Shown piece by piece: positions 1-64,000 of a stretch of DNA of 64,000 nt. A model generated the notes under the pieces. That model was not told where the DNA came from. It searched no databases and saw only the letters and a program-made list of their open reading frames with translations. The first letter of the stretch is position 1, and every line of letters starts with the position of its first letter. Source of the stretch: an uncultured archaeon (lineage in GTDB: Archaea > Asgardarchaeota > Thorarchaeia > Thorarchaeales > Thorarchaeaceae); the NCBI GenBank assembly GCA_964473825.1, contig CAYYQL010000012.1, forward strand, positions 1,561 to 65,560. Reading direction: 5' to 3'. Made by a program: the position numbers and the translations under genes.

Positions 1-862
1 TCCTGAAACTGGAAACCGCGACCTCAGCAATGAGATAGCTGAAGTACATCGGAAAGAGGAGTAGTTCACCCCAGACAAGGCCCACACTCATGACGATGCA
101 TCCTCCTACCATGAGATAAGTGACAAAATGGTCACTGAAGAGGAAACCAATCCCCTCTTTCAGGAGAGATGTATATTCACCAAAACTGGGTCGAGCCGCT
201 CTTGCCTCTTCAACCTCTGGGAAGTCTCTGACTACTCGCATGACGATTAGGGCTATGCCTGCGCACATGATGGCCTGAAGCTGAAAGACCCACGCACGGC
301 CAAAGATGACCGCTAAAATGCTGCCGGGAATCATGCACAGGATTCCTACTAGGCTGAACAGCATACCAATCTTGCCCATGAAAACACCATATTGTTTCCG
401 ATCTCCGTCTCCAGGCATCGCCACTCGGTAGTTGTTATCAAACCAAGCATTGAATGCGCCGCTAAGCTGTGAGCTGGCAAACCCAAGTAGCACGTATACG
501 AGGATGAGCAAATATATGGGTGTCGTGGAATTCACAAATGACACCGTCAGAAAGCCAGCCGAAAATGATAGGAAGGCTGCCGTGATGATGTAGCGTTGAC
601 CAATCCAGTCCCCTATAGCGCCGGTAGGATAGTCTAGAAGGGTCTGAATAACCATTTGAATCACCACAAGGACTCCTACTACCGTCATACCTTCGATAAA
701 CGAACCATGCCCCACTGCCTCAGCCACAAATATCATGAAGAAGGTGGTTGATAGCTGGATTGTCAGAGCCACAACGGGGAACAACACTGCAAGAGTCCTT
801 GCTAGACTCAGTATCTTCTCATTCCCGTCCGTCAGACCAAAGAACTCAACAATCCTGCTCAT
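1..862 (-). CDS. MFS-type transporter, partial (N-terminal part; C-terminus lies beyond the window start)
   Basis: Open frame on the minus strand runs to the window edge with its ATG at 862. Translation (MSRIVEFFGLTDGNEK...) is multi-TM and hydrophobic with an MFS-like loop (DYPTGAIGDWIGQRY). Too partial for the ORF track. Confidence 0.65.
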   Translation of the reverse strand, partial: MSRIVEFFGLTDGNEKILSLARTLAVLFPVVALTIQLSTTFFMIFVAEAVGHGSFIEGMTVVGVLVVIQMVIQTLLDYPTGAIGDWIGQRYIITAAFLSFSAGFLTVSFVNSTTPIYLLILVYVLLGFASSQLSGAFNAWFDNNYRVAMPGDGDRKQYGVFMGKIGMLFSLVGILCMIPGSILAVIFGRAWVFQLQAIMCAGIALIVMRVVRDFPEVEEARAARPSFGEYTSLLKEGIGFLFSDHFVTYLMVGGCIVMSVGLVWGELLLFPMYFSYLIAEVAVSSFR

Positions 863-1272
863 GATAGTCATCTCATCTTGATGTATAGCTGGTCAGTCCA
901 TATGCTGTTGGTGGGCGAAAGTGACCACTTCAATGGACACTGCCTGACCACTTGCTCCGGCATGAGTGCCAGCGGCACGCGAGGTCCCGTTGGCACTATC
1001 GGAGATGAGAGATCTGTGTTTTCAGTCAGAATGAACGGCCTTACGACCGCACCATCTTGACCTGACGCTTTGAACGTCATCCACACCACAAGTTGAAATC
1101 ATATAAAGGTTTGCTATACCAACCGTTTCTTATATCTAAGTTGATTTGGCAAAATGTTTGTAGACATGAGTTTTCTTACATGAACCAATACGCGTACCGT
1201 TTTAGAGAAAACATGACTACAGACAGAAATATTATGACCCTCGTAACGGACAACATATAGTCAACCAATGAG

Positions 1273-2169
1273 TTGGAGGAACACACAATGGACGTAAAGA
1301 AAATCGTAGTACTGGGAGCAGGACAGATGGGCAACGGAATCGCCCATGTCTGCGCTCAGGCAGGCTATCAAGTTAAGATGAGAGATATCGAGCAGAGATT
1401 CATCGACAAGGGTCTCGAGACCATCAAGAAGAACTTGGAGAGAGGTCTGAAGAAAGACAAGATAACTCAGGAGGAGGTTGACGCCACTCTAGGAAGAATA
1501 GAGGGTGTGCTCGACCTTGAGAAAGCAGTCGAAGATGCAGACCTAGTTATTGAGGCCATTCCCGAGATAGTAAAGCTCAAGCTCGATACATGGAGAGAAG
1601 TGGAAGAATTGGCTCCGAAGGATGCAATCTTCGCATCGAACACGTCAAGCATCAGCATTACACAAATGGCAGCAGTTACGCAGAGACCTGAGAAGTTCAT
1701 CGGTATGCACTTCTTCAATCCAGTACCCGTCATGGGTCTCGTAGAGATCATCAAGGGGGCTGCAACCGACGACGAAACAGTCAAGGTGATTGAAGAGATC
1801 TCTAAGAAGATTGGCAAAGAGACTGTGCTTGTTAACGAGGCTCCAGGGTTTGCCGTTAATCGACTTCTCGTTCCCGCAATAAACGAGGCAATATTTGCCA
1901 TCCAAGAGGGAGTCGCCACTGTTGAAGACATGGATCTTGCAATCAAGATGGGTCTCAACTGGCCAATGGGACCGCTCACGTTGGCAGACTTTGTTGGTCT
2001 CGATACGCTCCTCTACATCTCAGACTATTTCGTGGAGGAGTTCAAGGACGGAAAGTACCGCGCACCTGCACTACTCAGAAAGATGGTCAGGGCCGGATGG
2101 ATTGGTAGAAAGGCCGGTAAGGGCTTCTATGACTACACAGGCGACAAGCCCAAGCCTATGAGATTCTAG
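1273..2169 (+). CDS. hbd: 3-hydroxyacyl-CoA / 3-hydroxybutyryl-CoA dehydrogenase (NAD-binding)
   Basis: N-terminal Rossmann motif VVLGAGQMGNGIA. Region from HFFNPVPVMGLVEII to GFAVNRLL is typical of the 3-hydroxyacyl-CoA dehydrogenase family. Likely true start is MDVKK at 1288. Confidence 0.85.
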   Translation: MEEHTMDVKKIVVLGAGQMGNGIAHVCAQAGYQVKMRDIEQRFIDKGLETIKKNLERGLKKDKITQEEVDATLGRIEGVLDLEKAVEDADLVIEAIPEIVKLKLDTWREVEELAPKDAIFASNTSSISITQMAAVTQRPEKFIGMHFFNPVPVMGLVEIIKGAATDDETVKVIEEISKKIGKETVLVNEAPGFAVNRLLVPAINEAIFAIQEGVATVEDMDLAIKMGLNWPMGPLTLADFVGLDTLLYISDYFVEEFKDGKYRAPALLRKMVRAGWIGRKAGKGFYDYTGDKPKPMRF

Positions 2170-2298
2170 AATAATGCAGGGCCACCACTAAGGTGGTCCT
2201 TCTTCTCTATTTTTGGTTACTATTCGAGATTATTATAGAAGTGGTGATTCTCTAGAAGAGATTAATATCAGGTTTGTACAAGATATCCTGATGATAGT

Positions 2299-3141
2299 AT
2301 GAAGTTCATAGAGAGCGAGTACACTGGCTATGATGGAACAAGGATGTTCATGGCAATGTGGCTCCCGGATGATGAACGCGTCAGAGCCCTACTCATTGCC
2401 ATTCATGGACTTGGAAGTCATGGATCAACACTGAAAAACATTGGAGAGTACTTCGCAGAGAGGGGACTGGGAGTCTTTGCCCCAGATATGAGAGGCTTTG
2501 GACACTTCACCGGCCTCAAGGGACACGTGATGAACTTCGACGAGTATGTGGAAGACATGCACAACATCGTGATGCAAGTGAAAGATCGATTCATCAACAA
2601 ACTCACCTTTCTCTTTGGCCACTCGCTGGGAGGACAGCATGTCATCAGGTATGTCGCAGAATATCCGCTCGAGACAGACGGCATCATGCTCTCCTCCCCC
2701 CCCGTATCAGAAACTCTGGATATCGGGATCGGGAAGAGAATCGCAGGCTCAATCTTGTCTGTCCTGAACGTGAAACGATACTTTGAGAACGAAATCGACT
2801 TCGAGGTGGCATGTCACGACCCCGAGGTCATTGCCGAACACGAGAACGATCCTCTGCGGTTCGACAAGGTCACCCCCAGATTCGGAATCGAGGGTCTCAA
2901 GGCCGCCAAGGAGGCATATCAGTTAGCACCGTTCATCCAATTGCCGGTCCTCGTCCAACAGGCTGGCGACGACAGACTAGTCGACCCCGACAAGACTCGG
3001 GAGTTCTTCGGGAACTTGGCCTCTGAGGATAAGACGTGGCTCTTCTATGAGGGGCTGTTCCACGAGCTACATAGTGAACCTCAGAAGGCTCTAGTCCTCG
3101 GAGATATGGAGACTTGGTTGGAAGGTAGACTCCCAACCTAG
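2299..3141 (+). CDS. alpha/beta hydrolase (lysophospholipase / monoacylglycerol lipase-like)
   Basis: HG oxyanion motif (IHGLGSHG). Nucleophile elbow GHSLGG. Size and layout fit the alpha/beta-hydrolase lysophospholipase family. Confidence 0.75.
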   Translation: MKFIESEYTGYDGTRMFMAMWLPDDERVRALLIAIHGLGSHGSTLKNIGEYFAERGLGVFAPDMRGFGHFTGLKGHVMNFDEYVEDMHNIVMQVKDRFINKLTFLFGHSLGGQHVIRYVAEYPLETDGIMLSSPPVSETLDIGIGKRIAGSILSVLNVKRYFENEIDFEVACHDPEVIAEHENDPLRFDKVTPRFGIEGLKAAKEAYQLAPFIQLPVLVQQAGDDRLVDPDKTREFFGNLASEDKTWLFYEGLFHELHSEPQKALVLGDMETWLEGRLPT

Positions 3142-6002
3142 TCTTTCTCTTCGCGTTCCCTGAAGTAGCCGAATATCTTGTGGGGAGGAATCAACAATGC
3201 TGGCAGACAGCTCACAAAGATGATAAGCCAATCCAGCGCACTCAACGGCACCGCACCGAAGAGGGGTGTGATGAATGGCACATAGAGTACTATCAGGGTC
3301 AAGACAACTGACAGCAATACGGTGCCTGCAAGTGCCTTTGAGTTAGTGATGTTGGTCTTCCACACTGGGGCGTACTCAGTTCTGCAGTTCCAGACAAACA
3401 GGAGCTCATATACGACGATGGACACGAACACTACAGTCCGAGCATGCATGAGAGCAAAGTCCCATGGAGCAGCACTCCAATCGACCATCGGGCCAGTGAT
3501 ACCCGGAATCCATCCTCCGTATTCAATCAGTGAGCCAAGGAATAGGAGAGACCCAGCTATAAACTGTACAAAGCCTCCAATCAATATGAAAGCTGCAAGT
3601 CCCTTGTTCATCATCCTTGAGCCGGGCTTTCGTGGCCCTCGCTCCATCAGACCTGGTTCTGGAGGGTCGACCCCCAACGCCAGTGCAGGAAAGCCATCAG
3701 TGGCAAGATTGATCCATAGAATCTGAATTGCGGTTATGGGAAGAGGAAGCCCTATCATTATCATAGTGAAGATGAGATAGATCTCACTGAAGTTGGCAGC
3801 CAGCAGGAATCTCACGAACTTCCGAATGTTTTCGTAGATCTCGCGACCTTTCTCAACTGCGGTGACTATTGTCGCAAAGTTGTCATCGGTGAGTATTATG
3901 TCGGAGGATTCACGGGTTACATCGGAACCTCGGATGCCCATAGATACCCCCACGTTGGCATTCTTCACAGCTGGCGCATCATTGACCCCGTCTCCGGTCA
4001 TGGCCACAACCTGATTCTGTTCTTTCAGAGTATTAACGATTCGAAGCTTATGCCCTGGAGCGACTCTGGCGAAAACATCTACATCATGAACAGCATCAGA
4101 GAACTCCTGATCTGTCATCTCGTCAATCTGGGCACCAGTAATGACAGTGCCCTCACCTGATATCAAGCCGACATCAATAGCGATTGCACGAGCGGTCAAT
4201 CTGTGGTCCCCGGTTATCATGATGGGACGAATGCCAGCATTGACGCAGATTTTGATGGCTTCAGACACTTCATCGCGGGGAGGATCAATCATTGCTGACA
4301 GTCCAACGAATATGAGATTCTGTTCCACCATCTCTGGATCCCAATCTGGAAGAGCAGATTCCAGTGGACGGTAGGCCATGGCTAGAACGCGAAGAGCGTT
4401 ACTAGCAAGCTCTGCATTCACATTGAGGATTTCATCACGCTTTGAGTCGGTGAGGGGCCGAACTTCACCATCCTCGAGCACGTGGGTACAGAGGGACAGG
4501 ACAATCTCTGGTGCCCCTTTCGTGTAGGCGGCCAGATCGCCATTCTGGTCTTTGCATATCGAGGTCATACGCTTTCGAGCAGAATCGAAGGAAATCTCAG
4601 TTATCTCCTCATAGTTCTCCCAAGTCGCTTCATATCTAAACCCTCCCTTTTCAGCTGCAACCAGAAGTGCGCCCTCAGTTGGGTCACCAACAATAGCCCA
4701 CTTAGCAGCACCAGAAGGATCCTCCTGGAGAAGAGAATTCGAGCATAACTGGCCTATGACCAACAGCTTCTCAAGATGAGAATCATTGGTTGGGTCGATC
4801 TCTTGGCCGTCGCGGAAGAAACTACCCTCGTCATCGTAACCTGAACCGGTCACCTTAATCCTAGAGCCGTCAACGTACAGCTCTTGCACCGTCATCTCGT
4901 TCCGAGTAATAGTGCCCGTCTTGTCTGAGCATATCACTGTGGTTGACCCCAGTGTTTCAACTGACGGGAGTCTGCGGACGATGGCGTTCTTCTCAACCAT
5001 TCGTTGTACACCTATTGCGAGGGTGATGGTGACGACTGCGGGAAGTCCTTCTGGCACAGCTGATACAGCCAGAGCGATGGCCGCAAAGAGTGCCTCTATA
5101 ATACTCTCAGTGATGCTTTGGTAGACCTCGGCCGCAAAGATTATGACACATAGGAAAGTGATGAGCAGACCAAGTTTCTTTCCAAGATCGGCCAAATCGT
5201 GCTGAAGGGGAGTCGTTTCCTTCTGACTCTCTTGAACGAGTCCAGCTATCTCTCCGAACTGTGTGTTCATCCCTGTTTCAGTCACGACAGCGGTACCTTT
5301 GCCTGCAGCGATAGTAGTGCCTTGAAAGACGATGTTTCTCATATCTCCTACAGTGGGATTCTCCAAGTCTATGGGTTCGCTGGTCTTCCGGACTGCTACC
5401 GACTCACCCGTGAGAATGGATTCATCAACCGAAAGGCCGACAGCCTGATTGGTGCGCCCATCCGCTGGAACTATATCACCGGGATCCAGGCCGATTATGT
5501 CTCCTGGAACCACATTCCGGGAGTCTATTTCAACCCACAATTCATCACGAAGAACTCTTGCCTTCGGGGCTGCCAGCTTCTTGAGAGCTTCAAGGGCCTT
5601 TTCGGACCGGTACTCCTGAGCAAAACCGAAGATTGAATTGAAGACGACAATCACTGAAATCATGATTGCATCAATGATTCCACCCTCTTCATGAGCACCG
5701 GGAGCCAAAGCAACCACCAGAGAGATGGCAATCGCTATGAGAAGAATGATGACCATTGGGTCAGTGAATTGCTCCAGAAACATCCGCAGAGGAGATATCT
5801 TCCCGACCTCAGTGAGCTCATTGTAACCATATTCCTGAAGTCTCTTGTCGGCCTCCTTCGATGTCAGCCCTTTAGGAGAGGTCTCGAGTTCATCAAAGAC
5901 AAAGTCAACGTCATTACGGTACCATTCTTGTGTAGTCATTGCAAGTTCTCCGTTTCTTCGAAGCTTTTCTAAGGGAGGATTATGCTGAGCGCCATAAAGC
6001 AC
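3138..6002 (-). CDS. P-type cation-transporting ATPase (P2-type, Ca2+/Mg2+-like)
   Basis: Phosphorylation motif DKTGTIT, TGDH hinge and MTGDGVNDAPA motif. Cation-ATPase N-terminal domain, about 10 TM segments. Its stop overlaps the stop region of the convergent hydrolase gene. Confidence 0.88.
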   Translation of the reverse strand: MLYGAQHNPPLEKLRRNGELAMTTQEWYRNDVDFVFDELETSPKGLTSKEADKRLQEYGYNELTEVGKISPLRMFLEQFTDPMVIILLIAIAISLVVALAPGAHEEGGIIDAIMISVIVVFNSIFGFAQEYRSEKALEALKKLAAPKARVLRDELWVEIDSRNVVPGDIIGLDPGDIVPADGRTNQAVGLSVDESILTGESVAVRKTSEPIDLENPTVGDMRNIVFQGTTIAAGKGTAVVTETGMNTQFGEIAGLVQESQKETTPLQHDLADLGKKLGLLITFLCVIIFAAEVYQSITESIIEALFAAIALAVSAVPEGLPAVVTITLAIGVQRMVEKNAIVRRLPSVETLGSTTVICSDKTGTITRNEMTVQELYVDGSRIKVTGSGYDDEGSFFRDGQEIDPTNDSHLEKLLVIGQLCSNSLLQEDPSGAAKWAIVGDPTEGALLVAAEKGGFRYEATWENYEEITEISFDSARKRMTSICKDQNGDLAAYTKGAPEIVLSLCTHVLEDGEVRPLTDSKRDEILNVNAELASNALRVLAMAYRPLESALPDWDPEMVEQNLIFVGLSAMIDPPRDEVSEAIKICVNAGIRPIMITGDHRLTARAIAIDVGLISGEGTVITGAQIDEMTDQEFSDAVHDVDVFARVAPGHKLRIVNTLKEQNQVVAMTGDGVNDAPAVKNANVGVSMGIRGSDVTRESSDIILTDDNFATIVTAVEKGREIYENIRKFVRFLLAANFSEIYLIFTMIMIGLPLPITAIQILWINLATDGFPALALGVDPPEPGLMERGPRKPGSRMMNKGLAAFILIGGFVQFIAGSLLFLGSLIEYGGWIPGITGPMVDWSAAPWDFALMHARTVVFVSIVVYELLFVWNCRTEYAPVWKTNITNSKALAGTVLLSVVLTLIVLYVPFITPLFGAVPLSALDWLIIFVSCLPALLIPPHKIFGYFREREEKD

Positions 6003-6106
6003 CGAAAATAAACCTGTCGGAAAGACAAGGTGGAATTGGCAAGTTCGAAAGGATTAAGAGAAATCTCAATTGAACGGAATCCGAACACTCGTTCAGGTGA
6101 CATGAG

Positions 6107-6721
6107 ATGACCGACAAGAAGAAATACAGCTTCAAGTGCCTCGAGCAGAATTGCCCTCAGCGAGTCTGTTGCACTCGACCTCATGTGAATGTGACTTTCG
6201 GCGACTTGTCCCGATGGACCACACAGAATTACTTGAACCACATCCTCCATGGAATAACTATGGATATTGAAACAGCCGAGGAAAGGGGCATCACCTTGGC
6301 CACTCTACGAAAGCCACTCTCGGAGAACTCAGAACAAACGGCATGCATCTTCTACGATGAAGAGGCCAATGCCTGCCGCATACGGTTCTCAAGACCCATA
6401 TCGTGCCGCACATTTCCTTTGGAGCACAACGGAGAGAAATTCTATGTCGCGAACAAGGACTGCTGCGGCATAGGAAAGGGCGAAGTAACCAAAGAAGCAT
6501 TGAAAGAAGCCAAAGAACTGGCAGAGAAAGAATACGAGGAACGTGTCAGAACGGCTACTGCGCTGCCGGCAGTCTACTCTGTCATCATGGGCCAGATGCT
6601 CAGACAGTCTGCAGAAGCCATGAAAGACCTGAGTGAAGAAGACCGCAAAAGACTTGATGAGATCATGTCTAAGCGTAGAGAGCAAGAGGACGAAACCACG
6701 AACAGCGAGAGTTCTGACTAG
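6107..6721 (+). CDS. YkgJ-family (UPF0153) Zn/Fe-chelating Cys-cluster protein with acidic coiled C-terminus
   Basis: N-terminal Cys cluster C-x4-C-x4-CC. Second cluster C-IFYDEE-AN-AC-R...RPISCRTFP matches the YkgJ pattern C..Y....C....RP..CR.FP. Confidence 0.5.
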   Translation: MTDKKKYSFKCLEQNCPQRVCCTRPHVNVTFGDLSRWTTQNYLNHILHGITMDIETAEERGITLATLRKPLSENSEQTACIFYDEEANACRIRFSRPISCRTFPLEHNGEKFYVANKDCCGIGKGEVTKEALKEAKELAEKEYEERVRTATALPAVYSVIMGQMLRQSAEAMKDLSEEDRKRLDEIMSKRREQEDETTNSESSD

Positions 6722-7824
6722 ATGTCAATCTCGAATAGATCCTTTGGCGAGTAGGTGAGTATCTCTACTCCATCCTCGGTGACAGCAACTAAATCCTCGA
6801 TGCGAATACCGAACTTGTCCTGCAGGTAGATGCCGGGTTCGATGCTGTGACACATGCCGGTCTGCAGGACACTGGAGTTGCCATTCACTAGATATGGTGG
6901 CTCGTGAACTTGGAGGCCGATACCATGTCCGAGGCGATGGGTAAAGAACTCACCATAGCCCTCTTCATCTATGACTCTCCTGGCAACACCATCAGCAGCG
7001 CTACATGTCATTCCTGCGCGGATGGTATCTAGAGCGGTCTTCTGGGATTTAAGTACAATAGAGTATACTTCTTCCTGTTGAGATGAAGGACGACCAACCA
7101 CAGCCACGCGCGTCATGTCGGTGTTGTATCCAGAAATGGAACACCCACAGTCGAGTAGGACTATGTCCCCTACTCCCAGCTCCCGAGTTCCCGCCTCCGC
7201 GTGTGGTTTTGCGCTGTTCTCACCAAACTGCACTGCTGCGAAGGTGGGTCTTGCACCCTTCCGAACTATCTCATTGTGGATGATCTGTTGCATTTCAATC
7301 TCAGTCATGCCGATTTCAGCCTTTTCGAAGGCATGCATGACCGCGGAGTCAATCACCCTACCGGCTTTCTTCATGAGATTGATCTCCTCAGCAACCTTCA
7401 CCAAGCGCATCTCTTGGATGAAAGGCGAAACCAAATCAGCACGTTCAGGGTCCTGAACCTTCTCTCTGAACAGCCAGAAGACTCCCAGGGGGGTGGACGT
7501 GTCAAAGAGCGCGAAAGTCTCATTCGCTTGCCCCATTTCGCGGCGGAGTAGGTCGTACGGGTCTTCGTCTTCGGCCCATGGAAGAATGGTCTTGATCCAG
7601 GTCTGGCCTTCAATGTTAGATACATCAAAAGAGGGAGCAACTATGAACGGCGCATCATCCTTACGAACCACCAGACAGACTAACCGCTCCCGCATCTCAT
7701 ACGAAAAACCCGTCAAGTATTCAAAGTTAGGAGAAGGGGTAAGAAAGGCATAGTCGGCATGGATATCCAATAGATAGTCACGAACTCTCTCGAGGCGCTC
7801 CCGGTGTACACTATCTGCAAGCAT
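6718..7824 (-). CDS. M24 family peptidase (Xaa-Pro aminopeptidase / prolidase-like)
   Basis: HRLGHGIGLQVHEPPYL and IEPGIY metal-ligand motifs of the M24B pita-bread fold. I moved the start to the internal ATG at 7824 (MLADSVHRERLERV...) because the 45 codons upstream have no M24 character. That removes the overlap with the divergent MFS gene. Confidence 0.8.
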   Translation of the reverse strand: MLADSVHRERLERVRDYLLDIHADYAFLTPSPNFEYLTGFSYEMRERLVCLVVRKDDAPFIVAPSFDVSNIEGQTWIKTILPWAEDEDPYDLLRREMGQANETFALFDTSTPLGVFWLFREKVQDPERADLVSPFIQEMRLVKVAEEINLMKKAGRVIDSAVMHAFEKAEIGMTEIEMQQIIHNEIVRKGARPTFAAVQFGENSAKPHAEAGTRELGVGDIVLLDCGCSISGYNTDMTRVAVVGRPSSQQEEVYSIVLKSQKTALDTIRAGMTCSAADGVARRVIDEEGYGEFFTHRLGHGIGLQVHEPPYLVNGNSSVLQTGMCHSIEPGIYLQDKFGIRIEDLVAVTEDGVEILTYSPKDLFEIDI

Positions 7825-7947
7825 GGTGAGGCTCACTCTGAACACGTCATTCCTGTTCTGAGTTCTAGATAACTCATTTGGTGATGCGAGAACTACATTT
7901 AAACACCGCTCGACACTACCGCACTTCAATGGGGCGGCCACAGACAG

Positions 7948-9288
7948 ATGATTGAGCAAGAAACCACTGAATCGAGGAGGCTTCCTCCAAAGGCATATGC
8001 AGCGGGATCACTCGTAATGTTTGCTCAAGGGCTGTACGCTCCCTTTCTCAATAGCTACATGGTCGATATAGGAGCCTCGCTCTCTGAGATAGGCGCATTC
8101 AGAAGTGTGGGCAATATGGCGCCAACAGTCATGCAGCCGGTCTGGGGCTCGGTCTCAGACAAAACAGGACATACCAAGGCCTTTGTCGCCTTTGGGACGG
8201 CATCGGGGCTGTTTGCTGTCTTTCTGTTCCTCTTTGCCGCATCACCACTTGATATGATCATTCTCTATGGAATCCAATCGATTCTGCTCAGCATCCAGAT
8301 ACCGACCTGGCTCTCATTAGTGGGTAGTCTCATCGATGAGGATAACAGAGGCCACGAACTGGGTAGACTCGGTGTAACCACTAACATCATGTCGCTGCTG
8401 GCGACACTCTTTGCAGGCTTCATAGCAGGATTCCCGGGTTTCGGTGCGTATCTAAGGTCAAATCTCGGATGGTTAGGCCTCATCATATTCCCATCTGTAG
8501 AGACGTGGAAGCAGATATACTACCTCCCATTCTACTTGGCTGCCATCACTGGGATCTTTGCATCTATCGTATCGATCAGAATTCAGACCACAAAGGAATC
8601 CTCGGCTCGTCCCAGAGAGTTTCCCCCAGTCCTTCGTCTTCTGTCAAGACCGGGCGATTTCAGAAGGTTCTGTTTTGTCAGCGTCTTCTTCTCATTCTCA
8701 ATGTCAATGGCTTGGCCATTTTGGATTATTGTGCAGCGCCAATGGTTGGATAATACATTGTTGGAGATAGCGATTGCGTCGGCCATCATGACGCTGACTA
8801 CTGTGATTTTCACAATGCCCTTTGGACGGCTCAGCGACCGAGTTGGACGCAAGCCCCTGATATTCCTAGGCCGAGTGACACTCTTCATAGTACCGATTAT
8901 GTATGCATTTGCTTCAACGACCATCATCATCTATTTTGCTAATGCTATTGCAGGTTTCTGTGTCGCAGCTTCAGCGAACGCCAGCACTGCTTACATCTAC
9001 GATATTGCCCCATCGGAAGAGCGAGGATCTCATCTATCCGTGTACAACACATTTACAGGCATTGTCATGCTGGTGGGCTCACTGCTCGCAGGAATCATCG
9101 GCGACTTCGTGGCGGTGGGTCTTGGAAACTATCTGGCGGTGTTTGCAATGCTTTTGGTGAGTGGAGGACTTCGATTCATCAGCTCCTTCTTCTACCTCCT
9201 ACTAGATGAGCCCCGCGAGTATTCCTCAGACTTCTGGACCGAGATCAGAGGTTTCATTCTAGGGCGTCATGCTGACAGAGGCCTTTAA
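7948..9288 (+). CDS. MFS transporter
   Basis: About 12 predicted TM helices. MFS-like loop GRLSDRVGRKP between TM2 and TM3. Confidence 0.75.
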   Translation: MIEQETTESRRLPPKAYAAGSLVMFAQGLYAPFLNSYMVDIGASLSEIGAFRSVGNMAPTVMQPVWGSVSDKTGHTKAFVAFGTASGLFAVFLFLFAASPLDMIILYGIQSILLSIQIPTWLSLVGSLIDEDNRGHELGRLGVTTNIMSLLATLFAGFIAGFPGFGAYLRSNLGWLGLIIFPSVETWKQIYYLPFYLAAITGIFASIVSIRIQTTKESSARPREFPPVLRLLSRPGDFRRFCFVSVFFSFSMSMAWPFWIIVQRQWLDNTLLEIAIASAIMTLTTVIFTMPFGRLSDRVGRKPLIFLGRVTLFIVPIMYAFASTTIIIYFANAIAGFCVAASANASTAYIYDIAPSEERGSHLSVYNTFTGIVMLVGSLLAGIIGDFVAVGLGNYLAVFAMLLVSGGLRFISSFFYLLLDEPREYSSDFWTEIRGFILGRHADRGL

Positions 9289-9700
9289 GAGAGAGATACT
9301 TAAGACTTCAACAACGACTTGCACTTGCGTTCCTCGCGAGGACTGTACATTGAAGAAAGGCCCTAGTTTCGAACAGAGCTGGAAGGTAGAGCTTCGCAGG
9401 GGTCTTTTGCAGTATGCAGTCCTAGCCATAGTAAGACTGCATGAGGAGGGTATCCATGGCTATGGAATTGCCCGCGAACTCGATGAGCGGACTGATGGAC
9501 TCCTCGAAGTAAAGGAGGGCACTCTGTATCCAATTCTACATCGGTTACGAAAAGACAGGCTCTTGAACTCTTACACTGAGGAGTCAGATGTAGGGCCTCG
9601 AAAGAAGATGTACGTCTTGACAGGCGAAGGAGACAGAGTCTATAGAGAGCTTTCGAGAACTCTCACAGACGTATTTGAGAAACTGGAGGCATTTAGCTGA
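9269..9700 (+). CDS. PadR-family transcriptional regulator
   Basis: LLQYAVLAIV...GYGI...TLYPILHRLRKDRLL is the PadR winged-HTH signature. Stop overlaps the next start (ATGA at 9698-9702). Real start may be a non-ATG codon downstream of 9269. Confidence 0.8.
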   Translation: MLTEAFKREILKTSTTTCTCVPREDCTLKKGPSFEQSWKVELRRGLLQYAVLAIVRLHEEGIHGYGIARELDERTDGLLEVKEGTLYPILHRLRKDRLLNSYTEESDVGPRKKMYVLTGEGDRVYRELSRTLTDVFEKLEAFS

Positions 9701-10140
9701 TGGAGAATGAGAATGTAAGAAGACGTGTTGACGATTATATTCGGAGAGCTAGAACCGTTCTCCCGGATACCTTTGAAACCGAAGATCTTCTAGAGGATGT
9801 CAGTGCTCACATATACGAGTCATTTCAACACAAGATGGAAGAGAAACCCGAAGCAGATACTGACTTACTACTCGACGAAGTCTTCCATGAGATTGGAGAA
9901 CCCGAAGATATAGCTGAAGCATTCGGGCAGGAGAGGATAGACGAAACAGAAGAGGAGTATTGGAACTGGAAGGCGTTGGCAGAGATTCTCGTCAAGATAG
10001 TTGTCGTGGTGATTGCTGCGTGGGCTGTTAGCCAAATCACCAGTGGTGCAGTGGACTTTCTTCTGGCCGTGGGAGTCTTGTTAGTCTTTGTCATTCTTGA
10101 ATGGTTCATAAGAGACTGGCAAGTCCAGAGAGCGAATTAG
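9700..10140 (+). CDS. HAAS/DUF1700-like membrane protein, PadR partner
   Basis: Acidic helical N-terminal domain followed by two TM helices at the C-terminus. Translationally coupled to the PadR gene, the usual PadR-HAAS two-gene arrangement. Confidence 0.55.
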   Translation: MENENVRRRVDDYIRRARTVLPDTFETEDLLEDVSAHIYESFQHKMEEKPEADTDLLLDEVFHEIGEPEDIAEAFGQERIDETEEEYWNWKALAEILVKIVVVVIAAWAVSQITSGAVDFLLAVGVLLVFVILEWFIRDWQVQRAN

Positions 10141-10196
10141 TATGCTTTATGACTAAGGCAATTCATACGTCAAACAATGTGAACGGAGAAGAGAAG

Positions 10197-10766
10197 ATGG
10201 ATATCAAAACGCATTATTTCGATGAAGCCTCCTGGGAACTAACTGACCAGACTCTTGAGATTGTGAGAGAGTATCTCAAAAACAACACTGATGTACGAGA
10301 TGTGATTGTGGCAACCACACGCGGTAACACAGGATTAGCGGCCTCCAAGGTCTTTACTGACAGAAACCTGATTGTGGTATCCCATCAAGAAGGCTTCGCC
10401 GAGGCCAATGAGAACGAACTTGATGATGAGAAGAGAGAGGAGATAGAGAGAAGCGGAGCAAAGGTTCTCACTGCCACACACGCCATGGCAGGAATAGCTC
10501 GAGGTATCAGGAAGAAACTAGGAACGTGGACACCAGCTGAACTCATGGCTGTTGCATTCCGCACTTTCTCGCAGGGAACGAAAGTCTGTGCAGAGATAGC
10601 CATGATGGCCGCAGATGCAGGGCTCGTCAGAGTTGACAAGGATGTGATATGTATCGCCGGTACAGGACGAGGAGCAGACACGGCCTGGATTGTAAGGCCA
10701 GCTTATACTAGCAGTTTCCCTGAACTGAGAATGAAAGCTTGCCTATGTAAGCCATACGAGTTCTAG
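10197..10766 (+). CDS. pyruvate kinase C-terminal (alpha/beta) domain-like protein
   Basis: [17 protein letters not shown]...[10 protein letters not shown] resembles the PK C-terminal domain pattern. About 190 aa, as in stand-alone archaeal PK_C-like proteins. Start chosen at MDIKTHYF; in-frame alternatives exist at 10149 and 10101. Confidence 0.45.
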
Positions 10767-11803
10767 TCCTCTCCGAATTGCCCTCTGAACTCCCGAAGAT
10801 ATTCCTTCTGGGACTTGGAGAGTTTCTTAGGGATTCCTATCTTTACCCGAACGAGCTGATCTCCTGCCCGCCCATCATCAGCGTGCACTCCCTTTCCCCT
10901 CATCCGAAAGAGGGTTCCCCCTTCAGTCCCGGGCTCGACTTTAATCATGCTTGTGCCCCACATAGTAGGAACTTCATGCTCTCCCCCTAGTACTGCAACA
11001 TCAAAAGGTATCTCCTCTTCAAGGTATACATGGAGACCTCTCCTCACAAAACGTTCATGGGGTTCCACTGAGAAGACGATTATCAGATCGCCGTGAGGGC
11101 CACCTCGTGGGCCTGCATTCCCGCCCCCTCTGATGCGTTGGGCCATCCCATCTTCAACCCCGGGCGGCACAGGTATTTTGACTTCCATGCGCTCAGATTC
11201 CAGGCCAGAACCCCTGCACTTGGAGCATGGATTGTCTATGGTCTCTCCTCTACCTCCACAGGCCGGGCAGGTCTGAGCAACAGTCATGAATCCACCCATA
11301 GAACGCGCTACTTGCCCTCGGCCCCTACACGTCCGGCATGTTGTCGGAGAAGAGCCGGGTTTTGCACCACTTCCACCGCATGTCTCACATTTTACTTTCC
11401 GATTGAATGCAATCTCCTTCTCAGTTCCAAAGAACGCTTCCTCGAAGGTCAGCTGGATTGTTACCCGGAGATTATCCCCCGGGGGAGGACCAGCTCGGCT
11501 TCTACGGCCCATCCCAAATCCACCAAATCCGTTGAAGAAATCACGGAAGATATCACTGAAACCGTTCATGTTGATGCCCTGGAAGTCAGCAGTGCCATAT
11601 CTGTCGTAGTTGGCTCGCTTTTCGGGATCACTGAGTACCTCATATGCCTCATTGATCGTCTTGAGTTTCTCTTCTGCTGATTTGTCACCTGGATTTCTGT
11701 CAGGATGGTGCGCCTTGGCGAGATGTCGGTAAGCCTTCTTTATCTCCGCCTCTGTGGCATTTCTGCTAACACCGAGAATGTCATAGTAATCGTCCTCTGC
11801 CAA
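10763..11803 (-). CDS. dnaJ: molecular chaperone DnaJ
   Basis: J domain (DYYDILGV...HPDRN), G/F-rich linker, four CxxCxGxG zinc-finger repeats. Confidence 0.92.
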
Positions 11804-11819
11804 GGAGTTTCACCTGAGT

Positions 11820-13694
11820 CTAGTCCAAATCCTCAAAGTCTACGTCAACAGCTTCGTCTTCACTCTTGTCCTCTGAAGAGGATGAAGCGCCGGCCATCTT
11901 GCTTGGATCGACACCCATCTGACTTGGGTCGAAGTCTGCCCCTCCGGGTCCTGCTGTACCAGGACCGGCATCTGCGTAGACCTTCTCCGATATTTTGAAG
12001 ATAACCTGCTGAAGCTCCTCTGTGCCGGACTCGATCTTCTCGAAGTCCTCTGCCTCGATTGCCTTCCTGAGTTCGTCTGACTTGGCTTTGAGTTCCTTCT
12101 TCAAATCGTCTGGAATCTTGTCACCCATATCCCGCACGAGTTTCTCGCCTTGGTAGATCATTGCATCTGCATTGTTCTTAGCATCAATCTGTGCCTTCCG
12201 CTTGGCATCTTCTTCTGCATACTGCTCGGCTTCGTCCACCATTCTCTCGACGTCATTGTCTGACAGATTTGTCGTAGCCGTGATGGTAATGGATTGTTCA
12301 TTCCCGGTTGCCTTGTCAGTGGCCTTCACATTCACAATGCCGTTGGCATCTATGTCGAACTCAACTTCTATCTGGGGAACGCCTCGAGGTGCAGGAGGAA
12401 TACCAACAAGCTGGAATTTGCCCAGACTCATGTTGTCTTTGGCTAGCTTGCGCTCGCCTTGGACTACATGGATATCAACTGCAGTCTGGTTGTCTGCAGC
12501 AGTTGTGAAGATCTTGCTCTTCTTTGTCGGTATGGTTGTATTGCGCTCAATCAGAGGGGTGGCGATCCCGCCCTGTGTTTCTACACTCAGAGTTAGCGGT
12601 GTCACATCAAGCAATAGGATGTCAGTGTCACCAGCGATGATGCCGGCCTGAACTGCAGCACCAAGGGCAACACATTCATCCGGGTTGATTCTCTTGTCAC
12701 CTTCCTTTCCGAAGATGCCCCGCACAGCCTCCTGAATCATGGGCATTCGTGTTGCCCCGCCGACCAGCAGTATACGGTCAACATCTTCCGCCTCCATCTT
12801 CGCGTCGGATAGAGCTCGACGAATCGGACCCAGTGTGGCCTGAACAAGGTCGTCAGTCATCTGTTCAAGTTTGGCGCGTGTGATCTCCATGTCAATATGT
12901 TTCGGACCACTCTGGTCAGCAGTGATATAGGGAAGGTTGATGCTGGTTTGCTTCACCGTGGAGAGCTCAATCTTGGCCTGTTCTGCAGCATCTCGAATGC
13001 GCTGCATCGCAGAAAGATCCTCACTCAGATCAATGCCTGTTTCATCCTTGAAGTTATCCACAACCCAATCAATAATCCGCTTGTCCCAGTCGTCACCACC
13101 GAGCTGCGTGTTTCCGCTAGTAGAGAGTACCTGATAGACATCCTCACCGATATCCAGTATGGATACATCGAAAGTACCGCCACCAAGGTCGTAGACGAGG
13201 ATTTTTAGCTCCTCACCCTCTTCAAGGCCATATGCAAGAGTCGATGCCGTGGGCTCGTTGACTATTCGCATGACCTCGAGGCCTGCAATCTTGCCCGCAT
13301 CCTTGGTCGCTTGACGCTGACTGTCATTGAAATAGGCCGGCACGGTTATCACTGCCTTCTCTACGTCTTGGCCAAGAAATGCCTCGGCATCCTTCTTTAG
13401 TTTCTGGAGAATCATCGCAGAGATCTCTTGTGGGCTGTAATCTTTGTCATCAATCTTCACTTTGTAGTCTTGCCCCATCTTCCTCTTGATTGAGCGGATT
13501 GTGCGGTCAGGCATGGAAACGGCCTGGCGCTTGGCTAGCTCTCCGACGACAATCTCTCCCTTGGGGGTTATTCCCACTACCGACGGTGTAAGCCGTTTTC
13601 CCTCTGCGTTGGGGATGATCGTGGGCTTTCCGCCCTCCATATATGCGATTGCGCTATTGGTTGTACCTAAGTCGATACCTACTACTTTTGTCAT
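11820..13694 (-). CDS. dnaK: molecular chaperone DnaK (Hsp70)
   Basis: [18 protein letters not shown] and the full conserved Hsp70 nucleotide-binding and substrate-binding domains. Acidic C-terminal tail. Confidence 0.96.
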
Positions 13695-13697
13695 TGT

Positions 13698-14315
13698 CTA
13701 TTCACCTTTTTCTTCAGGGGCTTCCTTATCACTGTCACCATTGTCGACAGGGTCTTCTTGTCGATTGACACAGACCAGAGCAGGACGCAAGACCTTGTCA
13801 TGTATCATGTAACCCTTCTGATAGACCTCGACAACTATACCTTCAGGCTGTTCAGGATTGCAGACTTTAGCCACTGAGTGCTGATAATAGGCGTCAAAGG
13901 GCTCGTTCAAAGCATCTATAGGTCGAACATCCTCTTGTTCGAACAGCTTCTTCATCTGCTTCTCAATCGCCTCTACCCCCGTTCTAGCAGCCTCTGGATT
14001 ATCCTTGAAGTTCACCTGTAGAGCCCTCTCAAGATTGTCGTATATATCAAGGACCTTCAAGAGGATACTCTCACTGGCGTACTTCGTTGCCTCACTGAAC
14101 CTGTCATTCATGCGTTTCCGGTAGTTCTCAAACTCTGCCTGTACTCGCATGAGTTTCTCAAGCAGTTCATCAGCACGCTGTTCAGCCTTTGAGAGTTCAG
14201 TGGCAGTCTCCTGCTCATCAGAGTCGGGCTCTAAATCCATCTCTACTGACTCTTCTTCTTCGTCTGAGGATTCTTCTTGGTGGGACTCGTTGTGTTCCTG
14301 CATCTCTCTGCTCAC
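13698..14315 (-). CDS. grpE: nucleotide exchange factor GrpE
   Basis: Acidic N-terminus. GrpE core (FENYRKR...DALNEPFDA...HDKVLRPALV). Sits directly upstream of dnaK in a grpE-dnaK-dnaJ operon. Confidence 0.85.
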   Translation of the reverse strand: MSREMQEHNESHQEESSDEEEESVEMDLEPDSDEQETATELSKAEQRADELLEKLMRVQAEFENYRKRMNDRFSEATKYASESILLKVLDIYDNLERALQVNFKDNPEAARTGVEAIEKQMKKLFEQEDVRPIDALNEPFDAYYQHSVAKVCNPEQPEGIVVEVYQKGYMIHDKVLRPALVCVNRQEDPVDNGDSDKEAPEEKGE

Positions 14316-14329
14316 TCTGACGACTTATA

Positions 14330-14346
14330 GATGACTATCTCTAGCT
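14330..14346 (-). promoter_or_regulatory. possible TATA-like element upstream of grpE
   Basis: Sense-strand GTCATCTATAAG sits about 20-30 nt upstream of the grpE ATG at 14315. Weak match to archaeal TATA; low confidence. Confidence 0.2.
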
Positions 14347-14519
14347 AACAAGCACAGAAACTGGCCGACGGGGTTGACCTCATGAGTAGAGGACGTATAA
14401 CCCTTAGGTGACTCTAGCCGTTGTCGGAAACCACATCAGAAAAAGCTTTCGACATCTACATCTTCTTGAGCAAGCTCAATACCGAAAACAAAATCTAGCT
14501 TGCCTACTGATATTCCAGT

Positions 14520-15266
14520 ATGTTTTCAGAGAAGGATATTGAACAGGCGAGAGAACTGATTGCCAGTGCAAAGAAAGTCTGTGCTCTCACGGGCGCGGGG
14601 ATCAGTGTTGATTCTGGCATTCCAGATTTTAGATCGGAAGGGGGCCTTTGGACCAGATTTGACCCTCTCGAGTATGCTACCTACGAGAGTTTTCTTAAGA
14701 ACCCAGCCAAGTTCTGGGAGATGGGTCACTATCTTGCTAGTGTGCTTCTTGATGCTGAACCGAACCAAGCACACCAAGCCCTTGCTGACTTTGAAAAGCA
14801 TGGCACGATGATCGGAATAATCACTCAAAACATAGACAACCTGCATCAACGCGCTGGTAGCAGCAAGGTCATTGAGCTACATGGTAACTACCTTCGGGCA
14901 TACTGTATGAAGTGCGGAAAAGAGTTTGTGGGTGAGGAACTCCATCGTAGAGTTGCTGAGGGTGAGACCCCGCCAACGTGCCGCGATTGTGGAGGAGTAA
15001 TCAAGTCGGAGGCAATACTCTTTGGGGAACCACTACCTGAGGATGCCATGGAAGAGGCTCTCAGAATATGCAAGGAAGCCGACCTCATGATAGTTGCGGG
15101 TACTAGTCTTGAGATATATCCGGCCGCGTACCTTCCCCAGCTGGCCAAGAATGCGGGAGCAAAGATAGTACTTGTCAATCTGCACGGTACAAATAGAGAT
15201 AACATTGCAGATGTGGTCTTGAGAGGGCGAGCTGAAGAGATACTCCCCAGAATCCTAGAGGGATAG
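14520..15266 (+). CDS. cobB: NAD-dependent protein deacylase (Sir2 family sirtuin)
   Basis: GAGISVDSGIPDFRS, QNIDNLHQRAG and a Zn ribbon CxxC...CxxC (CMKCG...CRDCGG). Confidence 0.88.
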   Translation: MFSEKDIEQARELIASAKKVCALTGAGISVDSGIPDFRSEGGLWTRFDPLEYATYESFLKNPAKFWEMGHYLASVLLDAEPNQAHQALADFEKHGTMIGIITQNIDNLHQRAGSSKVIELHGNYLRAYCMKCGKEFVGEELHRRVAEGETPPTCRDCGGVIKSEAILFGEPLPEDAMEEALRICKEADLMIVAGTSLEIYPAAYLPQLAKNAGAKIVLVNLHGTNRDNIADVVLRGRAEEILPRILEG

Positions 15267-15267
15267 G

Positions 15268-15606
15268 TCAGACAATCACGGGGAAGAAGAACCAAGAGTA
15301 GACTGCAAGTGCCCCGGGGATAAGTATCACTCCAAAGAATATAGTGATCAACCCAACCATATGCTGATAATTATCCATTAGCCAGAGACCAAGGTAGGAA
15401 TAACCATACGAAACCACACATGCAGTGAACCCTAGAACAATGACCGGGCCCAGAGGAAAAGCAATGCTGAGGAAACCCCCCACCTGTGTCCATAAGAGAC
15501 CGAGATTCAATATGACAAAGAAGCCTCTGACGGCGAGGTAGACAATGATCGAAACCAGAAGGCCTACTTGCGAGAAGGTCAGACGTGCAGATATGCTCAT
15601 GAACAT
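15268..15606 (-). CDS. small integral membrane protein (3-4 TM), unknown function
   Basis: Hydrophobic 112-aa ORF filling the gap between cobB and the CitG-like gene. No recognisable motif. Confidence 0.4.
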   Translation of the reverse strand: MFMSISARLTFSQVGLLVSIIVYLAVRGFFVILNLGLLWTQVGGFLSIAFPLGPVIVLGFTACVVSYGYSYLGLWLMDNYQHMVGLITIFFGVILIPGALAVYSWFFFPVIV

Positions 15607-15689
15607 CAGCGAAAGAGAGTTGATTCAGAAGCCCTATTATGCTTTCTGTGTCACCTCAGTGCCACATCAGATGTGATAGGTGAAAGAGT

Positions 15690-16661
15690 GTGAAAGACCT
15701 TACCTGGAGAATCACCAGTCTTGCACAGCTCGCCATGCTCCTTGAAGTAAGTGCTCCGAAACCGGGAAATGTGAATCGATTAAGGCGCTTCTCCGACATG
15801 TCCTATCGGCATTTCTTGGCGACCATTGCATTCACAAACAGAGGTATGAAGAAGGCAGCAGAGAGAGGGGTGCTTCTCCACAGGGGCCAGATTGATCCGG
15901 GAGAGGTTGGCATCGGGGAGCTTATACTTGGCTGTGTTGATGATGCATTCTCAAGATTCAGCAAGAGCAACACGATTCTTGGTTCAATCATTTTGTACAT
16001 ACCCCTAGTGGTGGCCTCTACATGCACTATCCTAGATACGGGATCGTTTGAACCTCAGGCCCTGAGAGCATCAATAAGGCGCATTCTGGAACTGACCACT
16101 GTTGATGATACACTAAACTTCTATCGGGCATTGCGCCATAACCTCACTAGTGGTATTAGTGCAAGAATGGAGGAGTCTTGGACAGAGATGCATTCCCGCT
16201 ATGATATTGAGAATCCAGGAGTGTATCAGAATGTTTCAGATGATGAACTGACATTGTTCAAGCTGTCGAAACTTGCAAGGGATGTCGACGCAATCAGTGA
16301 AGAGTATGCAACAGCATACTCTAGAGTCATCGAAGATATCTATCCGCATCTAAAGAAGAGAATCAAGGGGTTCGAAGACATTGAGGAGGGCATCGTTGAG
16401 ACCTTTGTATGGTTTCTATCGCGACATCCTGACAAGTTGATAGCAAAGAAAGAAGGTCTAGTCAAGGCTCAACAGGTTCAGAAAAACATGCTGGACGCCA
16501 TATCGCAAATGAATGGTGAAACACGTATTGACCAAGTACTAGCCATGCTGGAGAAGCATTTCGGGGTTCAGAACAATCGTCTGAATCCGGGTAGCACAGC
16601 AGACCTCTTGTCAGCAGGTCTTCTATGCAGACTATTGGCCATGGAGTTTCTCGAAGACTAG
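15690..16661 (+). CDS. CitG/MdcB-family protein (triphosphoribosyl-dephospho-CoA synthase-like)
   Basis: LLEVSAPKPGNVNR matches the conserved KPG(L/N)VDR block of ATP:dephospho-CoA triphosphoribosyl transferases. Length of about 320 aa is typical. Confidence 0.55.
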   Translation: MKDLTWRITSLAQLAMLLEVSAPKPGNVNRLRRFSDMSYRHFLATIAFTNRGMKKAAERGVLLHRGQIDPGEVGIGELILGCVDDAFSRFSKSNTILGSIILYIPLVVASTCTILDTGSFEPQALRASIRRILELTTVDDTLNFYRALRHNLTSGISARMEESWTEMHSRYDIENPGVYQNVSDDELTLFKLSKLARDVDAISEEYATAYSRVIEDIYPHLKKRIKGFEDIEEGIVETFVWFLSRHPDKLIAKKEGLVKAQQVQKNMLDAISQMNGETRIDQVLAMLEKHFGVQNNRLNPGSTADLLSAGLLCRLLAMEFLED

Positions 16662-16843
16662 CCGAGTATTCCTGAGAAGATGACAGCGGCAAGAATGAAC
16701 AGAAGAATGCCCGTTGGTACCAGCATAATCTTACCCTCAATTCTCTTCACTGCGCGAGTTTCACGATTTGGTCCCAGATAGTAACCAAGTAGTAACAGAA
16801 GACCGAGCACTACGAGCACCAGAGTCAAACCTTCATGCGCCAT
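16658..16843 (-). CDS. small two-TM membrane protein
   Basis: 61-aa ORF with two clear hydrophobic helices. Its stop overlaps the CitG-like stop region. Uncertain. Confidence 0.3.
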   Translation of the reverse strand: MAHEGLTLVLVVLGLLLLLGYYLGPNRETRAVKRIEGKIMLVPTGILLFILAAVIFSGILG

Positions 16844-16951
16844 GGTCAGCCACTGTCACACAGGAAGGAGTGTTACTATTAACTCTAGCTGAAACAAAGG
16901 GGAAATCCCCGTGAACTGCTTTGTTCACCAAAGGATTCCATGAGTCGCCAA

Positions 16952-17224
16952 TCAAATCAGTACCTGGCGGAAAACATGCTCGTACTTCATTCGAAGCTCT
17001 CGAGTTCTCTCTAAGTCGGCAAGATAGAGGGGTTGTCTCATGTCCTGCAAGTTTGGTATCTTGCGACAGAGCTTCTGACCCATAAGCTTCCTCAGTGCAA
17101 ACGACACAGTTCTCGGGGCTAGATCAACCTTGTCAGAGATGTCTTTCGGTGTCATTGGTCCCTCATGTTGCAGCTTATCAAGTACGATTATCGCACTGCG
17201 AGGTAGTTCCAGGGACATATTCAT
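16952..17224 (-). CDS. small winged-helix DNA-binding protein (MarR/TrmB-like)
   Basis: LDKLQHEGPMTPKDISDKVDLAPRTVSFALRKLMGQKL is a wHTH recognition-helix pattern. Start chosen at MNMSLELP; the ORF track extends to 17263. Confidence 0.5.
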   Translation of the reverse strand: MNMSLELPRSAIIVLDKLQHEGPMTPKDISDKVDLAPRTVSFALRKLMGQKLCRKIPNLQDMRQPLYLADLERTRELRMKYEHVFRQVLI

Positions 17225-17442
17225 TTTTAGCACCCGACTTGAGTGTGTTGTTCCTCGTTGCATATATTTGGCATTTACAGATATAAGAGGCCGGATTTAC
17301 GCATTGTTTTGCAGCGGAGCGTATCAACCCATTGTTGATAAAGTTACTGCTTCCTGTCCGCTGTTAATTCTTAGACTGCTACCTAGGAGGCGTGAGACTA
17401 ATCAGAGTTGGTTGAAATCATGTACAACGTGGAGAACAACAT

Positions 17443-18447
17443 ATGGAGAAGTCTGATTTGAAGAAGGTCTTCGTCACCCGTGAGATACCTGAAAAAGGGC
17501 TAGCTATACTGAGAGAGGAGTTCGATGTCGAAGTTTGGGAACATAGCTGGGAACCGACCAAGGAAGAAATAGCCGAGCACGCAAGAGAGTGCCATGGCCT
17601 GGTAACGCTTCTCTCAGACCCAATTGATAGAGATGTGATATCCCTACTGCCAAAGCTTGAAGTCATATCCCAATACGCCGTGGGCTACGACAATATTGAC
17701 ATCAAAAGTGCTACAGAACGAGGGGTCATTGTTACCAATACCCCCGGAGTTCTCACTGAAACAACCGCAGACCTGACATGGGCGCTCATCATGGCGGCAT
17801 GTCGCAGGGTTGTAGAGGCCGACAGGTATGTGCGAGAAGGTGAATGGGAGGTCGGATGGGGACCGAAGCTATTGCTTGGCAAAGATGTTTTCGGCGCTAC
17901 TCTGGGAATCATTGGCATGGGACGGATTGGATCAGCAGTTGCTCGGCGCTCAAGCGGATTCGCCATGAAGGTGCTGTATCATACCCGTAGTAGAAACGAG
18001 CTTGCCATGGCAATCGAGAGAGAGATTGGGGCGAAGAGCGTATCGCTGGATGAACTGCTCTCCGAATCAGACATTGTGACAGTTCACGTTCCGTTGAACA
18101 AGTCCACAGAGAGGCTGATAGGTTCAAGAGAGATCCAGATGATGAAGCAGGGGTCCATACTTGTCAACACTTCTAGGGGAGCAGTAATTGACGAAGAAGC
18201 CCTCGCTGATGCACTCAAAAGCGGACACCTCTTCGCAGTCGGGCTGGATGTATTCATACAGGAACCCGTTGATGCAGAGAATGAACTCACAAGACTGCCC
18301 AATACAGTGGTTCTGCCGCACATTGGGAGTGCAAGCTACGCAACTCGCGACAAAATGTCAGTCATGTGCGCGGAGAATGTCATAGCAGCTCTCTCAGGCC
18401 GTATACCACCTAATGTGGTGAATCCGGACAGTCTGAGAAGAAGATGA
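17443..18447 (+). CDS. D-isomer-specific 2-hydroxyacid dehydrogenase (glyoxylate/hydroxypyruvate reductase-like)
   Basis: NAD-binding GIIGMGRIGSAVARR, catalytic R...E...H arrangement (LPHIGSAS), family length. Confidence 0.85.
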   Translation: MEKSDLKKVFVTREIPEKGLAILREEFDVEVWEHSWEPTKEEIAEHARECHGLVTLLSDPIDRDVISLLPKLEVISQYAVGYDNIDIKSATERGVIVTNTPGVLTETTADLTWALIMAACRRVVEADRYVREGEWEVGWGPKLLLGKDVFGATLGIIGMGRIGSAVARRSSGFAMKVLYHTRSRNELAMAIEREIGAKSVSLDELLSESDIVTVHVPLNKSTERLIGSREIQMMKQGSILVNTSRGAVIDEEALADALKSGHLFAVGLDVFIQEPVDAENELTRLPNTVVLPHIGSASYATRDKMSVMCAENVIAALSGRIPPNVVNPDSLRRR

Positions 18448-18534
18448 ATCACCGCAATGTGACTGGCAGTTAGAAAGAAATTCGATAAACAATATGGACT
18501 AATTCTCAGATGAGAGGCTAAAAAAAAAGGGTGT

Positions 18535-18552
18535 AGGGGGCGATTGCCCCCT
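18535..18552. terminator. bidirectional terminator hairpin between convergent genes
   Basis: Perfect 7-bp GC-rich stem AGGGGGC / GCCCCCT with loop GATT. A9 run on one side and T run on the other. Lies between the convergent hydroxyacid dehydrogenase and S8 protease genes. Confidence 0.45.
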
Positions 18553-18566
18553 TTGAATGTCTAGAG

Positions 18567-21500
18567 CTACTTCTTCTTGACTAAGAAGAGTATCAACACG
18601 ACAACAACACCGACACCAATACCGCCAATCAGACCAATCCACAATGGATCGATACCCACTGGGGGCTCTTCCGTGGTTGTGGTGGTCGTAGTTGTGGTGG
18701 TTGTGGTGGTCGTAGTTGTGGTGGTCGTAGTTGTTGTTGGCTCGACTCCACCTGCACTGAACACCTCAGACTCCGCAGAGTCAGTCAGTCCCATCCAGTA
18801 GTCAGCGGGGCCCACAGTTGGATTCACAGTAGGATCGTTGTCGAAGACAATGACCCGAATCTTGTAGGTGTCCCGCACGATGAACTCGGATGAATCCCAG
18901 ACATAGAAGGTCTGAGTGAGGTTCACTGCTACGAGCTGGAAGGTTGTACCGCTGTCCTGAGACAGATAGAGCTCGAAGTAGAGATCATCTCCTGCGTTCA
19001 GGTCGGAGGCCGTCCACGTGATGTTCTTCGTCGTGCCAGTACCAGTGACTTCTACGTCAGAGACTACTGGTGAGAAGAAGTTCTCGAATCTCAGCTCTAA
19101 GTAGTTGACCTCGAATGCAATGTTGGTCTTGGTCGTCGCCTCAACCTGCACTGAGAAGGAACCGTTCTTGAGGAACGTGTACGTATCGTAGGTCACCTCA
19201 TCGGGAGTACCAGTCGCTGATACACCAACTCGAGTGTCTACTGTCAGTGTGTACGTACCCTCTTGCAGATCGTAGTCGAAGATACCGAACATGATTGCAC
19301 CAGACCGGGCTGCAACAATCGAGCCCTGCTCAGGTTTGGCACCAGTGGACATCTGGCTGCCCAGAATGTTGTTTGCGTAGGACCAAGTGCTGTTGTCGGT
19401 GTCAGCCCACCATGCCATGATGTCACAGTCGCCGTTCGTGAAGTCAGCAGTCACCTTGACTGTGTCACCCTCATTGATGCCAGCAACGTACTCCCAGGAA
19501 AACTGATCAAGATCAATCACACCTGAGAATGGATCGTAGTTGGCGTCCGGAATGACGAGCGGGCCTGTGCCCACGTGGTAGAGACCAGACAGGAACGAGA
19601 TCCCGACTGAGTCAACCTCGTACTCGGGCATTGCCGGTAGGTTGAATTCTGGGTAGGAAGCATTGACCACAACATGATCGCCCACAAGGGTGTCACCGTC
19701 CGTGATAGTTGCCGGACTGGGCGAGTCATTGGACGTCCAGGTGAACTGGAGGTCCTGAGTGGTTAGCTCTTCGTACCACATCACTTCGACACTGTAGTTC
19801 GCAGGTAGGAACGTTGTACCGTTCACTGCAAGCGCGTGCATGAAGAGGTAGTAGTCACCAACTGGATCGGCTGGCAAAGCAGCAAGAATCGCAGTGGTTG
19901 TTGCAGTGCCGTCAGCACCAGCAGCAAGAGATGTTGCGTTCTCATCGCGTACGTCAACGTACATGTTGTTTCCGCCTTCCGGCCAGATAACACGTACACC
20001 GAGGTAGGTAGCGTTCTCTCCAGCCTCAGGAATGTTGAGCACGATGGTTCTGAAGTCCCAGTCGTCTGGGTCACCGCCCATGCAGCCGTACATCGGCATG
20101 TCATATGGGGTCAGTTCAGAGCCATATCCATCAACAATCGTCTGTGCTGTGTCTGCTGCAACTGCAATCTGTGCCTTGACCATGACGCTCCATGGGAGAA
20201 TCAGATCTCCGTCTCCATGTTGCAGGGTTACGTAACCCTGGTGCAGACCAACGTCAAGTCCACTCGTGTCGATGGTTATGTTCACTGTATTTTCAGTGCC
20301 TCCGTCAGCGAAGGTGATGGGTGCCGGAATGGGCTCCCAGAAGATGACAGTTGCAGTGAATTCATTGCCTGGTGCTGAAGCATTGACATCATGAATCGGG
20401 TCGTGGATGACCATAGTCATGTTGCCAGCCAGTGCAGCCGCAATGCTGGTGAACGCCGGAGCGCCCCAGGACATCATGTTCGTGTTGCTCGGATCACTTG
20501 CACTGGTAAGACGGTGTAGCTCATCACCGTGGGTTCCGTTCCAGAGGTTCGGATAACCATCGTTGACATCATCGTCCTCCCAGTCGTACAAGAACATCCA
20601 AGGCTCCATGCCTGCAACTTCAGACGCATCAAAGGACACACCAATCGTGACATAGCCGTAAGCAAGCTCTGCAGCATCATATACGGCAGGAGTCAGCTCA
20701 TCACGGAGGTTGAAGTAACCGTACGCAAGGTCGCCGGTCACGTTGCTGTCCGTGTACCAGTAAGTTGTACCGGTGAACTGATGGCTCTCAGCCTCTGTCC
20801 AGTAGACAGCACTTGGAGTCCAGTCGCCAAGGTTGGCAGCTGGTTCCATAGTCTGGAACGGATCACTGTAGATCTTCTGATAGATTGTTGCGGTGTCACC
20901 TGCGTAGAGGTGTCCAAAGAACAACGAACCATCCCAGAGATCAGCTGGATAATCCTCGCTCTTGTTTGCGGGAGTTCCAGTCGTACCCCACTTCTTCCAT
21001 GGATTAGCCAAGAGTGCGGCTATATTGTTCCATGAGTCGATGTTGTAGGAAACCCAACCAGTGTCCACTTCTGCGAACTCACAGGCTCTTTCGGCATTGA
21101 TTCGTCCAAAGCCTATTGATGCCGGCTCGTAACTGAACGGATCAGCGGTCTGCTGGAGAATAGTCTTCACCATGAACGGATGCTCGATGGTGATGCCTCG
21201 TGTGTTCATTGCCTCGTAGACAAGTGCTGCAACACCTGCTGCAACAGGAGCTGCTTGACTGGTACCTGCGAAGAGTGTGTACTCTGCTGTGCTAGCGTAC
21301 CAGTAACCACCTGCGGCCATGTACTGTGCAAACCAGGGCACAGCTGCGTAGCCTCCGAGTCCTGGTGCCAGAATGTCCGGCTTATTGTAGCCAGTGTAGG
21401 TTGGACCCTTGCTTGTGAAGGATGCCAGACCCTCGTATGGCTGTGTCGGACCGTAGAGGTACTCTAGCCAATGGCTGCTTGTAGAAGCACCTACTGTGAG

Positions 21501-23357
21501 TACACCGTGTGCTGCGCCGGGCGGACCAATGGTCATGAAGCCTGAACCCTCGTTTCCTGCAGAGAATACGTGCAGGACACCGTTATAGCTCTCATCGAGG
21601 AAGCCTGGACTAGACAGGATGTTCCATGTCAGCGCGAGATAGTTCATCTCACTTGCTGGTTCAGTTATCCAACCCCAAGAGTTGGTCACGAGATCAGTCT
21701 CGTGGTCACCTGTGTAGTACCACTCACCACTGGTCTCATTCCAATGGAAACCACAGACCCATAGATATGCGCCGTAGGATCCACCATGAGTGATCAGTCT
21801 GACAGACTGAATCTTTGCACCGGGTGCGATACCTTCCATCGTGAAGTTGTCCTTTGTCACGAAGCCGTCTTCGGAGTACTCGTAGGTCAGAGCTCCTGCA
21901 CCTGCAACATGTGATGCAGTTGCAGTACCGTGAGTTCCATCGTCGAAGTACAGTGCGAAAGCATCACGATCGCTTCTGATACCGTTGAAGAGGATCTCAC
22001 TGCCAAACCAACCATGGTCGTCGTAACACCAGCCGAGTGCACCAAGGCTGAAGTCGGCAATACCATCGCCGCTGAAGTCCTTGTTGACGATCGGATTGGC
22101 AAGGTTGTATATCTCGCCCTCATCCCACTCGTCATAGAAGCTGTTATCGAATGTGGTCACAACATCATATGCGTCGTAGATGTCTGTGAGATCAACAGCC
22201 TCGTACCAGATGGCACCAGACCAGAGTTTGTTCCAGCCCAGGGTGTCCTCCCAGCCAATAATCACGTTGTTGTCGTTGCTCGTGTCATTATAGACAAGAG
22301 CCGGACCAAAGATCATTGAGAAGGGACTCCATCTCTGCTGCATGACAAAGCCAACAGAATAGTTGGTACCGGTGGCCAGTGCAGATGCGTTAGGCAGTTT
22401 GATGTCCTTCCAGACATAGTTCTCGAAGACATCTTGGACTCCCTCAACACCCCATGCATTGGAGTAGTAGTATAACCATCCAGCATGGTCATCATTACCA
22501 ATCAGATATCCTGGATAGTAGTACGAATTCACCATGGGATCCCAGCCCTCGACATCGAGGTAGACGAAGCCGTCGTCATCCACGTAGGTCAGAAGGTTAT
22601 AGGGGTCTGCTGTCCACTCAGTCACATTGACCGGAGTGGAGTTTGCGTGATAGAACGTTGGAACCAGCCCATCACCGCTTGGGTCGTAAGCACCGTGGTT
22701 GATTGCATCAAGGGCATGTTCAAGCTCTGGGTTGCCGAAGTCGGCTCCCGTGTCGAGATGTCCAACAACAACACCGCTACCGTCGTATTTGCTAGCGTAG
22801 TCTGTGCTGTCATCCGCCTGTACTACTTCCTTAATCTTGTACATATCAACCCCGATACCGGGGCCTTCAGTTTTTTCCAAGTTCTTGACCAGCTCATCTG
22901 GTCGTTCAAATCTATACTGATCGGCCTCGATTCCACCAACACCGTCGACTGCTCTCAGTGCCTCGAGAGCATCGACACCAGGCACGTTGACCAGAGCGGT
23001 CTTCATTGCCTTCAGGTCAACTGACCATTTTACCTCAACAACGTCGCTTATGCTTGTCATATCGACCCATGGGGCCATAAAGACAAGCGCACTCACGGCG
23101 CCGTCAGGTCTGGTCACGACCCTGTCGCTCAGCACGCCGCTCCGACTCCATTCAGCCAACACAGAGTCGACTGTGGCCCGGTAACCAGGCTGTTCGAGTG
23201 TCTTATACCACTCGTCCATCTGATCTTGGACCTCTGGAGTGAGCGCTGGCGGGCTGGCAGATTCTGTGCTGGCCATCGGGCCTACTGGCGCCATGAACAA
23301 AGACATGCTCAGGGCAGCCAGAAATAACAGAACTGCTACAGTTCGCTTATTACTCAT
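18567..23357 (-). CDS. giant pyrolysin-like S8 subtilase (1596 aa) with poly-Thr stalk and C-terminal TM anchor
   Basis: Signal peptide (MSNKRTVAVLLFLAALSMSLFMAP). Catalytic Asp (VVGHLDTGADF), His (HGTATASHVAGAG) and Ser (GTSQAAPVAAGVAALV) separated by very long insertions. C-terminal (T)22 run, then hydrophobic helix, then KKK. Confidence 0.88.
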   Translation of the reverse strand: MSNKRTVAVLLFLAALSMSLFMAPVGPMASTESASPPALTPEVQDQMDEWYKTLEQPGYRATVDSVLAEWSRSGVLSDRVVTRPDGAVSALVFMAPWVDMTSISDVVEVKWSVDLKAMKTALVNVPGVDALEALRAVDGVGGIEADQYRFERPDELVKNLEKTEGPGIGVDMYKIKEVVQADDSTDYASKYDGSGVVVGHLDTGADFGNPELEHALDAINHGAYDPSGDGLVPTFYHANSTPVNVTEWTADPYNLLTYVDDDGFVYLDVEGWDPMVNSYYYPGYLIGNDDHAGWLYYYSNAWGVEGVQDVFENYVWKDIKLPNASALATGTNYSVGFVMQQRWSPFSMIFGPALVYNDTSNDNNVIIGWEDTLGWNKLWSGAIWYEAVDLTDIYDAYDVVTTFDNSFYDEWDEGEIYNLANPIVNKDFSGDGIADFSLGALGWCYDDHGWFGSEILFNGIRSDRDAFALYFDDGTHGTATASHVAGAGALTYEYSEDGFVTKDNFTMEGIAPGAKIQSVRLITHGGSYGAYLWVCGFHWNETSGEWYYTGDHETDLVTNSWGWITEPASEMNYLALTWNILSSPGFLDESYNGVLHVFSAGNEGSGFMTIGPPGAAHGVLTVGASTSSHWLEYLYGPTQPYEGLASFTSKGPTYTGYNKPDILAPGLGGYAAVPWFAQYMAAGGYWYASTAEYTLFAGTSQAAPVAAGVAALVYEAMNTRGITIEHPFMVKTILQQTADPFSYEPASIGFGRINAERACEFAEVDTGWVSYNIDSWNNIAALLANPWKKWGTTGTPANKSEDYPADLWDGSLFFGHLYAGDTATIYQKIYSDPFQTMEPAANLGDWTPSAVYWTEAESHQFTGTTYWYTDSNVTGDLAYGYFNLRDELTPAVYDAAELAYGYVTIGVSFDASEVAGMEPWMFLYDWEDDDVNDGYPNLWNGTHGDELHRLTSASDPSNTNMMSWGAPAFTSIAAALAGNMTMVIHDPIHDVNASAPGNEFTATVIFWEPIPAPITFADGGTENTVNITIDTSGLDVGLHQGYVTLQHGDGDLILPWSVMVKAQIAVAADTAQTIVDGYGSELTPYDMPMYGCMGGDPDDWDFRTIVLNIPEAGENATYLGVRVIWPEGGNNMYVDVRDENATSLAAGADGTATTTAILAALPADPVGDYYLFMHALAVNGTTFLPANYSVEVMWYEELTTQDLQFTWTSNDSPSPATITDGDTLVGDHVVVNASYPEFNLPAMPEYEVDSVGISFLSGLYHVGTGPLVIPDANYDPFSGVIDLDQFSWEYVAGINEGDTVKVTADFTNGDCDIMAWWADTDNSTWSYANNILGSQMSTGAKPEQGSIVAARSGAIMFGIFDYDLQEGTYTLTVDTRVGVSATGTPDEVTYDTYTFLKNGSFSVQVEATTKTNIAFEVNYLELRFENFFSPVVSDVEVTGTGTTKNITWTASDLNAGDDLYFELYLSQDSGTTFQLVAVNLTQTFYVWDSSEFIVRDTYKIRVIVFDNDPTVNPTVGPADYWMGLTDSAESEVFSAGGVEPTTTTTTTTTTTTTTTTTTTTTTEEPPVGIDPLWIGLIGGIGVGVVVVLILFLVKKK
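18640..18725. repeat. imperfect tandem nucleotide repeat encoding the poly-Thr stalk
   Basis: Plus-strand units such as gtggtcgtagttgtggtg recur and read as ACN Thr codons on the minus strand. Simple-sequence tract. Confidence 0.7.
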
Positions 23358-23380
23358 TTTTATTCTTTCTCCTCACAATT

Positions 23381-23390
23381 TGATATAGAG
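23381..23390 (-). promoter_or_regulatory. possible TATA-like box with SD-like GAGGAG upstream of the 1596-aa S8 gene
   Basis: Sense-strand CTCTATATCA sits about 26-33 nt upstream of the ATG at 23357. GAGGAG sits at -12 to -17. Spacing is ambiguous between a leaderless and an SD-led transcript. Confidence 0.25.
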
Positions 23391-23642
23391 AACGAGGCAA
23401 AGCAACGCAGAGAATGTGTCATATGGACACTCTACTTGCGACTGCTAACAAACCTCCGAAACCTGCTGCAACTCTCCTCCAGCACAGCAGGGATATCTCC
23501 TCAAATCGCGTTCTCTAAGATCGTGTGTGATTATCACAACAACTCGGCATGGGGCTATTAAGCATTGCGACTGATAGCGTTTGTCACTGCAAACCTTCCA
23601 TCCTACGAGCGAGCTCAAACATCTAAAACGAACGCCTGACAA

Positions 23643-24746
23643 TCATTTGGTTGAACGGACCAGCTTCTTGATTCCATCCACAATCTCGTGCACCATCATG
23701 ACGGCTCCGATCATCTCAACACGTGTATCTGGCGCTTTCTCATCATCTGGCCGCGAGACACGTCCCATTGCCCGACCTAGTCCTTTGACCAGACTGGTCA
23801 AGGCGATCTTTGCAGATGGGTCCAGACCGCTCCCCTCGATTGTAGAGATAAGTTCAGCCAAGTCAGATATGACGCTGTCAGTTACTTCAGAGGCGGTCTC
23901 TGCGCGTCGAGCGACATCAGCCAGCGTTGCCTTTGCCGTCTTCAGCTCTGACTCCAAGGTAGAGACTTGCTCAGAATCGACCACGGCGCTTGGTTGGGAT
24001 TCAACAACTAGGCGAAGGTCATCTATCTCAGATTGAAGAGACTGGATTATTTCATCCTTCTTGCCCATCTCAGCAAGAAGCTGCTGTTCGCGTTCTGCGC
24101 CGACTCCCGGTGCATCCTCAAGCTGCTTTGCCAGGCTCAGTTTCTCCGCCTCTGCGGCTTGAACTCGTGCCTTCAAAGATTCGAGTTCCGACTGGAGCTC
24201 CGAGAAGCTGTCTTCTCGCTCCGCGAACTGCTCCGTGAGCTGCTTCTTTTCAGCTTCGAGTTGTCGAACCGCTTCCTCCGCATTTTTCAGTGCCTCTTGG
24301 GTATTGCGCAAGTCGTCACGAAGGGCGACAAAGTCAGGATCTGGGGGAGCTATGACGTGGTGTGTGACAACACCCAGCACAATAACTACAAGGATAAGGT
24401 AGATCATGCTTGTCAGAACGGATCCGAACACAACATCAGTGGCGAATTGCAGTAGGCCTATGAGGAACCACCAGGAGCCAAAGATCAATTCATCGGGCCC
24501 CCACCAGACAGCCCCAAATCCTGTGTACAGCACCATGAGAAATGCTATGATGTGGAATGCAATGCCAACGAAGACGAGGATATTCCGTCGCAACTCGTCC
24601 CTTGGTAGATATCGTTGATAGAGAAGGAATATCATCCCAAGAAAGACAAGCGGCAGTACATAGGGAATAACGGCCAGTATGTCGCTCATTGGAAACTGAG
24701 TATCTACATTAACTCCAAGACCAGGAACAGAATATATACCTACCAA
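23643..24746 (-). CDS. membrane-anchored coiled-coil protein (4 N-terminal TM helices plus long heptad-rich domain)
   Basis: Hydrophobic N-terminal 120 aa. Then an EAEKKQLTEQFAERED...LQSELESLKARVQAAEAEK... coiled-coil. No enzymatic motif. Confidence 0.5.
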   Translation of the reverse strand: MVGIYSVPGLGVNVDTQFPMSDILAVIPYVLPLVFLGMIFLLYQRYLPRDELRRNILVFVGIAFHIIAFLMVLYTGFGAVWWGPDELIFGSWWFLIGLLQFATDVVFGSVLTSMIYLILVVIVLGVVTHHVIAPPDPDFVALRDDLRNTQEALKNAEEAVRQLEAEKKQLTEQFAEREDSFSELQSELESLKARVQAAEAEKLSLAKQLEDAPGVGAEREQQLLAEMGKKDEIIQSLQSEIDDLRLVVESQPSAVVDSEQVSTLESELKTAKATLADVARRAETASEVTDSVISDLAELISTIEGSGLDPSAKIALTSLVKGLGRAMGRVSRPDDEKAPDTRVEMIGAVMMVHEIVDGIKKLVRSTK

Positions 24747-25412
24747 GGTGTTTCCTCCTCGGAGTATTAGTTGAAATCATTGAATAAATCTATTCCTGAT
24801 TAACGGTCTTGGTGAGAAGATGCTCGTGACGAGTTGTTTAGGACCCTTCTCCGTGAGTCCCTATTCTCTCCAGATAAACTGTTTCTGACAGATTGAGTGA
24901 CCTCATCTGTCTGAGACTTCTGTGTTCCACCCGTCCTCTGCCAGCGTCACCGCCCCCAGCATATCCGAAGACTGCTGAGTCAGCAGGGGCTCTGTCCATG
25001 TTCATCGGGATGGGATCCCTCCCACGGTCCTGGTTTCCTCCTCCTGCGCTTCTCCTGAGGCATCACTCTCAGCCACAGTGAGGCTTTCCACAGTGCTTAC
25101 CACGGCGGGTTCATCATCACCCTTGTTGGCTCCGTCACCGAAGACAGCAAGGCTCGTCTGAGCAGGGTGAACAGCCGCGGACTCTCCGGGAGCTGATGCA
25201 GCCCCTTTCATGGAGAGTGAGGACCTCCGTCGAGAAATCGTGGACTTCCCTCGGGCTTTAGGCCGCGAGCTCCGCGCTATCGCACTGGCCCACTTGCCTA
25301 GTCCACTCCTCAATCTGCTGGAACCTATTTAAGCCTCTACACAACACAAGGCATCTGGAGCAGGCAAGGGGGAGATCTGACACATTTCTGACACTTGTAT
25401 CTGACACTTTAC

Positions 25413-25742
25413 CTACAAAAAGGGCATATTTGCATTGTTCCAGAGTTCAGCCTTCTGATGCTCATGGTCCTCAAACATCATCTCAAGGACTTTGAACATC
25501 CGAGACGCCTCCTCTATTGATAGCAGGAAGGACCCTTTCACATCACGGTCTTCTCCGAGAGTCAAGCGAATCCTGCCGTCATTGACCCAGCCTTCGGAGC
25601 TCTTCTCAGGTGGCTGAAGCTGGAGCTCGAGCCAAGTCCTTCGGGTCTGCCCTGTGGTTCGATCATCAAAGAAGTGCTTCAGCTGGAGTCTTCTTTCGTA
25701 TAATGGTGGCTTGCTGCCCATGTGTTCCATCTCCTTATTCAT
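25413..25742 (-). CDS. hypothetical protein (109 aa)
   Basis: Non-overlapping ORF once the S8 start is moved to 25894. No recognisable domain. Confidence 0.3.
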   Translation of the reverse strand: MNKEMEHMGSKPPLYERRLQLKHFFDDRTTGQTRRTWLELQLQPPEKSSEGWVNDGRIRLTLGEDRDVKGSFLLSIEEASRMFKVLEMMFEDHEHQKAELWNNANMPFL

Positions 25743-25893
25743 ATTGGGTGCTTTGACCCAAGTACTAGTCGTCGAAAAGTGTATTGGGTCTATTTCTCGG
25801 CCACACCGAGTTGATTCCGAGGAGATTCAGCCCTCAAGACAAGGCTTAATTGAAGACTCACAGAATCGAGCAAGAGCGCCCACAAAACGCAGG

Positions 25894-28785
25894 ATGATGA
25901 ACTTGAAGCGAAAGCAGATCATTGCCATGACGCTTGCCGTGCTATTCTTGAGCCCTTTCTGGGGCTTTGTGATACCAGCCGATGGCAAGACAAACTCGAA
26001 CACAAGTACGAAGATTGGACCGATGCTCATGGAAGAGATGAGTGCCACCCCATCGGGCGATCTGATTCCGATTGTTGTTAGATTCCCACAGGGCACCACA
26101 TCGTCGGAGATGGCGAATACAGTTATGGGGTACGTAGGGAGCGACATCGCGTTGCGACATGTGTTCAGTCTCATCCCAGTTGTTTCTGCATATGCTAATC
26201 GAGATGCTATCCGTCAGTTGGCTGATATTGCTCAAGTTGAAGCTGTTGACATTGACAGAACACTCGATTTCGAGTCGCGCCCAGACTCTCACGAGCTGAG
26301 TATGAGTAACGGCGTCAGCTACATCCATCCGGACGCGATAATGGACGTTGGAGACCTCTGGAATAAGGGATTCAATGGCACCGGTATCACAGTCGCCGTC
26401 CTAGACAGTGGTGCACAAGGAGACCATCTCGACTTGGCTGATCGACTTGTGGGTTTCCAAGATTTGGTGAACGAAGAGCATGATATGGATCCTTCTGACG
26501 GCATCACGGCTTATGATGACAACGGCCACGGAACCGCATGTGCATGGCTCATCGCAGGAACAGGAGAGGGAATGGACGAGGCATACACCGGAATGGCTCC
26601 GGGCGCTGAGCTTCTGATTATCAAGGTCCTTGATGAGACTGGTTCCGGTCAGGACTCTGTAATAGCAGAAGGTATCGAATTTGCAGTGGAACAAGGTGTG
26701 GACGCAATCAGTATGAGTCTTGGAGGCAGTTGGAGCGACTCGAACTACGTGGATCCTTCAGCACTTGCGGCTCAAGCCGCCGTACGAGAGGGGCACACGC
26801 CTGTGTTTGTTGCTGCAGGAAATGACGGGCCCGCAACGGAAACAATCAACTCTCCTGCAATAGTGGAAGAAGTCGTGGCTGTTGGAGCATCCTCAGGGGC
26901 GAGTGGCGTCGTGTCATTCAGTAGTAGAGGTCCTGTCATCAGGACGATAACCAATCCACCAGGAGTATTCACGAGGCCCGATATCTTGGCGCCAGGCTCC
27001 AATGTGGTATCAGGCCGATGGACTGGCGCAGACTCCTTCGAATACCCCCTCTACAACTTCAGCCAGTTCGGAAATCTCTACACGCAATGGTCAGGAACCT
27101 CCGTGTCTGCACCACTGGCTGCAGGGGTATCAGCGCTCCTCATGAATCAGTATACAGGGCTTACGCCCCTTGAAATAAAGAGCTACCTGATGAAGGGAGC
27201 CACAGACCTGAAACAAGATGCTATGGCTCAGGGCCACGGAATTGTCAACGCCTCAAAGTCCTCTGAGCTCATCAATAGTACATCGCGAATGATCACTGTG
27301 GCAGCCCCTCTAAGGTATCCGACATTGCCCGGCGGGAACGGTGTTCTCATTGTCGGAGACGAACGTGAGGCACAGAATGTCACAGTCATTTCAACTGTGA
27401 ATCTTGGGCAGGCAGAAATCCAGATCCACGGAAATGCAAGCGATTTCATAGTGACAGAAGATGCCGTTGACATCCGTGCGGGTTATTCTTACTTCAGCAT
27501 CAACCTAGAAGTCCCTCAAGACCTCTCCCTAAGTTCGACGGGCCACTATGAAGCGTGTCTGCAACTCATTGCAGAAAATGTGACAGCCTGTAGCATTGAG
27601 ATCGATTTCACTATATCTACATATGGCGGCAGGTTGCTGGTAGACATGTCTCATCACTCCCTTGATGATCCGGATGACCCGACCTACTATCGTTACTTTG
27701 AAGACCACCTCCGTGGCAAGGGAGTGATAATGGACCTATTTTCGGAGCCCATTGAGGCGGCTCCGATTCGATATGGAGATCTCTCACAGTCCGATGTCTT
27801 CATGATAATGGACACCGAAACCTACTACACAGACGCCGAGGTTGAGGCCATCCACCAATTCATCCAGGATGGGGGTACTCTGCTGATTCTTTCAGAGTTC
27901 TATGACAGTGGCACCCAGAGTGCCAGCTTTGCCATTGAATCCTATAACAGGATTCTTGCACCTGTCGGCATTCAGTGCGAAGAGAACGGAATAGGCGTGG
28001 GAATGACCCAGAACACGGGCAGGTTCTACGGCGAGTCATACGATGGAGTTGTTGAAGACGATCCGCTTACCTTGGATGTTTCGGACCTGTATATTTTGAT
28101 GGGCAGCACATTCAGTGTGGACCCTTCTGTTGCAGGTGCACAAGGACTATTCTGGATTGATTCTGACAAGACTCACGCGGTGCTCGCTAAGGCTGACTAT
28201 GGAAACGGAAAAGTGATTGCGGTCTCAGATGGATCCATTCTCTATGATAGCACAGTATATGATGCAGTCAGGGGAGAAGCAGACAATCTTAATCTTCTCA
28301 GGAACATCGCTGAGAACGTGGTCCCGGCTAGACCGAGAATATTCGATGTGGTCCTGAACAGAGGAGAGATTGGAGAAGAGGCTAATGTCACGACGTACAT
28401 CTTTGACGAAGACCTTGAAACTGTTTCAATAACAATCACCAGCCCGAGTGGTAATAATGTGACCGACAATATGGTTAAGTCCTTAGGCTACAAGTTCACA
28501 TCGAGCTTCGTGATGGAAACAGGAGGTTTTTACGACATAGCAATCAGAGCCGTGGACTCAGAGGGTAATGTGAAGCTGTTCAAGAAGACCTTCCTTGTAG
28601 CTGCCGAAACGGTTGATCCCGAGTTCTCAACCCTGGTCATGGTAGGTTTCTTAGCAACCGTAGCAGTTGGAATCGTCTATGTGGCTTATCTCAAGTATGG
28701 CCGCAAGAAACGGTCTAGAAGATATGATGATAGTGAATGGGAGATTGAGGTTGAGGATAGAGGTAGGCCGCCTGAGATAGAATAG
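25894..28785 (+). CDS. S8 subtilase (about 960 aa) with C-terminal TM anchor
   Basis: Catalytic Asp (VAVLDSGAQGDH), His (HGTACAWLIAG) and Ser (GTSVSAPLAAGVSALL). Start moved to MMNLKRKQIIAMTLAVLFLSPF at 25894 because the signal peptide begins there. C-terminal helix FSTLVMVGFLATVAVGIVYVAYL then KYGRKKRSRR. Confidence 0.85.
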   Translation: MMNLKRKQIIAMTLAVLFLSPFWGFVIPADGKTNSNTSTKIGPMLMEEMSATPSGDLIPIVVRFPQGTTSSEMANTVMGYVGSDIALRHVFSLIPVVSAYANRDAIRQLADIAQVEAVDIDRTLDFESRPDSHELSMSNGVSYIHPDAIMDVGDLWNKGFNGTGITVAVLDSGAQGDHLDLADRLVGFQDLVNEEHDMDPSDGITAYDDNGHGTACAWLIAGTGEGMDEAYTGMAPGAELLIIKVLDETGSGQDSVIAEGIEFAVEQGVDAISMSLGGSWSDSNYVDPSALAAQAAVREGHTPVFVAAGNDGPATETINSPAIVEEVVAVGASSGASGVVSFSSRGPVIRTITNPPGVFTRPDILAPGSNVVSGRWTGADSFEYPLYNFSQFGNLYTQWSGTSVSAPLAAGVSALLMNQYTGLTPLEIKSYLMKGATDLKQDAMAQGHGIVNASKSSELINSTSRMITVAAPLRYPTLPGGNGVLIVGDEREAQNVTVISTVNLGQAEIQIHGNASDFIVTEDAVDIRAGYSYFSINLEVPQDLSLSSTGHYEACLQLIAENVTACSIEIDFTISTYGGRLLVDMSHHSLDDPDDPTYYRYFEDHLRGKGVIMDLFSEPIEAAPIRYGDLSQSDVFMIMDTETYYTDAEVEAIHQFIQDGGTLLILSEFYDSGTQSASFAIESYNRILAPVGIQCEENGIGVGMTQNTGRFYGESYDGVVEDDPLTLDVSDLYILMGSTFSVDPSVAGAQGLFWIDSDKTHAVLAKADYGNGKVIAVSDGSILYDSTVYDAVRGEADNLNLLRNIAENVVPARPRIFDVVLNRGEIGEEANVTTYIFDEDLETVSITITSPSGNNVTDNMVKSLGYKFTSSFVMETGGFYDIAIRAVDSEGNVKLFKKTFLVAAETVDPEFSTLVMVGFLATVAVGIVYVAYLKYGRKKRSRRYDDSEWEIEVEDRGRPPEIE

Positions 28786-28789
28786 TGGG

Positions 28790-30073
28790 TTAGTCGATTG
28801 GGCCAAGTGTTTCCTCTAGAAGGCTCTTGATTTGGTCATGGCGAGGATCAAGCAGAGGTGCCTCACTTAACTTCAATCCCTCTTCCATCCTCGCGAGGAT
28901 TTGATACCCGATCCTCGGACCCATCCTTGATGCAAGAACCTGTCCACCAACAATACGGTCGTTCATATCAGTGACCAAAGCTATCTTTGCAGCCTCGCTA
29001 TCATCCTGAAGAAAAGTGACCCTTATCTCTTTACCAACTCTGCTTGCTATGTCCGAAGAGTGGCCCATGCACACGATGTCCGTGTCGAATATTCGGTCGT
29101 ACTGAAATCTGAGCTTGGTCTCAGGGTAGAGGCGATTGTTTCCAGTAGCAGCAACGCCAGCTTGACGACCTGCTCGGGCAGCTACACTGCCGATAGGCAT
29201 CAGCACAGGTTCGCCTGTCAAGAAGTCATGCATCTGAACACAGTCGCCTACAGCATAGACATTCTCATCAGATGTTTGCATCCTTTCATTAACCGCTACC
29301 CCACCAAGCTCACCGATATCGAGACCGAGTTCTCGTGCGAGTGTGGTGTTTGGAGTGACACCGGTCATGAATAGAACTGCTTGGGTCTCGATGGTCTTGT
29401 TGCCAACAACAAGTCCCTCAACCTGCTCATCACCGAGAACCCGCTGTGGCGCATTGCCTTGATGTATACGAATAGCTGAGGGGATTCTAGCTTGAAGATC
29501 TTCACTAAGCTCGGGTTCCAAAAGGCGCCGTACAAGCCGGGAACGCACAATGATGTGTACTTTCTTTCCTAGCTCGAAGAGTCGGTCTGCAAATTCTAGG
29601 CCGCTGAACCCCGCTCCAACTACAACCACGGTCTCGATGTTAGATAGACGCTCACCGACTCTTGACGCATCTGCAACATCTTGGATTGTGTAGACACCTT
29701 CAAGGTCGGTGCCTGGGATATCAGGAACATAGGGTTTCCCGCCCGTTGCAAGTATGAGTTTATCATAGCCCACGGTCTTCTCTTCCCCCCCTGGACCAAT
29801 GACGACGATATTCTTGTCCTTCAGGTTGCCCGACACTACACGATGACCTGTCACAACCTCAATACCCTTCTTCTCAAGCGATTCGGGCGTCCAGTCGGGG
29901 ATGTTGAGTCTGTCAGTCTCAGGGTATTCCAATGCTAGTGATGACCCGGGCTTTCTGTGTGCTGGAGATGTCTCCTCGGTTATGATAACAACCTCAGCAT
30001 CCTGAGCGAACATATGTGCTGCATTGGCCGCGGAGACCCCTGCGGGGCCATAACCAACCACGATGATTCTCAT
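28790..30073 (-). CDS. FAD-dependent pyridine-nucleotide oxidoreductase (NADH oxidase / ferredoxin-reductase-like; lacks the CoADR/Nox redox Cys)
   Basis: Two Rossmann motifs (IIVVGYGPAG and VVVVGAGFSG). Conserved AVGDC. ATG overlaps the stop of the upstream S8 gene (ATGA at 30070-30073). No Cys at the position of the CoADR/Nox active-site Cys. Confidence 0.8.
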   Translation of the reverse strand: MRIIVVGYGPAGVSAANAAHMFAQDAEVVIITEETSPAHRKPGSSLALEYPETDRLNIPDWTPESLEKKGIEVVTGHRVVSGNLKDKNIVVIGPGGEEKTVGYDKLILATGGKPYVPDIPGTDLEGVYTIQDVADASRVGERLSNIETVVVVGAGFSGLEFADRLFELGKKVHIIVRSRLVRRLLEPELSEDLQARIPSAIRIHQGNAPQRVLGDEQVEGLVVGNKTIETQAVLFMTGVTPNTTLARELGLDIGELGGVAVNERMQTSDENVYAVGDCVQMHDFLTGEPVLMPIGSVAARAGRQAGVAATGNNRLYPETKLRFQYDRIFDTDIVCMGHSSDIASRVGKEIRVTFLQDDSEAAKIALVTDMNDRIVGGQVLASRMGPRIGYQILARMEEGLKLSEAPLLDPRHDQIKSLLEETLGPID

Positions 30074-33000
30074 GATGATAACTCCTTGTGAGAGGGGGAG
30101 ATGATTCTTCTGATAACGACGATTATAACTATGCCTGCTCCAACAACTAGCAGCAGAGTCGTCAGCATGGAGTAATCCTGAATGACTGTAAGAGTGCCGA
30201 GCTTGTGCTCGTAACGTTGCCCGGTCCCAATCCGCGCAACTGCGTATACATCGTAGATTCCTGCAGTGAAACCCGAAGCGGATATCTCAAACCAATAGTC
30301 ACCGTTCGAGCCCTGGACTGAGAAATTCAGCGCAAAACTGAACTCGCTAACAAACGAAACCTCGATCTCTTCAACCAGTTGAAAGCCGTCTAGGCTGAAG
30401 CTCCCTTGTATTACTCCAGAGAGGAAGGGACCCACCCGAATCTCATTGGTCAACAGAGTCGCATTGGAGAACTGAATGCTTATAGCTCCAGCGGATACGA
30501 GCATCACAGGTGGTAAGTAGAGCACAGAATCCGAATCACTCACATTAAGCATGAGACTGAGTGTCTCGGAGGTGTCCTCTTCGGAGTAATCACCTTCCAA
30601 GCTGATAGAGTTGGTCCCCATAACTGTGTTGGAGCGTAGTGCAGTGAAAGAACCATCACTCAAGGCCCAACCAACGCTGAGAACAGAGGCATCACTATCC
30701 CAGTCCTGAAGACTGAAGCTAGCCAAGTATTCAGAACCTGAAACTGCAAGAGAGAAATCACTAACAACCGGGCGCCATCTATACTGCAAGGATAGCCAAC
30801 CTGTCCAGTCCTGCGGCCCTGACGTGTTGAGAGTTGAAACTGAGAGGTTGCGTGCTGGGTTTATCGATGGATTCTCCAAAGAAATGTACTTCGTGTTCCC
30901 GATACTCCAAGCAAGACTGGGGATGCTTGACTCTTCAAATGCCGATCCAGTCCACTCATAGACCTGACTAGTACCACCCGTCACTTCGACACGATAATCT
31001 ATTCCATCATCTCCGGTGGAGGGATTGCCATCGGAGTCCCACTCGAGAAGGAGAGTATTGGTGCCGGAGAAATCAGGAGGCTGAGCAGTCTCTACGGCAA
31101 GTGAAAGAGCAGTTGTATTCAGATATCCGAGTACAGAAACGATGTCAAGCTCTCCGTCAATCCCATCTTCTGGATCGCTCAAGTATATCTCTTCGATTCC
31201 CACCCATCCTTGACTCGAAAGGCTTGGATTGGCAGATAGCGGAAGGAGATGTCGGACAGCAGATAAAGCGTCGCTGAGGCCGTATCCCCAGCGGTCATCA
31301 GGAGGGCTATGGTGAGTCTTGGTGGCGCCTGCGCCTTGAAGTAGTGAACTCAGGGCCTCCCAACCAGACTCATCCGATGAGGTCTGTTGAAGCAGAGCCA
31401 CAAGACCTGCAACATGCGGTGCTGCCATGCTTGTACCACTTCTCGAAAACCAGAGGCTTGAGATGCTGTTTCTTGCAGCCAGAATGGATACTCCTGGCGC
31501 TGCAATGTCGGGTTTTGGAACGCCATCTATTCTGGGACCTCGACCGGAACTTGATGAGATCTGTTCCGTTGACTCATCATAAGCAGCCACAGTGATTCCC
31601 AAATCGGCGGTTCCAGGCGAGCTCACTGTGTGGCTGTTATCTATTTGAGAAGTGAATCTGAGATTCGAGCCAGTCCAGCTATTATCCCAAGCATAAGCGT
31701 CGACTCGAACCGGTTCCCCCGCTCTATTGATGACGGTTAGTTCCCAGACACCGCTATCCCAGTGATGTTCTTCGTCTGAAACTTGGATGATTATCTGATT
31801 TGTCCCCCGAATACTCGTATCCGGAAAGATGTACGCTCGAATCTCTGACTCTACAAGCTCGTAACTCATTCCATCTATGTCCGAGAAGCGTCCCAGGTTG
31901 ATCTCTTCATCATCGGGAGTTGTGAGGACTATCTCTTCATCTCGATCAGCGCTGTGCCAGAGTATGTTGAGGAACGAGTAATCCGGCGGATTCTGTACGG
32001 AGAACTTCGCAGAACCATTCCCGCCCCCTGTCACGGTGAAGCTGGCATGCTTAGACCGTCCAGCAAGATTCCCAGCCGCTAACGTCGATATAGTTCCGTA
32101 TCTTCGCAATGCCTCGTTGACTGCCAGGTCTTCCACATCGGTGCCATCCATGAAACCGAGAAAACTGGAAAACGACATGTTGATGACATCGGCATCATTC
32201 GTGAGGGCAAAGTGGATGCCATCGATGATGTCGCTGGACTGCAGTGGACTTCTTACGATGATTAGATCAGCACCTGGGGCTACACCTAACATCTGACTGT
32301 AGCCCGGTTGACCGCCTGCAATGGTGGAGGCAACGTGAGTGCCGTGGCCGTGTGAGTCTCCCACGCTAAGCGCACTAGAGGTCAGATTCACCCCTCGCTG
32401 ATAGACCTCACCCGAATACTGGTCGTAGAATAGTGAAACTTTACTCTCATTCAGGAGTACTACATCTTCGGACGACAGATCGATAATGCCATCTTGATTC
32501 GAGTCTACACCGCACAGCCATCGGTCACCATCTCCGAAATCGAATACCCCGTTGTTGTCGATATCGATGTAGAGGTATTCATTCGAGGCCTCTATTGTTG
32601 AGGGGTTCTGAGCGTGGATAACTCTTACCGGCCCCTCACCAACCCCAGGCTCCCCATCGCCGTCGAGGTCGATATAGAAATCTGAACCTTGCTGAATCAC
32701 TTCATACGGTCCCCCTGTTACACGCCAGAACGAGGGATGTAACCATGAGGCACCAGTATCGATTACGGCCACAAGAGTTCCATTCCCATCAATCGGCGCC
32801 CCATCTGACCTGAGATTGTTCCAGACATCAGGAGATCTTATTGTCGGAACAGATGAAGCCAAGGAGGGGTAGAACTGTTTTGAGCCCGATGAGACTCTCA
32901 GGAGCCCAAAATCGCGAGCCACTGTAAGTGATTCTAGACGGCCAATCCTCGCACGATAAAAGCCGCCCACGTGGATAAGGTCACCTCCACGATGGATGAA

Positions 33001-33246
33001 ATCTATTCCGCCATCTTGCATTGATGCAATCTCGTAAGGGCTTAACTCATTTTCGAAGTGGAGGAGTACATCTCTGTACTCGTGGACCGTAGAGGCCCCT
33101 ATTTCCTGCAGGAGGTCCAACTCCATCCGGAGCGAAGCCGACACGTAGTCATAGGAGGGTGGGTTTTGCAATCGTTCTGCAGAGCCGAAAGCTGCAGGTA
33201 ACGCCATCGCAGTGAGAAGAATGATGATCATCAATGTGCGCTTCAA
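30070..33246 (-). CDS. S8 subtilase (1058 aa) with C-terminal TM anchor
   Basis: Signal peptide MKRTLMIIILLTAMALPAAFG. Asp (VAVIDTGASW), His (HGTHVASTIAGG), Ser (GTSMAAPHVAGLVALL). C-terminal LTTLLLVVGAGIVIIVVIRRII. Confidence 0.85.
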   Translation of the reverse strand: MKRTLMIIILLTAMALPAAFGSAERLQNPPSYDYVSASLRMELDLLQEIGASTVHEYRDVLLHFENELSPYEIASMQDGGIDFIHRGGDLIHVGGFYRARIGRLESLTVARDFGLLRVSSGSKQFYPSLASSVPTIRSPDVWNNLRSDGAPIDGNGTLVAVIDTGASWLHPSFWRVTGGPYEVIQQGSDFYIDLDGDGEPGVGEGPVRVIHAQNPSTIEASNEYLYIDIDNNGVFDFGDGDRWLCGVDSNQDGIIDLSSEDVVLLNESKVSLFYDQYSGEVYQRGVNLTSSALSVGDSHGHGTHVASTIAGGQPGYSQMLGVAPGADLIIVRSPLQSSDIIDGIHFALTNDADVINMSFSSFLGFMDGTDVEDLAVNEALRRYGTISTLAAGNLAGRSKHASFTVTGGGNGSAKFSVQNPPDYSFLNILWHSADRDEEIVLTTPDDEEINLGRFSDIDGMSYELVESEIRAYIFPDTSIRGTNQIIIQVSDEEHHWDSGVWELTVINRAGEPVRVDAYAWDNSWTGSNLRFTSQIDNSHTVSSPGTADLGITVAAYDESTEQISSSSGRGPRIDGVPKPDIAAPGVSILAARNSISSLWFSRSGTSMAAPHVAGLVALLQQTSSDESGWEALSSLLQGAGATKTHHSPPDDRWGYGLSDALSAVRHLLPLSANPSLSSQGWVGIEEIYLSDPEDGIDGELDIVSVLGYLNTTALSLAVETAQPPDFSGTNTLLLEWDSDGNPSTGDDGIDYRVEVTGGTSQVYEWTGSAFEESSIPSLAWSIGNTKYISLENPSINPARNLSVSTLNTSGPQDWTGWLSLQYRWRPVVSDFSLAVSGSEYLASFSLQDWDSDASVLSVGWALSDGSFTALRSNTVMGTNSISLEGDYSEEDTSETLSLMLNVSDSDSVLYLPPVMLVSAGAISIQFSNATLLTNEIRVGPFLSGVIQGSFSLDGFQLVEEIEVSFVSEFSFALNFSVQGSNGDYWFEISASGFTAGIYDVYAVARIGTGQRYEHKLGTLTVIQDYSMLTTLLLVVGAGIVIIVVIRRIISPSHKELSS

Positions 33247-33370
33247 TGTACAAGAACCTCAGGTCTTTCTTGGCACCTCTATCGTGGTATGTCTATAATT
33301 GATATGCTTTGTGTGCAGAAGAGCCAAAATATGGAGATACTGGTCCTTCATTACGATCCCCGGCACCCTT

Positions 33371-34729
33371 CTACTCCTTCACAACAATCGAAACATCAGC
33401 GAAGACAATCTCTGGTGCGATGATGCCCTGCAAGTAGTGAGGATCCCTGGCAACTTCATCTGTTTGTTTCAACATGTCGAATATATTGCCAGATACCATC
33501 AGCCCATGAACCTGCCCCACTCTCTTGCCGTGTTCGATAAGAATGGCTGGATTCCCGACGACGCTGAAATCCCCTGACTCAGGATTGGCACTGTGCGCCC
33601 CTTGCACATTCTGAACATAGAAACCATACTCAATCCCAGAGATTATCTCATCAATCTTTCTGACTCCGGGTTCAATGACAATGTTCGTTGGCTCAATCTC
33701 CACGAGACCTTGACGCATGTTTCTTGAGGCATTGCCTGTGGACTGGACGCCCATCTTGTTGGCCCAATAAGTGTCCCATAGGAAGGACTTCAAAACTCCG
33801 TTGTCGATGACTGTTGTCTTCTGTCGAGCCACACCTTCGGCATCCGCTATTGAAGAGCCAACCCCCTTAGGATGGGTTCCATCATCGTGGAGTGTGACTT
33901 TCTCCGATGCAATCTGCTCTCCAATCTTATCAGCAATCCGTGATTTACCTCTTGCAACATTCTCACCTTTGATAGATGGAACCAAGGTATTCTGGAGAAG
34001 CTGCAGTAGAGCTTGAGGATGGAAGATCGTTGCGTGACGACCCGACTTTCCGGTTACTTCGTTCCTGCAAATAGATAGTGTGTCGGCCACTTCATTGACA
34101 ACCTTTCCCTTGTCTATGTCGAGGCCACGACCGATGTCTACTGCAAAGACCATGGGTGTTACCCCACTCTCGGTCTTGGCGATTGCAGCCAAGAATCCAT
34201 AACCCATGCTTGTCTTCTCTGCATGGCGGACGCCGTTGCTATTTGCATACGCAAGAAGATATGCATTAGCTCCCGAGCTCGCCATAGCGGGAACGAGCCC
34301 CTCGTGAGATGCCCCCATCTTAACAATCTCGACAACGTCATCTACCACGCTGCCCGGGTCAACTCTCAGAACTGACTCGTTCCACAATCCCTCGATTTTT
34401 CGATAGCTGGAGGGTTTCGAAAGGGAAACGAAATCTTCGTCAGGGCTTAGAGATTGAGAGGCCTTAATGGCCAGCGATACCGTCTCAGCTACTGACTCCT
34501 TTGTCGCAATGTTTGTGAATGCAGAACCCATTCGTTTATCGAGAAATACACGGACTGCAATCTCACTACCCATGATTCGATTCACACTGCTGACCTGGCC
34601 CTGCTCCACCTCGGTCTCCAGCTCTGACTTGAACTGTGCCTGAACTTCTATTTGATCGGCGCCGTTCGCCACTCCAAAGGCAACTGCATGGTCACAAAGG
34701 GCGAGTAGTTCTTTCTCATCAATCACCAT
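33371..34729 (-). CDS. TldD/PmbA-family protein (PmbA/TldE-like partner subunit)
   Basis: Family-wide conserved C-terminal region (GNASRN...SG...GFYV). No HExxxH. Lies directly downstream of the tldD-like gene. Confidence 0.78.
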   Translation of the reverse strand: MVIDEKELLALCDHAVAFGVANGADQIEVQAQFKSELETEVEQGQVSSVNRIMGSEIAVRVFLDKRMGSAFTNIATKESVAETVSLAIKASQSLSPDEDFVSLSKPSSYRKIEGLWNESVLRVDPGSVVDDVVEIVKMGASHEGLVPAMASSGANAYLLAYANSNGVRHAEKTSMGYGFLAAIAKTESGVTPMVFAVDIGRGLDIDKGKVVNEVADTLSICRNEVTGKSGRHATIFHPQALLQLLQNTLVPSIKGENVARGKSRIADKIGEQIASEKVTLHDDGTHPKGVGSSIADAEGVARQKTTVIDNGVLKSFLWDTYWANKMGVQSTGNASRNMRQGLVEIEPTNIVIEPGVRKIDEIISGIEYGFYVQNVQGAHSANPESGDFSVVGNPAILIEHGKRVGQVHGLMVSGNIFDMLKQTDEVARDPHYLQGIIAPEIVFADVSIVVKE

Positions 34730-34738
34730 TGGTACCTC

Positions 34739-36133
34739 CTAGTCTTTTCCTCCAAAAGTAATGCCACCTTTCGAAAATCGAATCCGGGGACCTCCTGCAG
34801 AGATGTATGCAGTCTGGCCCTTTCCACACCTTCCAACTTCGAACGGAAAATCTTCGTCGGCAACAGCCTCAATGTTGAACAAAGCATCAGTTGCGATGCC
34901 TGAAATCGAAAGGTCTGTAACCGGTCGCCCGATTTCACCGTTGACTATCTCATAGGCCTCTTGAACGCCGACTTGAAAGCTTGCATTCATCTGTGCCTGC
35001 CCACCCCTGAAATCTGCACAGTAGTAACCAAACTCAATACCCTCAAAGATCTCGTCATATGAGTAGTCACCCCTCTCAAACATAGTATTTCGCATACGAA
35101 TGATAGGTGGATACAGATAGCTCTCTGCGCGAGCGTTACCAGTGGGACGTTGATCTATCTTGGCAGCATACTCCCGATTAGTCATCAGCTCAGTGAGCAC
35201 CGAGTCCTTTATGATGTCTACCCGGCTTGTGGGAGTTCCTTCATCATCGTACTTCGCAGTTCCGAGATTGCCCGGGTCCGTTCCGTCATCAACCATATTG
35301 ACGCCGGGAGCCGCCACGACCTCGCCAAGCCTGTCATTGAAGGGTGTGTGTACTGTCAAGTCTGCCTCGGCAAGGTGGCCGAGAGCTTCATGTGCCAACA
35401 CGCCGATAACCCTTGGGCCAATGACACAAGGGAAGCTACCACTTCTTGCTGAAACACCATCAAGCTGGAGCTTGACACGACGAGCCACCTCTCCGCCTAT
35501 GAATTCGGGAGTTGCGGTCATTTTCATGAACTCCCAGCCCTGGTGAGTAGAGGCCTCCTCGTAACGAGCTGCGCTCAGCCGAGTTCCTTCTTTACCAGTC
35601 ACCCACGGGTAAATCCAGACAAGGTTCACTGGCGATTCTATCCTTGTCCCTTCGGAGGTCAGAAGAAACTTCTTTCCCGAAGCGTTTTGCATCTTCAGTG
35701 TCACGGCAGTGATTCGTTCATCATAGTCGCGAATCACCCGCGTCGTATCTCGTAAGTACGTCACTTTCTCTTCGACAGAGATATCACGAGGGTCTTCTTC
35801 CACTGAGCTCTTCACCGTATCGTGAACAGATCTTGTCTCGGCGAGTTCAATAGGTTCCCTTCGGGTCGGGGCCGCAGCCTTCGCAATCGAGTATGCATCT
35901 TTTATCGCTGAATCTAGACTTTCCAAGTCGCCAGTAGTTACAAAGCCCCAGGCTCCATCAGCCAAGACTCGTACTGCAACGCCTCTCTCGATTCTCTGAG
36001 TCAGGGCGTTTATCCGTCCGTCGTCCATCTGAATGTACTCAATAAAGACATCTTCGCCACGGAGCTCGACATATGTTGCCTCCAAGCCACGGGCCGTTTC
36101 CATCGCCTGTTCCAGTAAATCAAACAAGATCAA
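34739..36133 (-). CDS. tldD: TldD-like zinc metalloprotease
   Basis: HEALGHLAEAD (HExxxH) plus conserved GNARAE and C-terminal G-rich blocks of the TldD/PmbA fold. Confidence 0.8.
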   Translation of the reverse strand: MILFDLLEQAMETARGLEATYVELRGEDVFIEYIQMDDGRINALTQRIERGVAVRVLADGAWGFVTTGDLESLDSAIKDAYSIAKAAAPTRREPIELAETRSVHDTVKSSVEEDPRDISVEEKVTYLRDTTRVIRDYDERITAVTLKMQNASGKKFLLTSEGTRIESPVNLVWIYPWVTGKEGTRLSAARYEEASTHQGWEFMKMTATPEFIGGEVARRVKLQLDGVSARSGSFPCVIGPRVIGVLAHEALGHLAEADLTVHTPFNDRLGEVVAAPGVNMVDDGTDPGNLGTAKYDDEGTPTSRVDIIKDSVLTELMTNREYAAKIDQRPTGNARAESYLYPPIIRMRNTMFERGDYSYDEIFEGIEFGYYCADFRGGQAQMNASFQVGVQEAYEIVNGEIGRPVTDLSISGIATDALFNIEAVADEDFPFEVGRCGKGQTAYISAGGPRIRFSKGGITFGGKD

Positions 36134-36400
36134 GTTTCATCTCCGAGCATCTGTGCGTTCGGAGAGGTGTCTACCAATCTCTCACTATTAAGCTGTTGAT
36201 TCGGGCGCCCAAGCATAACCAAAAGGACTGACAGATTGAACTGCCGGACAAGTTAGACTGTTGAGTCAGACAGGAAACGACACAATCGTATTCGTTGCCT
36301 AGGCTTTCCTACACGAATCTCAAGAACCCATGGCCACAAGAAGGTCGCGTGAGTCAGATATTGTTATAACGAGAGATTATTTGAATGATGACAAAAAGGG

Positions 36401-38074
36401 ATGCCCCAGATGACCACAGTCGAGGAAGTCCAGAGAATCCTCAGGGTGGGAGAAACCAGAAACACCGAATTCAAGAGAAACCTGACAAAGGCGGATCTCA
36501 AACCTGTGAGGAAGCAAAAGCTAGTCACACGAATAAGGTACATGACATGTGAGAGCCCATTCGAAGGGCGATTCCTAGTTGGTATAGAGGATATCAATGG
36601 TGATCAGTGGAGACTCTATGGGCTCACGGAGTCTGGATTGAAGAATGCCGAGAAAATCCTCAATCGCATATGTCAAGAAGCTGAAGTGGACATAGTCGAA
36701 GAAGAATGGGTGGAGACTCCAAGGGGCTTTGTCGGGGTCTACCTTCTCAAGAGAACGGAAGCACTGGAGATCAAAGAGACCTGCTCTGTGAATGTTGCAG
36801 GCAGAGTCAATTCAGGAAAATCGACACTGATTGGAGCACTCGTCACCGGGAAACCAGACAACGGAAGTGGAAGTGCAAGGTCCTTTCTATTGAAGCACCC
36901 TCAAGAGATCACCCGAGGACAGACTGCAGATATCCATCTTGCATTCCTTGGATATGATGAAGAGGGGGCGCCGATCCATCTTGAGAATCCTCTCAACAAG
37001 GAAGAGGCTGCAAGAGTTCTTGACCGTTCTAAAAAGATACTCACATTCTTCGACGCCCCGGGACACAAGGAATACAGCAAGACCATGATTCGGAGTATCC
37101 TTGGTGCAGATGCCCAGTATGGAATGATCCTCGTTCCTGGCCCTGAGGAGGCCAATCTGATCCGAAGCGAAGAAGAAAGGACAGGCTCGAAAAGGTTGGA
37201 TGATATAACACGTGAACACATGATCCTCATGGCGAATCAAGAAGCCCCCTTCATTGTGGTGATATCTAAGGGTGACAAGACAGCAGAAGATGAGATGGAA
37301 CTGGTACAGGGTCTTGTTAGAAAGACTCTGAAGGAAATCGGAAAGATACCGGTTAATGTCAAAGGAAACGAGGACATTCCAGCAGTTATCAAAGAGATTG
37401 GCAACCAAGTCGTCGTACCGATACTCCAAGTCGCAGCGACGGACTATGAATCTTTGTCACTCCTCACTAGTCTACTCTCCAGACTACCTTCGTCTTCAGG
37501 TGAAAGAGACCTCTCAGAACCAGCAAGAGGTTTCGTTGACAAGGTGTACAGGGGCATCAAGGGAACCAGTGTAGTAATCACAGGAACCGTTAACCAGGGT
37601 GTCTTCAAGACAGGACAGAACCTCCTGATTGGACCTGACCCGAATGGAGATTTCATGGAGGGGCGCCTGTTCAGCATAGAGATGTTCAAGAAGAGGGTTG
37701 GGCGCGTACGTGCAGGCGACCTCTTTGGGTTCGACGTCAAAGATGTAGACAAGCACAAGGTCAGAAGAGGACAGCTGATTGCAGACACAGAGGAGCCTGT
37801 ACAGAGTGCCGGAGTTTTCGAGGCAAATATAGTGGTCACGCGTCACCCAACAAGAATCTCTGAGGGTTACTGCCCGGTCATGCAGTGTCATACAATCCAG
37901 CAGACGGTCGTACTCCAACACATCTATGATAAGGAATACTTGTGTGTGGGGGATTTCGCCCGAGTCCGGCTTCAGTTTCTAATGGTCCCGGAAGCAGTAC
38001 AGGCCGGGGATAGAATCGTGCTTCGCGAGGCGAACACCAGAGCCATAGGAACAATTGTTGATATCATCGACTAG
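36401..38074 (+). CDS. GTPBP1-family translational GTPase (EF-Tu/EF-1A superfamily)
   Basis: G1 motif GRVNSGKSTL, G3 motif DAPGHKEY, EF-Tu-like beta-barrel domains II/III. N-terminal extension typical of archaeal GTPBP1 homologues. Confidence 0.7.
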   Translation: MPQMTTVEEVQRILRVGETRNTEFKRNLTKADLKPVRKQKLVTRIRYMTCESPFEGRFLVGIEDINGDQWRLYGLTESGLKNAEKILNRICQEAEVDIVEEEWVETPRGFVGVYLLKRTEALEIKETCSVNVAGRVNSGKSTLIGALVTGKPDNGSGSARSFLLKHPQEITRGQTADIHLAFLGYDEEGAPIHLENPLNKEEAARVLDRSKKILTFFDAPGHKEYSKTMIRSILGADAQYGMILVPGPEEANLIRSEEERTGSKRLDDITREHMILMANQEAPFIVVISKGDKTAEDEMELVQGLVRKTLKEIGKIPVNVKGNEDIPAVIKEIGNQVVVPILQVAATDYESLSLLTSLLSRLPSSSGERDLSEPARGFVDKVYRGIKGTSVVITGTVNQGVFKTGQNLLIGPDPNGDFMEGRLFSIEMFKKRVGRVRAGDLFGFDVKDVDKHKVRRGQLIADTEEPVQSAGVFEANIVVTRHPTRISEGYCPVMQCHTIQQTVVLQHIYDKEYLCVGDFARVRLQFLMVPEAVQAGDRIVLREANTRAIGTIVDIID

Positions 38075-39806
38075 AGCAGCTGCTCCATGTCACAGCCCCG
38101 GTCAAGTCAAAGAGCAGTGGCTCATTTCGCACCAGTCTGATGGCTGAATTGACTCCGATGACAGGATACAAACGAACGTGCAGTCTCATGCACTCATCCA
38201 GCAGTTGTTGTCTCCAATGCGAAACTGAGCATACGACGGCGAATGACTCAGATGACGAGTGAAACAGGGTTGCCTCAAGTGTATGTTCTCTGGAGATGTC
38301 TGCTACAGATTTTGGCTCACCCACAAGGAGATGCGTGGGTGAAATACCCAAGTGATTGAAATCAGGAACCAAGATCAGATGCCCACTATCAATCAACGAC
38401 TTCATTCGCTTCGTTGAGCCAATCAATGAGTCTGACAGAATCTGCAGGCTTCCGGTCCACAGTCGCTCAAGTACTGCCTTCTCCACATTGCTTATCGTTC
38501 CACCATTGAACTCAAGCCTTCTTGAAAAGGTCAGTCCAGACGAAAGCTGTACCCCCATAGCAGCAAGAGCACGTTCAACCAGATACCTCCCACGCGACAC
38601 CAACCCGCCCGGCTTAGGAAAGATATCTTCTAGATTCAGCATGTACTCCATAGCATCGATTGGCGTATCACCTTCGTCCAGAACCTGCATAGTCCTTGGA
38701 GATTGCTCATCAACATAGACGATTTCGCAGAGTGCATCGTGTTGCAAGCCACCAGTGTCAAGATTGACATGCAACTGACGGTCCAGAGACTGTGGGTTAC
38801 ACCAAGCTCTGGGTGCGAGATGGAAACGTTCGAGTGTGTTACGCCTTTGATTCAATGCATTGAGATCTGTCAGGTCGCCCAAGAATCTCTTGAAGACTGG
38901 AAACTCCTCGGTACCTGTGCTGAGCTCGAGCGTGTCATGAATCATCTTGAGACTCTTGGTCCATTTCGAAGTATCTCCAATGGGTGGACTCGATTTCGCC
39001 ACCTCCAACAGGCGCAAGAAACCTTGCTCCTGGTAGGTGTCAAGGTGCCGAATGAAATGCCGCATCAACGGATGATAGTCCGTCTCTTTGGAGTTCTTGA
39101 GCCAGAGGTCTTGCCATTCTTCACTCATGGGACTCTTCAAGACAGCAGCAGCCACGGCATTTCCCAGACAATTCAGGTATTCTAGTCTGGTCCTCTGTGT
39201 ATCCAATAGCAAGAGAAATGCCGCGCGATTTGACAGGCCTTCAAGGGGTGCACCATGCAACAGAGACTCTTGGAAGACTAGCGCATCGTCCTCAATCTTC
39301 AAGCCAAAGGACTGCGTGTGTTCGGAAAGGGATTGCTTGCTCACATAGGTCTCTGGAAATGGTGGCTCGGTCAATGCGAGGAATCTGGATACCCTCTTGA
39401 TAGCTCTTGAGAGAGAGTTCCTGAGTTCCTCAGTTGCCTCCATCCTCAACTCTTCTTCGGTGGGTTCTTGTGGTTTCTCGAATTTTGCCAGGAGGCGAGA
39501 TTTCTCGCGAATCTTCTTGTATATCGAAGTTTCGACATTCTCCCCCACCAGCATGACTCCTTCTCTGTTGAAGAAGTACACACGAACCCTATCAAGATTG
39601 ATGACAGCAACAAGATACACTATGCCTTGGAGGCGTTTGAAGTGCTTGCGCATGGTCGAGGCTTTCACCCGCAACACATCAACCGCAACAGCGCCAGTTT
39701 CTCGGAACTGGCGTTCACCGAACGCAGCTATCTCCTTCGGAACACCTCTCAGACTTCGCGGCATGATCACAGCTCCACACTGTAGACTTCTCAAGTGGCT
39801 CAACAT
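38064..39806 (-). CDS. large hypothetical protein (580 aa), no recognisable domain
   Basis: Long uninterrupted ORF with protein-like composition. Its 3' end overlaps the convergent GTPase gene by 11 nt. No catalytic or binding motif identified by eye. Confidence 0.5.
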   Translation of the reverse strand: MLSHLRSLQCGAVIMPRSLRGVPKEIAAFGERQFRETGAVAVDVLRVKASTMRKHFKRLQGIVYLVAVINLDRVRVYFFNREGVMLVGENVETSIYKKIREKSRLLAKFEKPQEPTEEELRMEATEELRNSLSRAIKRVSRFLALTEPPFPETYVSKQSLSEHTQSFGLKIEDDALVFQESLLHGAPLEGLSNRAAFLLLLDTQRTRLEYLNCLGNAVAAAVLKSPMSEEWQDLWLKNSKETDYHPLMRHFIRHLDTYQEQGFLRLLEVAKSSPPIGDTSKWTKSLKMIHDTLELSTGTEEFPVFKRFLGDLTDLNALNQRRNTLERFHLAPRAWCNPQSLDRQLHVNLDTGGLQHDALCEIVYVDEQSPRTMQVLDEGDTPIDAMEYMLNLEDIFPKPGGLVSRGRYLVERALAAMGVQLSSGLTFSRRLEFNGGTISNVEKAVLERLWTGSLQILSDSLIGSTKRMKSLIDSGHLILVPDFNHLGISPTHLLVGEPKSVADISREHTLEATLFHSSSESFAVVCSVSHWRQQLLDECMRLHVRLYPVIGVNSAIRLVRNEPLLFDLTGAVTWSSCSSR

Positions 39807-39887
39807 AAGCCTGCCTGAGAAGACGGTTCGGTGCGTAAGCCAACAAGCTTAATTGAGTCACAACAAACCTCAGATTGAGTGCAGATA

Positions 39888-40043
39888 ATGCAGTTCGACA
39901 TGGGCCTCTATATCATCTGGTGGATTATTCCATTCATGATTCTCCTCGGAAGAGCTGGGCTACAAGCCTATCGTACGAAGAAGAAGAGAGAGATGATTCG
40001 ACAGCTCGAAGAGAAATCTACGCCCATGAAACGGAGTGTGTAG
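39888..40043 (+). CDS. candidate 51-aa single-pass membrane micro-protein
   Basis: MQFDMGLYIIWWIIPFMILLGRAGLQAYRTKKKREMIRQLEEKSTPMKRSV. One hydrophobic helix followed by a K/R cluster (positive-inside). Sits in an otherwise empty 240-bp gap. Below the ORF-track size cut-off. Confidence 0.3.
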   Translation: MQFDMGLYIIWWIIPFMILLGRAGLQAYRTKKKREMIRQLEEKSTPMKRSV

Positions 40044-40517
40044 CTAACTCACAGCGGTAGTTGTTGCATCGTCATATGTCGGCATCAGAATCTCACGCGT
40101 CGGTGCCGTGTTCATTACAACATCTAGGATTTCATCGTCTCTCATGAGAATGCATCCCAGAAACTCGTAGGTGAACTTATCCAATCGTATATTGACACCT
40201 CGTCTGGGGACCTGTGTAAGCAACAGGACTATAGCAAAATCACCACGTGGAAGCTGATTGAGTATTCCCCGTTTCATGTCAGGTTCTAGCTCCTCCTCCA
40301 GCTGGCGGGTCATGATCCCTCGCTCAATGAAACTGTACCTGATGCGCTCGAAATCGCCAGAGGAGTTCTTCTTCGGTCTGATGAATGATATGGAATATCC
40401 GAGTCTCTTGAGGGAGTTGTAGCCAATCATTGTTCTATAGAGAGGCGGACTCAGTGGTTCAAGCTCGACTTTTCGCAACTCGACGATTTCCTCATCACGT
40501 TGTACTTTCAGATTCAC
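40044..40517 (-). CDS. hypothetical protein (157 aa)
   Basis: ORF of consistent length with the adjacent 580-aa gene 240 bp upstream on the same strand. No motif. Confidence 0.4.
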   Translation of the reverse strand: MNLKVQRDEEIVELRKVELEPLSPPLYRTMIGYNSLKRLGYSISFIRPKKNSSGDFERIRYSFIERGIMTRQLEEELEPDMKRGILNQLPRGDFAIVLLLTQVPRRGVNIRLDKFTYEFLGCILMRDDEILDVVMNTAPTREILMPTYDDATTTAVS

Positions 40518-40637
40518 GGTTCTACACTCTCTTATCGAAGTGGTCCCAAGACATCACAAATGCATCAGCACAATAAAAGGTTCTGAGAAATCTATTCGAA
40601 TTATAGACCCCTCTCCTTCACGAGAACCTCTCCGACA

Positions 40638-41516
40638 CTACTTCCCTTTGCAGCAGGTATTCAGAGCAAAGACCAAGAGGGAAGTCAGTTCAGGATGGCT
40701 CTTCTTCGTTCCCGGATTGATCCAACCACCGTCTTTATTCTGGCTCTGTATGACGAGCTCAAAGCCCTTGTCAACCACCTCCTGCTCCATCTCTGACTGG
40801 ACTGTATCAACTGCAGAGAGGTCAACTATATCGTAGGTAGACCCGCTCTCAACTGAAGTCTTGAGATGATGGAATAGAGCAGCCCGAGCATTTTGGTAGA
40901 CCTTGTGGTCCTTACTGACACCCATCTCTGTCAGCCCAGCAATGATATTCCCTGTCGCCAGAGGGTCAGACTCGTTCTGGTCCATAAAATCCGGCCAGTG
41001 ACCATCTTCGTTTTGCGAGTACATGAGGAAATCTCGTGCCTTCCGCAGACGATGCTCCTCTTCATAACCCACACGACACAGGGCCTCTAGGGCCTTTCCA
41101 GTTAGCCAGGTGATGCTCTTACCGACAGGGTACCATTCAACTCCTCCAGCAGAGGCGTATCTGTCTTGAATCATGGGCTTTAAGTTGAGAGTCTCTGCAA
41201 ACCCCCCATCTTTCTTCTGTCGAGAAATTAGGAATGTTATCATAGGTTCGATAATCTCCGAGCACTCATCATACCTCATGATGAGAGGGAGAATCTCCGC
41301 AGTCTTCTTTACCGAACTAGGATTTCCCTTCTGCAAAGCAAAGGGCACCCCGCCATCAGGGTTCACTAGGTCTTTCAGATCGGCCAATGCATCCGATAGG
41401 CGATTCTCAGGGATGTCAAGACCCGCGTTGGCCACTCTCAGAATATCAAGAACGTCGCCCTCCTTTAGAATGAAGGGAACTACATCGTAATGAAAGTCAA
41501 CTTCTCTCTTTTTCAA
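40638..41516 (-). CDS. prenyltransferase / terpene-cyclase-like alpha-alpha toroid repeat protein
   Basis: Three QxxDGG(F/W) repeats (QKKDGGF, QNEDGHW, QNKDGGW) diagnostic of the squalene-cyclase/prenyltransferase beta-subunit fold. No signal peptide. Confidence 0.65.
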   Translation of the reverse strand: MKKREVDFHYDVVPFILKEGDVLDILRVANAGLDIPENRLSDALADLKDLVNPDGGVPFALQKGNPSSVKKTAEILPLIMRYDECSEIIEPMITFLISRQKKDGGFAETLNLKPMIQDRYASAGGVEWYPVGKSITWLTGKALEALCRVGYEEEHRLRKARDFLMYSQNEDGHWPDFMDQNESDPLATGNIIAGLTEMGVSKDHKVYQNARAALFHHLKTSVESGSTYDIVDLSAVDTVQSEMEQEVVDKGFELVIQSQNKDGGWINPGTKKSHPELTSLLVFALNTCCKGK

Positions 41517-41647
41517 GGGTATGCCTCCTTGGCCTCCTCGTAGCTCAGTACTGCAAGGAAGCCGTCTAGAACTAGGGCAATGGAACAGTCATCATTCGCA
41601 TCGACACGATATATTCGTCTAAATACGAACTTAAAGGTTCCTTAGAG

Positions 41648-41914
41648 TTATTCTGATTCATCGGCATCGAAGAACTCAAGAATGGCCTTCCGACGCTCTC
41701 TTCGTTCGTCCTCAGAGACCTCTTCATTTCTCTGTGAGTCCTCCTCTACGACCACAATCTTCTCCTTTGGTGAGTGTTTGATTCTGTACTCCACAGTGTA
41801 CTTGGGCGACTTGCCAATCTTCTTCTCATGCCCACACTCTCTACACTTCAAGATGGGCTTTCCATCCTTCTTCTCAGGAATCATCAAAGTACCACACTTG
41901 TCGCAGAACTCCAT
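41648..41914 (-). CDS. zinc-ribbon protein related to the TFS/RpoM (Rpb9) N-terminal ribbon, with acidic tail
   Basis: MEFCDKCGTLMIP...LKCRECGHE is a CxxC-x15-CxxC ribbon like the N-terminal domain of archaeal TFS/RpoM. The C-terminal TFIIS-type ribbon is absent and replaced by an E/R-rich tail. Confidence 0.5.
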   Translation of the reverse strand: MEFCDKCGTLMIPEKKDGKPILKCRECGHEKKIGKSPKYTVEYRIKHSPKEKIVVVEEDSQRNEEVSEDERRERRKAILEFFDADESE

Positions 41915-42105
41915 CTTATGTCACCCCTGAATTTGATAGCCTCGGTGTTCGCGCCACATCTCAATTTAAGTCTGACGTTCGTCGTTCCCGGAAATGATAA
42001 CCTCACGTTAGTTTCCAAAGAAAGACTTATGACGTTGCCGTATTTCTGCGCCGCTATGCTGCCATTGTCTAAGAATGGATTGTCCTACTCAATGGAGGAA
42101 ATGAA

Positions 42106-43437
42106 ATGGTGAATGTCCTTCCTTTCAAGGCTTATCGATACAACGAGAAGAAAGCCGGAGACCTCGCGAATCTCTTCTCACCGCCCTACGACATAATCAA
42201 GGGAGAGATGGTGGACGAGCTCCAAGGGCTCTCAGAATACAACATCTCACGGATAATAAAGAACAAAGCAGGCAAAGAAGATACTGATGAGGAGAACCAA
42301 TACACCAGAGCGGGAAGGCTTCTTGAAAAATGGGTCGAGAACGGAGTGTTGGTTCAGGATAACCGAGATGCATTCTATATCTACGGACAGAACTTCGAGG
42401 TTCACGGCGAGATGATGTTCCGTTTCGGATTCATTGGACTGATCGAGCTCGAAGAGTTCGCAACAGAAGCTCCTGAAGATGGAGAGTTCGCTGGTGTCCT
42501 TCAGCATGAAGAAACGCTTCCGAAAGACATCCAAGACAGACTGAACCTCTCTCGAGCGACAATGGCCCAGTTCGGCCAGATTTTCGTGATATATCCTGAT
42601 CATGAACGAGTGGTTGACAAAATACTTGAGAAGCATATGAAAGAACGGCCAATTGCTGATGTCAAAGATAGAGAGGGAGTCCGCCATCGAATATGGAAGA
42701 TAACGGATGACGAAGACAAGCAGCATATTACAGACCACATGTCTGACAAGTACGTCATCATCGCAGACGGCCATCATCGATACAAGACTGCACTTGCACT
42801 ATCAAAGGAAAACCCAGAACTTGAGAGTGCCAAGTACCGTATGTTGACCTTTGTCAACATCCAGAATCCGGGGCTTGTTGTTCTACCGACTCACAGATTG
42901 GTCCAGAATCTTGAGAATTTCGATGAAACGAGAATCCTTGAGGGTATTAGAGAACATTTCGAGGTCCACGAATTCAAAGAGAAGGAACCCATGTTTCGGT
43001 TGATGGACGAACGCTTTGAGAACGGACAGCATGCATTTGGACTTTTCATGAATGATGGCAAGTACTACGCTCTGACTCTCAAGGACTCCAGCATCATGGA
43101 CAAGATACTTCCCGACAAGTCAGAGGAACTAAGGAGGTTGGATGTGTCCATCCTGCATTCATTGCTTCTCGATAGAGTCTTCGGCATCGACAGGCAGAAG
43201 CTTCTCGAGGGGACCATGAGTGGAGGAGGTTATGTGGTCTACATCAAGGGCATCGGCGATGCAGTCAAAGACTCAATTCGTTCGGTCAGAAGTGAGGCAC
43301 AAGCTGTTCTCTTCATGAACCCGACGCGCGTAGAAGAGGTTGAAGCTGTGGCAAACAACTTCGAATGCATGCCACAGAAGAGCACCTTTTTCTACCCGAA
43401 GGTCCACACTGGTTTCACAATCAACAAGCTCAGATGA
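42106..43437 (+). CDS. DUF1015 family protein
   Basis: N-terminal VLPFKAYRYN matches the conserved DUF1015 start (PF..RY). Size of about 440 aa. Immediately upstream of serC. Confidence 0.7.
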   Translation: MVNVLPFKAYRYNEKKAGDLANLFSPPYDIIKGEMVDELQGLSEYNISRIIKNKAGKEDTDEENQYTRAGRLLEKWVENGVLVQDNRDAFYIYGQNFEVHGEMMFRFGFIGLIELEEFATEAPEDGEFAGVLQHEETLPKDIQDRLNLSRATMAQFGQIFVIYPDHERVVDKILEKHMKERPIADVKDREGVRHRIWKITDDEDKQHITDHMSDKYVIIADGHHRYKTALALSKENPELESAKYRMLTFVNIQNPGLVVLPTHRLVQNLENFDETRILEGIREHFEVHEFKEKEPMFRLMDERFENGQHAFGLFMNDGKYYALTLKDSSIMDKILPDKSEELRRLDVSILHSLLLDRVFGIDRQKLLEGTMSGGGYVVYIKGIGDAVKDSIRSVRSEAQAVLFMNPTRVEEVEAVANNFECMPQKSTFFYPKVHTGFTINKLR

Positions 43438-43644
43438 ACTGATATCCACGCAGTCATCGAGAAGGCCGGGATAGAGCACCAATGGCCTGTCCCAGTTCCT
43501 CCACTGACACGCAACCATCTGTGCGTTCACTCATCGATGTCCTTATTATGAGGGTGAACCAGTCGCGGACACGTAGTCTTGAAGGCACATAGAGTCTTCA
43601 CACTAGGACTGCAGAGTGTTTAGAAAAGGAATTTGGTGTTACTC

Positions 43645-44730
43645 ATGGTAGAACGAGTGTATAATTTCTATCCGGGCCCAGCTACTCTTCCGCTCCCTGC
43701 ATTGAAGAGAGCCAAAGAAGAGCTTCTGAACTGGGAAGAAACTGGAATGTCAATACTGGAAATCTCTCACAGATCCAAACAATACGATGAACTCCACAAT
43801 GAGTCCATAGCGCTTGTCCGAGATCTGATGGGAGTCCCCGATAATTACAGGATTCTGTGGCTTCAGGGAGGAGCTTCAAGCCAGTTCTTCATGATACCTC
43901 AGAATCTCCAATTGCCAGGCAGACCGATGGAATACGCGGACACAGGTCGGTGGTCTGACAAGGCGATAAAAGAGGCGAAGCTCTATGGAGATGTCAAAGT
44001 TGTTGCCTCATCCGCTCAGGACGAGTACAAATATGTCCCACGAGACGTCAAGTTCGGCTCAGAAGCTGCATTTGCACATATCACTAGCAACAACACAGTG
44101 AACGGCACTCAGTGGCACTATTGGCCCGAGGTTCCCGACGAGGTACCATTGACATGCGATATGTCTTCAGACATCCTATCTCGAAAGCTTGATGTGGAGG
44201 ACTTCGGCGTTATCTATGCAGGTATCCAGAAGAACATCGGACCGGCTGGGGCGACTCTCGTCATCATTCGAGAAGACCTCCTAGATCGGGTGCCAGAGAA
44301 TACTCCAACACTTCTGAAATGGAAGACAGAGGCGGCTAAGAACTCACTTTACCATACGCCGCCGGTATTTTCAATCTACATGGCCAAGCTGGTTATGGAT
44401 CACTATAAGGAGATTGGCGGAGTTCCAGAACTGGAGAGAAGAGCTAAGGAGAGAGCAAAATACATCTATGACGTAATAGATGACTCCAATGGGTTCTACA
44501 CGGGGCATGCGCGGAAAGATTCGCGCTCTTTGATGAATGTCACATTCAACCTTCCGACAGAAGAACTAGAGAAGAAATGTGTGGAAGAAGCCACACAGAA
44601 GGACTTCATTGGACTCAAGGGACACCGTTCAGTCGGCGGAATGAGAATCTCACTCTACAATGCTGCGAGCCTAGAGGGAACGAAGGAGCTCGCCGAATTC
44701 ATGAAGGAGTTCCAAGACAAGAATCAGTAA
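43645..44730 (+). CDS. serC: phosphoserine aminotransferase
   Basis: VYNFYPGPATLP N-terminus, PLP-binding region and overall class-V aminotransferase pattern. An in-frame upstream ATG at 43633 is an alternative start. Confidence 0.88.
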   Translation: MVERVYNFYPGPATLPLPALKRAKEELLNWEETGMSILEISHRSKQYDELHNESIALVRDLMGVPDNYRILWLQGGASSQFFMIPQNLQLPGRPMEYADTGRWSDKAIKEAKLYGDVKVVASSAQDEYKYVPRDVKFGSEAAFAHITSNNTVNGTQWHYWPEVPDEVPLTCDMSSDILSRKLDVEDFGVIYAGIQKNIGPAGATLVIIREDLLDRVPENTPTLLKWKTEAAKNSLYHTPPVFSIYMAKLVMDHYKEIGGVPELERRAKERAKYIYDVIDDSNGFYTGHARKDSRSLMNVTFNLPTEELEKKCVEEATQKDFIGLKGHRSVGGMRISLYNAASLEGTKELAEFMKEFQDKNQ

Positions 44731-44798
44731 TAGGCAGTAAGAGGGGGTTAGGCCCCTTCTTCCTTTCTTCATCTCGTGAGATGTATCCATTCCGTAGT

Positions 44799-45176
44799 CT
44801 ATGTTGCTCTTCGCTTTCTTAGGAACTCCGCAACGGCGTCCTCAAGCAAATCCTGCATGTCATCCATGAGTTCTTTGGCGATGACTCCGCGATAGGTCCG
44901 CTGCATCATAGATCCATCAACGGTTACGTCAAGATTCCGCATACCTCTGTCCTCGAAGAAAGCCTTGAGTGTGGATGCGATTGGAATCAAGACGCCGCCA
45001 GGCAGCTTGCTTGCGAGCAACTCCTCACAGCAGGAGCAATCTAGGAAGAGGATGGTATTCTCACCGTCCACATAAACCTCAACAGGAATCTTCTTGCCAG
45101 AACCAAGGACTCTATTGAGGGTTCCTCCTTCCAGTTTAAGGTCGAATGTGCCGAGTTGCTTCATTTTCAAGGACAC
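44799..45176 (-). CDS. hypothetical small protein (125 aa) downstream of an S8 subtilase
   Basis: Co-directional with the S8 gene and about 100 bp downstream of it. Contains the CSCCEE Cys cluster. No family assigned. Confidence 0.4.
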   Translation of the reverse strand: MSLKMKQLGTFDLKLEGGTLNRVLGSGKKIPVEVYVDGENTILFLDCSCCEELLASKLPGGVLIPIASTLKAFFEDRGMRNLDVTVDGSMMQRTYRGVIAKELMDDMQDLLEDAVAEFLRKRRAT

Positions 45177-45275
45177 TCACGTTTCTATCCAGTTCTTGAT
45201 GGGAATAAGTCTTGCTCATATAAGAGCATCTAAGCAGTATCTGCATAAGAGGGCAGTGAGATCAGTTGATGCAAG

Positions 45276-48200
45276 CTAGTTCCGCCTTCTATTGTAAAGA
45301 GCTGCCAGTATTATGAGTCCCAGTATAGATGCCAACATCAGCGCCAAGATGAGGTACTCAGGATCTCCAGGGGTTGTGGTCGTTGTGCTGGTCGCTGTTG
45401 AAGTTGTGGTCGTCGTTGTGGTCGTCGTTGTGGTTTCTGACTGCACGGTATAGGAATAATCGGAAGAGACCGCCCAGTTGCCGATTGTATCCTGAGCATA
45501 GATGCGGTATATGACCTCAGTGCCTCCTGGGAGACCCGGTATGATTGCAGAGTAGTCGTTGTTCGATCCGCTCATGGTTAGATTGATCCAAGCTGTTCCA
45601 TTATAATAAGAAAGGACGACCATGTTGACAGCCGTATCATCAGTAACCGTCACAGTGATGTTGACCTCTTGATAAGCAACGGGACTACCGGGGTCACCCG
45701 ATGGTGTACCGATAATAGGCGGATTCTGCTCAGCCGCAACTGTTGTGTATTCAAAACTCTGGGAGGTGTTCATGTTTCCTGCTGTGTCATTGGCGGTGAT
45801 GCGATACTCGACAGTTGTGGCGAGTGGCTGACCGGGTATTACACCTGAATACACACTACCGTCTAGTGCCATCAGAGTCTCCGTGAATGAAACCCATCCA
45901 TCCAGTGTCCAGTTCAAAATGACTTTGTCTACACCTGATGAGCCTGTGGGTTCAATCACGTCAATAGTGATGAGAACATCATGATTCTCTGCGGGGGTTG
46001 TGGCGTTTCTCCAGTGGTCCTCAAGTTGGGGAGGAATGGAGTCCCCCACATTGAAGGTGGCAACTGTGGTTTCAACATCATTGCCTGCAGTGTCATTAGC
46101 ATAGACTGAGAAACTGACACTATCCCCGTAATCAAACGAACCGATGAGTGTGCTGTAGTTACCACTCGGTTGCTGCTCCATGAGAAGAAATGTCGGATCA
46201 GACCATCCACCTACTTCATACTTGCAGAACACCGAGTCGATGGCCGCATTGTCAGTCACATTCGCTTCAATCTGCACCATCTCGCCGTAGTCAACATCAG
46301 TGGGAGAGCGGCCTACAGACAGAACTGTCGGAGATGTGGTGTCAATGAACGCGACAGCGGCGAAGACGTCAAGTTTGCCGTGGCCCCAGACATTGTTTGG
46401 TGTGTCGCCGGTGTAGCTATCATTCCGACCTGTTGATCTGATAATACTGTGCACCTGTGTCCCGAGTGAAGGGTCGAGCTGAAGCATCAATGCCGCGCAG
46501 CCAGCTACATGTGGCCCAGATGCCGAGGTGCCACTGAATAGCCTGTAGCTTCCGAACTGGCGGTCAAACGGCAGTTGCCCATACGCATTGTACCATGTAG
46601 CCCAGCTGGAGGCATTGGTGTAGTCTGAGATGATGTCGTATCCTCCAGGAGCAGCAATACCCTGTTTCGATATCTCGTCGATTCTTGGTCCTCTCGATGA
46701 GAAACTGGCAATATCACCAACTACACCGCCGCTTACGAGGTTTCTCGTCCTGTAACTTGCCACACTGAGCGCCGAGTCCGCGGTAGAAGGCCACGTGATG
46801 TGATAATCGTTGGAAATGTCACTGATCCAAACTGCGCCGCCTGTCCAAGACGTCTTATCATCAGATATGAAGCCATGAAAGGTGGTATTAGCTGGAGTAG
46901 TCACATTTAGCTGATGCCACGGAGGCGCGTTGCCGGACCCCGTTGTCGGCAGTGTCCCCTTTATCCATATGGCAAGCATCTGTGTAGATCTATCTGAAAC
47001 CGACACAAAAGAATCGATACTGAAAGGGTATCCTACAACATTGTCTGTGTTCCAGCTCCAATATCCAACACCCGGGTGGAGGTAGACGATGAACTGGAGA
47101 GGACCACCCAAAGACTGTAGATTGAAGATCAAGCTGAAGTTGCAATTCTGAAAGTCAGTAGAGTTTACTGAGAGTACGGTCATGTAGACTGACTCTATCT
47201 CCTGATTCAGATACGGATCATCGCTTGGAAAGGGGATTGAGAAATCCACTTGCTTAGCAACATTGGCAGATGTGTTGAACAGACTGTGCTTGTCCTTTCC
47301 ACCCAGATTCCCACTGGGAGAGATGACCGGGATTCCGTCGGCAACGATTGTGTCAATGAGAGTTTCAGAGGCCGAACTCCCATCCAAATACTCATAGGTC
47401 CAAGAACCAATCTCGGTGAGAATGGCATCAGCACCGTGATTATAGGCATATGTCAGTCCCTCTTCGACTGTCAGTGATGTGCCCTGAGAACCTAGGACTT
47501 TGATCATCATCAATTCAGCTCGGGGTGCTACGCCCACATATTTTCTGAAACCTAGCTGTCCGCCAAGAAGAATGCCTGCAACAGCCGTGCCATGGCCATC
47601 TGTATCCTCATGAGTACTCTGTCTAAGATTTACCCCCCTCTCCCAGACCTGAGTATTATCGGAACCATCCTGCTCCACGATGTACCTCGTCTTTGGAGTC
47701 GTAAGCATCAGCAGTTTTTCACCCACATCAAGCCGATCATTGTTGTTGGTGTCATTGACAACGAAAAACGGTTCTCCGATCTGGGGGACTCCATCAGCTG
47801 TCACATTGTCAACCCATGTCCAATCGGTTGTGGCATTGAAAGTGCCATCACCATCCAGATCCAGATAGTAGAGAACCTCATCAGCATCAGGAGATAAATC
47901 ATTGTTCAGATCTATGTAGTCAGTCCCATTGGTTGGCTCATTATCGGAGTTGTCATCAATCCAGTCATATTCGGTTTCTCCGGGGAACCAGAGGTCTGGA
48001 TGAGTCCAGTCAACTCCGGAGTCCAAATCAGCCACCAAAATGCCTTTGCCAGTAGCATTCTTACCGAGCTTATCGATGATATTCCATGCCTCGTCAGCAT
48101 TGATCTCTGGGATAGAGAGATCACGGGTTGCATGAAGGTATCTACTCGGCGTCTGGGGCTTGACAGCCGTTATCACGCCCAGATTCATGACACTTTCAAT

Positions 48201-48503
48201 ACTCTCCACAGGCCCCTCTAGCAGATAGTAATCCCCGACACGGCTGGATTCAGGGCTTCCTAAACCGAAGGTCACTCCAGCCATCTCGAGCTCATAGCGT
48301 ATTGTTGGGGTCAGCGGAGCTGTGAACTGTGCGATGATGGGAAGCAGCCCGCCAAACTCGTCTGCAATGCGATGGAAATCCAACGAACTCTCCTTGGGAG
48401 ATGTATTGATTTGCCCACCTGCGACGGCATTACTGTCACCAAGTAACACAGGAAATGATGCCAGCAGAATCAGGAACAACATGAATGTAACGGCTCTCTT
48501 CAA
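45276..48503 (-). CDS. S8 subtilase (1075 aa) with poly-Thr stalk and C-terminal TM anchor
   Basis: Signal peptide MKRAVTFMLFLILLASFPVLLG. Asp (VADLDSGVDWTHPDL), His (HGTAVAGILLGG), Ser (GTSASGPHVAGCAALM). C-terminal ETTTTTTTTTTTSTATSTTTTTPGDPEY then LILALMLASILGLIILAAL then YNRRRN. Confidence 0.88.
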   Translation of the reverse strand: MKRAVTFMLFLILLASFPVLLGDSNAVAGGQINTSPKESSLDFHRIADEFGGLLPIIAQFTAPLTPTIRYELEMAGVTFGLGSPESSRVGDYYLLEGPVESIESVMNLGVITAVKPQTPSRYLHATRDLSIPEINADEAWNIIDKLGKNATGKGILVADLDSGVDWTHPDLWFPGETEYDWIDDNSDNEPTNGTDYIDLNNDLSPDADEVLYYLDLDGDGTFNATTDWTWVDNVTADGVPQIGEPFFVVNDTNNNDRLDVGEKLLMLTTPKTRYIVEQDGSDNTQVWERGVNLRQSTHEDTDGHGTAVAGILLGGQLGFRKYVGVAPRAELMMIKVLGSQGTSLTVEEGLTYAYNHGADAILTEIGSWTYEYLDGSSASETLIDTIVADGIPVISPSGNLGGKDKHSLFNTSANVAKQVDFSIPFPSDDPYLNQEIESVYMTVLSVNSTDFQNCNFSLIFNLQSLGGPLQFIVYLHPGVGYWSWNTDNVVGYPFSIDSFVSVSDRSTQMLAIWIKGTLPTTGSGNAPPWHQLNVTTPANTTFHGFISDDKTSWTGGAVWISDISNDYHITWPSTADSALSVASYRTRNLVSGGVVGDIASFSSRGPRIDEISKQGIAAPGGYDIISDYTNASSWATWYNAYGQLPFDRQFGSYRLFSGTSASGPHVAGCAALMLQLDPSLGTQVHSIIRSTGRNDSYTGDTPNNVWGHGKLDVFAAVAFIDTTSPTVLSVGRSPTDVDYGEMVQIEANVTDNAAIDSVFCKYEVGGWSDPTFLLMEQQPSGNYSTLIGSFDYGDSVSFSVYANDTAGNDVETTVATFNVGDSIPPQLEDHWRNATTPAENHDVLITIDVIEPTGSSGVDKVILNWTLDGWVSFTETLMALDGSVYSGVIPGQPLATTVEYRITANDTAGNMNTSQSFEYTTVAAEQNPPIIGTPSGDPGSPVAYQEVNITVTVTDDTAVNMVVLSYYNGTAWINLTMSGSNNDYSAIIPGLPGGTEVIYRIYAQDTIGNWAVSSDYSYTVQSETTTTTTTTTTTSTATSTTTTTPGDPEYLILALMLASILGLIILAALYNRRRN
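45358..45430. repeat. tandem nucleotide repeat encoding the Thr stalk of the fourth S8 gene
   Basis: Recurring ggtcgtcgttgtggtcgtcgttgtgg units on the plus strand, read as ACN codons on the minus strand. Confidence 0.7.
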
Positions 48504-48719
48504 TCGAAGTATCTCCTTCGAAACAACTCTCTATTGTGACGGCGCGGTCACCGTATGGGCTTGGAATACCCCACGATTGCTCTTTAATCTATTCAAGATT
48601 GCGCCGAGGACATTTCGGTCCTTGTGTTTTGCCTACAAACCATGCGTACGCAATACACAATGTCTTTTAGCACAACCTTGGCTAACCTCTGACATAGGTC
48701 TGACTTCATCCACGAGGTC

Positions 48720-49211
48720 ATGGAATTGAACAACAAAGCTCGCGAAGATGCATCATCTCCGAAATCAGAAGAGAATTCGGAGATGTCTCTTGAGGAGGTG
48801 CAGGACCGCTTGGATGAGATTTCCTCACGACTTGCTCGAGTCGAGAGGCTGATCGAGCGAATCGGACCTGGAATTGAAGAGGTCAGCGAATCAGCCAAGG
48901 TGATCCGGGAAGGATTTGAGTTCTACGATGGAATGGTCAAACTCATGTCCAAATTCACAAAGGCGGAGAGACTTGAGTCGCGATTCGGTGACCTGAAGAA
49001 GGATGATATCAGCTGGGCAATAGTCAAGACCCTAGACACCAGTCGTCCGATGAACATCAGCCAACTGACTTCATCTGTTCGAAGCGAAAGGGGTACGGCC
49101 TCAAGAAGGATTGTCAGGGAACGTGTGAATGAGCTAGTAGAACGGGGAATACTCGTCGTCGTCGAGGATGAGGACGACCGAGCTCGATATTTCACCTTAT
49201 CGAAGAGATGA
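48720..49211 (+). CDS. putative transcriptional regulator (N-terminal coiled coil plus C-terminal winged helix)
   Basis: C-terminal NISQLTSSV...RRIVRERVNELVERGILVV wHTH-like segment. Divergent from the S8 gene across a 216-bp intergenic region. Confidence 0.45.
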   Translation: MELNNKAREDASSPKSEENSEMSLEEVQDRLDEISSRLARVERLIERIGPGIEEVSESAKVIREGFEFYDGMVKLMSKFTKAERLESRFGDLKKDDISWAIVKTLDTSRPMNISQLTSSVRSERGTASRRIVRERVNELVERGILVVVEDEDDRARYFTLSKR

Positions 49212-49331
49212 CACATGGGAAACCTGAATCCACCATGTTGCTGACTCTGGACCAAGATGGAAACGTAAACATCAGGATTTTGGTCACTTCTGCCCACCAG
49301 CTCTATATTCAGTGACCATGCATACTTCTAC

Positions 49332-49682
49332 GTGGTGAATGATTTGAGTAATGAAGAAACACCCAAGAAACGTAGCTCACATGTCGAAGACGCAGAAGAG
49401 ATTCGCGAAATATTCGGCGCGCTGAACGAGGCAATTCCAAAACTAATTTCCGGACTGATTGGCAGCCTATACAGTCCAGAGTCTGCTGGCAACGTAGCAA
49501 CAGCAATCGGACGCTTCTATTCCAAGCTCATAGAAGAGGGTATACCGAAAGAAGTGGCTCTCAAGATGACGGAGAACTACGTAAGTGCACTAGATTTCCA
49601 GAAGATCATGAGTATTGCCTCGGATGAGGCCAAAGGTGGCCGCAATATCCACATCGAAATAGACGAGGATGAAGAGGACTAG
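49332..49682 (+). CDS. hypothetical acidic protein (116 aa)
   Basis: ORF only. Acidic C-terminus. Confidence 0.35.
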   Translation: MVNDLSNEETPKKRSSHVEDAEEIREIFGALNEAIPKLISGLIGSLYSPESAGNVATAIGRFYSKLIEEGIPKEVALKMTENYVSALDFQKIMSIASDEAKGGRNIHIEIDEDEED

Positions 49683-49684
49683 GC

Positions 49685-49927
49685 ATGGTGGCACGTTTGA
49701 TCTGGGACGCAGTATCCGGTGGTACAAAACTGTTTGTCAGGTCGTACTGGGCCATCAGGCGCGCAAGGGGTCAAGTAAAGAAGAGCAGAAAGGCCTTCGA
49801 GAAACTGCTGACTCAAGCAGGAATCCCTGAAGACGCAGCTGAGAGGCTAGCAGATACCTATGCCTCACCTGCTCTTGAGGTGTTATCCGTCAGGAAGATG
49901 ATGGAACTAGCACGCGAGTTCGACTGA
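49685..49927 (+). CDS. hypothetical protein (80 aa)
   Basis: Begins 3 nt after the previous stop. Basic N-terminus. Confidence 0.3.
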   Translation: MVARLIWDAVSGGTKLFVRSYWAIRRARGQVKKSRKAFEKLLTQAGIPEDAAERLADTYASPALEVLSVRKMMELAREFD

Positions 49928-50049
49928 CAGCAAGATAGATAGAGGAATGCCGAGAGCTCCTCTATCTTCCATTTCAACGTCTGTGCGAAGCTTTAACTTC
50001 TTTCTTCTTCAGTGAAAATTGACACTTCAACTCAATAGAGGAGAGAGAG

Positions 50050-51435
50050 TTGGCTAACGCAGACATTGTATCCTATCACGATAAAGAGAAGTATCCAAGC
50101 CACACAGGCGCGGTTCTTGCCATCCTTGTGGTGATTGGTGGTTTCATAGCCTACGGCACCTATTCGCTGCTACAGCTATGGAACCAATACGGTCAAGATA
50201 TCCTTGATGCAATACAGAGTTCGGGTCTACCGGACTTTCTGACCGCTAATATCTACTCCATCGCAGGCATCTTCGGAGCATTGATTGTTCTCAGCCTTCT
50301 GATGGCGGTCGGAGCATCAGCGCTGGCTAATCGACTAGGAGGAACCCTGATCTACCTAGGAGCTGTGTTCATGAACGTGATCACATGGCTTGCCCCGATT
50401 GCCCTGTTTGTGGCATCGGGCTTCAACTTCGCAGCGCTCACCTCGGCATGGCCAGTGATGCTACCAGGACTGTTCACGTTGTTCATAACCATCCTTCTGT
50501 TCACTGTCTACAAGGACCGCGTAAGGCGAGCTGGCGAGATCATCAAACTGACGGGACGAGTCTGTCTCGATGAGAAAGGTGTTTTTGTGCCACCGCTTGT
50601 GACAATGTTCTTCACATTCATCTCGGCCCTGATGTTCGGTGCAATCATCTTCCAGTTCACACCAATGGATGTCCTCATGGGCACTTCGGAGTGGACTCTT
50701 GAAACGGCAACGCCGGTGGGCGTAGGTGTTGTGCTCTATCTGTTCACGACCATATTTTTCTACAACTTCGCTTATGGGACCTCGTCGGCTATGGTCTATA
50801 TCTACATGAGAGGACGAGACCCGACCCTAGGTGACGGTGTGAAGAGCACACTTGGAGTTATCGGCGGTATCGCAGCTCTTAGCATCGCGGGCGTCATAGT
50901 CGTGATAGTGAGGTTCATACTTCAGCGGCTTGGCAGAGAGCTTGGCGGAGCAGGTGGTGCTGCCGTTGGAAGGGTTGCAGGCGGAGTGATAGGTTGGATA
51001 TGGGCCCTGATCAACTTCTTCACGATTCCAGCTATGGTGGCCGAACAGACTGGAGCGAAAGATGGAATCAAGCGGAGTGCCGGCCTCGTGCGACGTAACT
51101 TCGTTGACGTCATCATCAAGGAAACAGCTGTGCGTTGGGGCTTCGGCGTTCTTGCAGCAATCTTCTTCATCGCATTCGCTGCCGGAGGAGCAGCTATAGG
51201 TTGGCTATATTCAGGTGACCTGTTGATGACTCTACTCTTTACCATCATATTCGTGGTGTTCGCAGCGATACCCAGTACTCTGGTGCTGCGCACCTTTGAC
51301 ATAGTATACATCACATTGCTCTATGTCTTCATCCGAAGACAGGAGGGCGAGGTCAAAGGGAAGAGCGCTATTCCAAGCTCGATGGAGAGAGAGCTCAAGT
51401 CAGCCTACAACACGGCTCAGAGAAAAGGTGGCTAG
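50050..51435 (+). CDS. polytopic integral membrane protein, unknown function
   Basis: About 10 hydrophobic helices and Gly-rich loops (GGAGGAAVGRVAGGVIG). No transporter signature recognised. Confidence 0.55.
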   Translation: MANADIVSYHDKEKYPSHTGAVLAILVVIGGFIAYGTYSLLQLWNQYGQDILDAIQSSGLPDFLTANIYSIAGIFGALIVLSLLMAVGASALANRLGGTLIYLGAVFMNVITWLAPIALFVASGFNFAALTSAWPVMLPGLFTLFITILLFTVYKDRVRRAGEIIKLTGRVCLDEKGVFVPPLVTMFFTFISALMFGAIIFQFTPMDVLMGTSEWTLETATPVGVGVVLYLFTTIFFYNFAYGTSSAMVYIYMRGRDPTLGDGVKSTLGVIGGIAALSIAGVIVVIVRFILQRLGRELGGAGGAAVGRVAGGVIGWIWALINFFTIPAMVAEQTGAKDGIKRSAGLVRRNFVDVIIKETAVRWGFGVLAAIFFIAFAAGGAAIGWLYSGDLLMTLLFTIIFVVFAAIPSTLVLRTFDIVYITLLYVFIRRQEGEVKGKSAIPSSMERELKSAYNTAQRKGG

Positions 51436-51620
51436 TAGACATTCAAAGGGTGGCCTCTAGCCATCCCTTGTCCTTTTCTTCATCCTGACGTAGTGGAAAG
51501 TGCTGTTGGATGGATCAGGAAATGAGGTCCACTGAAGCAGTCTGCTTCTTGGGGGTCCGTAAACCGAGTCATTATCTCCGGCCGTAACAGCCTAAAGGAA
51601 GTCTGCGGCCGAATTCCTCG

Positions 51621-52643
51621 GTGTGCCTGATGATTGCGACAAAAGCTGCAGCCAATGCACTAGAGTCGGTCTTAGAAGCAAGACGGGGAGAATCGATTCT
51701 GATTGTGTGCGATGACGTAAGGAGAGATATTGGATATGCATTTGCCAGCGGAGCCTTAGATTTGGACCTCTGGACGAGGTTACTCGTTCTTGAAACAGAT
51801 GAGGGATTCAGGAGCGATGTTCCCCTGCACTTGATGGAGATGATCAATGCTCAGCCGCAGCCAGATATCTTCGTAAATCTGCTGAGAGGACCAGCAGAAG
51901 AAACTCCCTTCAGAATCAAGATCATCAAACTGGAGACCAGAAAGGGTAATTCGCGAGTAGGGCACTGTCCAGGAATCACAATGGAAATGCTCACCGAAGG
52001 AGCTCTTGCTTTGACCAGAGAAGAGAACGCGGAGATGCAAGAGAAGGCCAGAGACCTCCTGACGCTGCTCCAAGATGTTGAATCAGTCCATGTCACAGCA
52101 CCGGCTGGGACAGACTTCACACTCAGTGTGAAAGGAAGAACATGGTTCACCGATACCGCAATCAACTGGAAGACAATGAAATGGATGAATCTGCCTACAG
52201 GTGAGGTATTAGTCGGCCCAGTTGAGACCTCCATGAATGGCGTGCTAGTCTGCGACCTTGCAGTGGGCGGAGTCGGTCCCCTAGTGAGTCCGATACGTGT
52301 TGAAGTGGAACAGGGGCGTGTCCAGAAACTAGAATCTGACGACAAGAAGGCGCTGAGAGTTGTCGAAGAAACGCAAGACACAGACAAGATGGCAAAATAT
52401 GTCGGTGAGTTCGCAATGGGCCTTAATCCCAAGGCTAGAATCGTTGAGGAATTCCTCGAGTCGGAGAAAGTGGGAAATACTATCCATGTGGCGTTCGGCA
52501 ATAACATGGACTATCCGGGGACGGTTGGCAATAACTCAGCAACCCATCAGGACTTTCTGGTTGACAAGCCAACTGTGACTATAGACTATACAGATGGTCG
52601 ATCAAGGACAATAATGGAAGATGGAGAGGTTCGTCTCTCTTGA
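51621..52643 (+). CDS. putative M29-family aminopeptidase (aminopeptidase T/S-like)
   Basis: Size of about 340 aa. Conserved-looking GNTIHVAFGNN and SATHQDFL blocks similar to thermophilic M29 metalloproteases. From memory only. Confidence 0.45.
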   Translation: MCLMIATKAAANALESVLEARRGESILIVCDDVRRDIGYAFASGALDLDLWTRLLVLETDEGFRSDVPLHLMEMINAQPQPDIFVNLLRGPAEETPFRIKIIKLETRKGNSRVGHCPGITMEMLTEGALALTREENAEMQEKARDLLTLLQDVESVHVTAPAGTDFTLSVKGRTWFTDTAINWKTMKWMNLPTGEVLVGPVETSMNGVLVCDLAVGGVGPLVSPIRVEVEQGRVQKLESDDKKALRVVEETQDTDKMAKYVGEFAMGLNPKARIVEEFLESEKVGNTIHVAFGNNMDYPGTVGNNSATHQDFLVDKPTVTIDYTDGRSRTIMEDGEVRLS

Positions 52644-52943
52644 GAGTCTTGTGAAGACAGTGAGATGCTTCTTGCACAGAGTCCGCGCCTATTGTATCTA
52701 GCATAGAGAAATATTCCATGGAGGCCTCCCTTGACTAAGGAACAAGATTGTTTTCTTGATCACGGCTCTGTGTGAAAAGTCGATGAAAGGACAATAATTA
52801 GAACTATTCACGCCATACCGTGAACGAATCTCAAACGCGTCGTCGCTTTTTGTGACCATAATAATTCATGGTTGATGAGTTTTCACACAGCGCCCTTGAT
52901 CACTAAACGATAGGTCATGCAATAGAGTTGTCCCCTGCAGGTT

Positions 52944-54173
52944 TCAGAGCCATTCAAACGCTTTACGCCAGGTGCTGCTTGAAAGTGCAAAGGGACTCAG
53001 GTAAACCGTTTGAAAGAATCTTTTCAGTTCTCCTTCCGATTTTGCTCTCTCAAACGTCGGCAAAACATACCGGGTTCGGCCTATGAAGTAGTTGAAGATA
53101 TATGGTGCCCACAAGTTTGGTCGACCGTCGTCCCTCTTGGGCTTGACGAAGCCTAGTGATTCCTCCGCAGTTTCCCGAGAGAAGAGTCCTCTCTCTTGAA
53201 CGAACCAAACCACTTCATCGAATGGCCGCTCTTTGTGATTGAGCATGATTGCTGCATTGATGCTGACCATCCGTCTAAGGGTGTATAATGCATCTATGGC
53301 CTTCTTGCTAGGATTGTCAATCACAATTCCAAGGAAGTCTTTGGCTGTATCAGCTGTGCCCTCAGAAATGACACACCGTCCAGTGTGAAGTGGTACAATA
53401 CTCAGCTCAGTCAAATTGTTCTCCTTGTATGCCTTCTCACGCCAGAGATTAGATACGTGATGCTCATACTCATGGTATACAACACCCAGCAATCGGTCTC
53501 TGTTGAATGAACGGTCGATGTTGAAACAATTGATGGAACGATAGTCGCCCTGGTAATAGTTGTACCCACCCCAGGGCTCATTCTGAACTGTTTCATATCT
53601 GACTCCATTGTCAGTGACCACATCACCAATCTGCGAGAATACTCGAGTCTTGAACATATCCCCCACTTCCCGAGTCTTCTCTTGTAGCTCACCCATGATA
53701 AGATTGCCGAGCTCCTCTCCTCTGACACGGCCCTTCTCTGTGAACTGTCGCACCTTCTCCTTGAGGTCCTCTCCTGGATGATCTGCAAGAAGGTCCTGTA
53801 GAACATCAGTGGCATCACCGAGGTCCGAATCCGAGAAGCTTGCAATCTGAATACCGAAAAGTCCTTCCACTAAGTCTGCGTAAGATATGTTGTCGCCTGC
53901 GAGCCAGCTGATCAGGACCTGCATGGACTCTATCTCACCCAACATGTAATCGCGACGTAGCTCGTGGTCCAGCCCATCTCTGCAGCGGTCCAGAAGAACG
54001 CCCAGCTCGTGTACCAATTTACCAGAAGACTGACACTCATCTTGCAAGGCGGGTGCCAGTTCTTGGGGACCAAAATATGCGTCGACAATGCTATTCCCGG
54101 TGATTCGCTTTGAGTATTGCCCCACTTTCCCGCAGACTCTGACGAATTCTTCAGCCTCGTTCATAGCTACCAA
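52944..54173 (-). CDS. putative zinc metallopeptidase (HExxH)
   Basis: HEYEHH motif within about 400 aa of otherwise unassigned sequence. Family not determined. Confidence 0.4.
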   Translation of the reverse strand: MVAMNEAEEFVRVCGKVGQYSKRITGNSIVDAYFGPQELAPALQDECQSSGKLVHELGVLLDRCRDGLDHELRRDYMLGEIESMQVLISWLAGDNISYADLVEGLFGIQIASFSDSDLGDATDVLQDLLADHPGEDLKEKVRQFTEKGRVRGEELGNLIMGELQEKTREVGDMFKTRVFSQIGDVVTDNGVRYETVQNEPWGGYNYYQGDYRSINCFNIDRSFNRDRLLGVVYHEYEHHVSNLWREKAYKENNLTELSIVPLHTGRCVISEGTADTAKDFLGIVIDNPSKKAIDALYTLRRMVSINAAIMLNHKERPFDEVVWFVQERGLFSRETAEESLGFVKPKRDDGRPNLWAPYIFNYFIGRTRYVLPTFERAKSEGELKRFFQTVYLSPFALSSSTWRKAFEWL

Positions 54174-54291
54174 TATGACGGCCTGTCTAGATATTTAGAA
54201 TCTACTGGTTTGAAAGAAGCATGTTGGCAAGACACCCGATTTGCAGAAAGAAAGATATCTGGCCGCGTCTAGAAGACGAGGGTGAACTTGC

Positions 54292-54642
54292 ATGCCGAAG
54301 AAGAAGTCGAGTAAGAAGGCCATAGGAGTAGCTCTTTTCATCATCATCGTAGCTGTAGGTATTGTCGCTTGGCAAGATGGATTGATTGGTGAAGCCAGCA
54401 TTGCTGATATTAATGCTGGAAACATAGACAACGGAACTGCTGTGACAATCAAGGGGAAGCTCATCTTCAGAGCGGGAAATCTCCACACGGTCAAGTCACT
54501 CAGTGGAGACAACTTCGTCATCTTCGAGTGGGCGGGAAGTTCTCCACCGCTTGATTCGATTGTTGTTGTAAGAGGCGTTGTCAGCTCCATAGGAACGCTA
54601 TCGGATGTCACATCAGTGGAAGTTGTGTGGGTCTTTCAGTAG
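54292..54642 (+). CDS. small N-terminally anchored protein (signal anchor plus beta-rich domain)
   Basis: MPKKKSSKKAIGVALFIIIVAVGIVAW: positive N-terminus then TM. Unknown function. Confidence 0.4.
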   Translation: MPKKKSSKKAIGVALFIIIVAVGIVAWQDGLIGEASIADINAGNIDNGTAVTIKGKLIFRAGNLHTVKSLSGDNFVIFEWAGSSPPLDSIVVVRGVVSSIGTLSDVTSVEVVWVFQ

Positions 54643-54653
54643 TGGACAACCGC

Positions 54654-55586
54654 TCAATCAGAACCGTCAACTCGGTAGACAGACGCGGTCTTCACAATGG
54701 CACGGAGCTGCTCGATACGGTCTAGGTCGGTACCCACCATACCATAGGTAGTAACGCCTAAGAATCGTTCTACTGTCAGTGGCGGCACCGCATCCCCCAA
54801 ATCCTGGTAATTCGCAATTGCAATGATGTGCTTTGGGAGATTCCTGAAGTGCGCCTCAAGAATTCCTTTCGCACGGGCCACTCCGGTCTTGTTGCTCTTC
54901 AGCACAATGATTCCCACATCTGCTCTCTTGAGATAGGAGGCCCACAATTTCCTGTAGTGAGTTGATCCGGGAAGGTCATAAATGGTCAGCAACTGGTTTG
55001 CGACCATGTACCACTCGTCGGATTCGTAAGGTGTCTTCTTCTCGAGAATCTCTTGAAGTTGACCTGCATTGGGGGCAGCAACTGCTCTCACTGATGGGCG
55101 ATACTCCAAAGTAATATCTCCTGAAGTGAGCATGGAGAAGAGGGAGCTCTTCCCGGACCCTGCCTCTCCAAACAAGACAAGCCTGACATAGTCGATGACT
55201 TGGTCGTTTATCCTGCGTGCAAGAAGCTTCCTTCGACTGGCCGAAATAGACTTGAGTGTTTTGCCATCAGTAGCGCTGACTACTTCTTTGGTCACTGAGA
55301 GTGCCTTATCTGTGACAGATTTTCTGCCTTCTGATTCATCGCCAACTACCATTATCACAAAGGGATTCCTTCGTGCTATCCCGAAACGCCTCAGCAACCC
55401 GTCAGGCCCCATTTGTTCGACGTAGTATACCCGAATGTTACCGGATTCGTAGTCTACGGCGGGTTCCATTGAGTGTGTCCTCTTTCCGACCTGCCGAATG
55501 GTATCCCAGTCAACAACCTGCGGTAAATACTCAAGTCTGAGTTTGATGCCGTAGTAGGTTGACATGACTAGGACTTCGACAATCAT
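54654..55586 (-). CDS. small Ras-superfamily GTPase with about 130-aa N-terminal extension domain
   Basis: G1 motif LVLFGEAGSGKSSL, G3 motif DLPGS, G4-like ANYQD. The N-terminal domain may be roadblock/longin-like; that is inferred, not seen. Confidence 0.65.
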   Translation of the reverse strand: MIVEVLVMSTYYGIKLRLEYLPQVVDWDTIRQVGKRTHSMEPAVDYESGNIRVYYVEQMGPDGLLRRFGIARRNPFVIMVVGDESEGRKSVTDKALSVTKEVVSATDGKTLKSISASRRKLLARRINDQVIDYVRLVLFGEAGSGKSSLFSMLTSGDITLEYRPSVRAVAAPNAGQLQEILEKKTPYESDEWYMVANQLLTIYDLPGSTHYRKLWASYLKRADVGIIVLKSNKTGVARAKGILEAHFRNLPKHIIAIANYQDLGDAVPPLTVERFLGVTTYGMVGTDLDRIEQLRAIVKTASVYRVDGSD

Positions 55587-55656
55587 GAAACGGCCTTCTT
55601 TGGATTTGATGGTTCCTGTCTAGGTCGGCCAGCAATATAATTCATTCTGGCTTGGT

Positions 55657-56412
55657 CTAGACAAGCAACTCGCTCCGCCCTAAAACGCGCTCAACGCCAT
55701 CTATTGCAACCAGATTGAATGTGGCATCGTTTCTCGTAAGGTCTATTCGTGTATAGACTTGAGTGGTTGCGCCGCGGATTCTTCGAGAGAGGAGAGTCCC
55801 GGTAGTATAGTGAACCATATCATTGAGGCGCCACATCCAGGGCACGTGTCGATGACCGTTGAGCACCAGAGAACACTTTGATACCTGAAGAGTTCCAAGC
55901 ACATCGCCTGCGTCCTCCACAACGTTGTGTTCTCGACCGGTATGCGGAACAGGCAACAGATGGTGATGCAAAGCAAGGATCTTGATTTTCTCCTTTGCTA
56001 GGCCGAAGAAATCACGTATCTGCATATAGTATGCCCGGCCAACGTGGCCTGCGTCATTATCGGGTTCAGAGCTATCAATAGCGAACAAAGCAACCTCTTC
56101 TGTTTCATGGCGAGTGAACCGCTCGCCGAAGAGCTCCTCGAAGTGAGCTGTCCCGTAGTTCCGCTCGTCGTGGTTCCCCGGCACAATGATCATGGGAACG
56201 TCGATACCGTCGACAGCCTCATGGAATGCTTCATACTCCTCCCTGAGCCCCTCAGAGGTCAGGTCGCCAGTGATCAGTAGAAGGGGGTTGGTCATGGCCT
56301 TCGACTTCTTCTCCACACCGTCCAAGATCCTCAGAAAGTCATCAATCTTGACCCCCTGTTCACCAATGTGCACGTCACTCATGTGGAAGATTGTCATGAT
56401 CAACTGGGGCAT
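55657..56412 (-). CDS. calcineurin-like metallophosphoesterase
   Basis: MSDVHIG, GDLT, GNHD and GHRH metal-ligand motifs in canonical order. Its ATG abuts the stop of the upstream membrane-protein gene with 0 nt spacing. Confidence 0.82.
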   Translation of the reverse strand: MPQLIMTIFHMSDVHIGEQGVKIDDFLRILDGVEKKSKAMTNPLLLITGDLTSEGLREEYEAFHEAVDGIDVPMIIVPGNHDERNYGTAHFEELFGERFTRHETEEVALFAIDSSEPDNDAGHVGRAYYMQIRDFFGLAKEKIKILALHHHLLPVPHTGREHNVVEDAGDVLGTLQVSKCSLVLNGHRHVPWMWRLNDMVHYTTGTLLSRRIRGATTQVYTRIDLTRNDATFNLVAIDGVERVLGRSELLV

Positions 56413-58587
56413 CTAGCGAAATCCTCCGCTTACACACGCAGAGTGACACGCAGAATGGCATGCGCTATGGCACACGCAAGCACTATGACATGCCGAGTGA
56501 CATGCCGAGTGGCACGCATCATGAGTGACACACGCTGAATGGCAAGCGTCATGTGATACGCAGCGACTTGTACCCTCAACGATTGGCTTCAGTGGCTCGC
56601 TGATAATGTTAGCTACGCCATTCATGACCTCACCGATAGTGCTAGTGACATTGGACATAATCTGGCCGGTTGTGGCAGCTATATCACCTACCACTCGACC
56701 CGCGCCGCTGATTGCATGACCTGTAGCATCAGCAACACCTCGGAACCACTCTGGAATATCTGGGGGAGAAATTGCACCGCCCGTATCCTTGAAGATGCCA
56801 CCGATTCGTGTGTCATGTCGTGGATGCATATACAACCAATACCAAGCCCAAGAATCATGATACCTTCTGTCGAAGTAATAGTCAGTCCGGCCATGGATCG
56901 TGGGGTTGGTCTCAAGCTCGTTCCAGGCCCCTTCAATCATCTCGTCATGATGCTCCTTGGTCGCCTCGAAGTCTGCATCCCATGATTTCTTCTGCACGTG
57001 TTCTCCAAGTTCGTCAATCATCTCATCGACCAGCTCTGGGTCCAACTCATTGTCCTTGATGGCCTCGAGGAACAGCTCCTCGTAGTAGGTCAGTTCCTCG
57101 AACTTGACGCCGGTCACCGAGAGCTTCAGTGGCTCAGAGGAAATTACTCGGACTGCTCCCTTCTTGACGCAGGACATGAGTATCATCGTGATAAGTTTCT
57201 GTCGGCTCGTGTTGAAGAAGAAAGCGGACTCGACAGGGTCTAGCTCTGCAACCGTCCCAGGGGTTCCATAGGTCTCAACTGCAATCTCTGGGCTCTCGTA
57301 GTCATAAGTGGTTTCATCCGCAGTCCACTTGGCCCCGTACGAGTATGTGACTTTCTTGTAGACGTAGTAGAGTATACCGAGCGCCATGATTCCTGATATA
57401 CCGATGATGAGGAGGTCAGGCGGTATCAGGGGTGGGATATACTCCCTTACGTAGACGTCGACTGTAAAGGTCCCGCCGACCGAACCCTCAGAGTTTTCTC
57501 CTGTAATAAGAAAGATGACTGTTAGAACCTCAGGAATGTTATCAGCCCTGAAAGTATAGGTTAGGTATTCGCTCTGACCACCCGCAAGATTCCCAATGTA
57601 TGTTTCGAGCGCTCCATAAATCAGAGTCATATTGTCAGGTAGTCCTAGAGTGACTTCAACATTGGACACTGCGCTATCACCGTAATTGAAGATAACTAGC
57701 TCGTATTCGAAATTGGTATCAGCATCCACATCTACATAGGTATCACCTACAACCCCAAGATCTCCCGGTTCTACATGGTCGGCATAGAACGACCAATTCG
57801 TGTACTGAAATACCTGCAACTTGTCATATGCATATGCGGGGTCAGCTGCTAGACTAACACTGAAGTTGCGGGGAGTTGTATCCTCGGCCGAAGGATATGC
57901 GAGAAGGTTGTTCTCATCGTATTCCCGAAGGGTTTCACCCGAGGAGAGGATGCCCTGTCGGTAGTCCTCCACGTACCCTGCATGAAGTGCACCTTCGGAA
58001 GTGATTCCACCTCCAGGTACTATCCACGCCTCATCCATCTCAATCGGATAGACTACCCGTACATTCTCATACAGCACATCGATACTCCATTGGACGGGCG
58101 CCCAGTTGAGAACACCGAAGTCGCCCGTGACAGGTTCTGAAGATCCCTCAAGAGTGTACTCTCCTGTAGTCTGTTCGATTATCCTATTCGTGCTGAAGTA
58201 TCCAAAGACTACTAGGACCTGTTCACCCTCAGGAGTACGGGGCACCCAATCCAGTTTGTAGCCTTGAGAGACCTTATCCACGATAAGGGAGTATCTTGAG
58301 CCACCCCATTCTACATAGGCACGGTTTGAGTCATATACACTGCTCTCTTGGATCCCGAATAGGTCGAATCCACCAAGCCCGCCACTCGCTGCCGTAAAAG
58401 TGATGAAATAAGTCACATTGATTCTGCCGTTCTGTAGGACGACAACATCAACATAGACGCTGTTGAGTGTCGGATCTGCTGCAAGATCTGCTGAACCACT
58501 GGCCGTATTGCAGGATGCAATCATCCCCACTATGAACAGACTGAGCAGACCTGCGACGTATCTTCTCTTCATTCGTTTCTCTCCCAT
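56413..58587 (-). CDS. single-pass membrane protein (DUF2207-like topology) with C-terminal (Cys-His-Ser-Ala)n repeat tail
   Basis: Signal peptide or lipobox-like N-terminus (LFIVGMIASC). About 390-aa ectodomain. Central TM helix LLIIGISGIMALGILYYVY. About 300-aa cytoplasmic part ending SHDACHSACVTHDACHSACHSACHSACVCHSACHSACHSACVSGGFR. Confidence 0.7.
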   Translation of the reverse strand: MGEKRMKRRYVAGLLSLFIVGMIASCNTASGSADLAADPTLNSVYVDVVVLQNGRINVTYFITFTAASGGLGGFDLFGIQESSVYDSNRAYVEWGGSRYSLIVDKVSQGYKLDWVPRTPEGEQVLVVFGYFSTNRIIEQTTGEYTLEGSSEPVTGDFGVLNWAPVQWSIDVLYENVRVVYPIEMDEAWIVPGGGITSEGALHAGYVEDYRQGILSSGETLREYDENNLLAYPSAEDTTPRNFSVSLAADPAYAYDKLQVFQYTNWSFYADHVEPGDLGVVGDTYVDVDADTNFEYELVIFNYGDSAVSNVEVTLGLPDNMTLIYGALETYIGNLAGGQSEYLTYTFRADNIPEVLTVIFLITGENSEGSVGGTFTVDVYVREYIPPLIPPDLLIIGISGIMALGILYYVYKKVTYSYGAKWTADETTYDYESPEIAVETYGTPGTVAELDPVESAFFFNTSRQKLITMILMSCVKKGAVRVISSEPLKLSVTGVKFEELTYYEELFLEAIKDNELDPELVDEMIDELGEHVQKKSWDADFEATKEHHDEMIEGAWNELETNPTIHGRTDYYFDRRYHDSWAWYWLYMHPRHDTRIGGIFKDTGGAISPPDIPEWFRGVADATGHAISGAGRVVGDIAATTGQIMSNVTSTIGEVMNGVANIISEPLKPIVEGTSRCVSHDACHSACVTHDACHSACHSACHSACVCHSACHSACHSACVSGGFR
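56416..56571 (-). repeat. tandem 12-nt repeat (gtgacatgccga-type) encoding (CHSA)n at the C-terminus
   Basis: Directly visible periodicity in the nucleotide sequence (...acatgccgagtgacatgccgagtggcacgc...). Encodes about ten C-H-S-A tetrapeptide units, some with V or D substitutions. Confidence 0.8.
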
Positions 58588-58718
58588 GTACTCTCTGCTC
58601 TAATTGACCTCTTGTGCTGTCTTCCGAAGAATTCCTTCATCCTGTGATGAATGATACGGAAGCAGTCCGAGTAGAACACCGGACTCCTCTATCTCAGGCA
58701 TCAGAAGTCTCGGCCCCA

Positions 58719-59114
58719 CTATTCGCTCCTTCTTGCCCTCATGATCTCTGCCTGAGCGTAGGTCAGATTCGACAGATCTGCCTTGGCCTGAGCCCAATCA
58801 ATCAAATCTGGGAACTCCTGTATCATGCCACACCAGATAATGTGGTAGACTCGCTTCATCATAACTTGCGCATCACCCGTGGTGCCTGTGAATTCAAAGA
58901 AAGCCTTGATGATTGCAGGATTCTGCTGAGTTACATTCTGAGGAACCTCAGTTCCAAATCCTGCAAATGCCACACCGAGTTCTCGGAGAACATCCATCCT
59001 CTCACGAATTCCGGAGGCTATCACGGGCAAATCGATATCATATGCATTGAAGTGCATCTCGAGTTTCTTATCAGTTATCTTACCATATGGCAGTGTAATT
59101 TCACCGGTGGTCAT
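58719..59114 (-). CDS. hypothetical protein (131 aa), divergent from the radical SAM gene
   Basis: Compact ORF, no motif. May be a roadblock-like small alpha/beta protein; speculative. Confidence 0.4.
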   Translation of the reverse strand: MTTGEITLPYGKITDKKLEMHFNAYDIDLPVIASGIRERMDVLRELGVAFAGFGTEVPQNVTQQNPAIIKAFFEFTGTTGDAQVMMKRVYHIIWCGMIQEFPDLIDWAQAKADLSNLTYAQAEIMRARRSE

Positions 59115-59236
59115 TGTTAACTCTCTCCTAAGCGTTGCCTTCTAACTGACGTAAGCAAAGATAAGCGTTTCAGGTCATTGCCATCGAGAGTCAAGATACC
59201 AAGCCTTAAGTCGTCATAGTCATTCACTGGCTCATT

Positions 59237-60658
59237 ATGCCTGTTTCAGAGTACCAGTACACCCTTGAGGACCTGAAATGGATACCCAGATTCATGGAAG
59301 AGGTAAGGGACTACTTCTTCTCTCGCCCGGAAGACAACCTTCTGATTCTGAGGCCCAACAAGGTGATGCATCTGAACAGGACAGGGATGCTCATGCTGAA
59401 GATGCTTCTTGAAGGCGAGAGTCCAGAGAGCGTTGTGGACTATTTTACGGAGAATCATGGCGCTGACAAGCAGCAGGTTCTCAATGACCTGGCTGCATTT
59501 GTGGACGATCTACAGAATATGGTGAGCGGAAACCAGAATGTCTACACTTATCGCACAGCAAAGATTGTTCCCTTCGGTACAGGCGAAATCAAGTATCCGG
59601 TACTCAGCGAGATAGCAGTGACTTACCGCTGCAATAACAAGTGCAGGTTCTGCTATGCATATTCCCCCTTTCGAGAATCAGACGAGATGACTACCGAAGA
59701 AGTCAAACGTGTCATAGACATCATAGCCGATGATGCTCATGTCCCATCTCTCTCTTTCACAGGCGGAGAGCCCACACTCAGAAACGACCTATTTGAGCTG
59801 ATTAAGCACGGTAGAGAGAAGGGGCTCCGTGTCAATCTGATAACAAATGGACGGCGCTGTGCAGACAAAGCGTTCGTTGCAAGACTCGTCGAGGCAGGTC
59901 TGAACAGCTCACAAGTGTCCATAGAAGGTGCTGACGCTGAAACTCACGACTTCATCGTTGGCGTCCCAGGCGCCTTTGAACAGACGGTAGAGGGTATCAA
60001 GAACCTTCGCAAGACCGACATCTACACTCACTGCAACACAACAATCTGCAGACCTAATGTAGAGAATCTTGAGGAGCTAGTAGACTTCCACGCTGATGAG
60101 CTGGGACTGACCTATTTCAGCATGAATATGGTGATCTATACCGGGACAGCGGCGAAGCTGAGAGATGAGCTTCAAATCAAGTACACCGAGATTGGAGACA
60201 TTGTCCGAAGAGTGAAGAAGAGAGCCAGCAAGAAAGGAGTTCAGTTCGTCTGGTATGCTCCTACACCTGTGTGTATCTTCAATCCCATTGCTCATGGACT
60301 GGGAGCAAAGAGCTGCGCCTGTTGTGATGGTCTTCTCTCAGTCGATGCAGAGGGGAAACTCCTGCCATGCTCCAGCTTCAGCGAGCCGGTCGGAGACCTT
60401 CTTCACGACGGGTTTGAGAAGGTCTGGTACAATCGAGCTTCCAGGTTCTGGAGAGCAAAGGACTATGCGCCTGAGGGCTGTAAGGCTTGTGAATACTTCA
60501 ACTATTGCTTCGGAGGATGTCCACTCTACTGGGATGTGCACGGGTTCGAGGAGATAGAAGACTTCTGGCCGGAGAAGAGCAGGGTGGCATCCAAGATGGA
60601 CGAGATCAGACTCAATCTGAGAAGACGAATAAGAGGCGATCAGCATGGAATCACCTAG
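59237..60658 (+). CDS. radical SAM/SPASM-domain enzyme with N-terminal PqqD-like RiPP-recognition domain
   Basis: N-terminal 100 aa (LILRPNKVMHLNRTGMLMLKMLLEGESPESVVDYF...VLNDLAAFVDDLQNM) reads as PqqD/RRE. CNNKCRFC is the CxxxCxxC AdoMet cluster. The C-terminus carries 8 Cys in SPASM spacing (CIFNP...CACCDG...LPCSS...GCKACEYFNYCFGGC). Confidence 0.85.
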   Translation: MPVSEYQYTLEDLKWIPRFMEEVRDYFFSRPEDNLLILRPNKVMHLNRTGMLMLKMLLEGESPESVVDYFTENHGADKQQVLNDLAAFVDDLQNMVSGNQNVYTYRTAKIVPFGTGEIKYPVLSEIAVTYRCNNKCRFCYAYSPFRESDEMTTEEVKRVIDIIADDAHVPSLSFTGGEPTLRNDLFELIKHGREKGLRVNLITNGRRCADKAFVARLVEAGLNSSQVSIEGADAETHDFIVGVPGAFEQTVEGIKNLRKTDIYTHCNTTICRPNVENLEELVDFHADELGLTYFSMNMVIYTGTAAKLRDELQIKYTEIGDIVRRVKKRASKKGVQFVWYAPTPVCIFNPIAHGLGAKSCACCDGLLSVDAEGKLLPCSSFSEPVGDLLHDGFEKVWYNRASRFWRAKDYAPEGCKACEYFNYCFGGCPLYWDVHGFEEIEDFWPEKSRVASKMDEIRLNLRRRIRGDQHGIT

Positions 60659-60705
60659 TGCTTCCGACCGACAGCCTCTATAGGCCGAGCGGCTAGCTCA
60701 AAGCC

Positions 60706-61857
60706 ATGCTAATTGACGACCTGAAGACTCCTGCCCTTCTTCTTGACAGAACTCGACTTGAGAAGAATATTGATCGAATGGCCAAGAAAGCAGAGGATAA
60801 TGGTGTTCACCTCCGACCACATATTAAGACCCACAAGTGCTTGGAGATTGCAGGTCTCCAGCGCTCATCAGGGGCTTGTGGTATTACTGTGTCAACAGTG
60901 TGGGAGGCCAAAGGTTTTGCTGATTCTGGCTTCGAGGATATCACGCTTGCTGTGCCAATTGTCATGGACAAAGTAGAAAGTGTCGTGAATCTTGCCAGAG
61001 ATGTCAACATGACTGTACTGGTCGATAGCCACAGACCAGTCGAGTGGCTCACAAAAGAATCCGCAGAGCAAGAAGTCCAGGTTGGAGTTCTCATCAAAGT
61101 AGACTGTGGTTATCACCGTTGTGGAGTCGACCCCGACAGCAGCGACCCAGTTAAGTTGGCTCGGAAGATAGAGGAAGCAAGATGGCTGGGCTTCAGAGGA
61201 ATCCTGACGCACGCCGGCCATGTCTACGAAGCGTCCAGCGTCGAAGAGATCAGAGCAGTCGCAAGGGAGGAACAGCTTGTTATGTGCAAGGTTGCGGAGA
61301 AGCTAAGAAAGGTCAATCTTCAACCGGACGTTGTCAGCATCGGATCCACCCCTACAATGTCGCTCACACCCAACATAGAGGACTGCATTACCGAGATACG
61401 GCCGGGCAACTACGTCCTCCATGATTACGATCAGGTGGCTCTTGGTTCTTGCACGTTCAGCGATTGTGCTCTGACAGTGCTTGCAAGTGTGATAGGCAAC
61501 TACGGGGATCGGATTGTGGTTGATGCAGGTGCAACAGCACTTTCCAAGGATTTGGGGCGGATACACGTTGATCCCCTAAGTGGATACGGACGAGTATTTC
61601 CCAGTGGAGATATCCAAGAACCAACGGGTGACCGCATCGTATCACTCTCACAGGAGCATGCAAAGATACAGCTGGTGGATGGTTCGCCGCTTAGAGACCT
61701 AGAGCCCGGCGAGAGGATACACATCTTGCCTAATCATTCATGTCTGACTGCGAATCTATTCGATTGGTACGCCGTCCATGACGGAACAGATAGCGTCTGT
61801 TGCAAGTGGAAGATATTGCGTGAACGCGACAGAGCGATGGTCACTGGAACCGACTAA
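60706..61857 (+). CDS. PLP-dependent DSD1-family enzyme (D-serine dehydratase / D-threonine aldolase-like, alanine racemase N-terminal fold)
   Basis: LRPHIKTHKC is the conserved PLP-Lys block of the DSD1/D-TA family. Length about 380 aa. Confidence 0.65.
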   Translation: MLIDDLKTPALLLDRTRLEKNIDRMAKKAEDNGVHLRPHIKTHKCLEIAGLQRSSGACGITVSTVWEAKGFADSGFEDITLAVPIVMDKVESVVNLARDVNMTVLVDSHRPVEWLTKESAEQEVQVGVLIKVDCGYHRCGVDPDSSDPVKLARKIEEARWLGFRGILTHAGHVYEASSVEEIRAVAREEQLVMCKVAEKLRKVNLQPDVVSIGSTPTMSLTPNIEDCITEIRPGNYVLHDYDQVALGSCTFSDCALTVLASVIGNYGDRIVVDAGATALSKDLGRIHVDPLSGYGRVFPSGDIQEPTGDRIVSLSQEHAKIQLVDGSPLRDLEPGERIHILPNHSCLTANLFDWYAVHDGTDSVCCKWKILRERDRAMVTGTD

Positions 61858-62564
61858 TCAACACGGTTGACAATGAAGTGACCACAGTAGGGACAGTTCT
61901 CTTCTTCGCCTGGTAGTATCGGATTCTTGAGTTTTCCACCGCAGTTAGGACACTTTGTGATGGCCTTGGGCAGTTGTTCCACAGCCTCAGCAGTATAGAC
62001 AACACGGGAGTCCATGTCTACGGTACCGCGAAATCTTCCCATCTTCGACAAAACACTCATTGCCTCGATAATCTGCTCGTCCGTAGAGTTCGTCACTCTT
62101 GCAATCTGGTCGAAAGACATCCTTCTCTGGGCATGAAGAAGATGCAGCAGACTCTCTTCCAGACTAACAGCACTGGGACTTACGATTTCACTCTTTGCAC
62201 GGTCAAGGTAGACCAGAGGAAGCCTACGATGAGCCAGGCGGTCTGCGGCATCAGCAACGTCCTCAGTTGAAACTCCGAGTTCTCTTGCCGCAGCGTCAAC
62301 CCCAACCCGTCCCTCTCTCTGAACAAGGGGGATCAGGCTACCCGAAATATCTTTGACACGCGCCTCTCGTGACCCTCGAATAATCAGGTAGAGCCCTATC
62401 ACTAGCTCGGGGAGACCCAAAATGGCCCAAGCGATGACACCAGATGCAAGAACAACCATTGGCTCTCCAGTGACCATGAGTGTACTCTGATACACTACAA
62501 GTGTCATGGCCGCGCATACGACCAGTGAAATCAAACCGATAAGCTGTGACAGACGTGGATTCAA
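61854..62564 (-). CDS. membrane protein with two N-terminal TM helices, helix-turn-helix-like middle and C-terminal zinc ribbon
   Basis: TM1/TM2 in the first 70 aa. ELGVSTEDVADAADRL and QIARVTNSTDEQIIEAM look HTH-like. C-terminal CPNCGG...CPYCGH ribbon. Confidence 0.5.
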   Translation of the reverse strand: MNPRLSQLIGLISLVVCAAMTLVVYQSTLMVTGEPMVVLASGVIAWAILGLPELVIGLYLIIRGSREARVKDISGSLIPLVQREGRVGVDAAARELGVSTEDVADAADRLAHRRLPLVYLDRAKSEIVSPSAVSLEESLLHLLHAQRRMSFDQIARVTNSTDEQIIEAMSVLSKMGRFRGTVDMDSRVVYTAEAVEQLPKAITKCPNCGGKLKNPILPGEEENCPYCGHFIVNRVD

Positions 62565-62766
62565 CGAAGGTCAATCTCCGGCTCGAATGTTATGTTCTTC
62601 CCTGATATAGCTTTTCTCAAGAGCGTAGCATGATCTTCACAAGGTAGATGTAATACCCAGATATTGCTCTTCCTGCATCTGAGAAGGCCCCGGTGGAGAC
62701 AACAGAATGACTTATTTAGAGAGATAATCACAATCACCGACATACACCCTGAAGGACGTTGAACTA

Positions 62767-63183
62767 ATGGTAATAGATCGCGAGGGAGCCACTTCGGCCG
62801 TTATTCTGAGATTCACAGCGGGTAAACCCGTTGAGTTTCCTGCGGAGTTTGTGAAGGAGATTGGTGAAAAGGCAGGATTGACCATACTACACCACAAGGA
62901 TCGGGTGATGAAGCTCTTTCCTGTTGCTTCAGACAATATCTACCTCTTACGGATCGAGATTAGCGACCTCTCCAGGAATTTCTTGAAACAGCTCAACTAT
63001 GCGTTCAATGATGCAAAGCTTAGCGACATTATCTTCACGACCGGCGTTTGCCTCAGGGGCGAGAAATGCTACTACGAGTGTTACTTCGTTCCGGATCAGC
63101 TGGTTGTTTCACTGACCGAACTTGAGGACTCGCTCAAGATGATTGACGGCGTGTCTCGAGTTGTACTGCGGAAAGTTGAGTAA
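62767..63183 (+). CDS. hypothetical protein (138 aa)
   Basis: ORF with balanced composition. No motif assigned. Confidence 0.35.
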   Translation: MVIDREGATSAVILRFTAGKPVEFPAEFVKEIGEKAGLTILHHKDRVMKLFPVASDNIYLLRIEISDLSRNFLKQLNYAFNDAKLSDIIFTTGVCLRGEKCYYECYFVPDQLVVSLTELEDSLKMIDGVSRVVLRKVE

Positions 63184-63426
63184 TCCGTTCCGCCAACCAG
63201 TTGGCTTGTCTCGTGACTCGGGTCAAAGCGTCCAGTTGTGAATAGGGTGTCCTAAGAGAGGGGTGGCTAAAGGTATGATGCCGCCTCACTAGTTGTTTCT
63301 CCAAAGACCATATCAGAATGCAATCGCAAATCACACTGTACTGGTCAGGGCTTGCCAAACAAGGGGCATACGCACATAATGAATAAATAACGCCCTCGGT
63401 AATGACACCGAAAAGGGGAAGATAAT

Positions 63427-63897
63427 TTGTCATTGGAGAACCTCCTGAAGAGCGTTCAGAAGAATCTGAACAATGGAAATGTGAAATACGCGCTGCTTGA
63501 CCTCAAGTCTGCGGAAGGAATGGCACCGAATGACTGGCGTGTCGCCTACTATTATGGACGTTGCTACCTCAGTAATGGCGATTACGAACAGGCAATTGCG
63601 AAATTCAAGAAGGCCCACTCGGTCCAACCGCTGCCAGAAGTCAGCTATTTCTTGGCTATGTCATTCATAAAGAACAAGCAGTGGCAGGATGCAATAGCTA
63701 TCGCTGATGCCGCCCTGGAGAGAGATCCAGAGGACACAACTACGAAGGCCGCTCTCAACTACATCAAATCAGGGGCGAACATGGAACTGGGTAACCTTGA
63801 CGAGGCCATATCTGCCGCTGAGAATGCTGTCGAACTCAGCCCAGATGATAAGGACTATCAGACCCATCTAGAACGGTTAAAGAACGCGAAAGCTTGA
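63427..63897 (+). CDS. TPR-repeat protein
   Basis: Three to four 34-aa units with the W/Y-G-Y-A-F-P pattern (YYYGRCYLSNGDYEQAIAKFKKA...). Confidence 0.7.
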   Translation: MSLENLLKSVQKNLNNGNVKYALLDLKSAEGMAPNDWRVAYYYGRCYLSNGDYEQAIAKFKKAHSVQPLPEVSYFLAMSFIKNKQWQDAIAIADAALERDPEDTTTKAALNYIKSGANMELGNLDEAISAAENAVELSPDDKDYQTHLERLKNAKA

Positions 63898-64000
63898 TAC
63901 TAACTTACCGTTCTCAAAGATGCCGCCATTCCTAGTCGGCGTAGAGAGTTTCTAATGGCTCAGGAATGGCTACTTCCTTTGTCATAAAGATACCAACGAA

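Follow-up and report, generated by a model that had tools for sequence, protein, structure and literature searches.

Four subtilase genes and a TldD/PmbA pair at a Thorarchaeota locus

Using ORF and domain scans of a 64,000-nucleotide stretch of a Thorarchaeota (Asgard) genome, hereafter the window, we found four genes of peptidase family S8, S8A to S8D, and a TldD/PmbA pair, all within 30 kb (Table 1). The four S8 ORFs lie where the original prediction had placed them, and all score above the gathering score (21.8 bits) of the Pfam model Peptidase_S8 (PF00082), namely, 116.2, 177.9, 134.4 and 108.1 bits for S8A, S8B, S8C and S8D, respectively (E-values 1e-31 to 1e-52). Public MAG annotations already name these genes S8 peptidases. 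The S8B ORF can be read from 25654 or 25894 to 28785 on the plus strand, and the ATG at 25894 is backed by ortholog lengths (963 aa in a sister genome); S8C starts with TTG at 33246 or with ATG at 33231. The TldD/PmbA pair predicted at 33371-36133 was recovered as well, with TldD located 9 bp upstream of the PmbA-like gene. Since neither protein has a signal peptide, this pair does not belong to a cell-surface set, and is predicted to be cytoplasmic. Further peptidases had been noted elsewhere in the window, and we indeed found an M24 peptidase, a partial M29 match and an ORF with an HEYEHH motif, while no peptide transporter was found within the window.

Table 1. Subtilases, peptidases and marker genes in the window
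Feature	Position	Strand	Evidence or remark
M24 peptidase, prolidase-like	6718-7959		
S8A, 1596-aa subtilase	18567..23357	-	Pfam S8 2.3e-33
cc367, coiled-coil protein, synteny marker between S8A and S8B	23643..24746	-	coiled-coil Pfam matches, all sub-threshold
S8B, 963-aa subtilase	25894..28785	+	Pfam S8 3.6e-52
S8B beta-sandwich "P-like" domain, residues 468-575	27295-27618	+	
S8B GIFT domain, residues 579-810	27628-28323	+	
S8B TM helix, residues 909-936	28618-28701	+	
Pyridine nucleotide-disulphide oxidoreductase, 427 aa	28790..30073	-	Pfam Pyr_redox_2 5e-54
S8C, 1058-aa subtilase	30070..33246	-	Pfam S8 6.4e-39
PmbA-like subunit, 452 aa	33371..34729	-	Pfam PmbA_TldD_3rd 2.7e-71; without HExxxH
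TldD subunit, 464 aa	34739..36133	-	all three Pfam PmbA_TldD domains above cut-off; HEALGH at residue 248
S8D, 1075-aa subtilase	45276..48503	-	Pfam S8 6.9e-31
M29, partial match	51621-52643		
HEYEHH ORF	52944-54173		

Catalytic residues, insertions and membrane topology

The catalytic residues were placed by BLASTP mapping onto subtilisin BPN' (D32/H64/N155/S221), giving D202/H476/N602/S700 in S8A, D171/H212/N310/S403 in S8B, D163/H301/N393/S606 in S8C and D161/H304/N399/S660 in S8D; in S8A, only H476, N602 and S700 were mapped in this way, and D202 was taken from the HLDTGAD motif, which is invariant and lies where the Pfam match starts. All four proteins thus carry Asp, His and Ser in the order of family S8 together with the oxyanion-hole Asn, at canonical positions as had been proposed. 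These residues are invariant in the family alignments A1 and A4, and those of S8A are invariant among the 16 full-length homologs used, which are 42-56% identical. The long insertions claimed between the catalytic residues are present in three of the four proteins. S8A has a single 274-aa insertion between Asp and His (D202 to H476), and S8C and S8D have two each, one of about 140 aa between Asp and His and another between Asn and Ser (213 aa in S8C and 261 aa in S8D); the Asp-His insertion of S8C contains three DxDxDG-type putative Ca2+ loops. S8B, with spacings of 41/98/93 aa versus 32/91/66 in subtilisin, is compact and lacks long insertions. Likewise, the label pyrolysin-like fits S8A, S8C and S8D loosely, by their insertions and long C-terminal extensions, but not S8B, which is closest to Tk-SP and the subtilisins.

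At its N-terminus, each subtilase has a single hydrophobic segment with K/R in front of it, and the signal peptides were called from this segment on hydrophobicity and charge alone. The C-terminal side holds one 19-mer with a Kyte-Doolittle value above 2.3, behind which basic residues follow. These features agree with the predicted signal peptide and C-terminal membrane anchor, and S8A-S8D are genuine S8 endopeptidases, probably exported and tethered to the membrane. S8A opens with a signal-like N-terminus, a prodomain region and the S8 domain. Behind these come C-terminal domains that are beta-rich and span about 800 aa, then a poly-Thr linker and a conserved D-P-L motif, and the protein closes with a TM helix that is nearly invariant and with KKK at the C-terminus. 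The C-terminal side of S8C is beta-rich and leads through a TM helix into a tail that is short and basic. S8D has three Ig-like repeats in tandem, each about 100 aa long (with a weak Big_3_5 match), 23 N-glycosylation sequons, and a poly-Thr linker with PGDPEY before the TM helix and an NRRRN C-terminus. The C-termini of S8A and S8D therefore show a generic tripartite layout of linker plus motif, TM helix and basic end; no CTERM model for archaeosortase/exosortase signals (PGF-CTERM, PEF-CTERM, PEP-CTERM etc.) matched the whole proteins at E<=1 or the isolated C-termini at E<=10. The near-invariance of the S8A TM helix hints at a role in sorting or oligomerisation, which lies outside a nutritional explanation.

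S8B belongs to an Asgard-wide family of membrane proteases

S8B consists of a signal peptide (residues 1 to about 28), a prodomain (about 40-120), the S8 domain (150-462), the beta-sandwich and GIFT domains, an Ig-like domain (815-902), the TM helix and, on the cytoplasmic side, a tail that contains a basic cluster and an EWE motif and ends in PPEIE. More than 120 orthologs were found, and the EWE and C-terminal PPxIE motifs are conserved in all 43 of the 43 orthologs examined. The protein is a member of a family with signal peptide, prodomain, S8 domain, beta-sandwich, GIFT domain, TM helix and conserved tail that is present in Thor-, Loki-, Hel-, Heimdall- and Odinarchaeia, Ranarchaeia and Asgardarchaeia; in other Asgard lineages, relatives have a zinc ribbon as their cytoplasmic tail. 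In comparison with PDB sequences, the S8B catalytic domain scores best with Tk-SP (6e-45), followed by BPN' (1e-23) and site-1 protease (MBTPS1/S1P/SKI-1; 8e-20). The profile of its non-catalytic part matches the IFT52 GIFT domain (9e-4) better than S1P (0.013), and DUF4350, ABC_transp_aux, MBTPS1_4th and IFT52_GIFT are matched below the Pfam thresholds. The conserved cytoplasmic motif and the GIFT domain fit poorly with a purely nutritional role.

Gene order and age of the four subtilases

The gene order S8A-cc367-S8B-oxidoreductase-S8C-(PmbA-TldD)-GTPase-...-S8D, with DnaK/DnaJ/GrpE flanking, is repeated in about 15-20 Thorarchaeota MAGs. This synteny spans the whole 40-kb block, unrelated housekeeping genes included, and the subtilase genes alternate with conserved core genes (DnaK/DnaJ/GrpE, an EF-Tu-like GTPase, DUF1015 and an aminotransferase). 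As the synteny is conserved, chance is moot as an explanation for four S8 genes in 30 kb. The position of S8A next to cc367 and a 2-hydroxyacid dehydrogenase is conserved across loci, and orthologs of cc367 (42-43% identity) occupy the same position. The oxidoreductase is probably co-transcribed with S8C, since the two overlap by 4 bp (S8C stop and oxidoreductase start), and the two genes are adjacent in all the loci covering that interval. The TldD/PmbA pair is found in about half of the syntenic loci.

Positional orthologs of each protease share 42-60% identity (600-900 bits; 42-52% for S8C and 49-60% for S8D, in the same position) between genomes whose marker GTPases are 62-72% identical, whereas the paralogs in the window share only 25-38% identity over partial stretches (about 25% at 45-190 bits). 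These one-to-one relationships indicate that the subtilase duplications predate the Thorarchaeota radiation. A BLASTP alignment of S8C with S8D (4.7e-43, 25% identity over 700 aa) identifies these two as recognisable sister paralogs. The GC (0.50-0.53) and GC3 (0.51-0.58) contents of S8A-S8D lie within the range of the neighboring housekeeping genes, as do their codon-usage distances (0.59-0.87, versus 0.53-1.11 for the neighboring genes), and domain scans of all window ORFs of at least 150 aa revealed no integrase or transposase.

Interpretation and alternative explanations

We consider it likely that the region is conserved core chromosome of a Thorarchaeota archaeon harboring four anciently diverged subtilases, each with its own orthologous lineage, which serve mainly in extracellular protein breakdown, S8B being a likely exception. 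Each subtilase would start out as a zymogen that carries an N-terminal propeptide and is exported by Sec, process itself, and then remain on the cytoplasmic membrane via its single C-terminal helix; in S8A and S8D, a Thr-rich stalk, probably glycosylated, would keep the catalytic head off the membrane. The differing insertions and accessory domains might give the four enzymes non-redundant substrates, which would explain why all four date back to before the group's diversification and are still retained. Their main role would most likely be to cut detrital protein outside the cell into peptides that are imported and finished by cytoplasmic peptidases, for which TldD/PmbA and the M24 prolidase-like and M29-like peptidases are the candidates in the window. 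S8B, with its GIFT domain and the motif conserved in its cytoplasmic tail, is more suggestive of a processing or regulated enzyme than of one for bulk digestion. The protein-scavenging lifestyle originally proposed is plausible, and it fits published genomics and transcriptomics of Asgard archaea, in which Thor and other groups are reported to express extracellular and membrane-bound serine peptidases (PMC6737245; 10.1101/858530; PMC8072921), although it is for the same reason not new. In this respect, the locus is mostly ordinary, as Asgard archaea including Thorarchaeota are already known as peptide scavengers with many extracellular serine peptidases. What the analysis adds is that the four subtilases are old lineages, each conserved by itself at a fixed position on the chromosome throughout Thorarchaeota, and would therefore be stable, non-redundant parts of the cell surface as well as good markers and targets for proteomics and heterologous expression.

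The original reading was of a "proteolysis island" made up of pyrolysin-like paralogs that had expanded recently and were possibly acquired by horizontal transfer. The density of four S8 genes plus TldD/PmbA in 30 kb and the sister relationship of S8C and S8D lend this reading some appeal, as does a recent tandem duplicate of S8C in one relative (locus L019). However, recent expansion is refuted by the positional orthologs and conserved gene order across Thorarchaeota loci, with orthologs more similar than paralogs; conserved housekeeping genes are interleaved, S8B is not pyrolysin-like, and we saw neither the atypical composition nor the patchy presence nor, in the domain scans, the mobility genes of an acquired island. 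Given the synteny, the identity levels and the native GC content and codon usage, we regard a recent expansion or an acquired island as highly improbable. A related reading ties surface proteolysis to cytoplasmic peptide processing through a TldD-PmbA-S8C-oxidoreductase operon, and extends to a wider co-regulated proteolysis regulon. The four genes are indeed co-oriented and closely spaced, being 9 and 124 bp apart up to S8C, which overlaps the oxidoreductase gene by 4 bp, and S8C and the oxidoreductase never separate in the loci covering them. On the other hand, TldD/PmbA is absent from this interval in six loci (L005, L008, L009, L014, L022 and L024) where S8C and the oxidoreductase are still there, S8A, S8B and S8D belong to other transcription units, with S8B convergent, and the synteny of the 40-kb block with its unrelated housekeeping genes accounts for the adjacency without any functional link. 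Such a functional co-location is therefore doubtful. Co-regulation of the four S8 genes is not indicated, because they are spread over both strands with unrelated genes between them; the minus-strand run TldD-PmbA-S8C-oxidoreductase is a possible exception.

It is similarly unlikely, in our estimate, that at least one of the four, S8B above all, is a membrane-bound, site-1-protease-like processing protease of specific surface or membrane proteins that is coupled to the cytoplasm by its tail. The best solved structural match of S8B in a Foldseek search of the PDB with its AF2 model (pLDDT 82) is the human S1P ectodomain (E 3e-37; 9csd_A and 8uw8_A over 773-803 columns), and its domain order is that of S1P, i.e., signal peptide, prodomain, S8, P-like beta-sandwich, GIFT, TM and tail (PMC11231238). 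The GIFT domain is backed by sequence, and both the invariant tail motifs and the zinc-ribbon tails of the relatives in other Asgard lineages point in the same direction. Nevertheless, the global TM-scores between S8B and S1P are only 0.37-0.48, by catalytic domain, both S8B and a Heimdallarchaeota relative are nearer to Tk-SP and the subtilisins than to S1P, the S1P-specific Pfam model MBTPS1_4th (PF23090) reaches 18.6 bits on S8B, below its cut-off of 27, and the non-catalytic profile favors IFT52. Moreover, no eukaryotic S1P was retrieved by sequence, and for S8B we identified neither a SPRING-like partner nor an SREBP-like substrate nor an RxxL-type autoprocessing site.

Comparison with known systems

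The TldD/PmbA pair resembles the family M103 heterodimer in its adjacent paralogs, its PmbA_TldD domains above the Pfam cut-off and its HExxxH motif in TldD only. In E. coli, too, the motif is found in the TldD partner only, so that nothing is unusual here except the variable presence at the locus. By catalytic-domain insertions and C-terminal extensions, S8A, S8C and S8D can be likened to the pyrolysin family of Siezen and Leunissen (pyrolysin, TPPII, C5a peptidase/SpyCEP and cucumisin). S8A shows weak similarity to TPPII, KP-43 and cell-envelope protease, and indirect matches to TPPII, KP-43, SBT3, C5a peptidase and cucumisin. TPPII, its top Foldseek match and also a sequence match, carries an Asp-His insertion of about 200 residues, which the 274-aa insertion of S8A parallels. 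However, the TM-scores are about 0.2 with a low-confidence S8A model (pLDDT 64), and TPPII forms homo-oligomers in the cytosol, whereas the prediction for S8A is an extracellular protein anchored in the membrane.

S8C, and more weakly S8D, resembles the clostridial germination proteases CspB/CspA/CspC, with the large insertion between oxyanion Asn and catalytic Ser within the matched span. The Csp proteases are the best PDB sequence matches of S8C (1e-21, continuous over residues 276-660), and its 213-aa insertion aligns with them at the position of the Csp jelly-roll insertion. The NCBIfam CspBA model is matched with 6e-25, but below its cut-off (87 versus 1250 bits). S8C and S8D differ from the Csp proteases in that they come from an archaeal host, are anchored by a TM helix, contain a further Asp-His insertion (with DxDxDG loops) and have no link to spore germination.

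For S8B, the best PDB sequence matches over the whole catalytic domain, with similar catalytic spacing, are Tk-SP of Thermococcus kodakarensis (PDB 3afg) and the classical subtilisins. Tk-SP is soluble and secreted with a C-terminal beta-jelly-roll, whereas S8B adds the GIFT and Ig-like domains, the TM anchor and the conserved cytoplasmic tail. With S1P it shares the type-I membrane topology, the domain order and a cytoplasmic tail with a basic cluster, and the alignment covers nearly the whole S1P ectodomain, but at about 19% identity. S8B also has the extra Ig-like domain ahead of its TM helix and would reside in the archaeal plasma membrane rather than the Golgi, its GIFT region is no nearer to S1P than to IFT52, and S1P is not among the top 60 PDB matches of the Heimdallarchaeota relative (P0266). 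As the domain order is alike, yet the catalytic sequence is closer to Tk-SP and the subtilisins, we do not call S8B an ortholog of S1P. According to the S1P structure paper, the GIFT subdomain is unique to S1P among proprotein convertases, and our literature search found no paper linking Asgard archaea to S1P. A bolder proposal, to which we give even less weight than to a processing role for S8B, is that the S8B family and eukaryotic S1P share the ancestry of the full-length architecture, so that S8B would represent an archaeal antecedent of S1P, the protease that acts first, before S2P, in regulated intramembrane proteolysis, with the tail motifs (EWE...PPxIE, or the zinc ribbon in other lineages) as handles for cytoplasmic sorting or signaling partners. 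Eukaryotic site-1 protease is the only solved structural counterpart of this Asgard-wide S8-GIFT membrane protease family. If the two architectures are homologous, Asgard archaea would possess one more candidate eukaryote-like membrane or trafficking component, and the origin of S1P would become directly testable.

Four S8 subtilases with canonical catalytic residues

Open reading frames are present at all four positions where the original prediction had placed S8 genes (see table), and they score 108-178 bits against the Pfam Peptidase_S8 model, compared with its gathering score of 21.8. For S8B, we preferred the ATG start at 25894 over that of the longest ORF (GTG at 25654), since it gives a signal-like N-terminus and the same length as a 963-aa sister orthologue. 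We mapped the proteins onto a sequence that we take to be that of subtilisin BPN', in which D32, H64, N155 and S221 were confirmed. The triad and the Asn of all four proteins fall at these canonical positions, as predicted; the Asp of S8A was assigned through HLDTGAD, an invariant motif where the Pfam match starts. Each N-terminus is signal-like (K/R, then one hydrophobic segment) and each protein ends in one strongly hydrophobic segment followed by basic residues, in agreement with the predicted export and anchoring; poly-Thr linkers precede the anchor in S8A and S8D. Long insertions between catalytic residues, claimed for all four proteins, occur in S8A (one, of 274 aa, between Asp and His) and in both S8C and S8D (about 140 aa each between Asp and His, and 213 and 261 aa, respectively, between Asn and Ser), but not in S8B, whose spacings are 41/98/93 aa versus 32/91/66 aa in subtilisin.

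Features of the protease neighbourhood (window positions)
Feature	Position	Strand	Length	Remarks
M24 peptidase	6718-7959
S8A	18567-23357	minus	1596 aa	D202/H476/N602/S700
S8A anchor	18567-18710
S8B	25894-28785	plus	963 aa	D171/H212/N310/S403
S8B cytoplasmic tail	28702-28782			residues 937-963
S8C	30070-33246	minus	1058 aa	D163/H301/N393/S606
PmbA-like partner of TldD	33371-34729
TldD	34739-36133			HEALGH at residue 248
EF-Tu/EF1A-like GTPase	36401-38074	plus		synteny anchor
ORF without Pfam match	38064-39806	minus	580 aa
ORF without Pfam match	40044-40517	minus	157 aa
S8D	45276-48503	minus	1075 aa	D161/H304/N399/S660
MarR-like winged-helix gene	48720-49211	plus
Partial M29 match	51621-52643
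HEYEHH ORF	52944-54173
Roc/Arf-family small GTPase matches	54654-55586	minus	310 aa
ORF without Pfam match	56413-58587	minus	724 aa
Radical SAM protein	59237-60658	plus		N-terminal PqqD-like domain

The protease genes are ancient and syntenic in Thorarchaeota

We compared gene order by tblastn of the window proteins against loci bearing the EF-Tu/EF1A-like GTPase, which served as the synteny anchor. This GTPase, a candidate aEF1A paralogue, SelB-like or Hbs1-like protein with an N-terminal extension of ~125 aa, is 62-97% identical over 23 Thorarchaeota/Promethearchaeota loci (97% in an 'uncultured archaeon' MAG, 91% in Thorarchaeota TEKIR_12S and 62-72% in ~20 further MAGs). The order coiled-coil protein gene (cc367), S8B, oxidoreductase, S8C, (PmbA, TldD), GTPase, the 580-aa and 157-aa ORFs, prenyltransferase-like gene, DUF1015, aminotransferase and S8D is kept in nearly all loci that are long enough. 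S8A lies beyond the ends of these loci; its homologues sit between cc367 and a 2-hydroxyacid dehydrogenase gene, followed by MarR, CitG, SIR2, GrpE, DnaK and DnaJ, an arrangement identical to that in the window. The two ORFs of 580 and 157 aa hold their position in all Thorarchaeota loci, and the 157-aa protein, with 77-94% identity across them, is unusually well conserved relative to its neighbours.

In the syntenic loci, all large S8 ORFs score 600-900 bits (42-60% identity) with their positional counterparts, whereas the next-best window paralogue scores 45-190 bits. Within the window, paralogues are 25-38% identical over partial stretches, and S8C and S8D form the sole recognisable sister pair over the whole catalytic region (E 4.7e-43, 25% identity). 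The recent paralogue expansion proposed originally is therefore contradicted by the excess of orthologue over paralogue identity. Nor do the S8 genes look like an acquired island: their GC content is 0.50-0.53, and their GC, GC3 and codon-usage distance fall inside the spread of neighbouring housekeeping genes, which rules out the horizontal acquisition that was to be checked. Native composition together with the much higher orthologue scores indicates that the duplications are older than the Thorarchaeota radiation, and that the region is native core chromosome. We saw only one recent duplication of an S8 gene in this neighbourhood, a tandem duplicate of the S8C orthologue in another Thorarchaeota MAG (CAYWJO010000003.1, locus positions 4-4862).

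Neighbouring peptidases and other genes

The predicted TldD/PmbA pair was recovered, both genes matching all PmbA/TldD Pfam domains, as were the further peptidases (M24, the partial M29 match and the HEYEHH ORF). No signal peptide was found at the N-terminus of TldD or of its PmbA-like partner. TldD/PmbA, M24 and M29 are cytoplasmic and could work downstream of surface proteolysis; their closeness to the S8 genes reflects conserved synteny rather than a demonstrated functional link. TldD, PmbA, S8C and the oxidoreductase gene are co-oriented (9-bp gap, 124-bp gap and 4-bp overlap) and may form one transcription unit, in which the S8C-oxidoreductase pairing is the only one universally conserved. 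What varies in the neighbourhood is the TldD/PmbA pair: loci L005, L008, L009, L014, L022 and L024 lack it between S8C and the GTPase gene, whereas the others have it; in L005 and L014 the gap is filled by ~2.3 kb of unassigned sequence.

The MarR-like gene is divergent from S8D across a 217-bp intergenic region, and relatives have a second, small MarR gene close to S8A (L025, 16704-16970); local regulation by these genes is possible. Elsewhere in the window, the protein with Roc/Arf-family matches is of a type counted among Asgard 'eukaryotic signature' GTPases, and the radical SAM protein has the domain arrangement usual in RiPP or cofactor maturases. The 724-aa ORF has a lipoprotein-like N-terminus (…LLSLFIVGMIASC…), and is possibly another surface protein.

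S8A, S8C and S8D

Domain scans of the insertions and C-terminal extensions of S8A, S8C and S8D gave no domain above threshold, with weak Ig-like matches in S8D only. The best solved relatives of S8C are the clostridial Csp germination proteases (1e-21), aligned continuously over residues 276-660 including the Asn-Ser insertion; its Asp-His insertion carries three DxDxDG-type putative Ca2+ loops. In S8D, insertions occupy the same two sites as in S8C, and three tandem Ig-like repeats are added.

Matches of S8A to PDB sequences are confined to residues 591-765 (KP-43/SubHal, TPPII and tomato SBT3). Its AlphaFold2 model (residues 1-1190) is poor, with a pLDDT of 64 and a catalytic core below 50, and as a weak lead Foldseek placed TPPII on top (E 1.6e-9, TM 0.2), followed by Tk-SP (the Thermococcus kodakarensis subtilisin-like protease), KP-43, SpyCEP/C5a peptidases and cucumisin. 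These matches are consistent with, though not strong evidence for, a loose 'pyrolysin-family' label. In the alignment of S8A homologues, the anchor has a linker rich in Thr/Pro, then a D-P-L motif, a near-invariant TM helix rich in GxxxG (IGLIGGIGVGVVVVLILFLV) and a C-terminal KKK, a layout resembling the sortase-type tripartite sorting signal. An archaeosortase-type signal was rejected, since neither the full-length proteins nor their C-termini alone matched a curated CTERM model in NCBIfam. The anchor may serve as a sorting signal as yet undescribed in Asgard archaea, or as a helix for dimerisation.

Proposed role of the four proteases

In the best-supported scenario, the four propeptide-bearing subtilases would be exported by Sec, processed and kept on the membrane by their C-terminal helices, S8A and S8D probably standing on Thr-rich stalks that can be glycosylated. 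With different accessory domains, the four would have different substrates, and that all of them have kept their positions from before the diversification of the group speaks for non-redundant roles. The main function is most likely extracellular protein degradation feeding peptide uptake, on presumed protein substrates, in agreement with papers reporting that Asgard archaea express extracellular and membrane-bound serine peptidases (PMC6737245; 10.1101/858530; PMC8072921). Public MAGs already annotate these genes as S8 peptidases, and the protein-scavenging lifestyle has already been inferred in print. Within the searchable literature, two things are new: that the four proteases are deeply conserved, one-to-one and in synteny, and that there is an Asgard-wide family of S8-GIFT membrane proteases with the architecture of eukaryotic site-1 protease (S1P, MBTPS1).

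An Asgard-wide S8-GIFT family with S1P architecture

An exhaustive search of 1.84 billion representatives with a profile of the non-catalytic module of S8B returned 111 proteins at E<=1e-10. Among the 150 matches listed, 33 have S8 motifs upstream of the module, which always starts ~480-540 residues in, and all clusters with a named source are Asgard (Thorarchaeota, Asgardarchaeia, Ranarchaeia, Helarchaeota, Heimdallarchaeota, Odinarchaeia, Lokiarchaeota or Promethearchaeota). In its cytoplasmic tail, S8B shares with all 43 orthologues examined a basic cluster, an EWE motif and a PPxIE that closes the protein; the rest of the tail is variable. Conservation of these motifs in an otherwise variable tail implies a putative cytoplasmic binding partner. 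A subfamily of ~1250 aa (about 1220-1340) in other Asgard lineages (P0163, P0173, P0175, P0183, P0186, P0188, P0198, P0233 and P0267; named sources Odinarchaeia and Promethearchaeota) has instead, behind the TM helix, a zinc-ribbon-like tail (CxxCG...CxxCG), whose motifs suggest that the extracellular protease is linked to a nucleic-acid- or protein-binding module in the cytoplasm.

The AlphaFold2 model of S8B, built with 43 orthologues, is good (pLDDT 82, pTM 0.73). In it, a prodomain and S8 are followed by a beta-sandwich (468-575), an alpha/beta domain (579-810) and an Ig-like domain (815-902), after which come a TM helix (909-936) and a disordered tail. Foldseek against the PDB ranked the human S1P ectodomain first, before Tk-SP and subtilisins (9csd_A, E 3.4e-37; 8uw8_A, 6.7e-35); the alignments, of 773-803 columns, span almost the entire target, at global TM-scores of just 0.37-0.48. 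The ectodomain outside the catalytic domain gave sub-threshold Pfam matches to GIFT-type DUF4350, ABC_transp_aux/GldG, IFT52_GIFT and MBTPS1_4th, and a profile of the non-catalytic part matched, among PDB entries, IFT52 GIFT domains at 9e-4 and 2e-3, and residues 666-731 of S1P at 0.013. These matches support the GIFT assignment at the sequence level, with S1P not specifically closest. A sequence link of this module to S1P was rejected, the phmmer E-value being ~0.09 and the profile match poorer than that to IFT52. A broad Asgard profile retrieved no eukaryotic S1P from a word-indexed database, its matches being limited to Asgard fragments and two GIFT proteins from bacteria, and a Heimdallarchaeota relative considered as a bridge has a catalytic domain closest to Tk-SP and subtilisins, S1P not appearing in its best 60 matches.

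S8B thus shares the architecture of S1P, while two sequence-level tests of S1P-family membership failed; we consider homology of the two unlikely, and of high value as a lead. By analogy, S8B may work like S1P, as a membrane-tethered processing protease. Its domain order is the one described for S1P, namely, signal peptide, prodomains, S8, P-like beta-sandwich, GIFT subdomain, TM helix and short cytoplasmic tail (PMC11231238), whereas by sequence its catalytic domain is nearer to Tk-SP (6e-45) and classical subtilisins, its closest PDB matches, than to human S1P (8e-20).

Follow-up and report, generated by a model that had tools for sequence, protein, structure and literature searches.

In the 64,000-nt window, the whole stretch of DNA that was analysed and to whose positions all coordinates refer, three genes follow one another on the minus strand: a 724-aa membrane protein (MEM, 58587..56413, TAG stop at 56415-56413), a 251-aa metallophosphoesterase (MPE, 56412..55657, ATG at 56412-56410) and a 310-aa GTPase ORF (55586..54654). 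As an earlier note on this DNA had it, the ORF coordinates place the MEM stop against the MPE start codon with 0 nt spacing and the GTPase on the same strand after a 70-nt spacer (55656-55587). Directly upstream of MEM, a 131-aa protein (p131, 58719..59114) is encoded on the minus strand, and divergently to p131-MEM runs the plus-strand gene of a 473-aa radical-SAM/SPASM enzyme (rSAM, 59237..60658).

Hydropathy prediction assigned to MEM an N-terminal signal or anchor at about residues 11-29, an ectodomain, a TM helix at about 391-413 and a cytoplasmic domain; together with a KK pair directly after the TM helix, it supports a predicted single-pass topology with the C-terminal domain and tail in the cytoplasm. 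Residues 287-350 weakly matched a DUF11/CARDB-like Ig domain of Pfam, and PF09972, the DUF2207 N-terminal domain, was matched by 19 of 47 aligned MEM family members (best E 4.8e-8), the window MEM giving no match to it at E<=10. The repeat tail noticed previously was recovered as the C-terminal 49 residues (CVSHDACHSACVTHDACHSACHSACHSACVCHSACHSACHSACVSGGFR, 56416..56562, minus strand), which comprise 11 Cys and 9 His, include overlapping CX3CH strings and are the presumed radical-SAM substrate. Its consensus is CVSHDACHSACV[ST]HDACHSACHSACHSACVCHSACHSACHSACVSGG[FY]R, two CVxHD (CX3D) strings being present in the Thorarchaeota tail, and the pattern TGYCAYWSNGCNTGYCAY occurs four times in the tail and in none of 100 shuffles of the window. 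The MEM gene was found in 47 Thorarchaeota species loci at 50-95% identity, and the tail is almost unchanged in 44 Thorarchaeota loci: MEM is 50-62% identical outside the tail across loci with a near-invariant tail, and 16-40 differences per 141 nt (up to 28%) of tail DNA resulted in only 0-2 changes per 47 amino acids. On other contigs, short proteins with CHxxC tails also adjoin rSAM genes.

Pfam domains of rSAM were PqqD at residues 37-93 (35.7 bits), an N-terminal domain of the RRE type, Radical_SAM at 128-284 (98.3 bits) and SPASM at 363-419, with the cysteine motifs CNNKCRFC (CX3CX2C) and CKACEYFNYCFGGC (CX2CX5CX3C); PqqE and SkfB are among its nearest relatives of solved structure. It is the best-conserved gene of the Thorarchaeota block (72-96% identity) and divergently adjoins p131-MEM in 40 of 41 Thorarchaeota loci. 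The p131 gene, whose product had no match in Pfam, NCBIfam, PADLOC or PDB, likewise precedes MEM, in the same orientation, in 40 of the 41 loci (59-95% identity), strongly supporting the earlier suggestion that rSAM and the 131-aa ORF belong to the same unit, both being in its conserved core. Three observations on rSAM were counted against the main reading given below: it is divergently transcribed in Thorarchaeota; an insertion of about 5 kb separates it from p131 in the L004 and L006 lineages; and, under the cut-off for every NCBIfam model, it scored best with tetrapyrrole enzymes, not peptide maturases (AhbD, 155 bits; NirJ2, 148 bits; both far under the family cut-offs of 500).

Synteny runs from a D-Ser dehydratase-like gene through DUF6159 in most Thorarchaeota loci, far past the MEM-MPE-GTPase trio, and therefore gene order common to close relatives is weak functional evidence; with the entire neighbourhood collinear, Thorarchaeota adjacency alone weighs little. 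An independent test was provided by a DNA-pattern scan of metagenome contigs with the motif ACHDACHSAC, which is absent from the Thorarchaeota tail, and at least 120 metagenome stretches were obtained. The metagenome locus set, made up only of carriers of this motif among the matches listed, encodes distant, DUF2207-like MEM homologues of about 500-700 aa and 20-35% identity, and the bacterial homologues end likewise in (ACH[SD])n-ACVSGGx[HR] with 7-11 CHxxC units. Among the matches listed, a full-length rSAM homologue starts right at the tail end in 67 of the 68 loci with sufficient downstream sequence, with a median offset of -9 nt relative to the tail stop; most of them share 39-48% identity with rSAM, and they contain its N-terminal domain too. 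The neighbouring genes are bacterial ones (DNA polymerase III alpha, GyrA, prepilin/DUF1559 protein), and p131 homologues (37-41% identity) were located upstream of MEM in seven bacterial loci among the matches listed.

MPE matches Pfam Metallophos (E 1.9e-13), carries all five metallophosphoesterase motifs (DVH, GD, GNHD, HHH and GHRH) and has GpdQ (2zo9/2dxl, E 4e-7) as its closest solved structure; judged by these features, it is a calcineurin-like metallophosphoesterase resembling the class III phosphodiesterases of the GpdQ/CpdA type, its NCBIfam match to the cAMP phosphodiesterase CpdA being weak (36.5 bits, far under the equivalog cut-off of 225). In the GTPase, the P-loop domain begins at about residue 133, so that the N-terminal extension measures about 131 aa, agreeing with the ~130 aa first described, and the peculiar motifs reported for it, G3 DLPGS without Gln and G4 NYQD, were both located (residues 204-208 and 259-262), G1 being GEAGSGKS (140-147). 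The GTPase domain (residues 132-310, 54654..55193, minus strand), Arf/Rag-like by Pfam, Foldseek and motifs, passes the gathering thresholds of two Pfam families, scoring 28.6 bits with Roc and 27.5 bits with Arf, and its best Foldseek matches are Arl1, Arl6, Arf1 and the Asgard GerdArfR1. For the N-terminal domain (residues 1-131, 55194..55586, minus strand), AF2 returned a model with pLDDT 90.4, pTM 0.86 and the strand/helix order b-b-a-(b)-b-b-b-a-a, whose Foldseek search against PDB ranked AP sigma subunits, VAMP7 longin, zeta-COP, Sec22b, SRX and TRAPP at the top and LAMTOR, MglB and profilin lower (E 4e-4 to 1e-2, TM-scores 0.5-0.65). A longin-like fold is predicted for these 131 residues with high confidence, and the roadblock/longin character proposed earlier holds in the model, with longin domains as the best PDB matches and roadblock proteins next.

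The distribution of these two genes differs from that of the core. Among the 39 informative Thorarchaeota loci (from 47 species loci), 23 have MPE behind MEM, 20 of them within 3-4 nt, and the next conserved gene lies only 34-84 nt from MPE in 21 MPE-positive loci; as MPE abuts the MEM stop in 20 loci, a lineage-specific MPE-MEM link may be real. Of 34 species-level Thorarchaeota loci, 3 carry the GTPase, whose family comprises only eight clusters at E<1e-30 in a set of 1.84 billion representatives. Because this family was seen only at the MEM locus, directly behind MPE in seven of the eight lineages that carry it (the window, L003, L183, L004, L006, L184 and L032), it may have a local functional tie to the MPE/MEM locus. 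In the rSAM tree, the GTPase-positive loci are one clade plus L032, and no recurring MPE or GTPase family was found in 80 bacterial loci with the MEM/rSAM system among the matches listed.

The earlier note had combined a membrane sensor, a phosphoesterase and a GTPase into a signalling or polarity module. Such a co-transcribed module, at least in the Thorarchaeota sub-clade of the window, would agree with the common strand, the 0-nt and 70-nt spacing, a spacer free of a T-run terminator, the exclusive location of the GTPase family and its longin-like domain, which AF2 and Foldseek support as real, longin/roadblock domains being known GTPase regulators (PMC10933270). As an account of the locus it is nonetheless improbable, since MEM, p131 and rSAM remain where the GTPase (31 of 34 species-level loci) or MPE (16 of 39) is missing, and the 80 bacterial loci among the matches listed have neither; the MEM-MPE-GTPase order sought in relatives is repeated in the few that bear the GTPase. 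A GTPase limited to one clade plus L032 agrees with a lineage-specific insertion of its gene into collinear surroundings, and no separate GAP or GEF gene (MglB-like) is present in the locus. A separate promoter is also suggested by the TGAATTATATTG box in the spacer (55633..55644, minus strand), which the window and L003 share despite differences in the surrounding bases and which may be an archaeal TATA-like element belonging to the GTPase gene itself. By their distribution, MPE is a Thorarchaeota-specific accessory gene, often missing, and both genes count as optional neighbours restricted to certain lineages.

On the directly observed gene content, conservation pattern and tail-enzyme co-occurrence, and on predicted folds, we consider the locus, with a probability of about 70%, to be a composite of a MEM-tail/rSAM(/p131) core, in which the enzyme acts on the tail, and the added MPE and GTPase. 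The conserved unit, as traced by homology, is the tail-bearing MEM plus rSAM, in Thorarchaeota and many bacteria. The core would consist of a DUF2207-like single-pass MEM, whose predicted cytoplasmic C-terminus is the Cys/His repeat (A-C-H-S/D)n ... ACVSGGxx, and a dedicated radical-SAM/SPASM enzyme that carries a peptide-recognition domain of the PqqD type at its N-terminus, with p131 as a putative third member in Thorarchaeota and some bacteria. In the cytoplasm, rSAM most likely engages MEM at its C-terminal region and introduces covalent modifications into the repeat; access of rSAM to the tail is plausible from the PqqD domain, the CX3CX2C motif, the full SPASM domain and the predicted location of the tail. 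We infer from the sequences that the tail is the rSAM substrate, Cys-derived cross-links of the sacti/ranthipeptide kind being the leading guess for its chemistry, and that the modified tail would be rigid and probably metal-binding or redox-active on a membrane-anchored protein. MPE would be a Thorarchaeota-only addition abutting the MEM stop codon, repeatedly lost or gained, and the GTPase a fast-evolving longin-Arf-like gene of few Thorarchaeota lineages, probably with its own promoter. No curated family or paper was found that covers the MEM-tail/rSAM system.

Alternatively, the tail could be an unmodified metal-binding or storage module (Cu, Zn, Ni or Fe-S/haem-like) for which rSAM supplies or processes the cofactor. 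Its Cys and His recur with period 4, so that a helix would present stripes of Cys, His, Ala and Ser, and the overlapping CX3CH strings and the AhbD and NirJ2 scores point the same way; these scores, however, are far under their cut-offs, and rSAM bears PqqD-type peptide-recognition and full SPASM domains like peptide maturases. All repeat residues, Ala and Ser included, are invariant, which fits enzyme recognition no worse than metal binding, and the tail is predicted to be cytoplasmic, on the wrong side of the membrane for attachment of c-type haem. This alternative is thus unlikely as it stands, though partly compatible with enzymatic modification, since metal binding could follow upon modification of the tail. 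That the genes form no functional unit and adjoin merely by a gene order inherited among close Thorarchaeota, as the synteny in most of their loci would allow, is scarcely credible, being contradicted for the MEM-rSAM pair by its presence in 67 of 68 loci of unrelated bacteria with other flanks and another orientation (among the matches listed); for the GTPase, and in part for MPE, it may still hold.

The nearest kin of the proposed MEM-tail/rSAM core are the Cys-Xaa-Xaa-Xaa repeat radical-SAM targets (TIGR04117; PF27846 'tSAM_targ_Cxxx_rpt') and the ACGX-repeat system (rSAM TIGR04340), both, to our knowledge, defined in silico only, in which likewise a period-4 Cys repeat stands at the target C-terminus and the target gene adjoins a radical-SAM/SPASM gene. 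Unlike their short peptides, the repeat carrier here is a 500-750 aa membrane protein, with an A-C-H-S/D repeat in which His never varies and a constant ACVSGG end. Weak matches to TIGR04117 and PF27846 came from the tail fragments P0017 and P0018, and none from the window tail; rSAM scored 102 bits with the ACGX maturase (cut-off 400), and the CXXX maturase is outside its best 25 NCBIfam families. Among the sacti/ranthipeptide enzymes and the protein-cross-linking radical-SAM/SPASM enzymes are SkfB, PapB, which acts on the CX3D motifs of freyrasin, and QhpD, which acts on QhpC. rSAM resembles them in its RRE/PqqD, radical-SAM core and SPASM domains, and the putatively modified tail resembles their substrates in being Cys-rich and repetitive and, in Thorarchaeota, in carrying two CX3D strings; the NCBIfam scores of rSAM were 90 bits for PapB (cut-off 340) and 107 bits for StsB (cut-off 625), and, unlike sacti/ranthipeptide systems, the MEM locus has no leader/core peptide architecture and no conserved protease or exporter.

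With DUF2207 proteins, exemplified by S. mutans SMU.243 (PMC10457818), MEM shares an N-terminal signal, ectodomain, TM helix, cytoplasmic region and low-complexity C-terminus. Unlike DUF2207 systems, for which LemA is described as a partner (PMC12631010), the MEM locus has no LemA; neither a Cys/His tail like that of MEM nor an rSAM partner is described for DUF2207, a literature search for DUF2207 together with radical SAM finding no paper. The GTPase, with a predicted longin-like N-terminus on an Arf/Rag-like core in an Asgard host, is akin to the Asgard longin/roadblock-GTPase fusions and Arf-related GTPases (Tran et al. 2024, PMC10933270; GerdArfR1, PDB 8oum), and its next-closest relatives come from Odin, Baldr and Thor: 'ADP-ribosylation factor-like' proteins that are likewise extended at the N-terminus. 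Unlike Asgard Arf-related GTPases, its very small sub-family of eight clusters has G3 DLPG[ST] without Gln and G4 NYQD, and the window GTPase has an insert of about 35 residues from switch I to G3. The MglA/MglB polarity module also combines a small GTPase with a roadblock/longin-type domain; in the window protein, by contrast, the domain is fused in cis and is predicted to follow the longin order (no N-terminal helix) and not the MglB roadblock order, the MEM locus has no separate MglB-like gene, and MglB (1j3w) ranked only 47th in the fold search of the GTPase N-terminal domain.

The three minus-strand ORFs reported in the earlier note were confirmed in the window, i.e. a 724-aa membrane protein (MEM, 58587-56413, stop TAG), a 251-aa metallophosphoesterase (MPE, 56412-55657) whose ATG directly follows the MEM stop, and a 310-aa small GTPase (55586-54654) located 70 nt beyond MPE. 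The C-terminus of MEM is a 49-residue Cys/His repeat (56562-56416), hereafter the tail. Directly upstream of MEM a 131-aa protein (p131) is encoded, and divergently from these two a 473-aa radical-SAM/SPASM enzyme (rSAM, 59237-60658). When genomes were scanned with an alignment of MEM, 47 species-level loci were obtained, all of Thorarchaeota/Asgard, and the window proteins were placed onto them by tblastn. Together with the source names carried by homologues, these loci identify the host as a Thorarchaeota (Asgard) archaeon. Both p131 and the divergent rSAM adjoined MEM in 40 of the 41 loci extending far enough upstream, MPE followed MEM in 23 of 39 (within 3-4 nt in 20), and the GTPase was found in only 3 of 34. 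Synteny continues far past the three genes, through two further window proteins (p116 and p409), an M29 peptidase and a DUF6159 protein, so that a common gene order among these relatives is weak evidence of function.

The DNA pattern of the tail occurred four times at the MEM tail and not at all in shuffled window sequence. MEM bodies are 50-62% identical among most Thorarchaeota, and the last 49 residues were almost invariant in the 44 loci with a readable C-terminus, the sole changes being S/T at two positions, one S-to-A exchange in two loci and a variable residue preceding the final Arg. The window and L004, another Thorarchaeota locus, differed at 40 of 141 tail nucleotides and at only 2 of 47 residues; this divergence of nucleotides without that of residues indicates strong purifying selection on each repeat residue and not low-complexity drift. 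Hydropathy and flanking charges predicted a signal/anchor and a single transmembrane helix with KK on its C-terminal side, which would place the tail in the cytoplasm. Haem c attachment through the CX3CH strings was rejected on this predicted topology, since c-type cytochromes carry haem at CX3CH outside the cytoplasm. All proteins retrieved by a word-based search for MEM homologues were shortened and lacked the tail, and no PDB sequence was matched by the MEM or p131 profile. Against PF09972 (DUF2207), the window MEM gave no match at E ≤ 10, while the N-terminal domain was matched by 19 of 47 aligned homologues (best E = 4.8e-8). Database copies of MEM (P0010-P0016) mostly end just before the tail, and locus L021 (JBHLRC010000156.1) shifts frame there. 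The repetitive tail DNA thus seems to disrupt assembly or gene calling, and for this reason the tail may have escaped family curation.

The adjoining rSAM carries the domain set of peptide-modifying radical-SAM enzymes, namely an N-terminal PqqD-like domain (residues 37-93; Pfam PqqD 35.7 bits, cut-off 23.4), a Radical_SAM domain (98.3 bits, cut-off 29.5) with CNNKCRFC (CX3CX2C) at residues 132-139, and a SPASM domain with CKACEYFNYCFGGC as the CX2CX5CX3C match. The SPASM score just exceeds its cut-off (22.1 versus 21.5 bits) and reaches 36.5 bits in one bacterial homologue; the PqqD-like N-terminus is likewise kept in bacterial homologues, whose alignments begin at query residues 9-15. PqqE and SkfB are among the nearest solved relatives. 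No NCBIfam cut-off was reached by rSAM, and PADLOC gave merely generic rSAM, MPE and P-loop matches with no defence-system assignment.

Pairing of the tail with rSAM was found to extend beyond Thorarchaeota. A tail-only search retrieved short protein fragments ending in ACHSACHSACVSGG, and two of the fragment contigs have, overlapping the stop, a following gene that encodes a 38-43% identical rSAM homologue including the N-terminal domain. Metagenome contigs were scanned with a DNA pattern for one single motif, ACHDACHSAC, a string not present in the Thorarchaeota tail, and at least 120 stretches were obtained, of which 80 were fetched for analysis. The carriers are distant MEM homologues of ~500-705 aa (ectodomain and cytoplasmic domain, 20-35% identity) that end in (ACH[SD])n-ACVSGGx[HR], with 7-11 CHxxC units and 9-12 Cys. 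Among these 80, the tail was followed by a homologue of the window rSAM on the same strand in 67 of the 68 loci having at least 600 nt downstream, the start of this homologue lying at a median of -9 nt relative to the tail stop. The loci were assigned to bacteria by the flanking genes of a handful of them, i.e. DNA polymerase III alpha, GyrA, prepilin/DUF1559 and Cu_amine_oxidN1. Homologues of p131 (37-41% identity) lay upstream of MEM in 7 of the 80 fetched loci, and in 41 a third protein of ~330 aa, probably membrane-embedded, followed rSAM (e.g. L066:7831-8835, minus strand; L073:4952-5977, plus strand; L120:6242-7147, minus strand); no homologue of the latter was found in the window or the Thorarchaeota loci. 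In quick neighbour-joining trees, the Thorarchaeota rSAMs grouped together as one clade among those of bacteria. In archaea and bacteria alike, and with two different gene orientations, the tail is almost always found together with this rSAM clade, and we consider the pairing very likely to be real; pure collinearity as the cause of the MEM-rSAM pair was rejected, being contradicted by the bacterial loci.

Other small CHxxC-tailed proteins also adjoin rSAM genes. One of them, a 122-aa protein ending in CHSQCHSACHSDCNCHSAC, is directly followed by two radical-SAM-like genes on a T4-like phage contig (L059:535-3541, JGI Ga0643515_0008805; Portal_T4, GPW_gp25), and hence Cys-His repeat targets with rSAM partners occur in phages too. 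In the metagenome locus L091 (Ga0316616_100036881), the tail is interrupted by CAC (ACHDACACHSACHSACVSSCAGSF), which recalls the CVC interruption in Thorarchaeota, and its rSAM was a weak sister of the Thorarchaeota clade in the rough tree.

Peptide-modifying rSAM enzymes act in the cytoplasm, where rSAM would meet the tail as its putative substrate. Cys-based cross-linking is the chemistry of the SkfB, PapB and QhpD systems, and by analogy with these the tail, which in Thorarchaeota also contains two CX3D strings, could be cross-linked through its Cys residues and might then act as a rigid element for metal binding or redox reactions. The most far-reaching reading, with a probability of roughly 0.5, is an undescribed protein-tail maturation system, in which a dedicated RRE-radical-SAM/SPASM enzyme would cross-link the invariant cytoplasmic (ACHS)n tail of a DUF2207-type membrane protein in a ladder of Cys-based, possibly Cys-His, bonds. 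Such a system would be present at all Thorarchaeota species loci examined and widespread among bacteria. That the tail is covalently modified in some manner appears somewhat more probable. A purely metal-binding tail accompanied by a cofactor-type rSAM is partly compatible with the tail-modification model, and we regard it as improbable. The candidacy of p131 as the rSAM substrate was rejected, as this 131-aa protein has a single Cys and is missing from most bacterial loci.

The nearest described kinds to such tail maturation are the in silico defined Cxxx-repeat radical-SAM target (TIGR04117/PF27846, with maturase TIGR04115) and ACGX-repeat systems. Neither the tail nor rSAM was recognised at family level by the Cxxx- and ACGX-repeat HMMs: TIGR04117 gave no match to the window tail at E ≤ 10 and only 14-16 bits (cut-off 50) for two database proteins, P0017 and P0018, and PF27846 gave merely a 'weak' match to P0017. 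The Cxxx-repeat target is a short peptide, whereas the tail carrier comprises 724 aa here and ~500-705 aa in bacteria. Radical-SAM/SPASM enzymes with recognition domains are known mainly as maturases of short secreted peptides, whereas here a membrane protein of 500-750 aa likely provides the substrate with its cytoplasmic end, whose repeat is conserved residue for residue in 44 Thorarchaeota loci and recurs in many bacteria. If the cross-link reading is true, the reach of RiPP-type chemistry would widen to include a large membrane protein's C-terminus, and DUF2207-type proteins, which are common and functionally obscure, would gain their first enzymatic partner. One functional study on DUF2207 is available (PMC10457818); the literature search found no reported DUF2207-rSAM link and nothing on CXXX or CHSACHSAC repeats, and the ACGX matches were unrelated. 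Apart from the enzyme, all components (MEM, p131 and, in bacteria, the third protein) lack a curated family, and no Pfam or NCBIfam family was found for them or for p116 and p409.

The earlier note had suggested that MEM, MPE and the GTPase form a signalling or polarity module. MPE is a calcineurin-like metallophosphoesterase, with 51.7 bits against Pfam Metallophos (cut-off 21.5), all five metal-binding motifs (D13-x-H15, G49-D50, G79-N-H-D82, H149-H151 and G186-H-x-H189) and the glycerophosphodiesterase GpdQ as its nearest solved relative. The GTPase motifs, i.e. GEAGSGKS (G1), DLPGS (G3) and NYQD (G4), were confirmed, as was a stretch of ~131 residues before the P-loop domain. The GTPase exceeds the Pfam Roc and Arf gathering cut-offs; G1 and DLPG are invariant across nine homologues, and all nine have DLPG[ST] as G3 and NYQD as G4, lacking the catalytic Gln and the canonical NKxD. 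When 1.84 billion representative proteins were searched exhaustively with a profile, only 8 clusters were retrieved at E < 1e-30, the next relatives being 'ADP-ribosylation factor-like' proteins of Odin-, Baldr- and Thorarchaeota, also with N-terminal extensions.

AF2 models were built from shallow alignments (7-9 sequences). The full-length model of the GTPase was mediocre (pLDDT 66), poor in the switch regions and confident for residues 1-130, and its PDB matches were Arl, Arf and Rab proteins, including the Asgard GerdArfR1. Because the GTPase core dominated this fold search, residues 1-131 were modelled alone, giving pLDDT 90.4 and pTM 0.86. The predicted order b-b-a-(b)-b-b-b-a-a (DSSP: E2-9, E14-19, H27-39, (E44-46), E51-59, E65-73, E76-82, H88-106, H116-130) is that of longins without an N-terminal helix, in contrast to roadblock/LC7 domains (MglB-like; a-b-b-a-b-b-b), in which a helix precedes strand 1. 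The N-terminus MIVEV forms beta-strand 1 of the folded domain in the model, and the amphipathic helix at the N-terminus and the Gly2 that is myristoylated, both typical of the Arf family proper, are missing. By Foldseek against the PDB, the one fold comparison made, longins ranked first (AP sigma subunits, VAMP7, zeta-COP, Sec22b, SRX and TRAPP), followed by roadblock proteins (LAMTOR, MglB) and profilins, with modest values (E = 4e-4 to 1e-2, TM-score 0.5-0.65); residues 1-131 matched no Pfam family, longin families included. These results support the suspected roadblock/longin-like N-terminus, with longin favoured over roadblock. Longin-GTPase fusions have already been described in Asgard archaea (PMC10933270), and this protein adds one more longin-Arf-like sub-family, whose G3 and G4 motifs are unusual.

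The MEM-MPE-GTPase order does recur where the GTPase exists, but its rarity, the patchy presence of MPE and the fact that neither family recurred in the 80 fetched bacterial loci (of at least 120) leave the proposed module unsupported. The GTPase follows MPE in the window, L003, L183, L004, L006, L184 and L032, and is present without MPE in L045; in the rough rSAM tree the GTPase-positive loci are one clade plus L032. In 21 MPE-positive Thorarchaeota loci the next conserved gene lies just 34-84 nt from MPE, leaving no room for a hidden GTPase gene. A box in the MPE-GTPase spacer, TGAATTATATTG, is kept between the window and L003 and hints at a separate GTPase promoter. Since the GTPase family occurs solely at this locus, a signalling module confined to this sub-clade has some basis, but the conservation pattern points to the GTPase as an add-on, and we hold such a module to be improbable. 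For Asgard biology, a tempting but unsupported 'polarity module' is thereby removed.

Several neighbours were also noted. An additional 108-aa ORF with a weak DNA_alkylation/HEAT-like match lies between p131 and MEM in some Thorarchaeota lineages (L004:6426-6752, L006:5642-5968 and L184:4571-4897), and an insertion of ~5 kb, which in L004 holds a toxin-antitoxin pair, parts rSAM from p131 in L004 and L006. The small protein p116 (54292-54642, plus strand) has a hydrophobic anchor at its N-terminus and shows faint signs of an OB fold; its gene converges on that of the GTPase, only 11 nt separating the gene ends, and its position is kept in most, not all, Thorarchaeota loci. The 409-aa p409 (52944-54173, minus strand), always just downstream of MEM, MPE and GTPase in Thorarchaeota, has a zinc-peptidase-like HExxH motif, HEYEHH, at residues 234-239, which 42 of 43 orthologues in Thorarchaeota retain. 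A 236-aa protein (61854-62564, minus strand) has two N-terminal hydrophobic segments, weak PafC/AsnC-type HTH matches and a C-terminal zinc ribbon, and may be a membrane-tethered transcription regulator.
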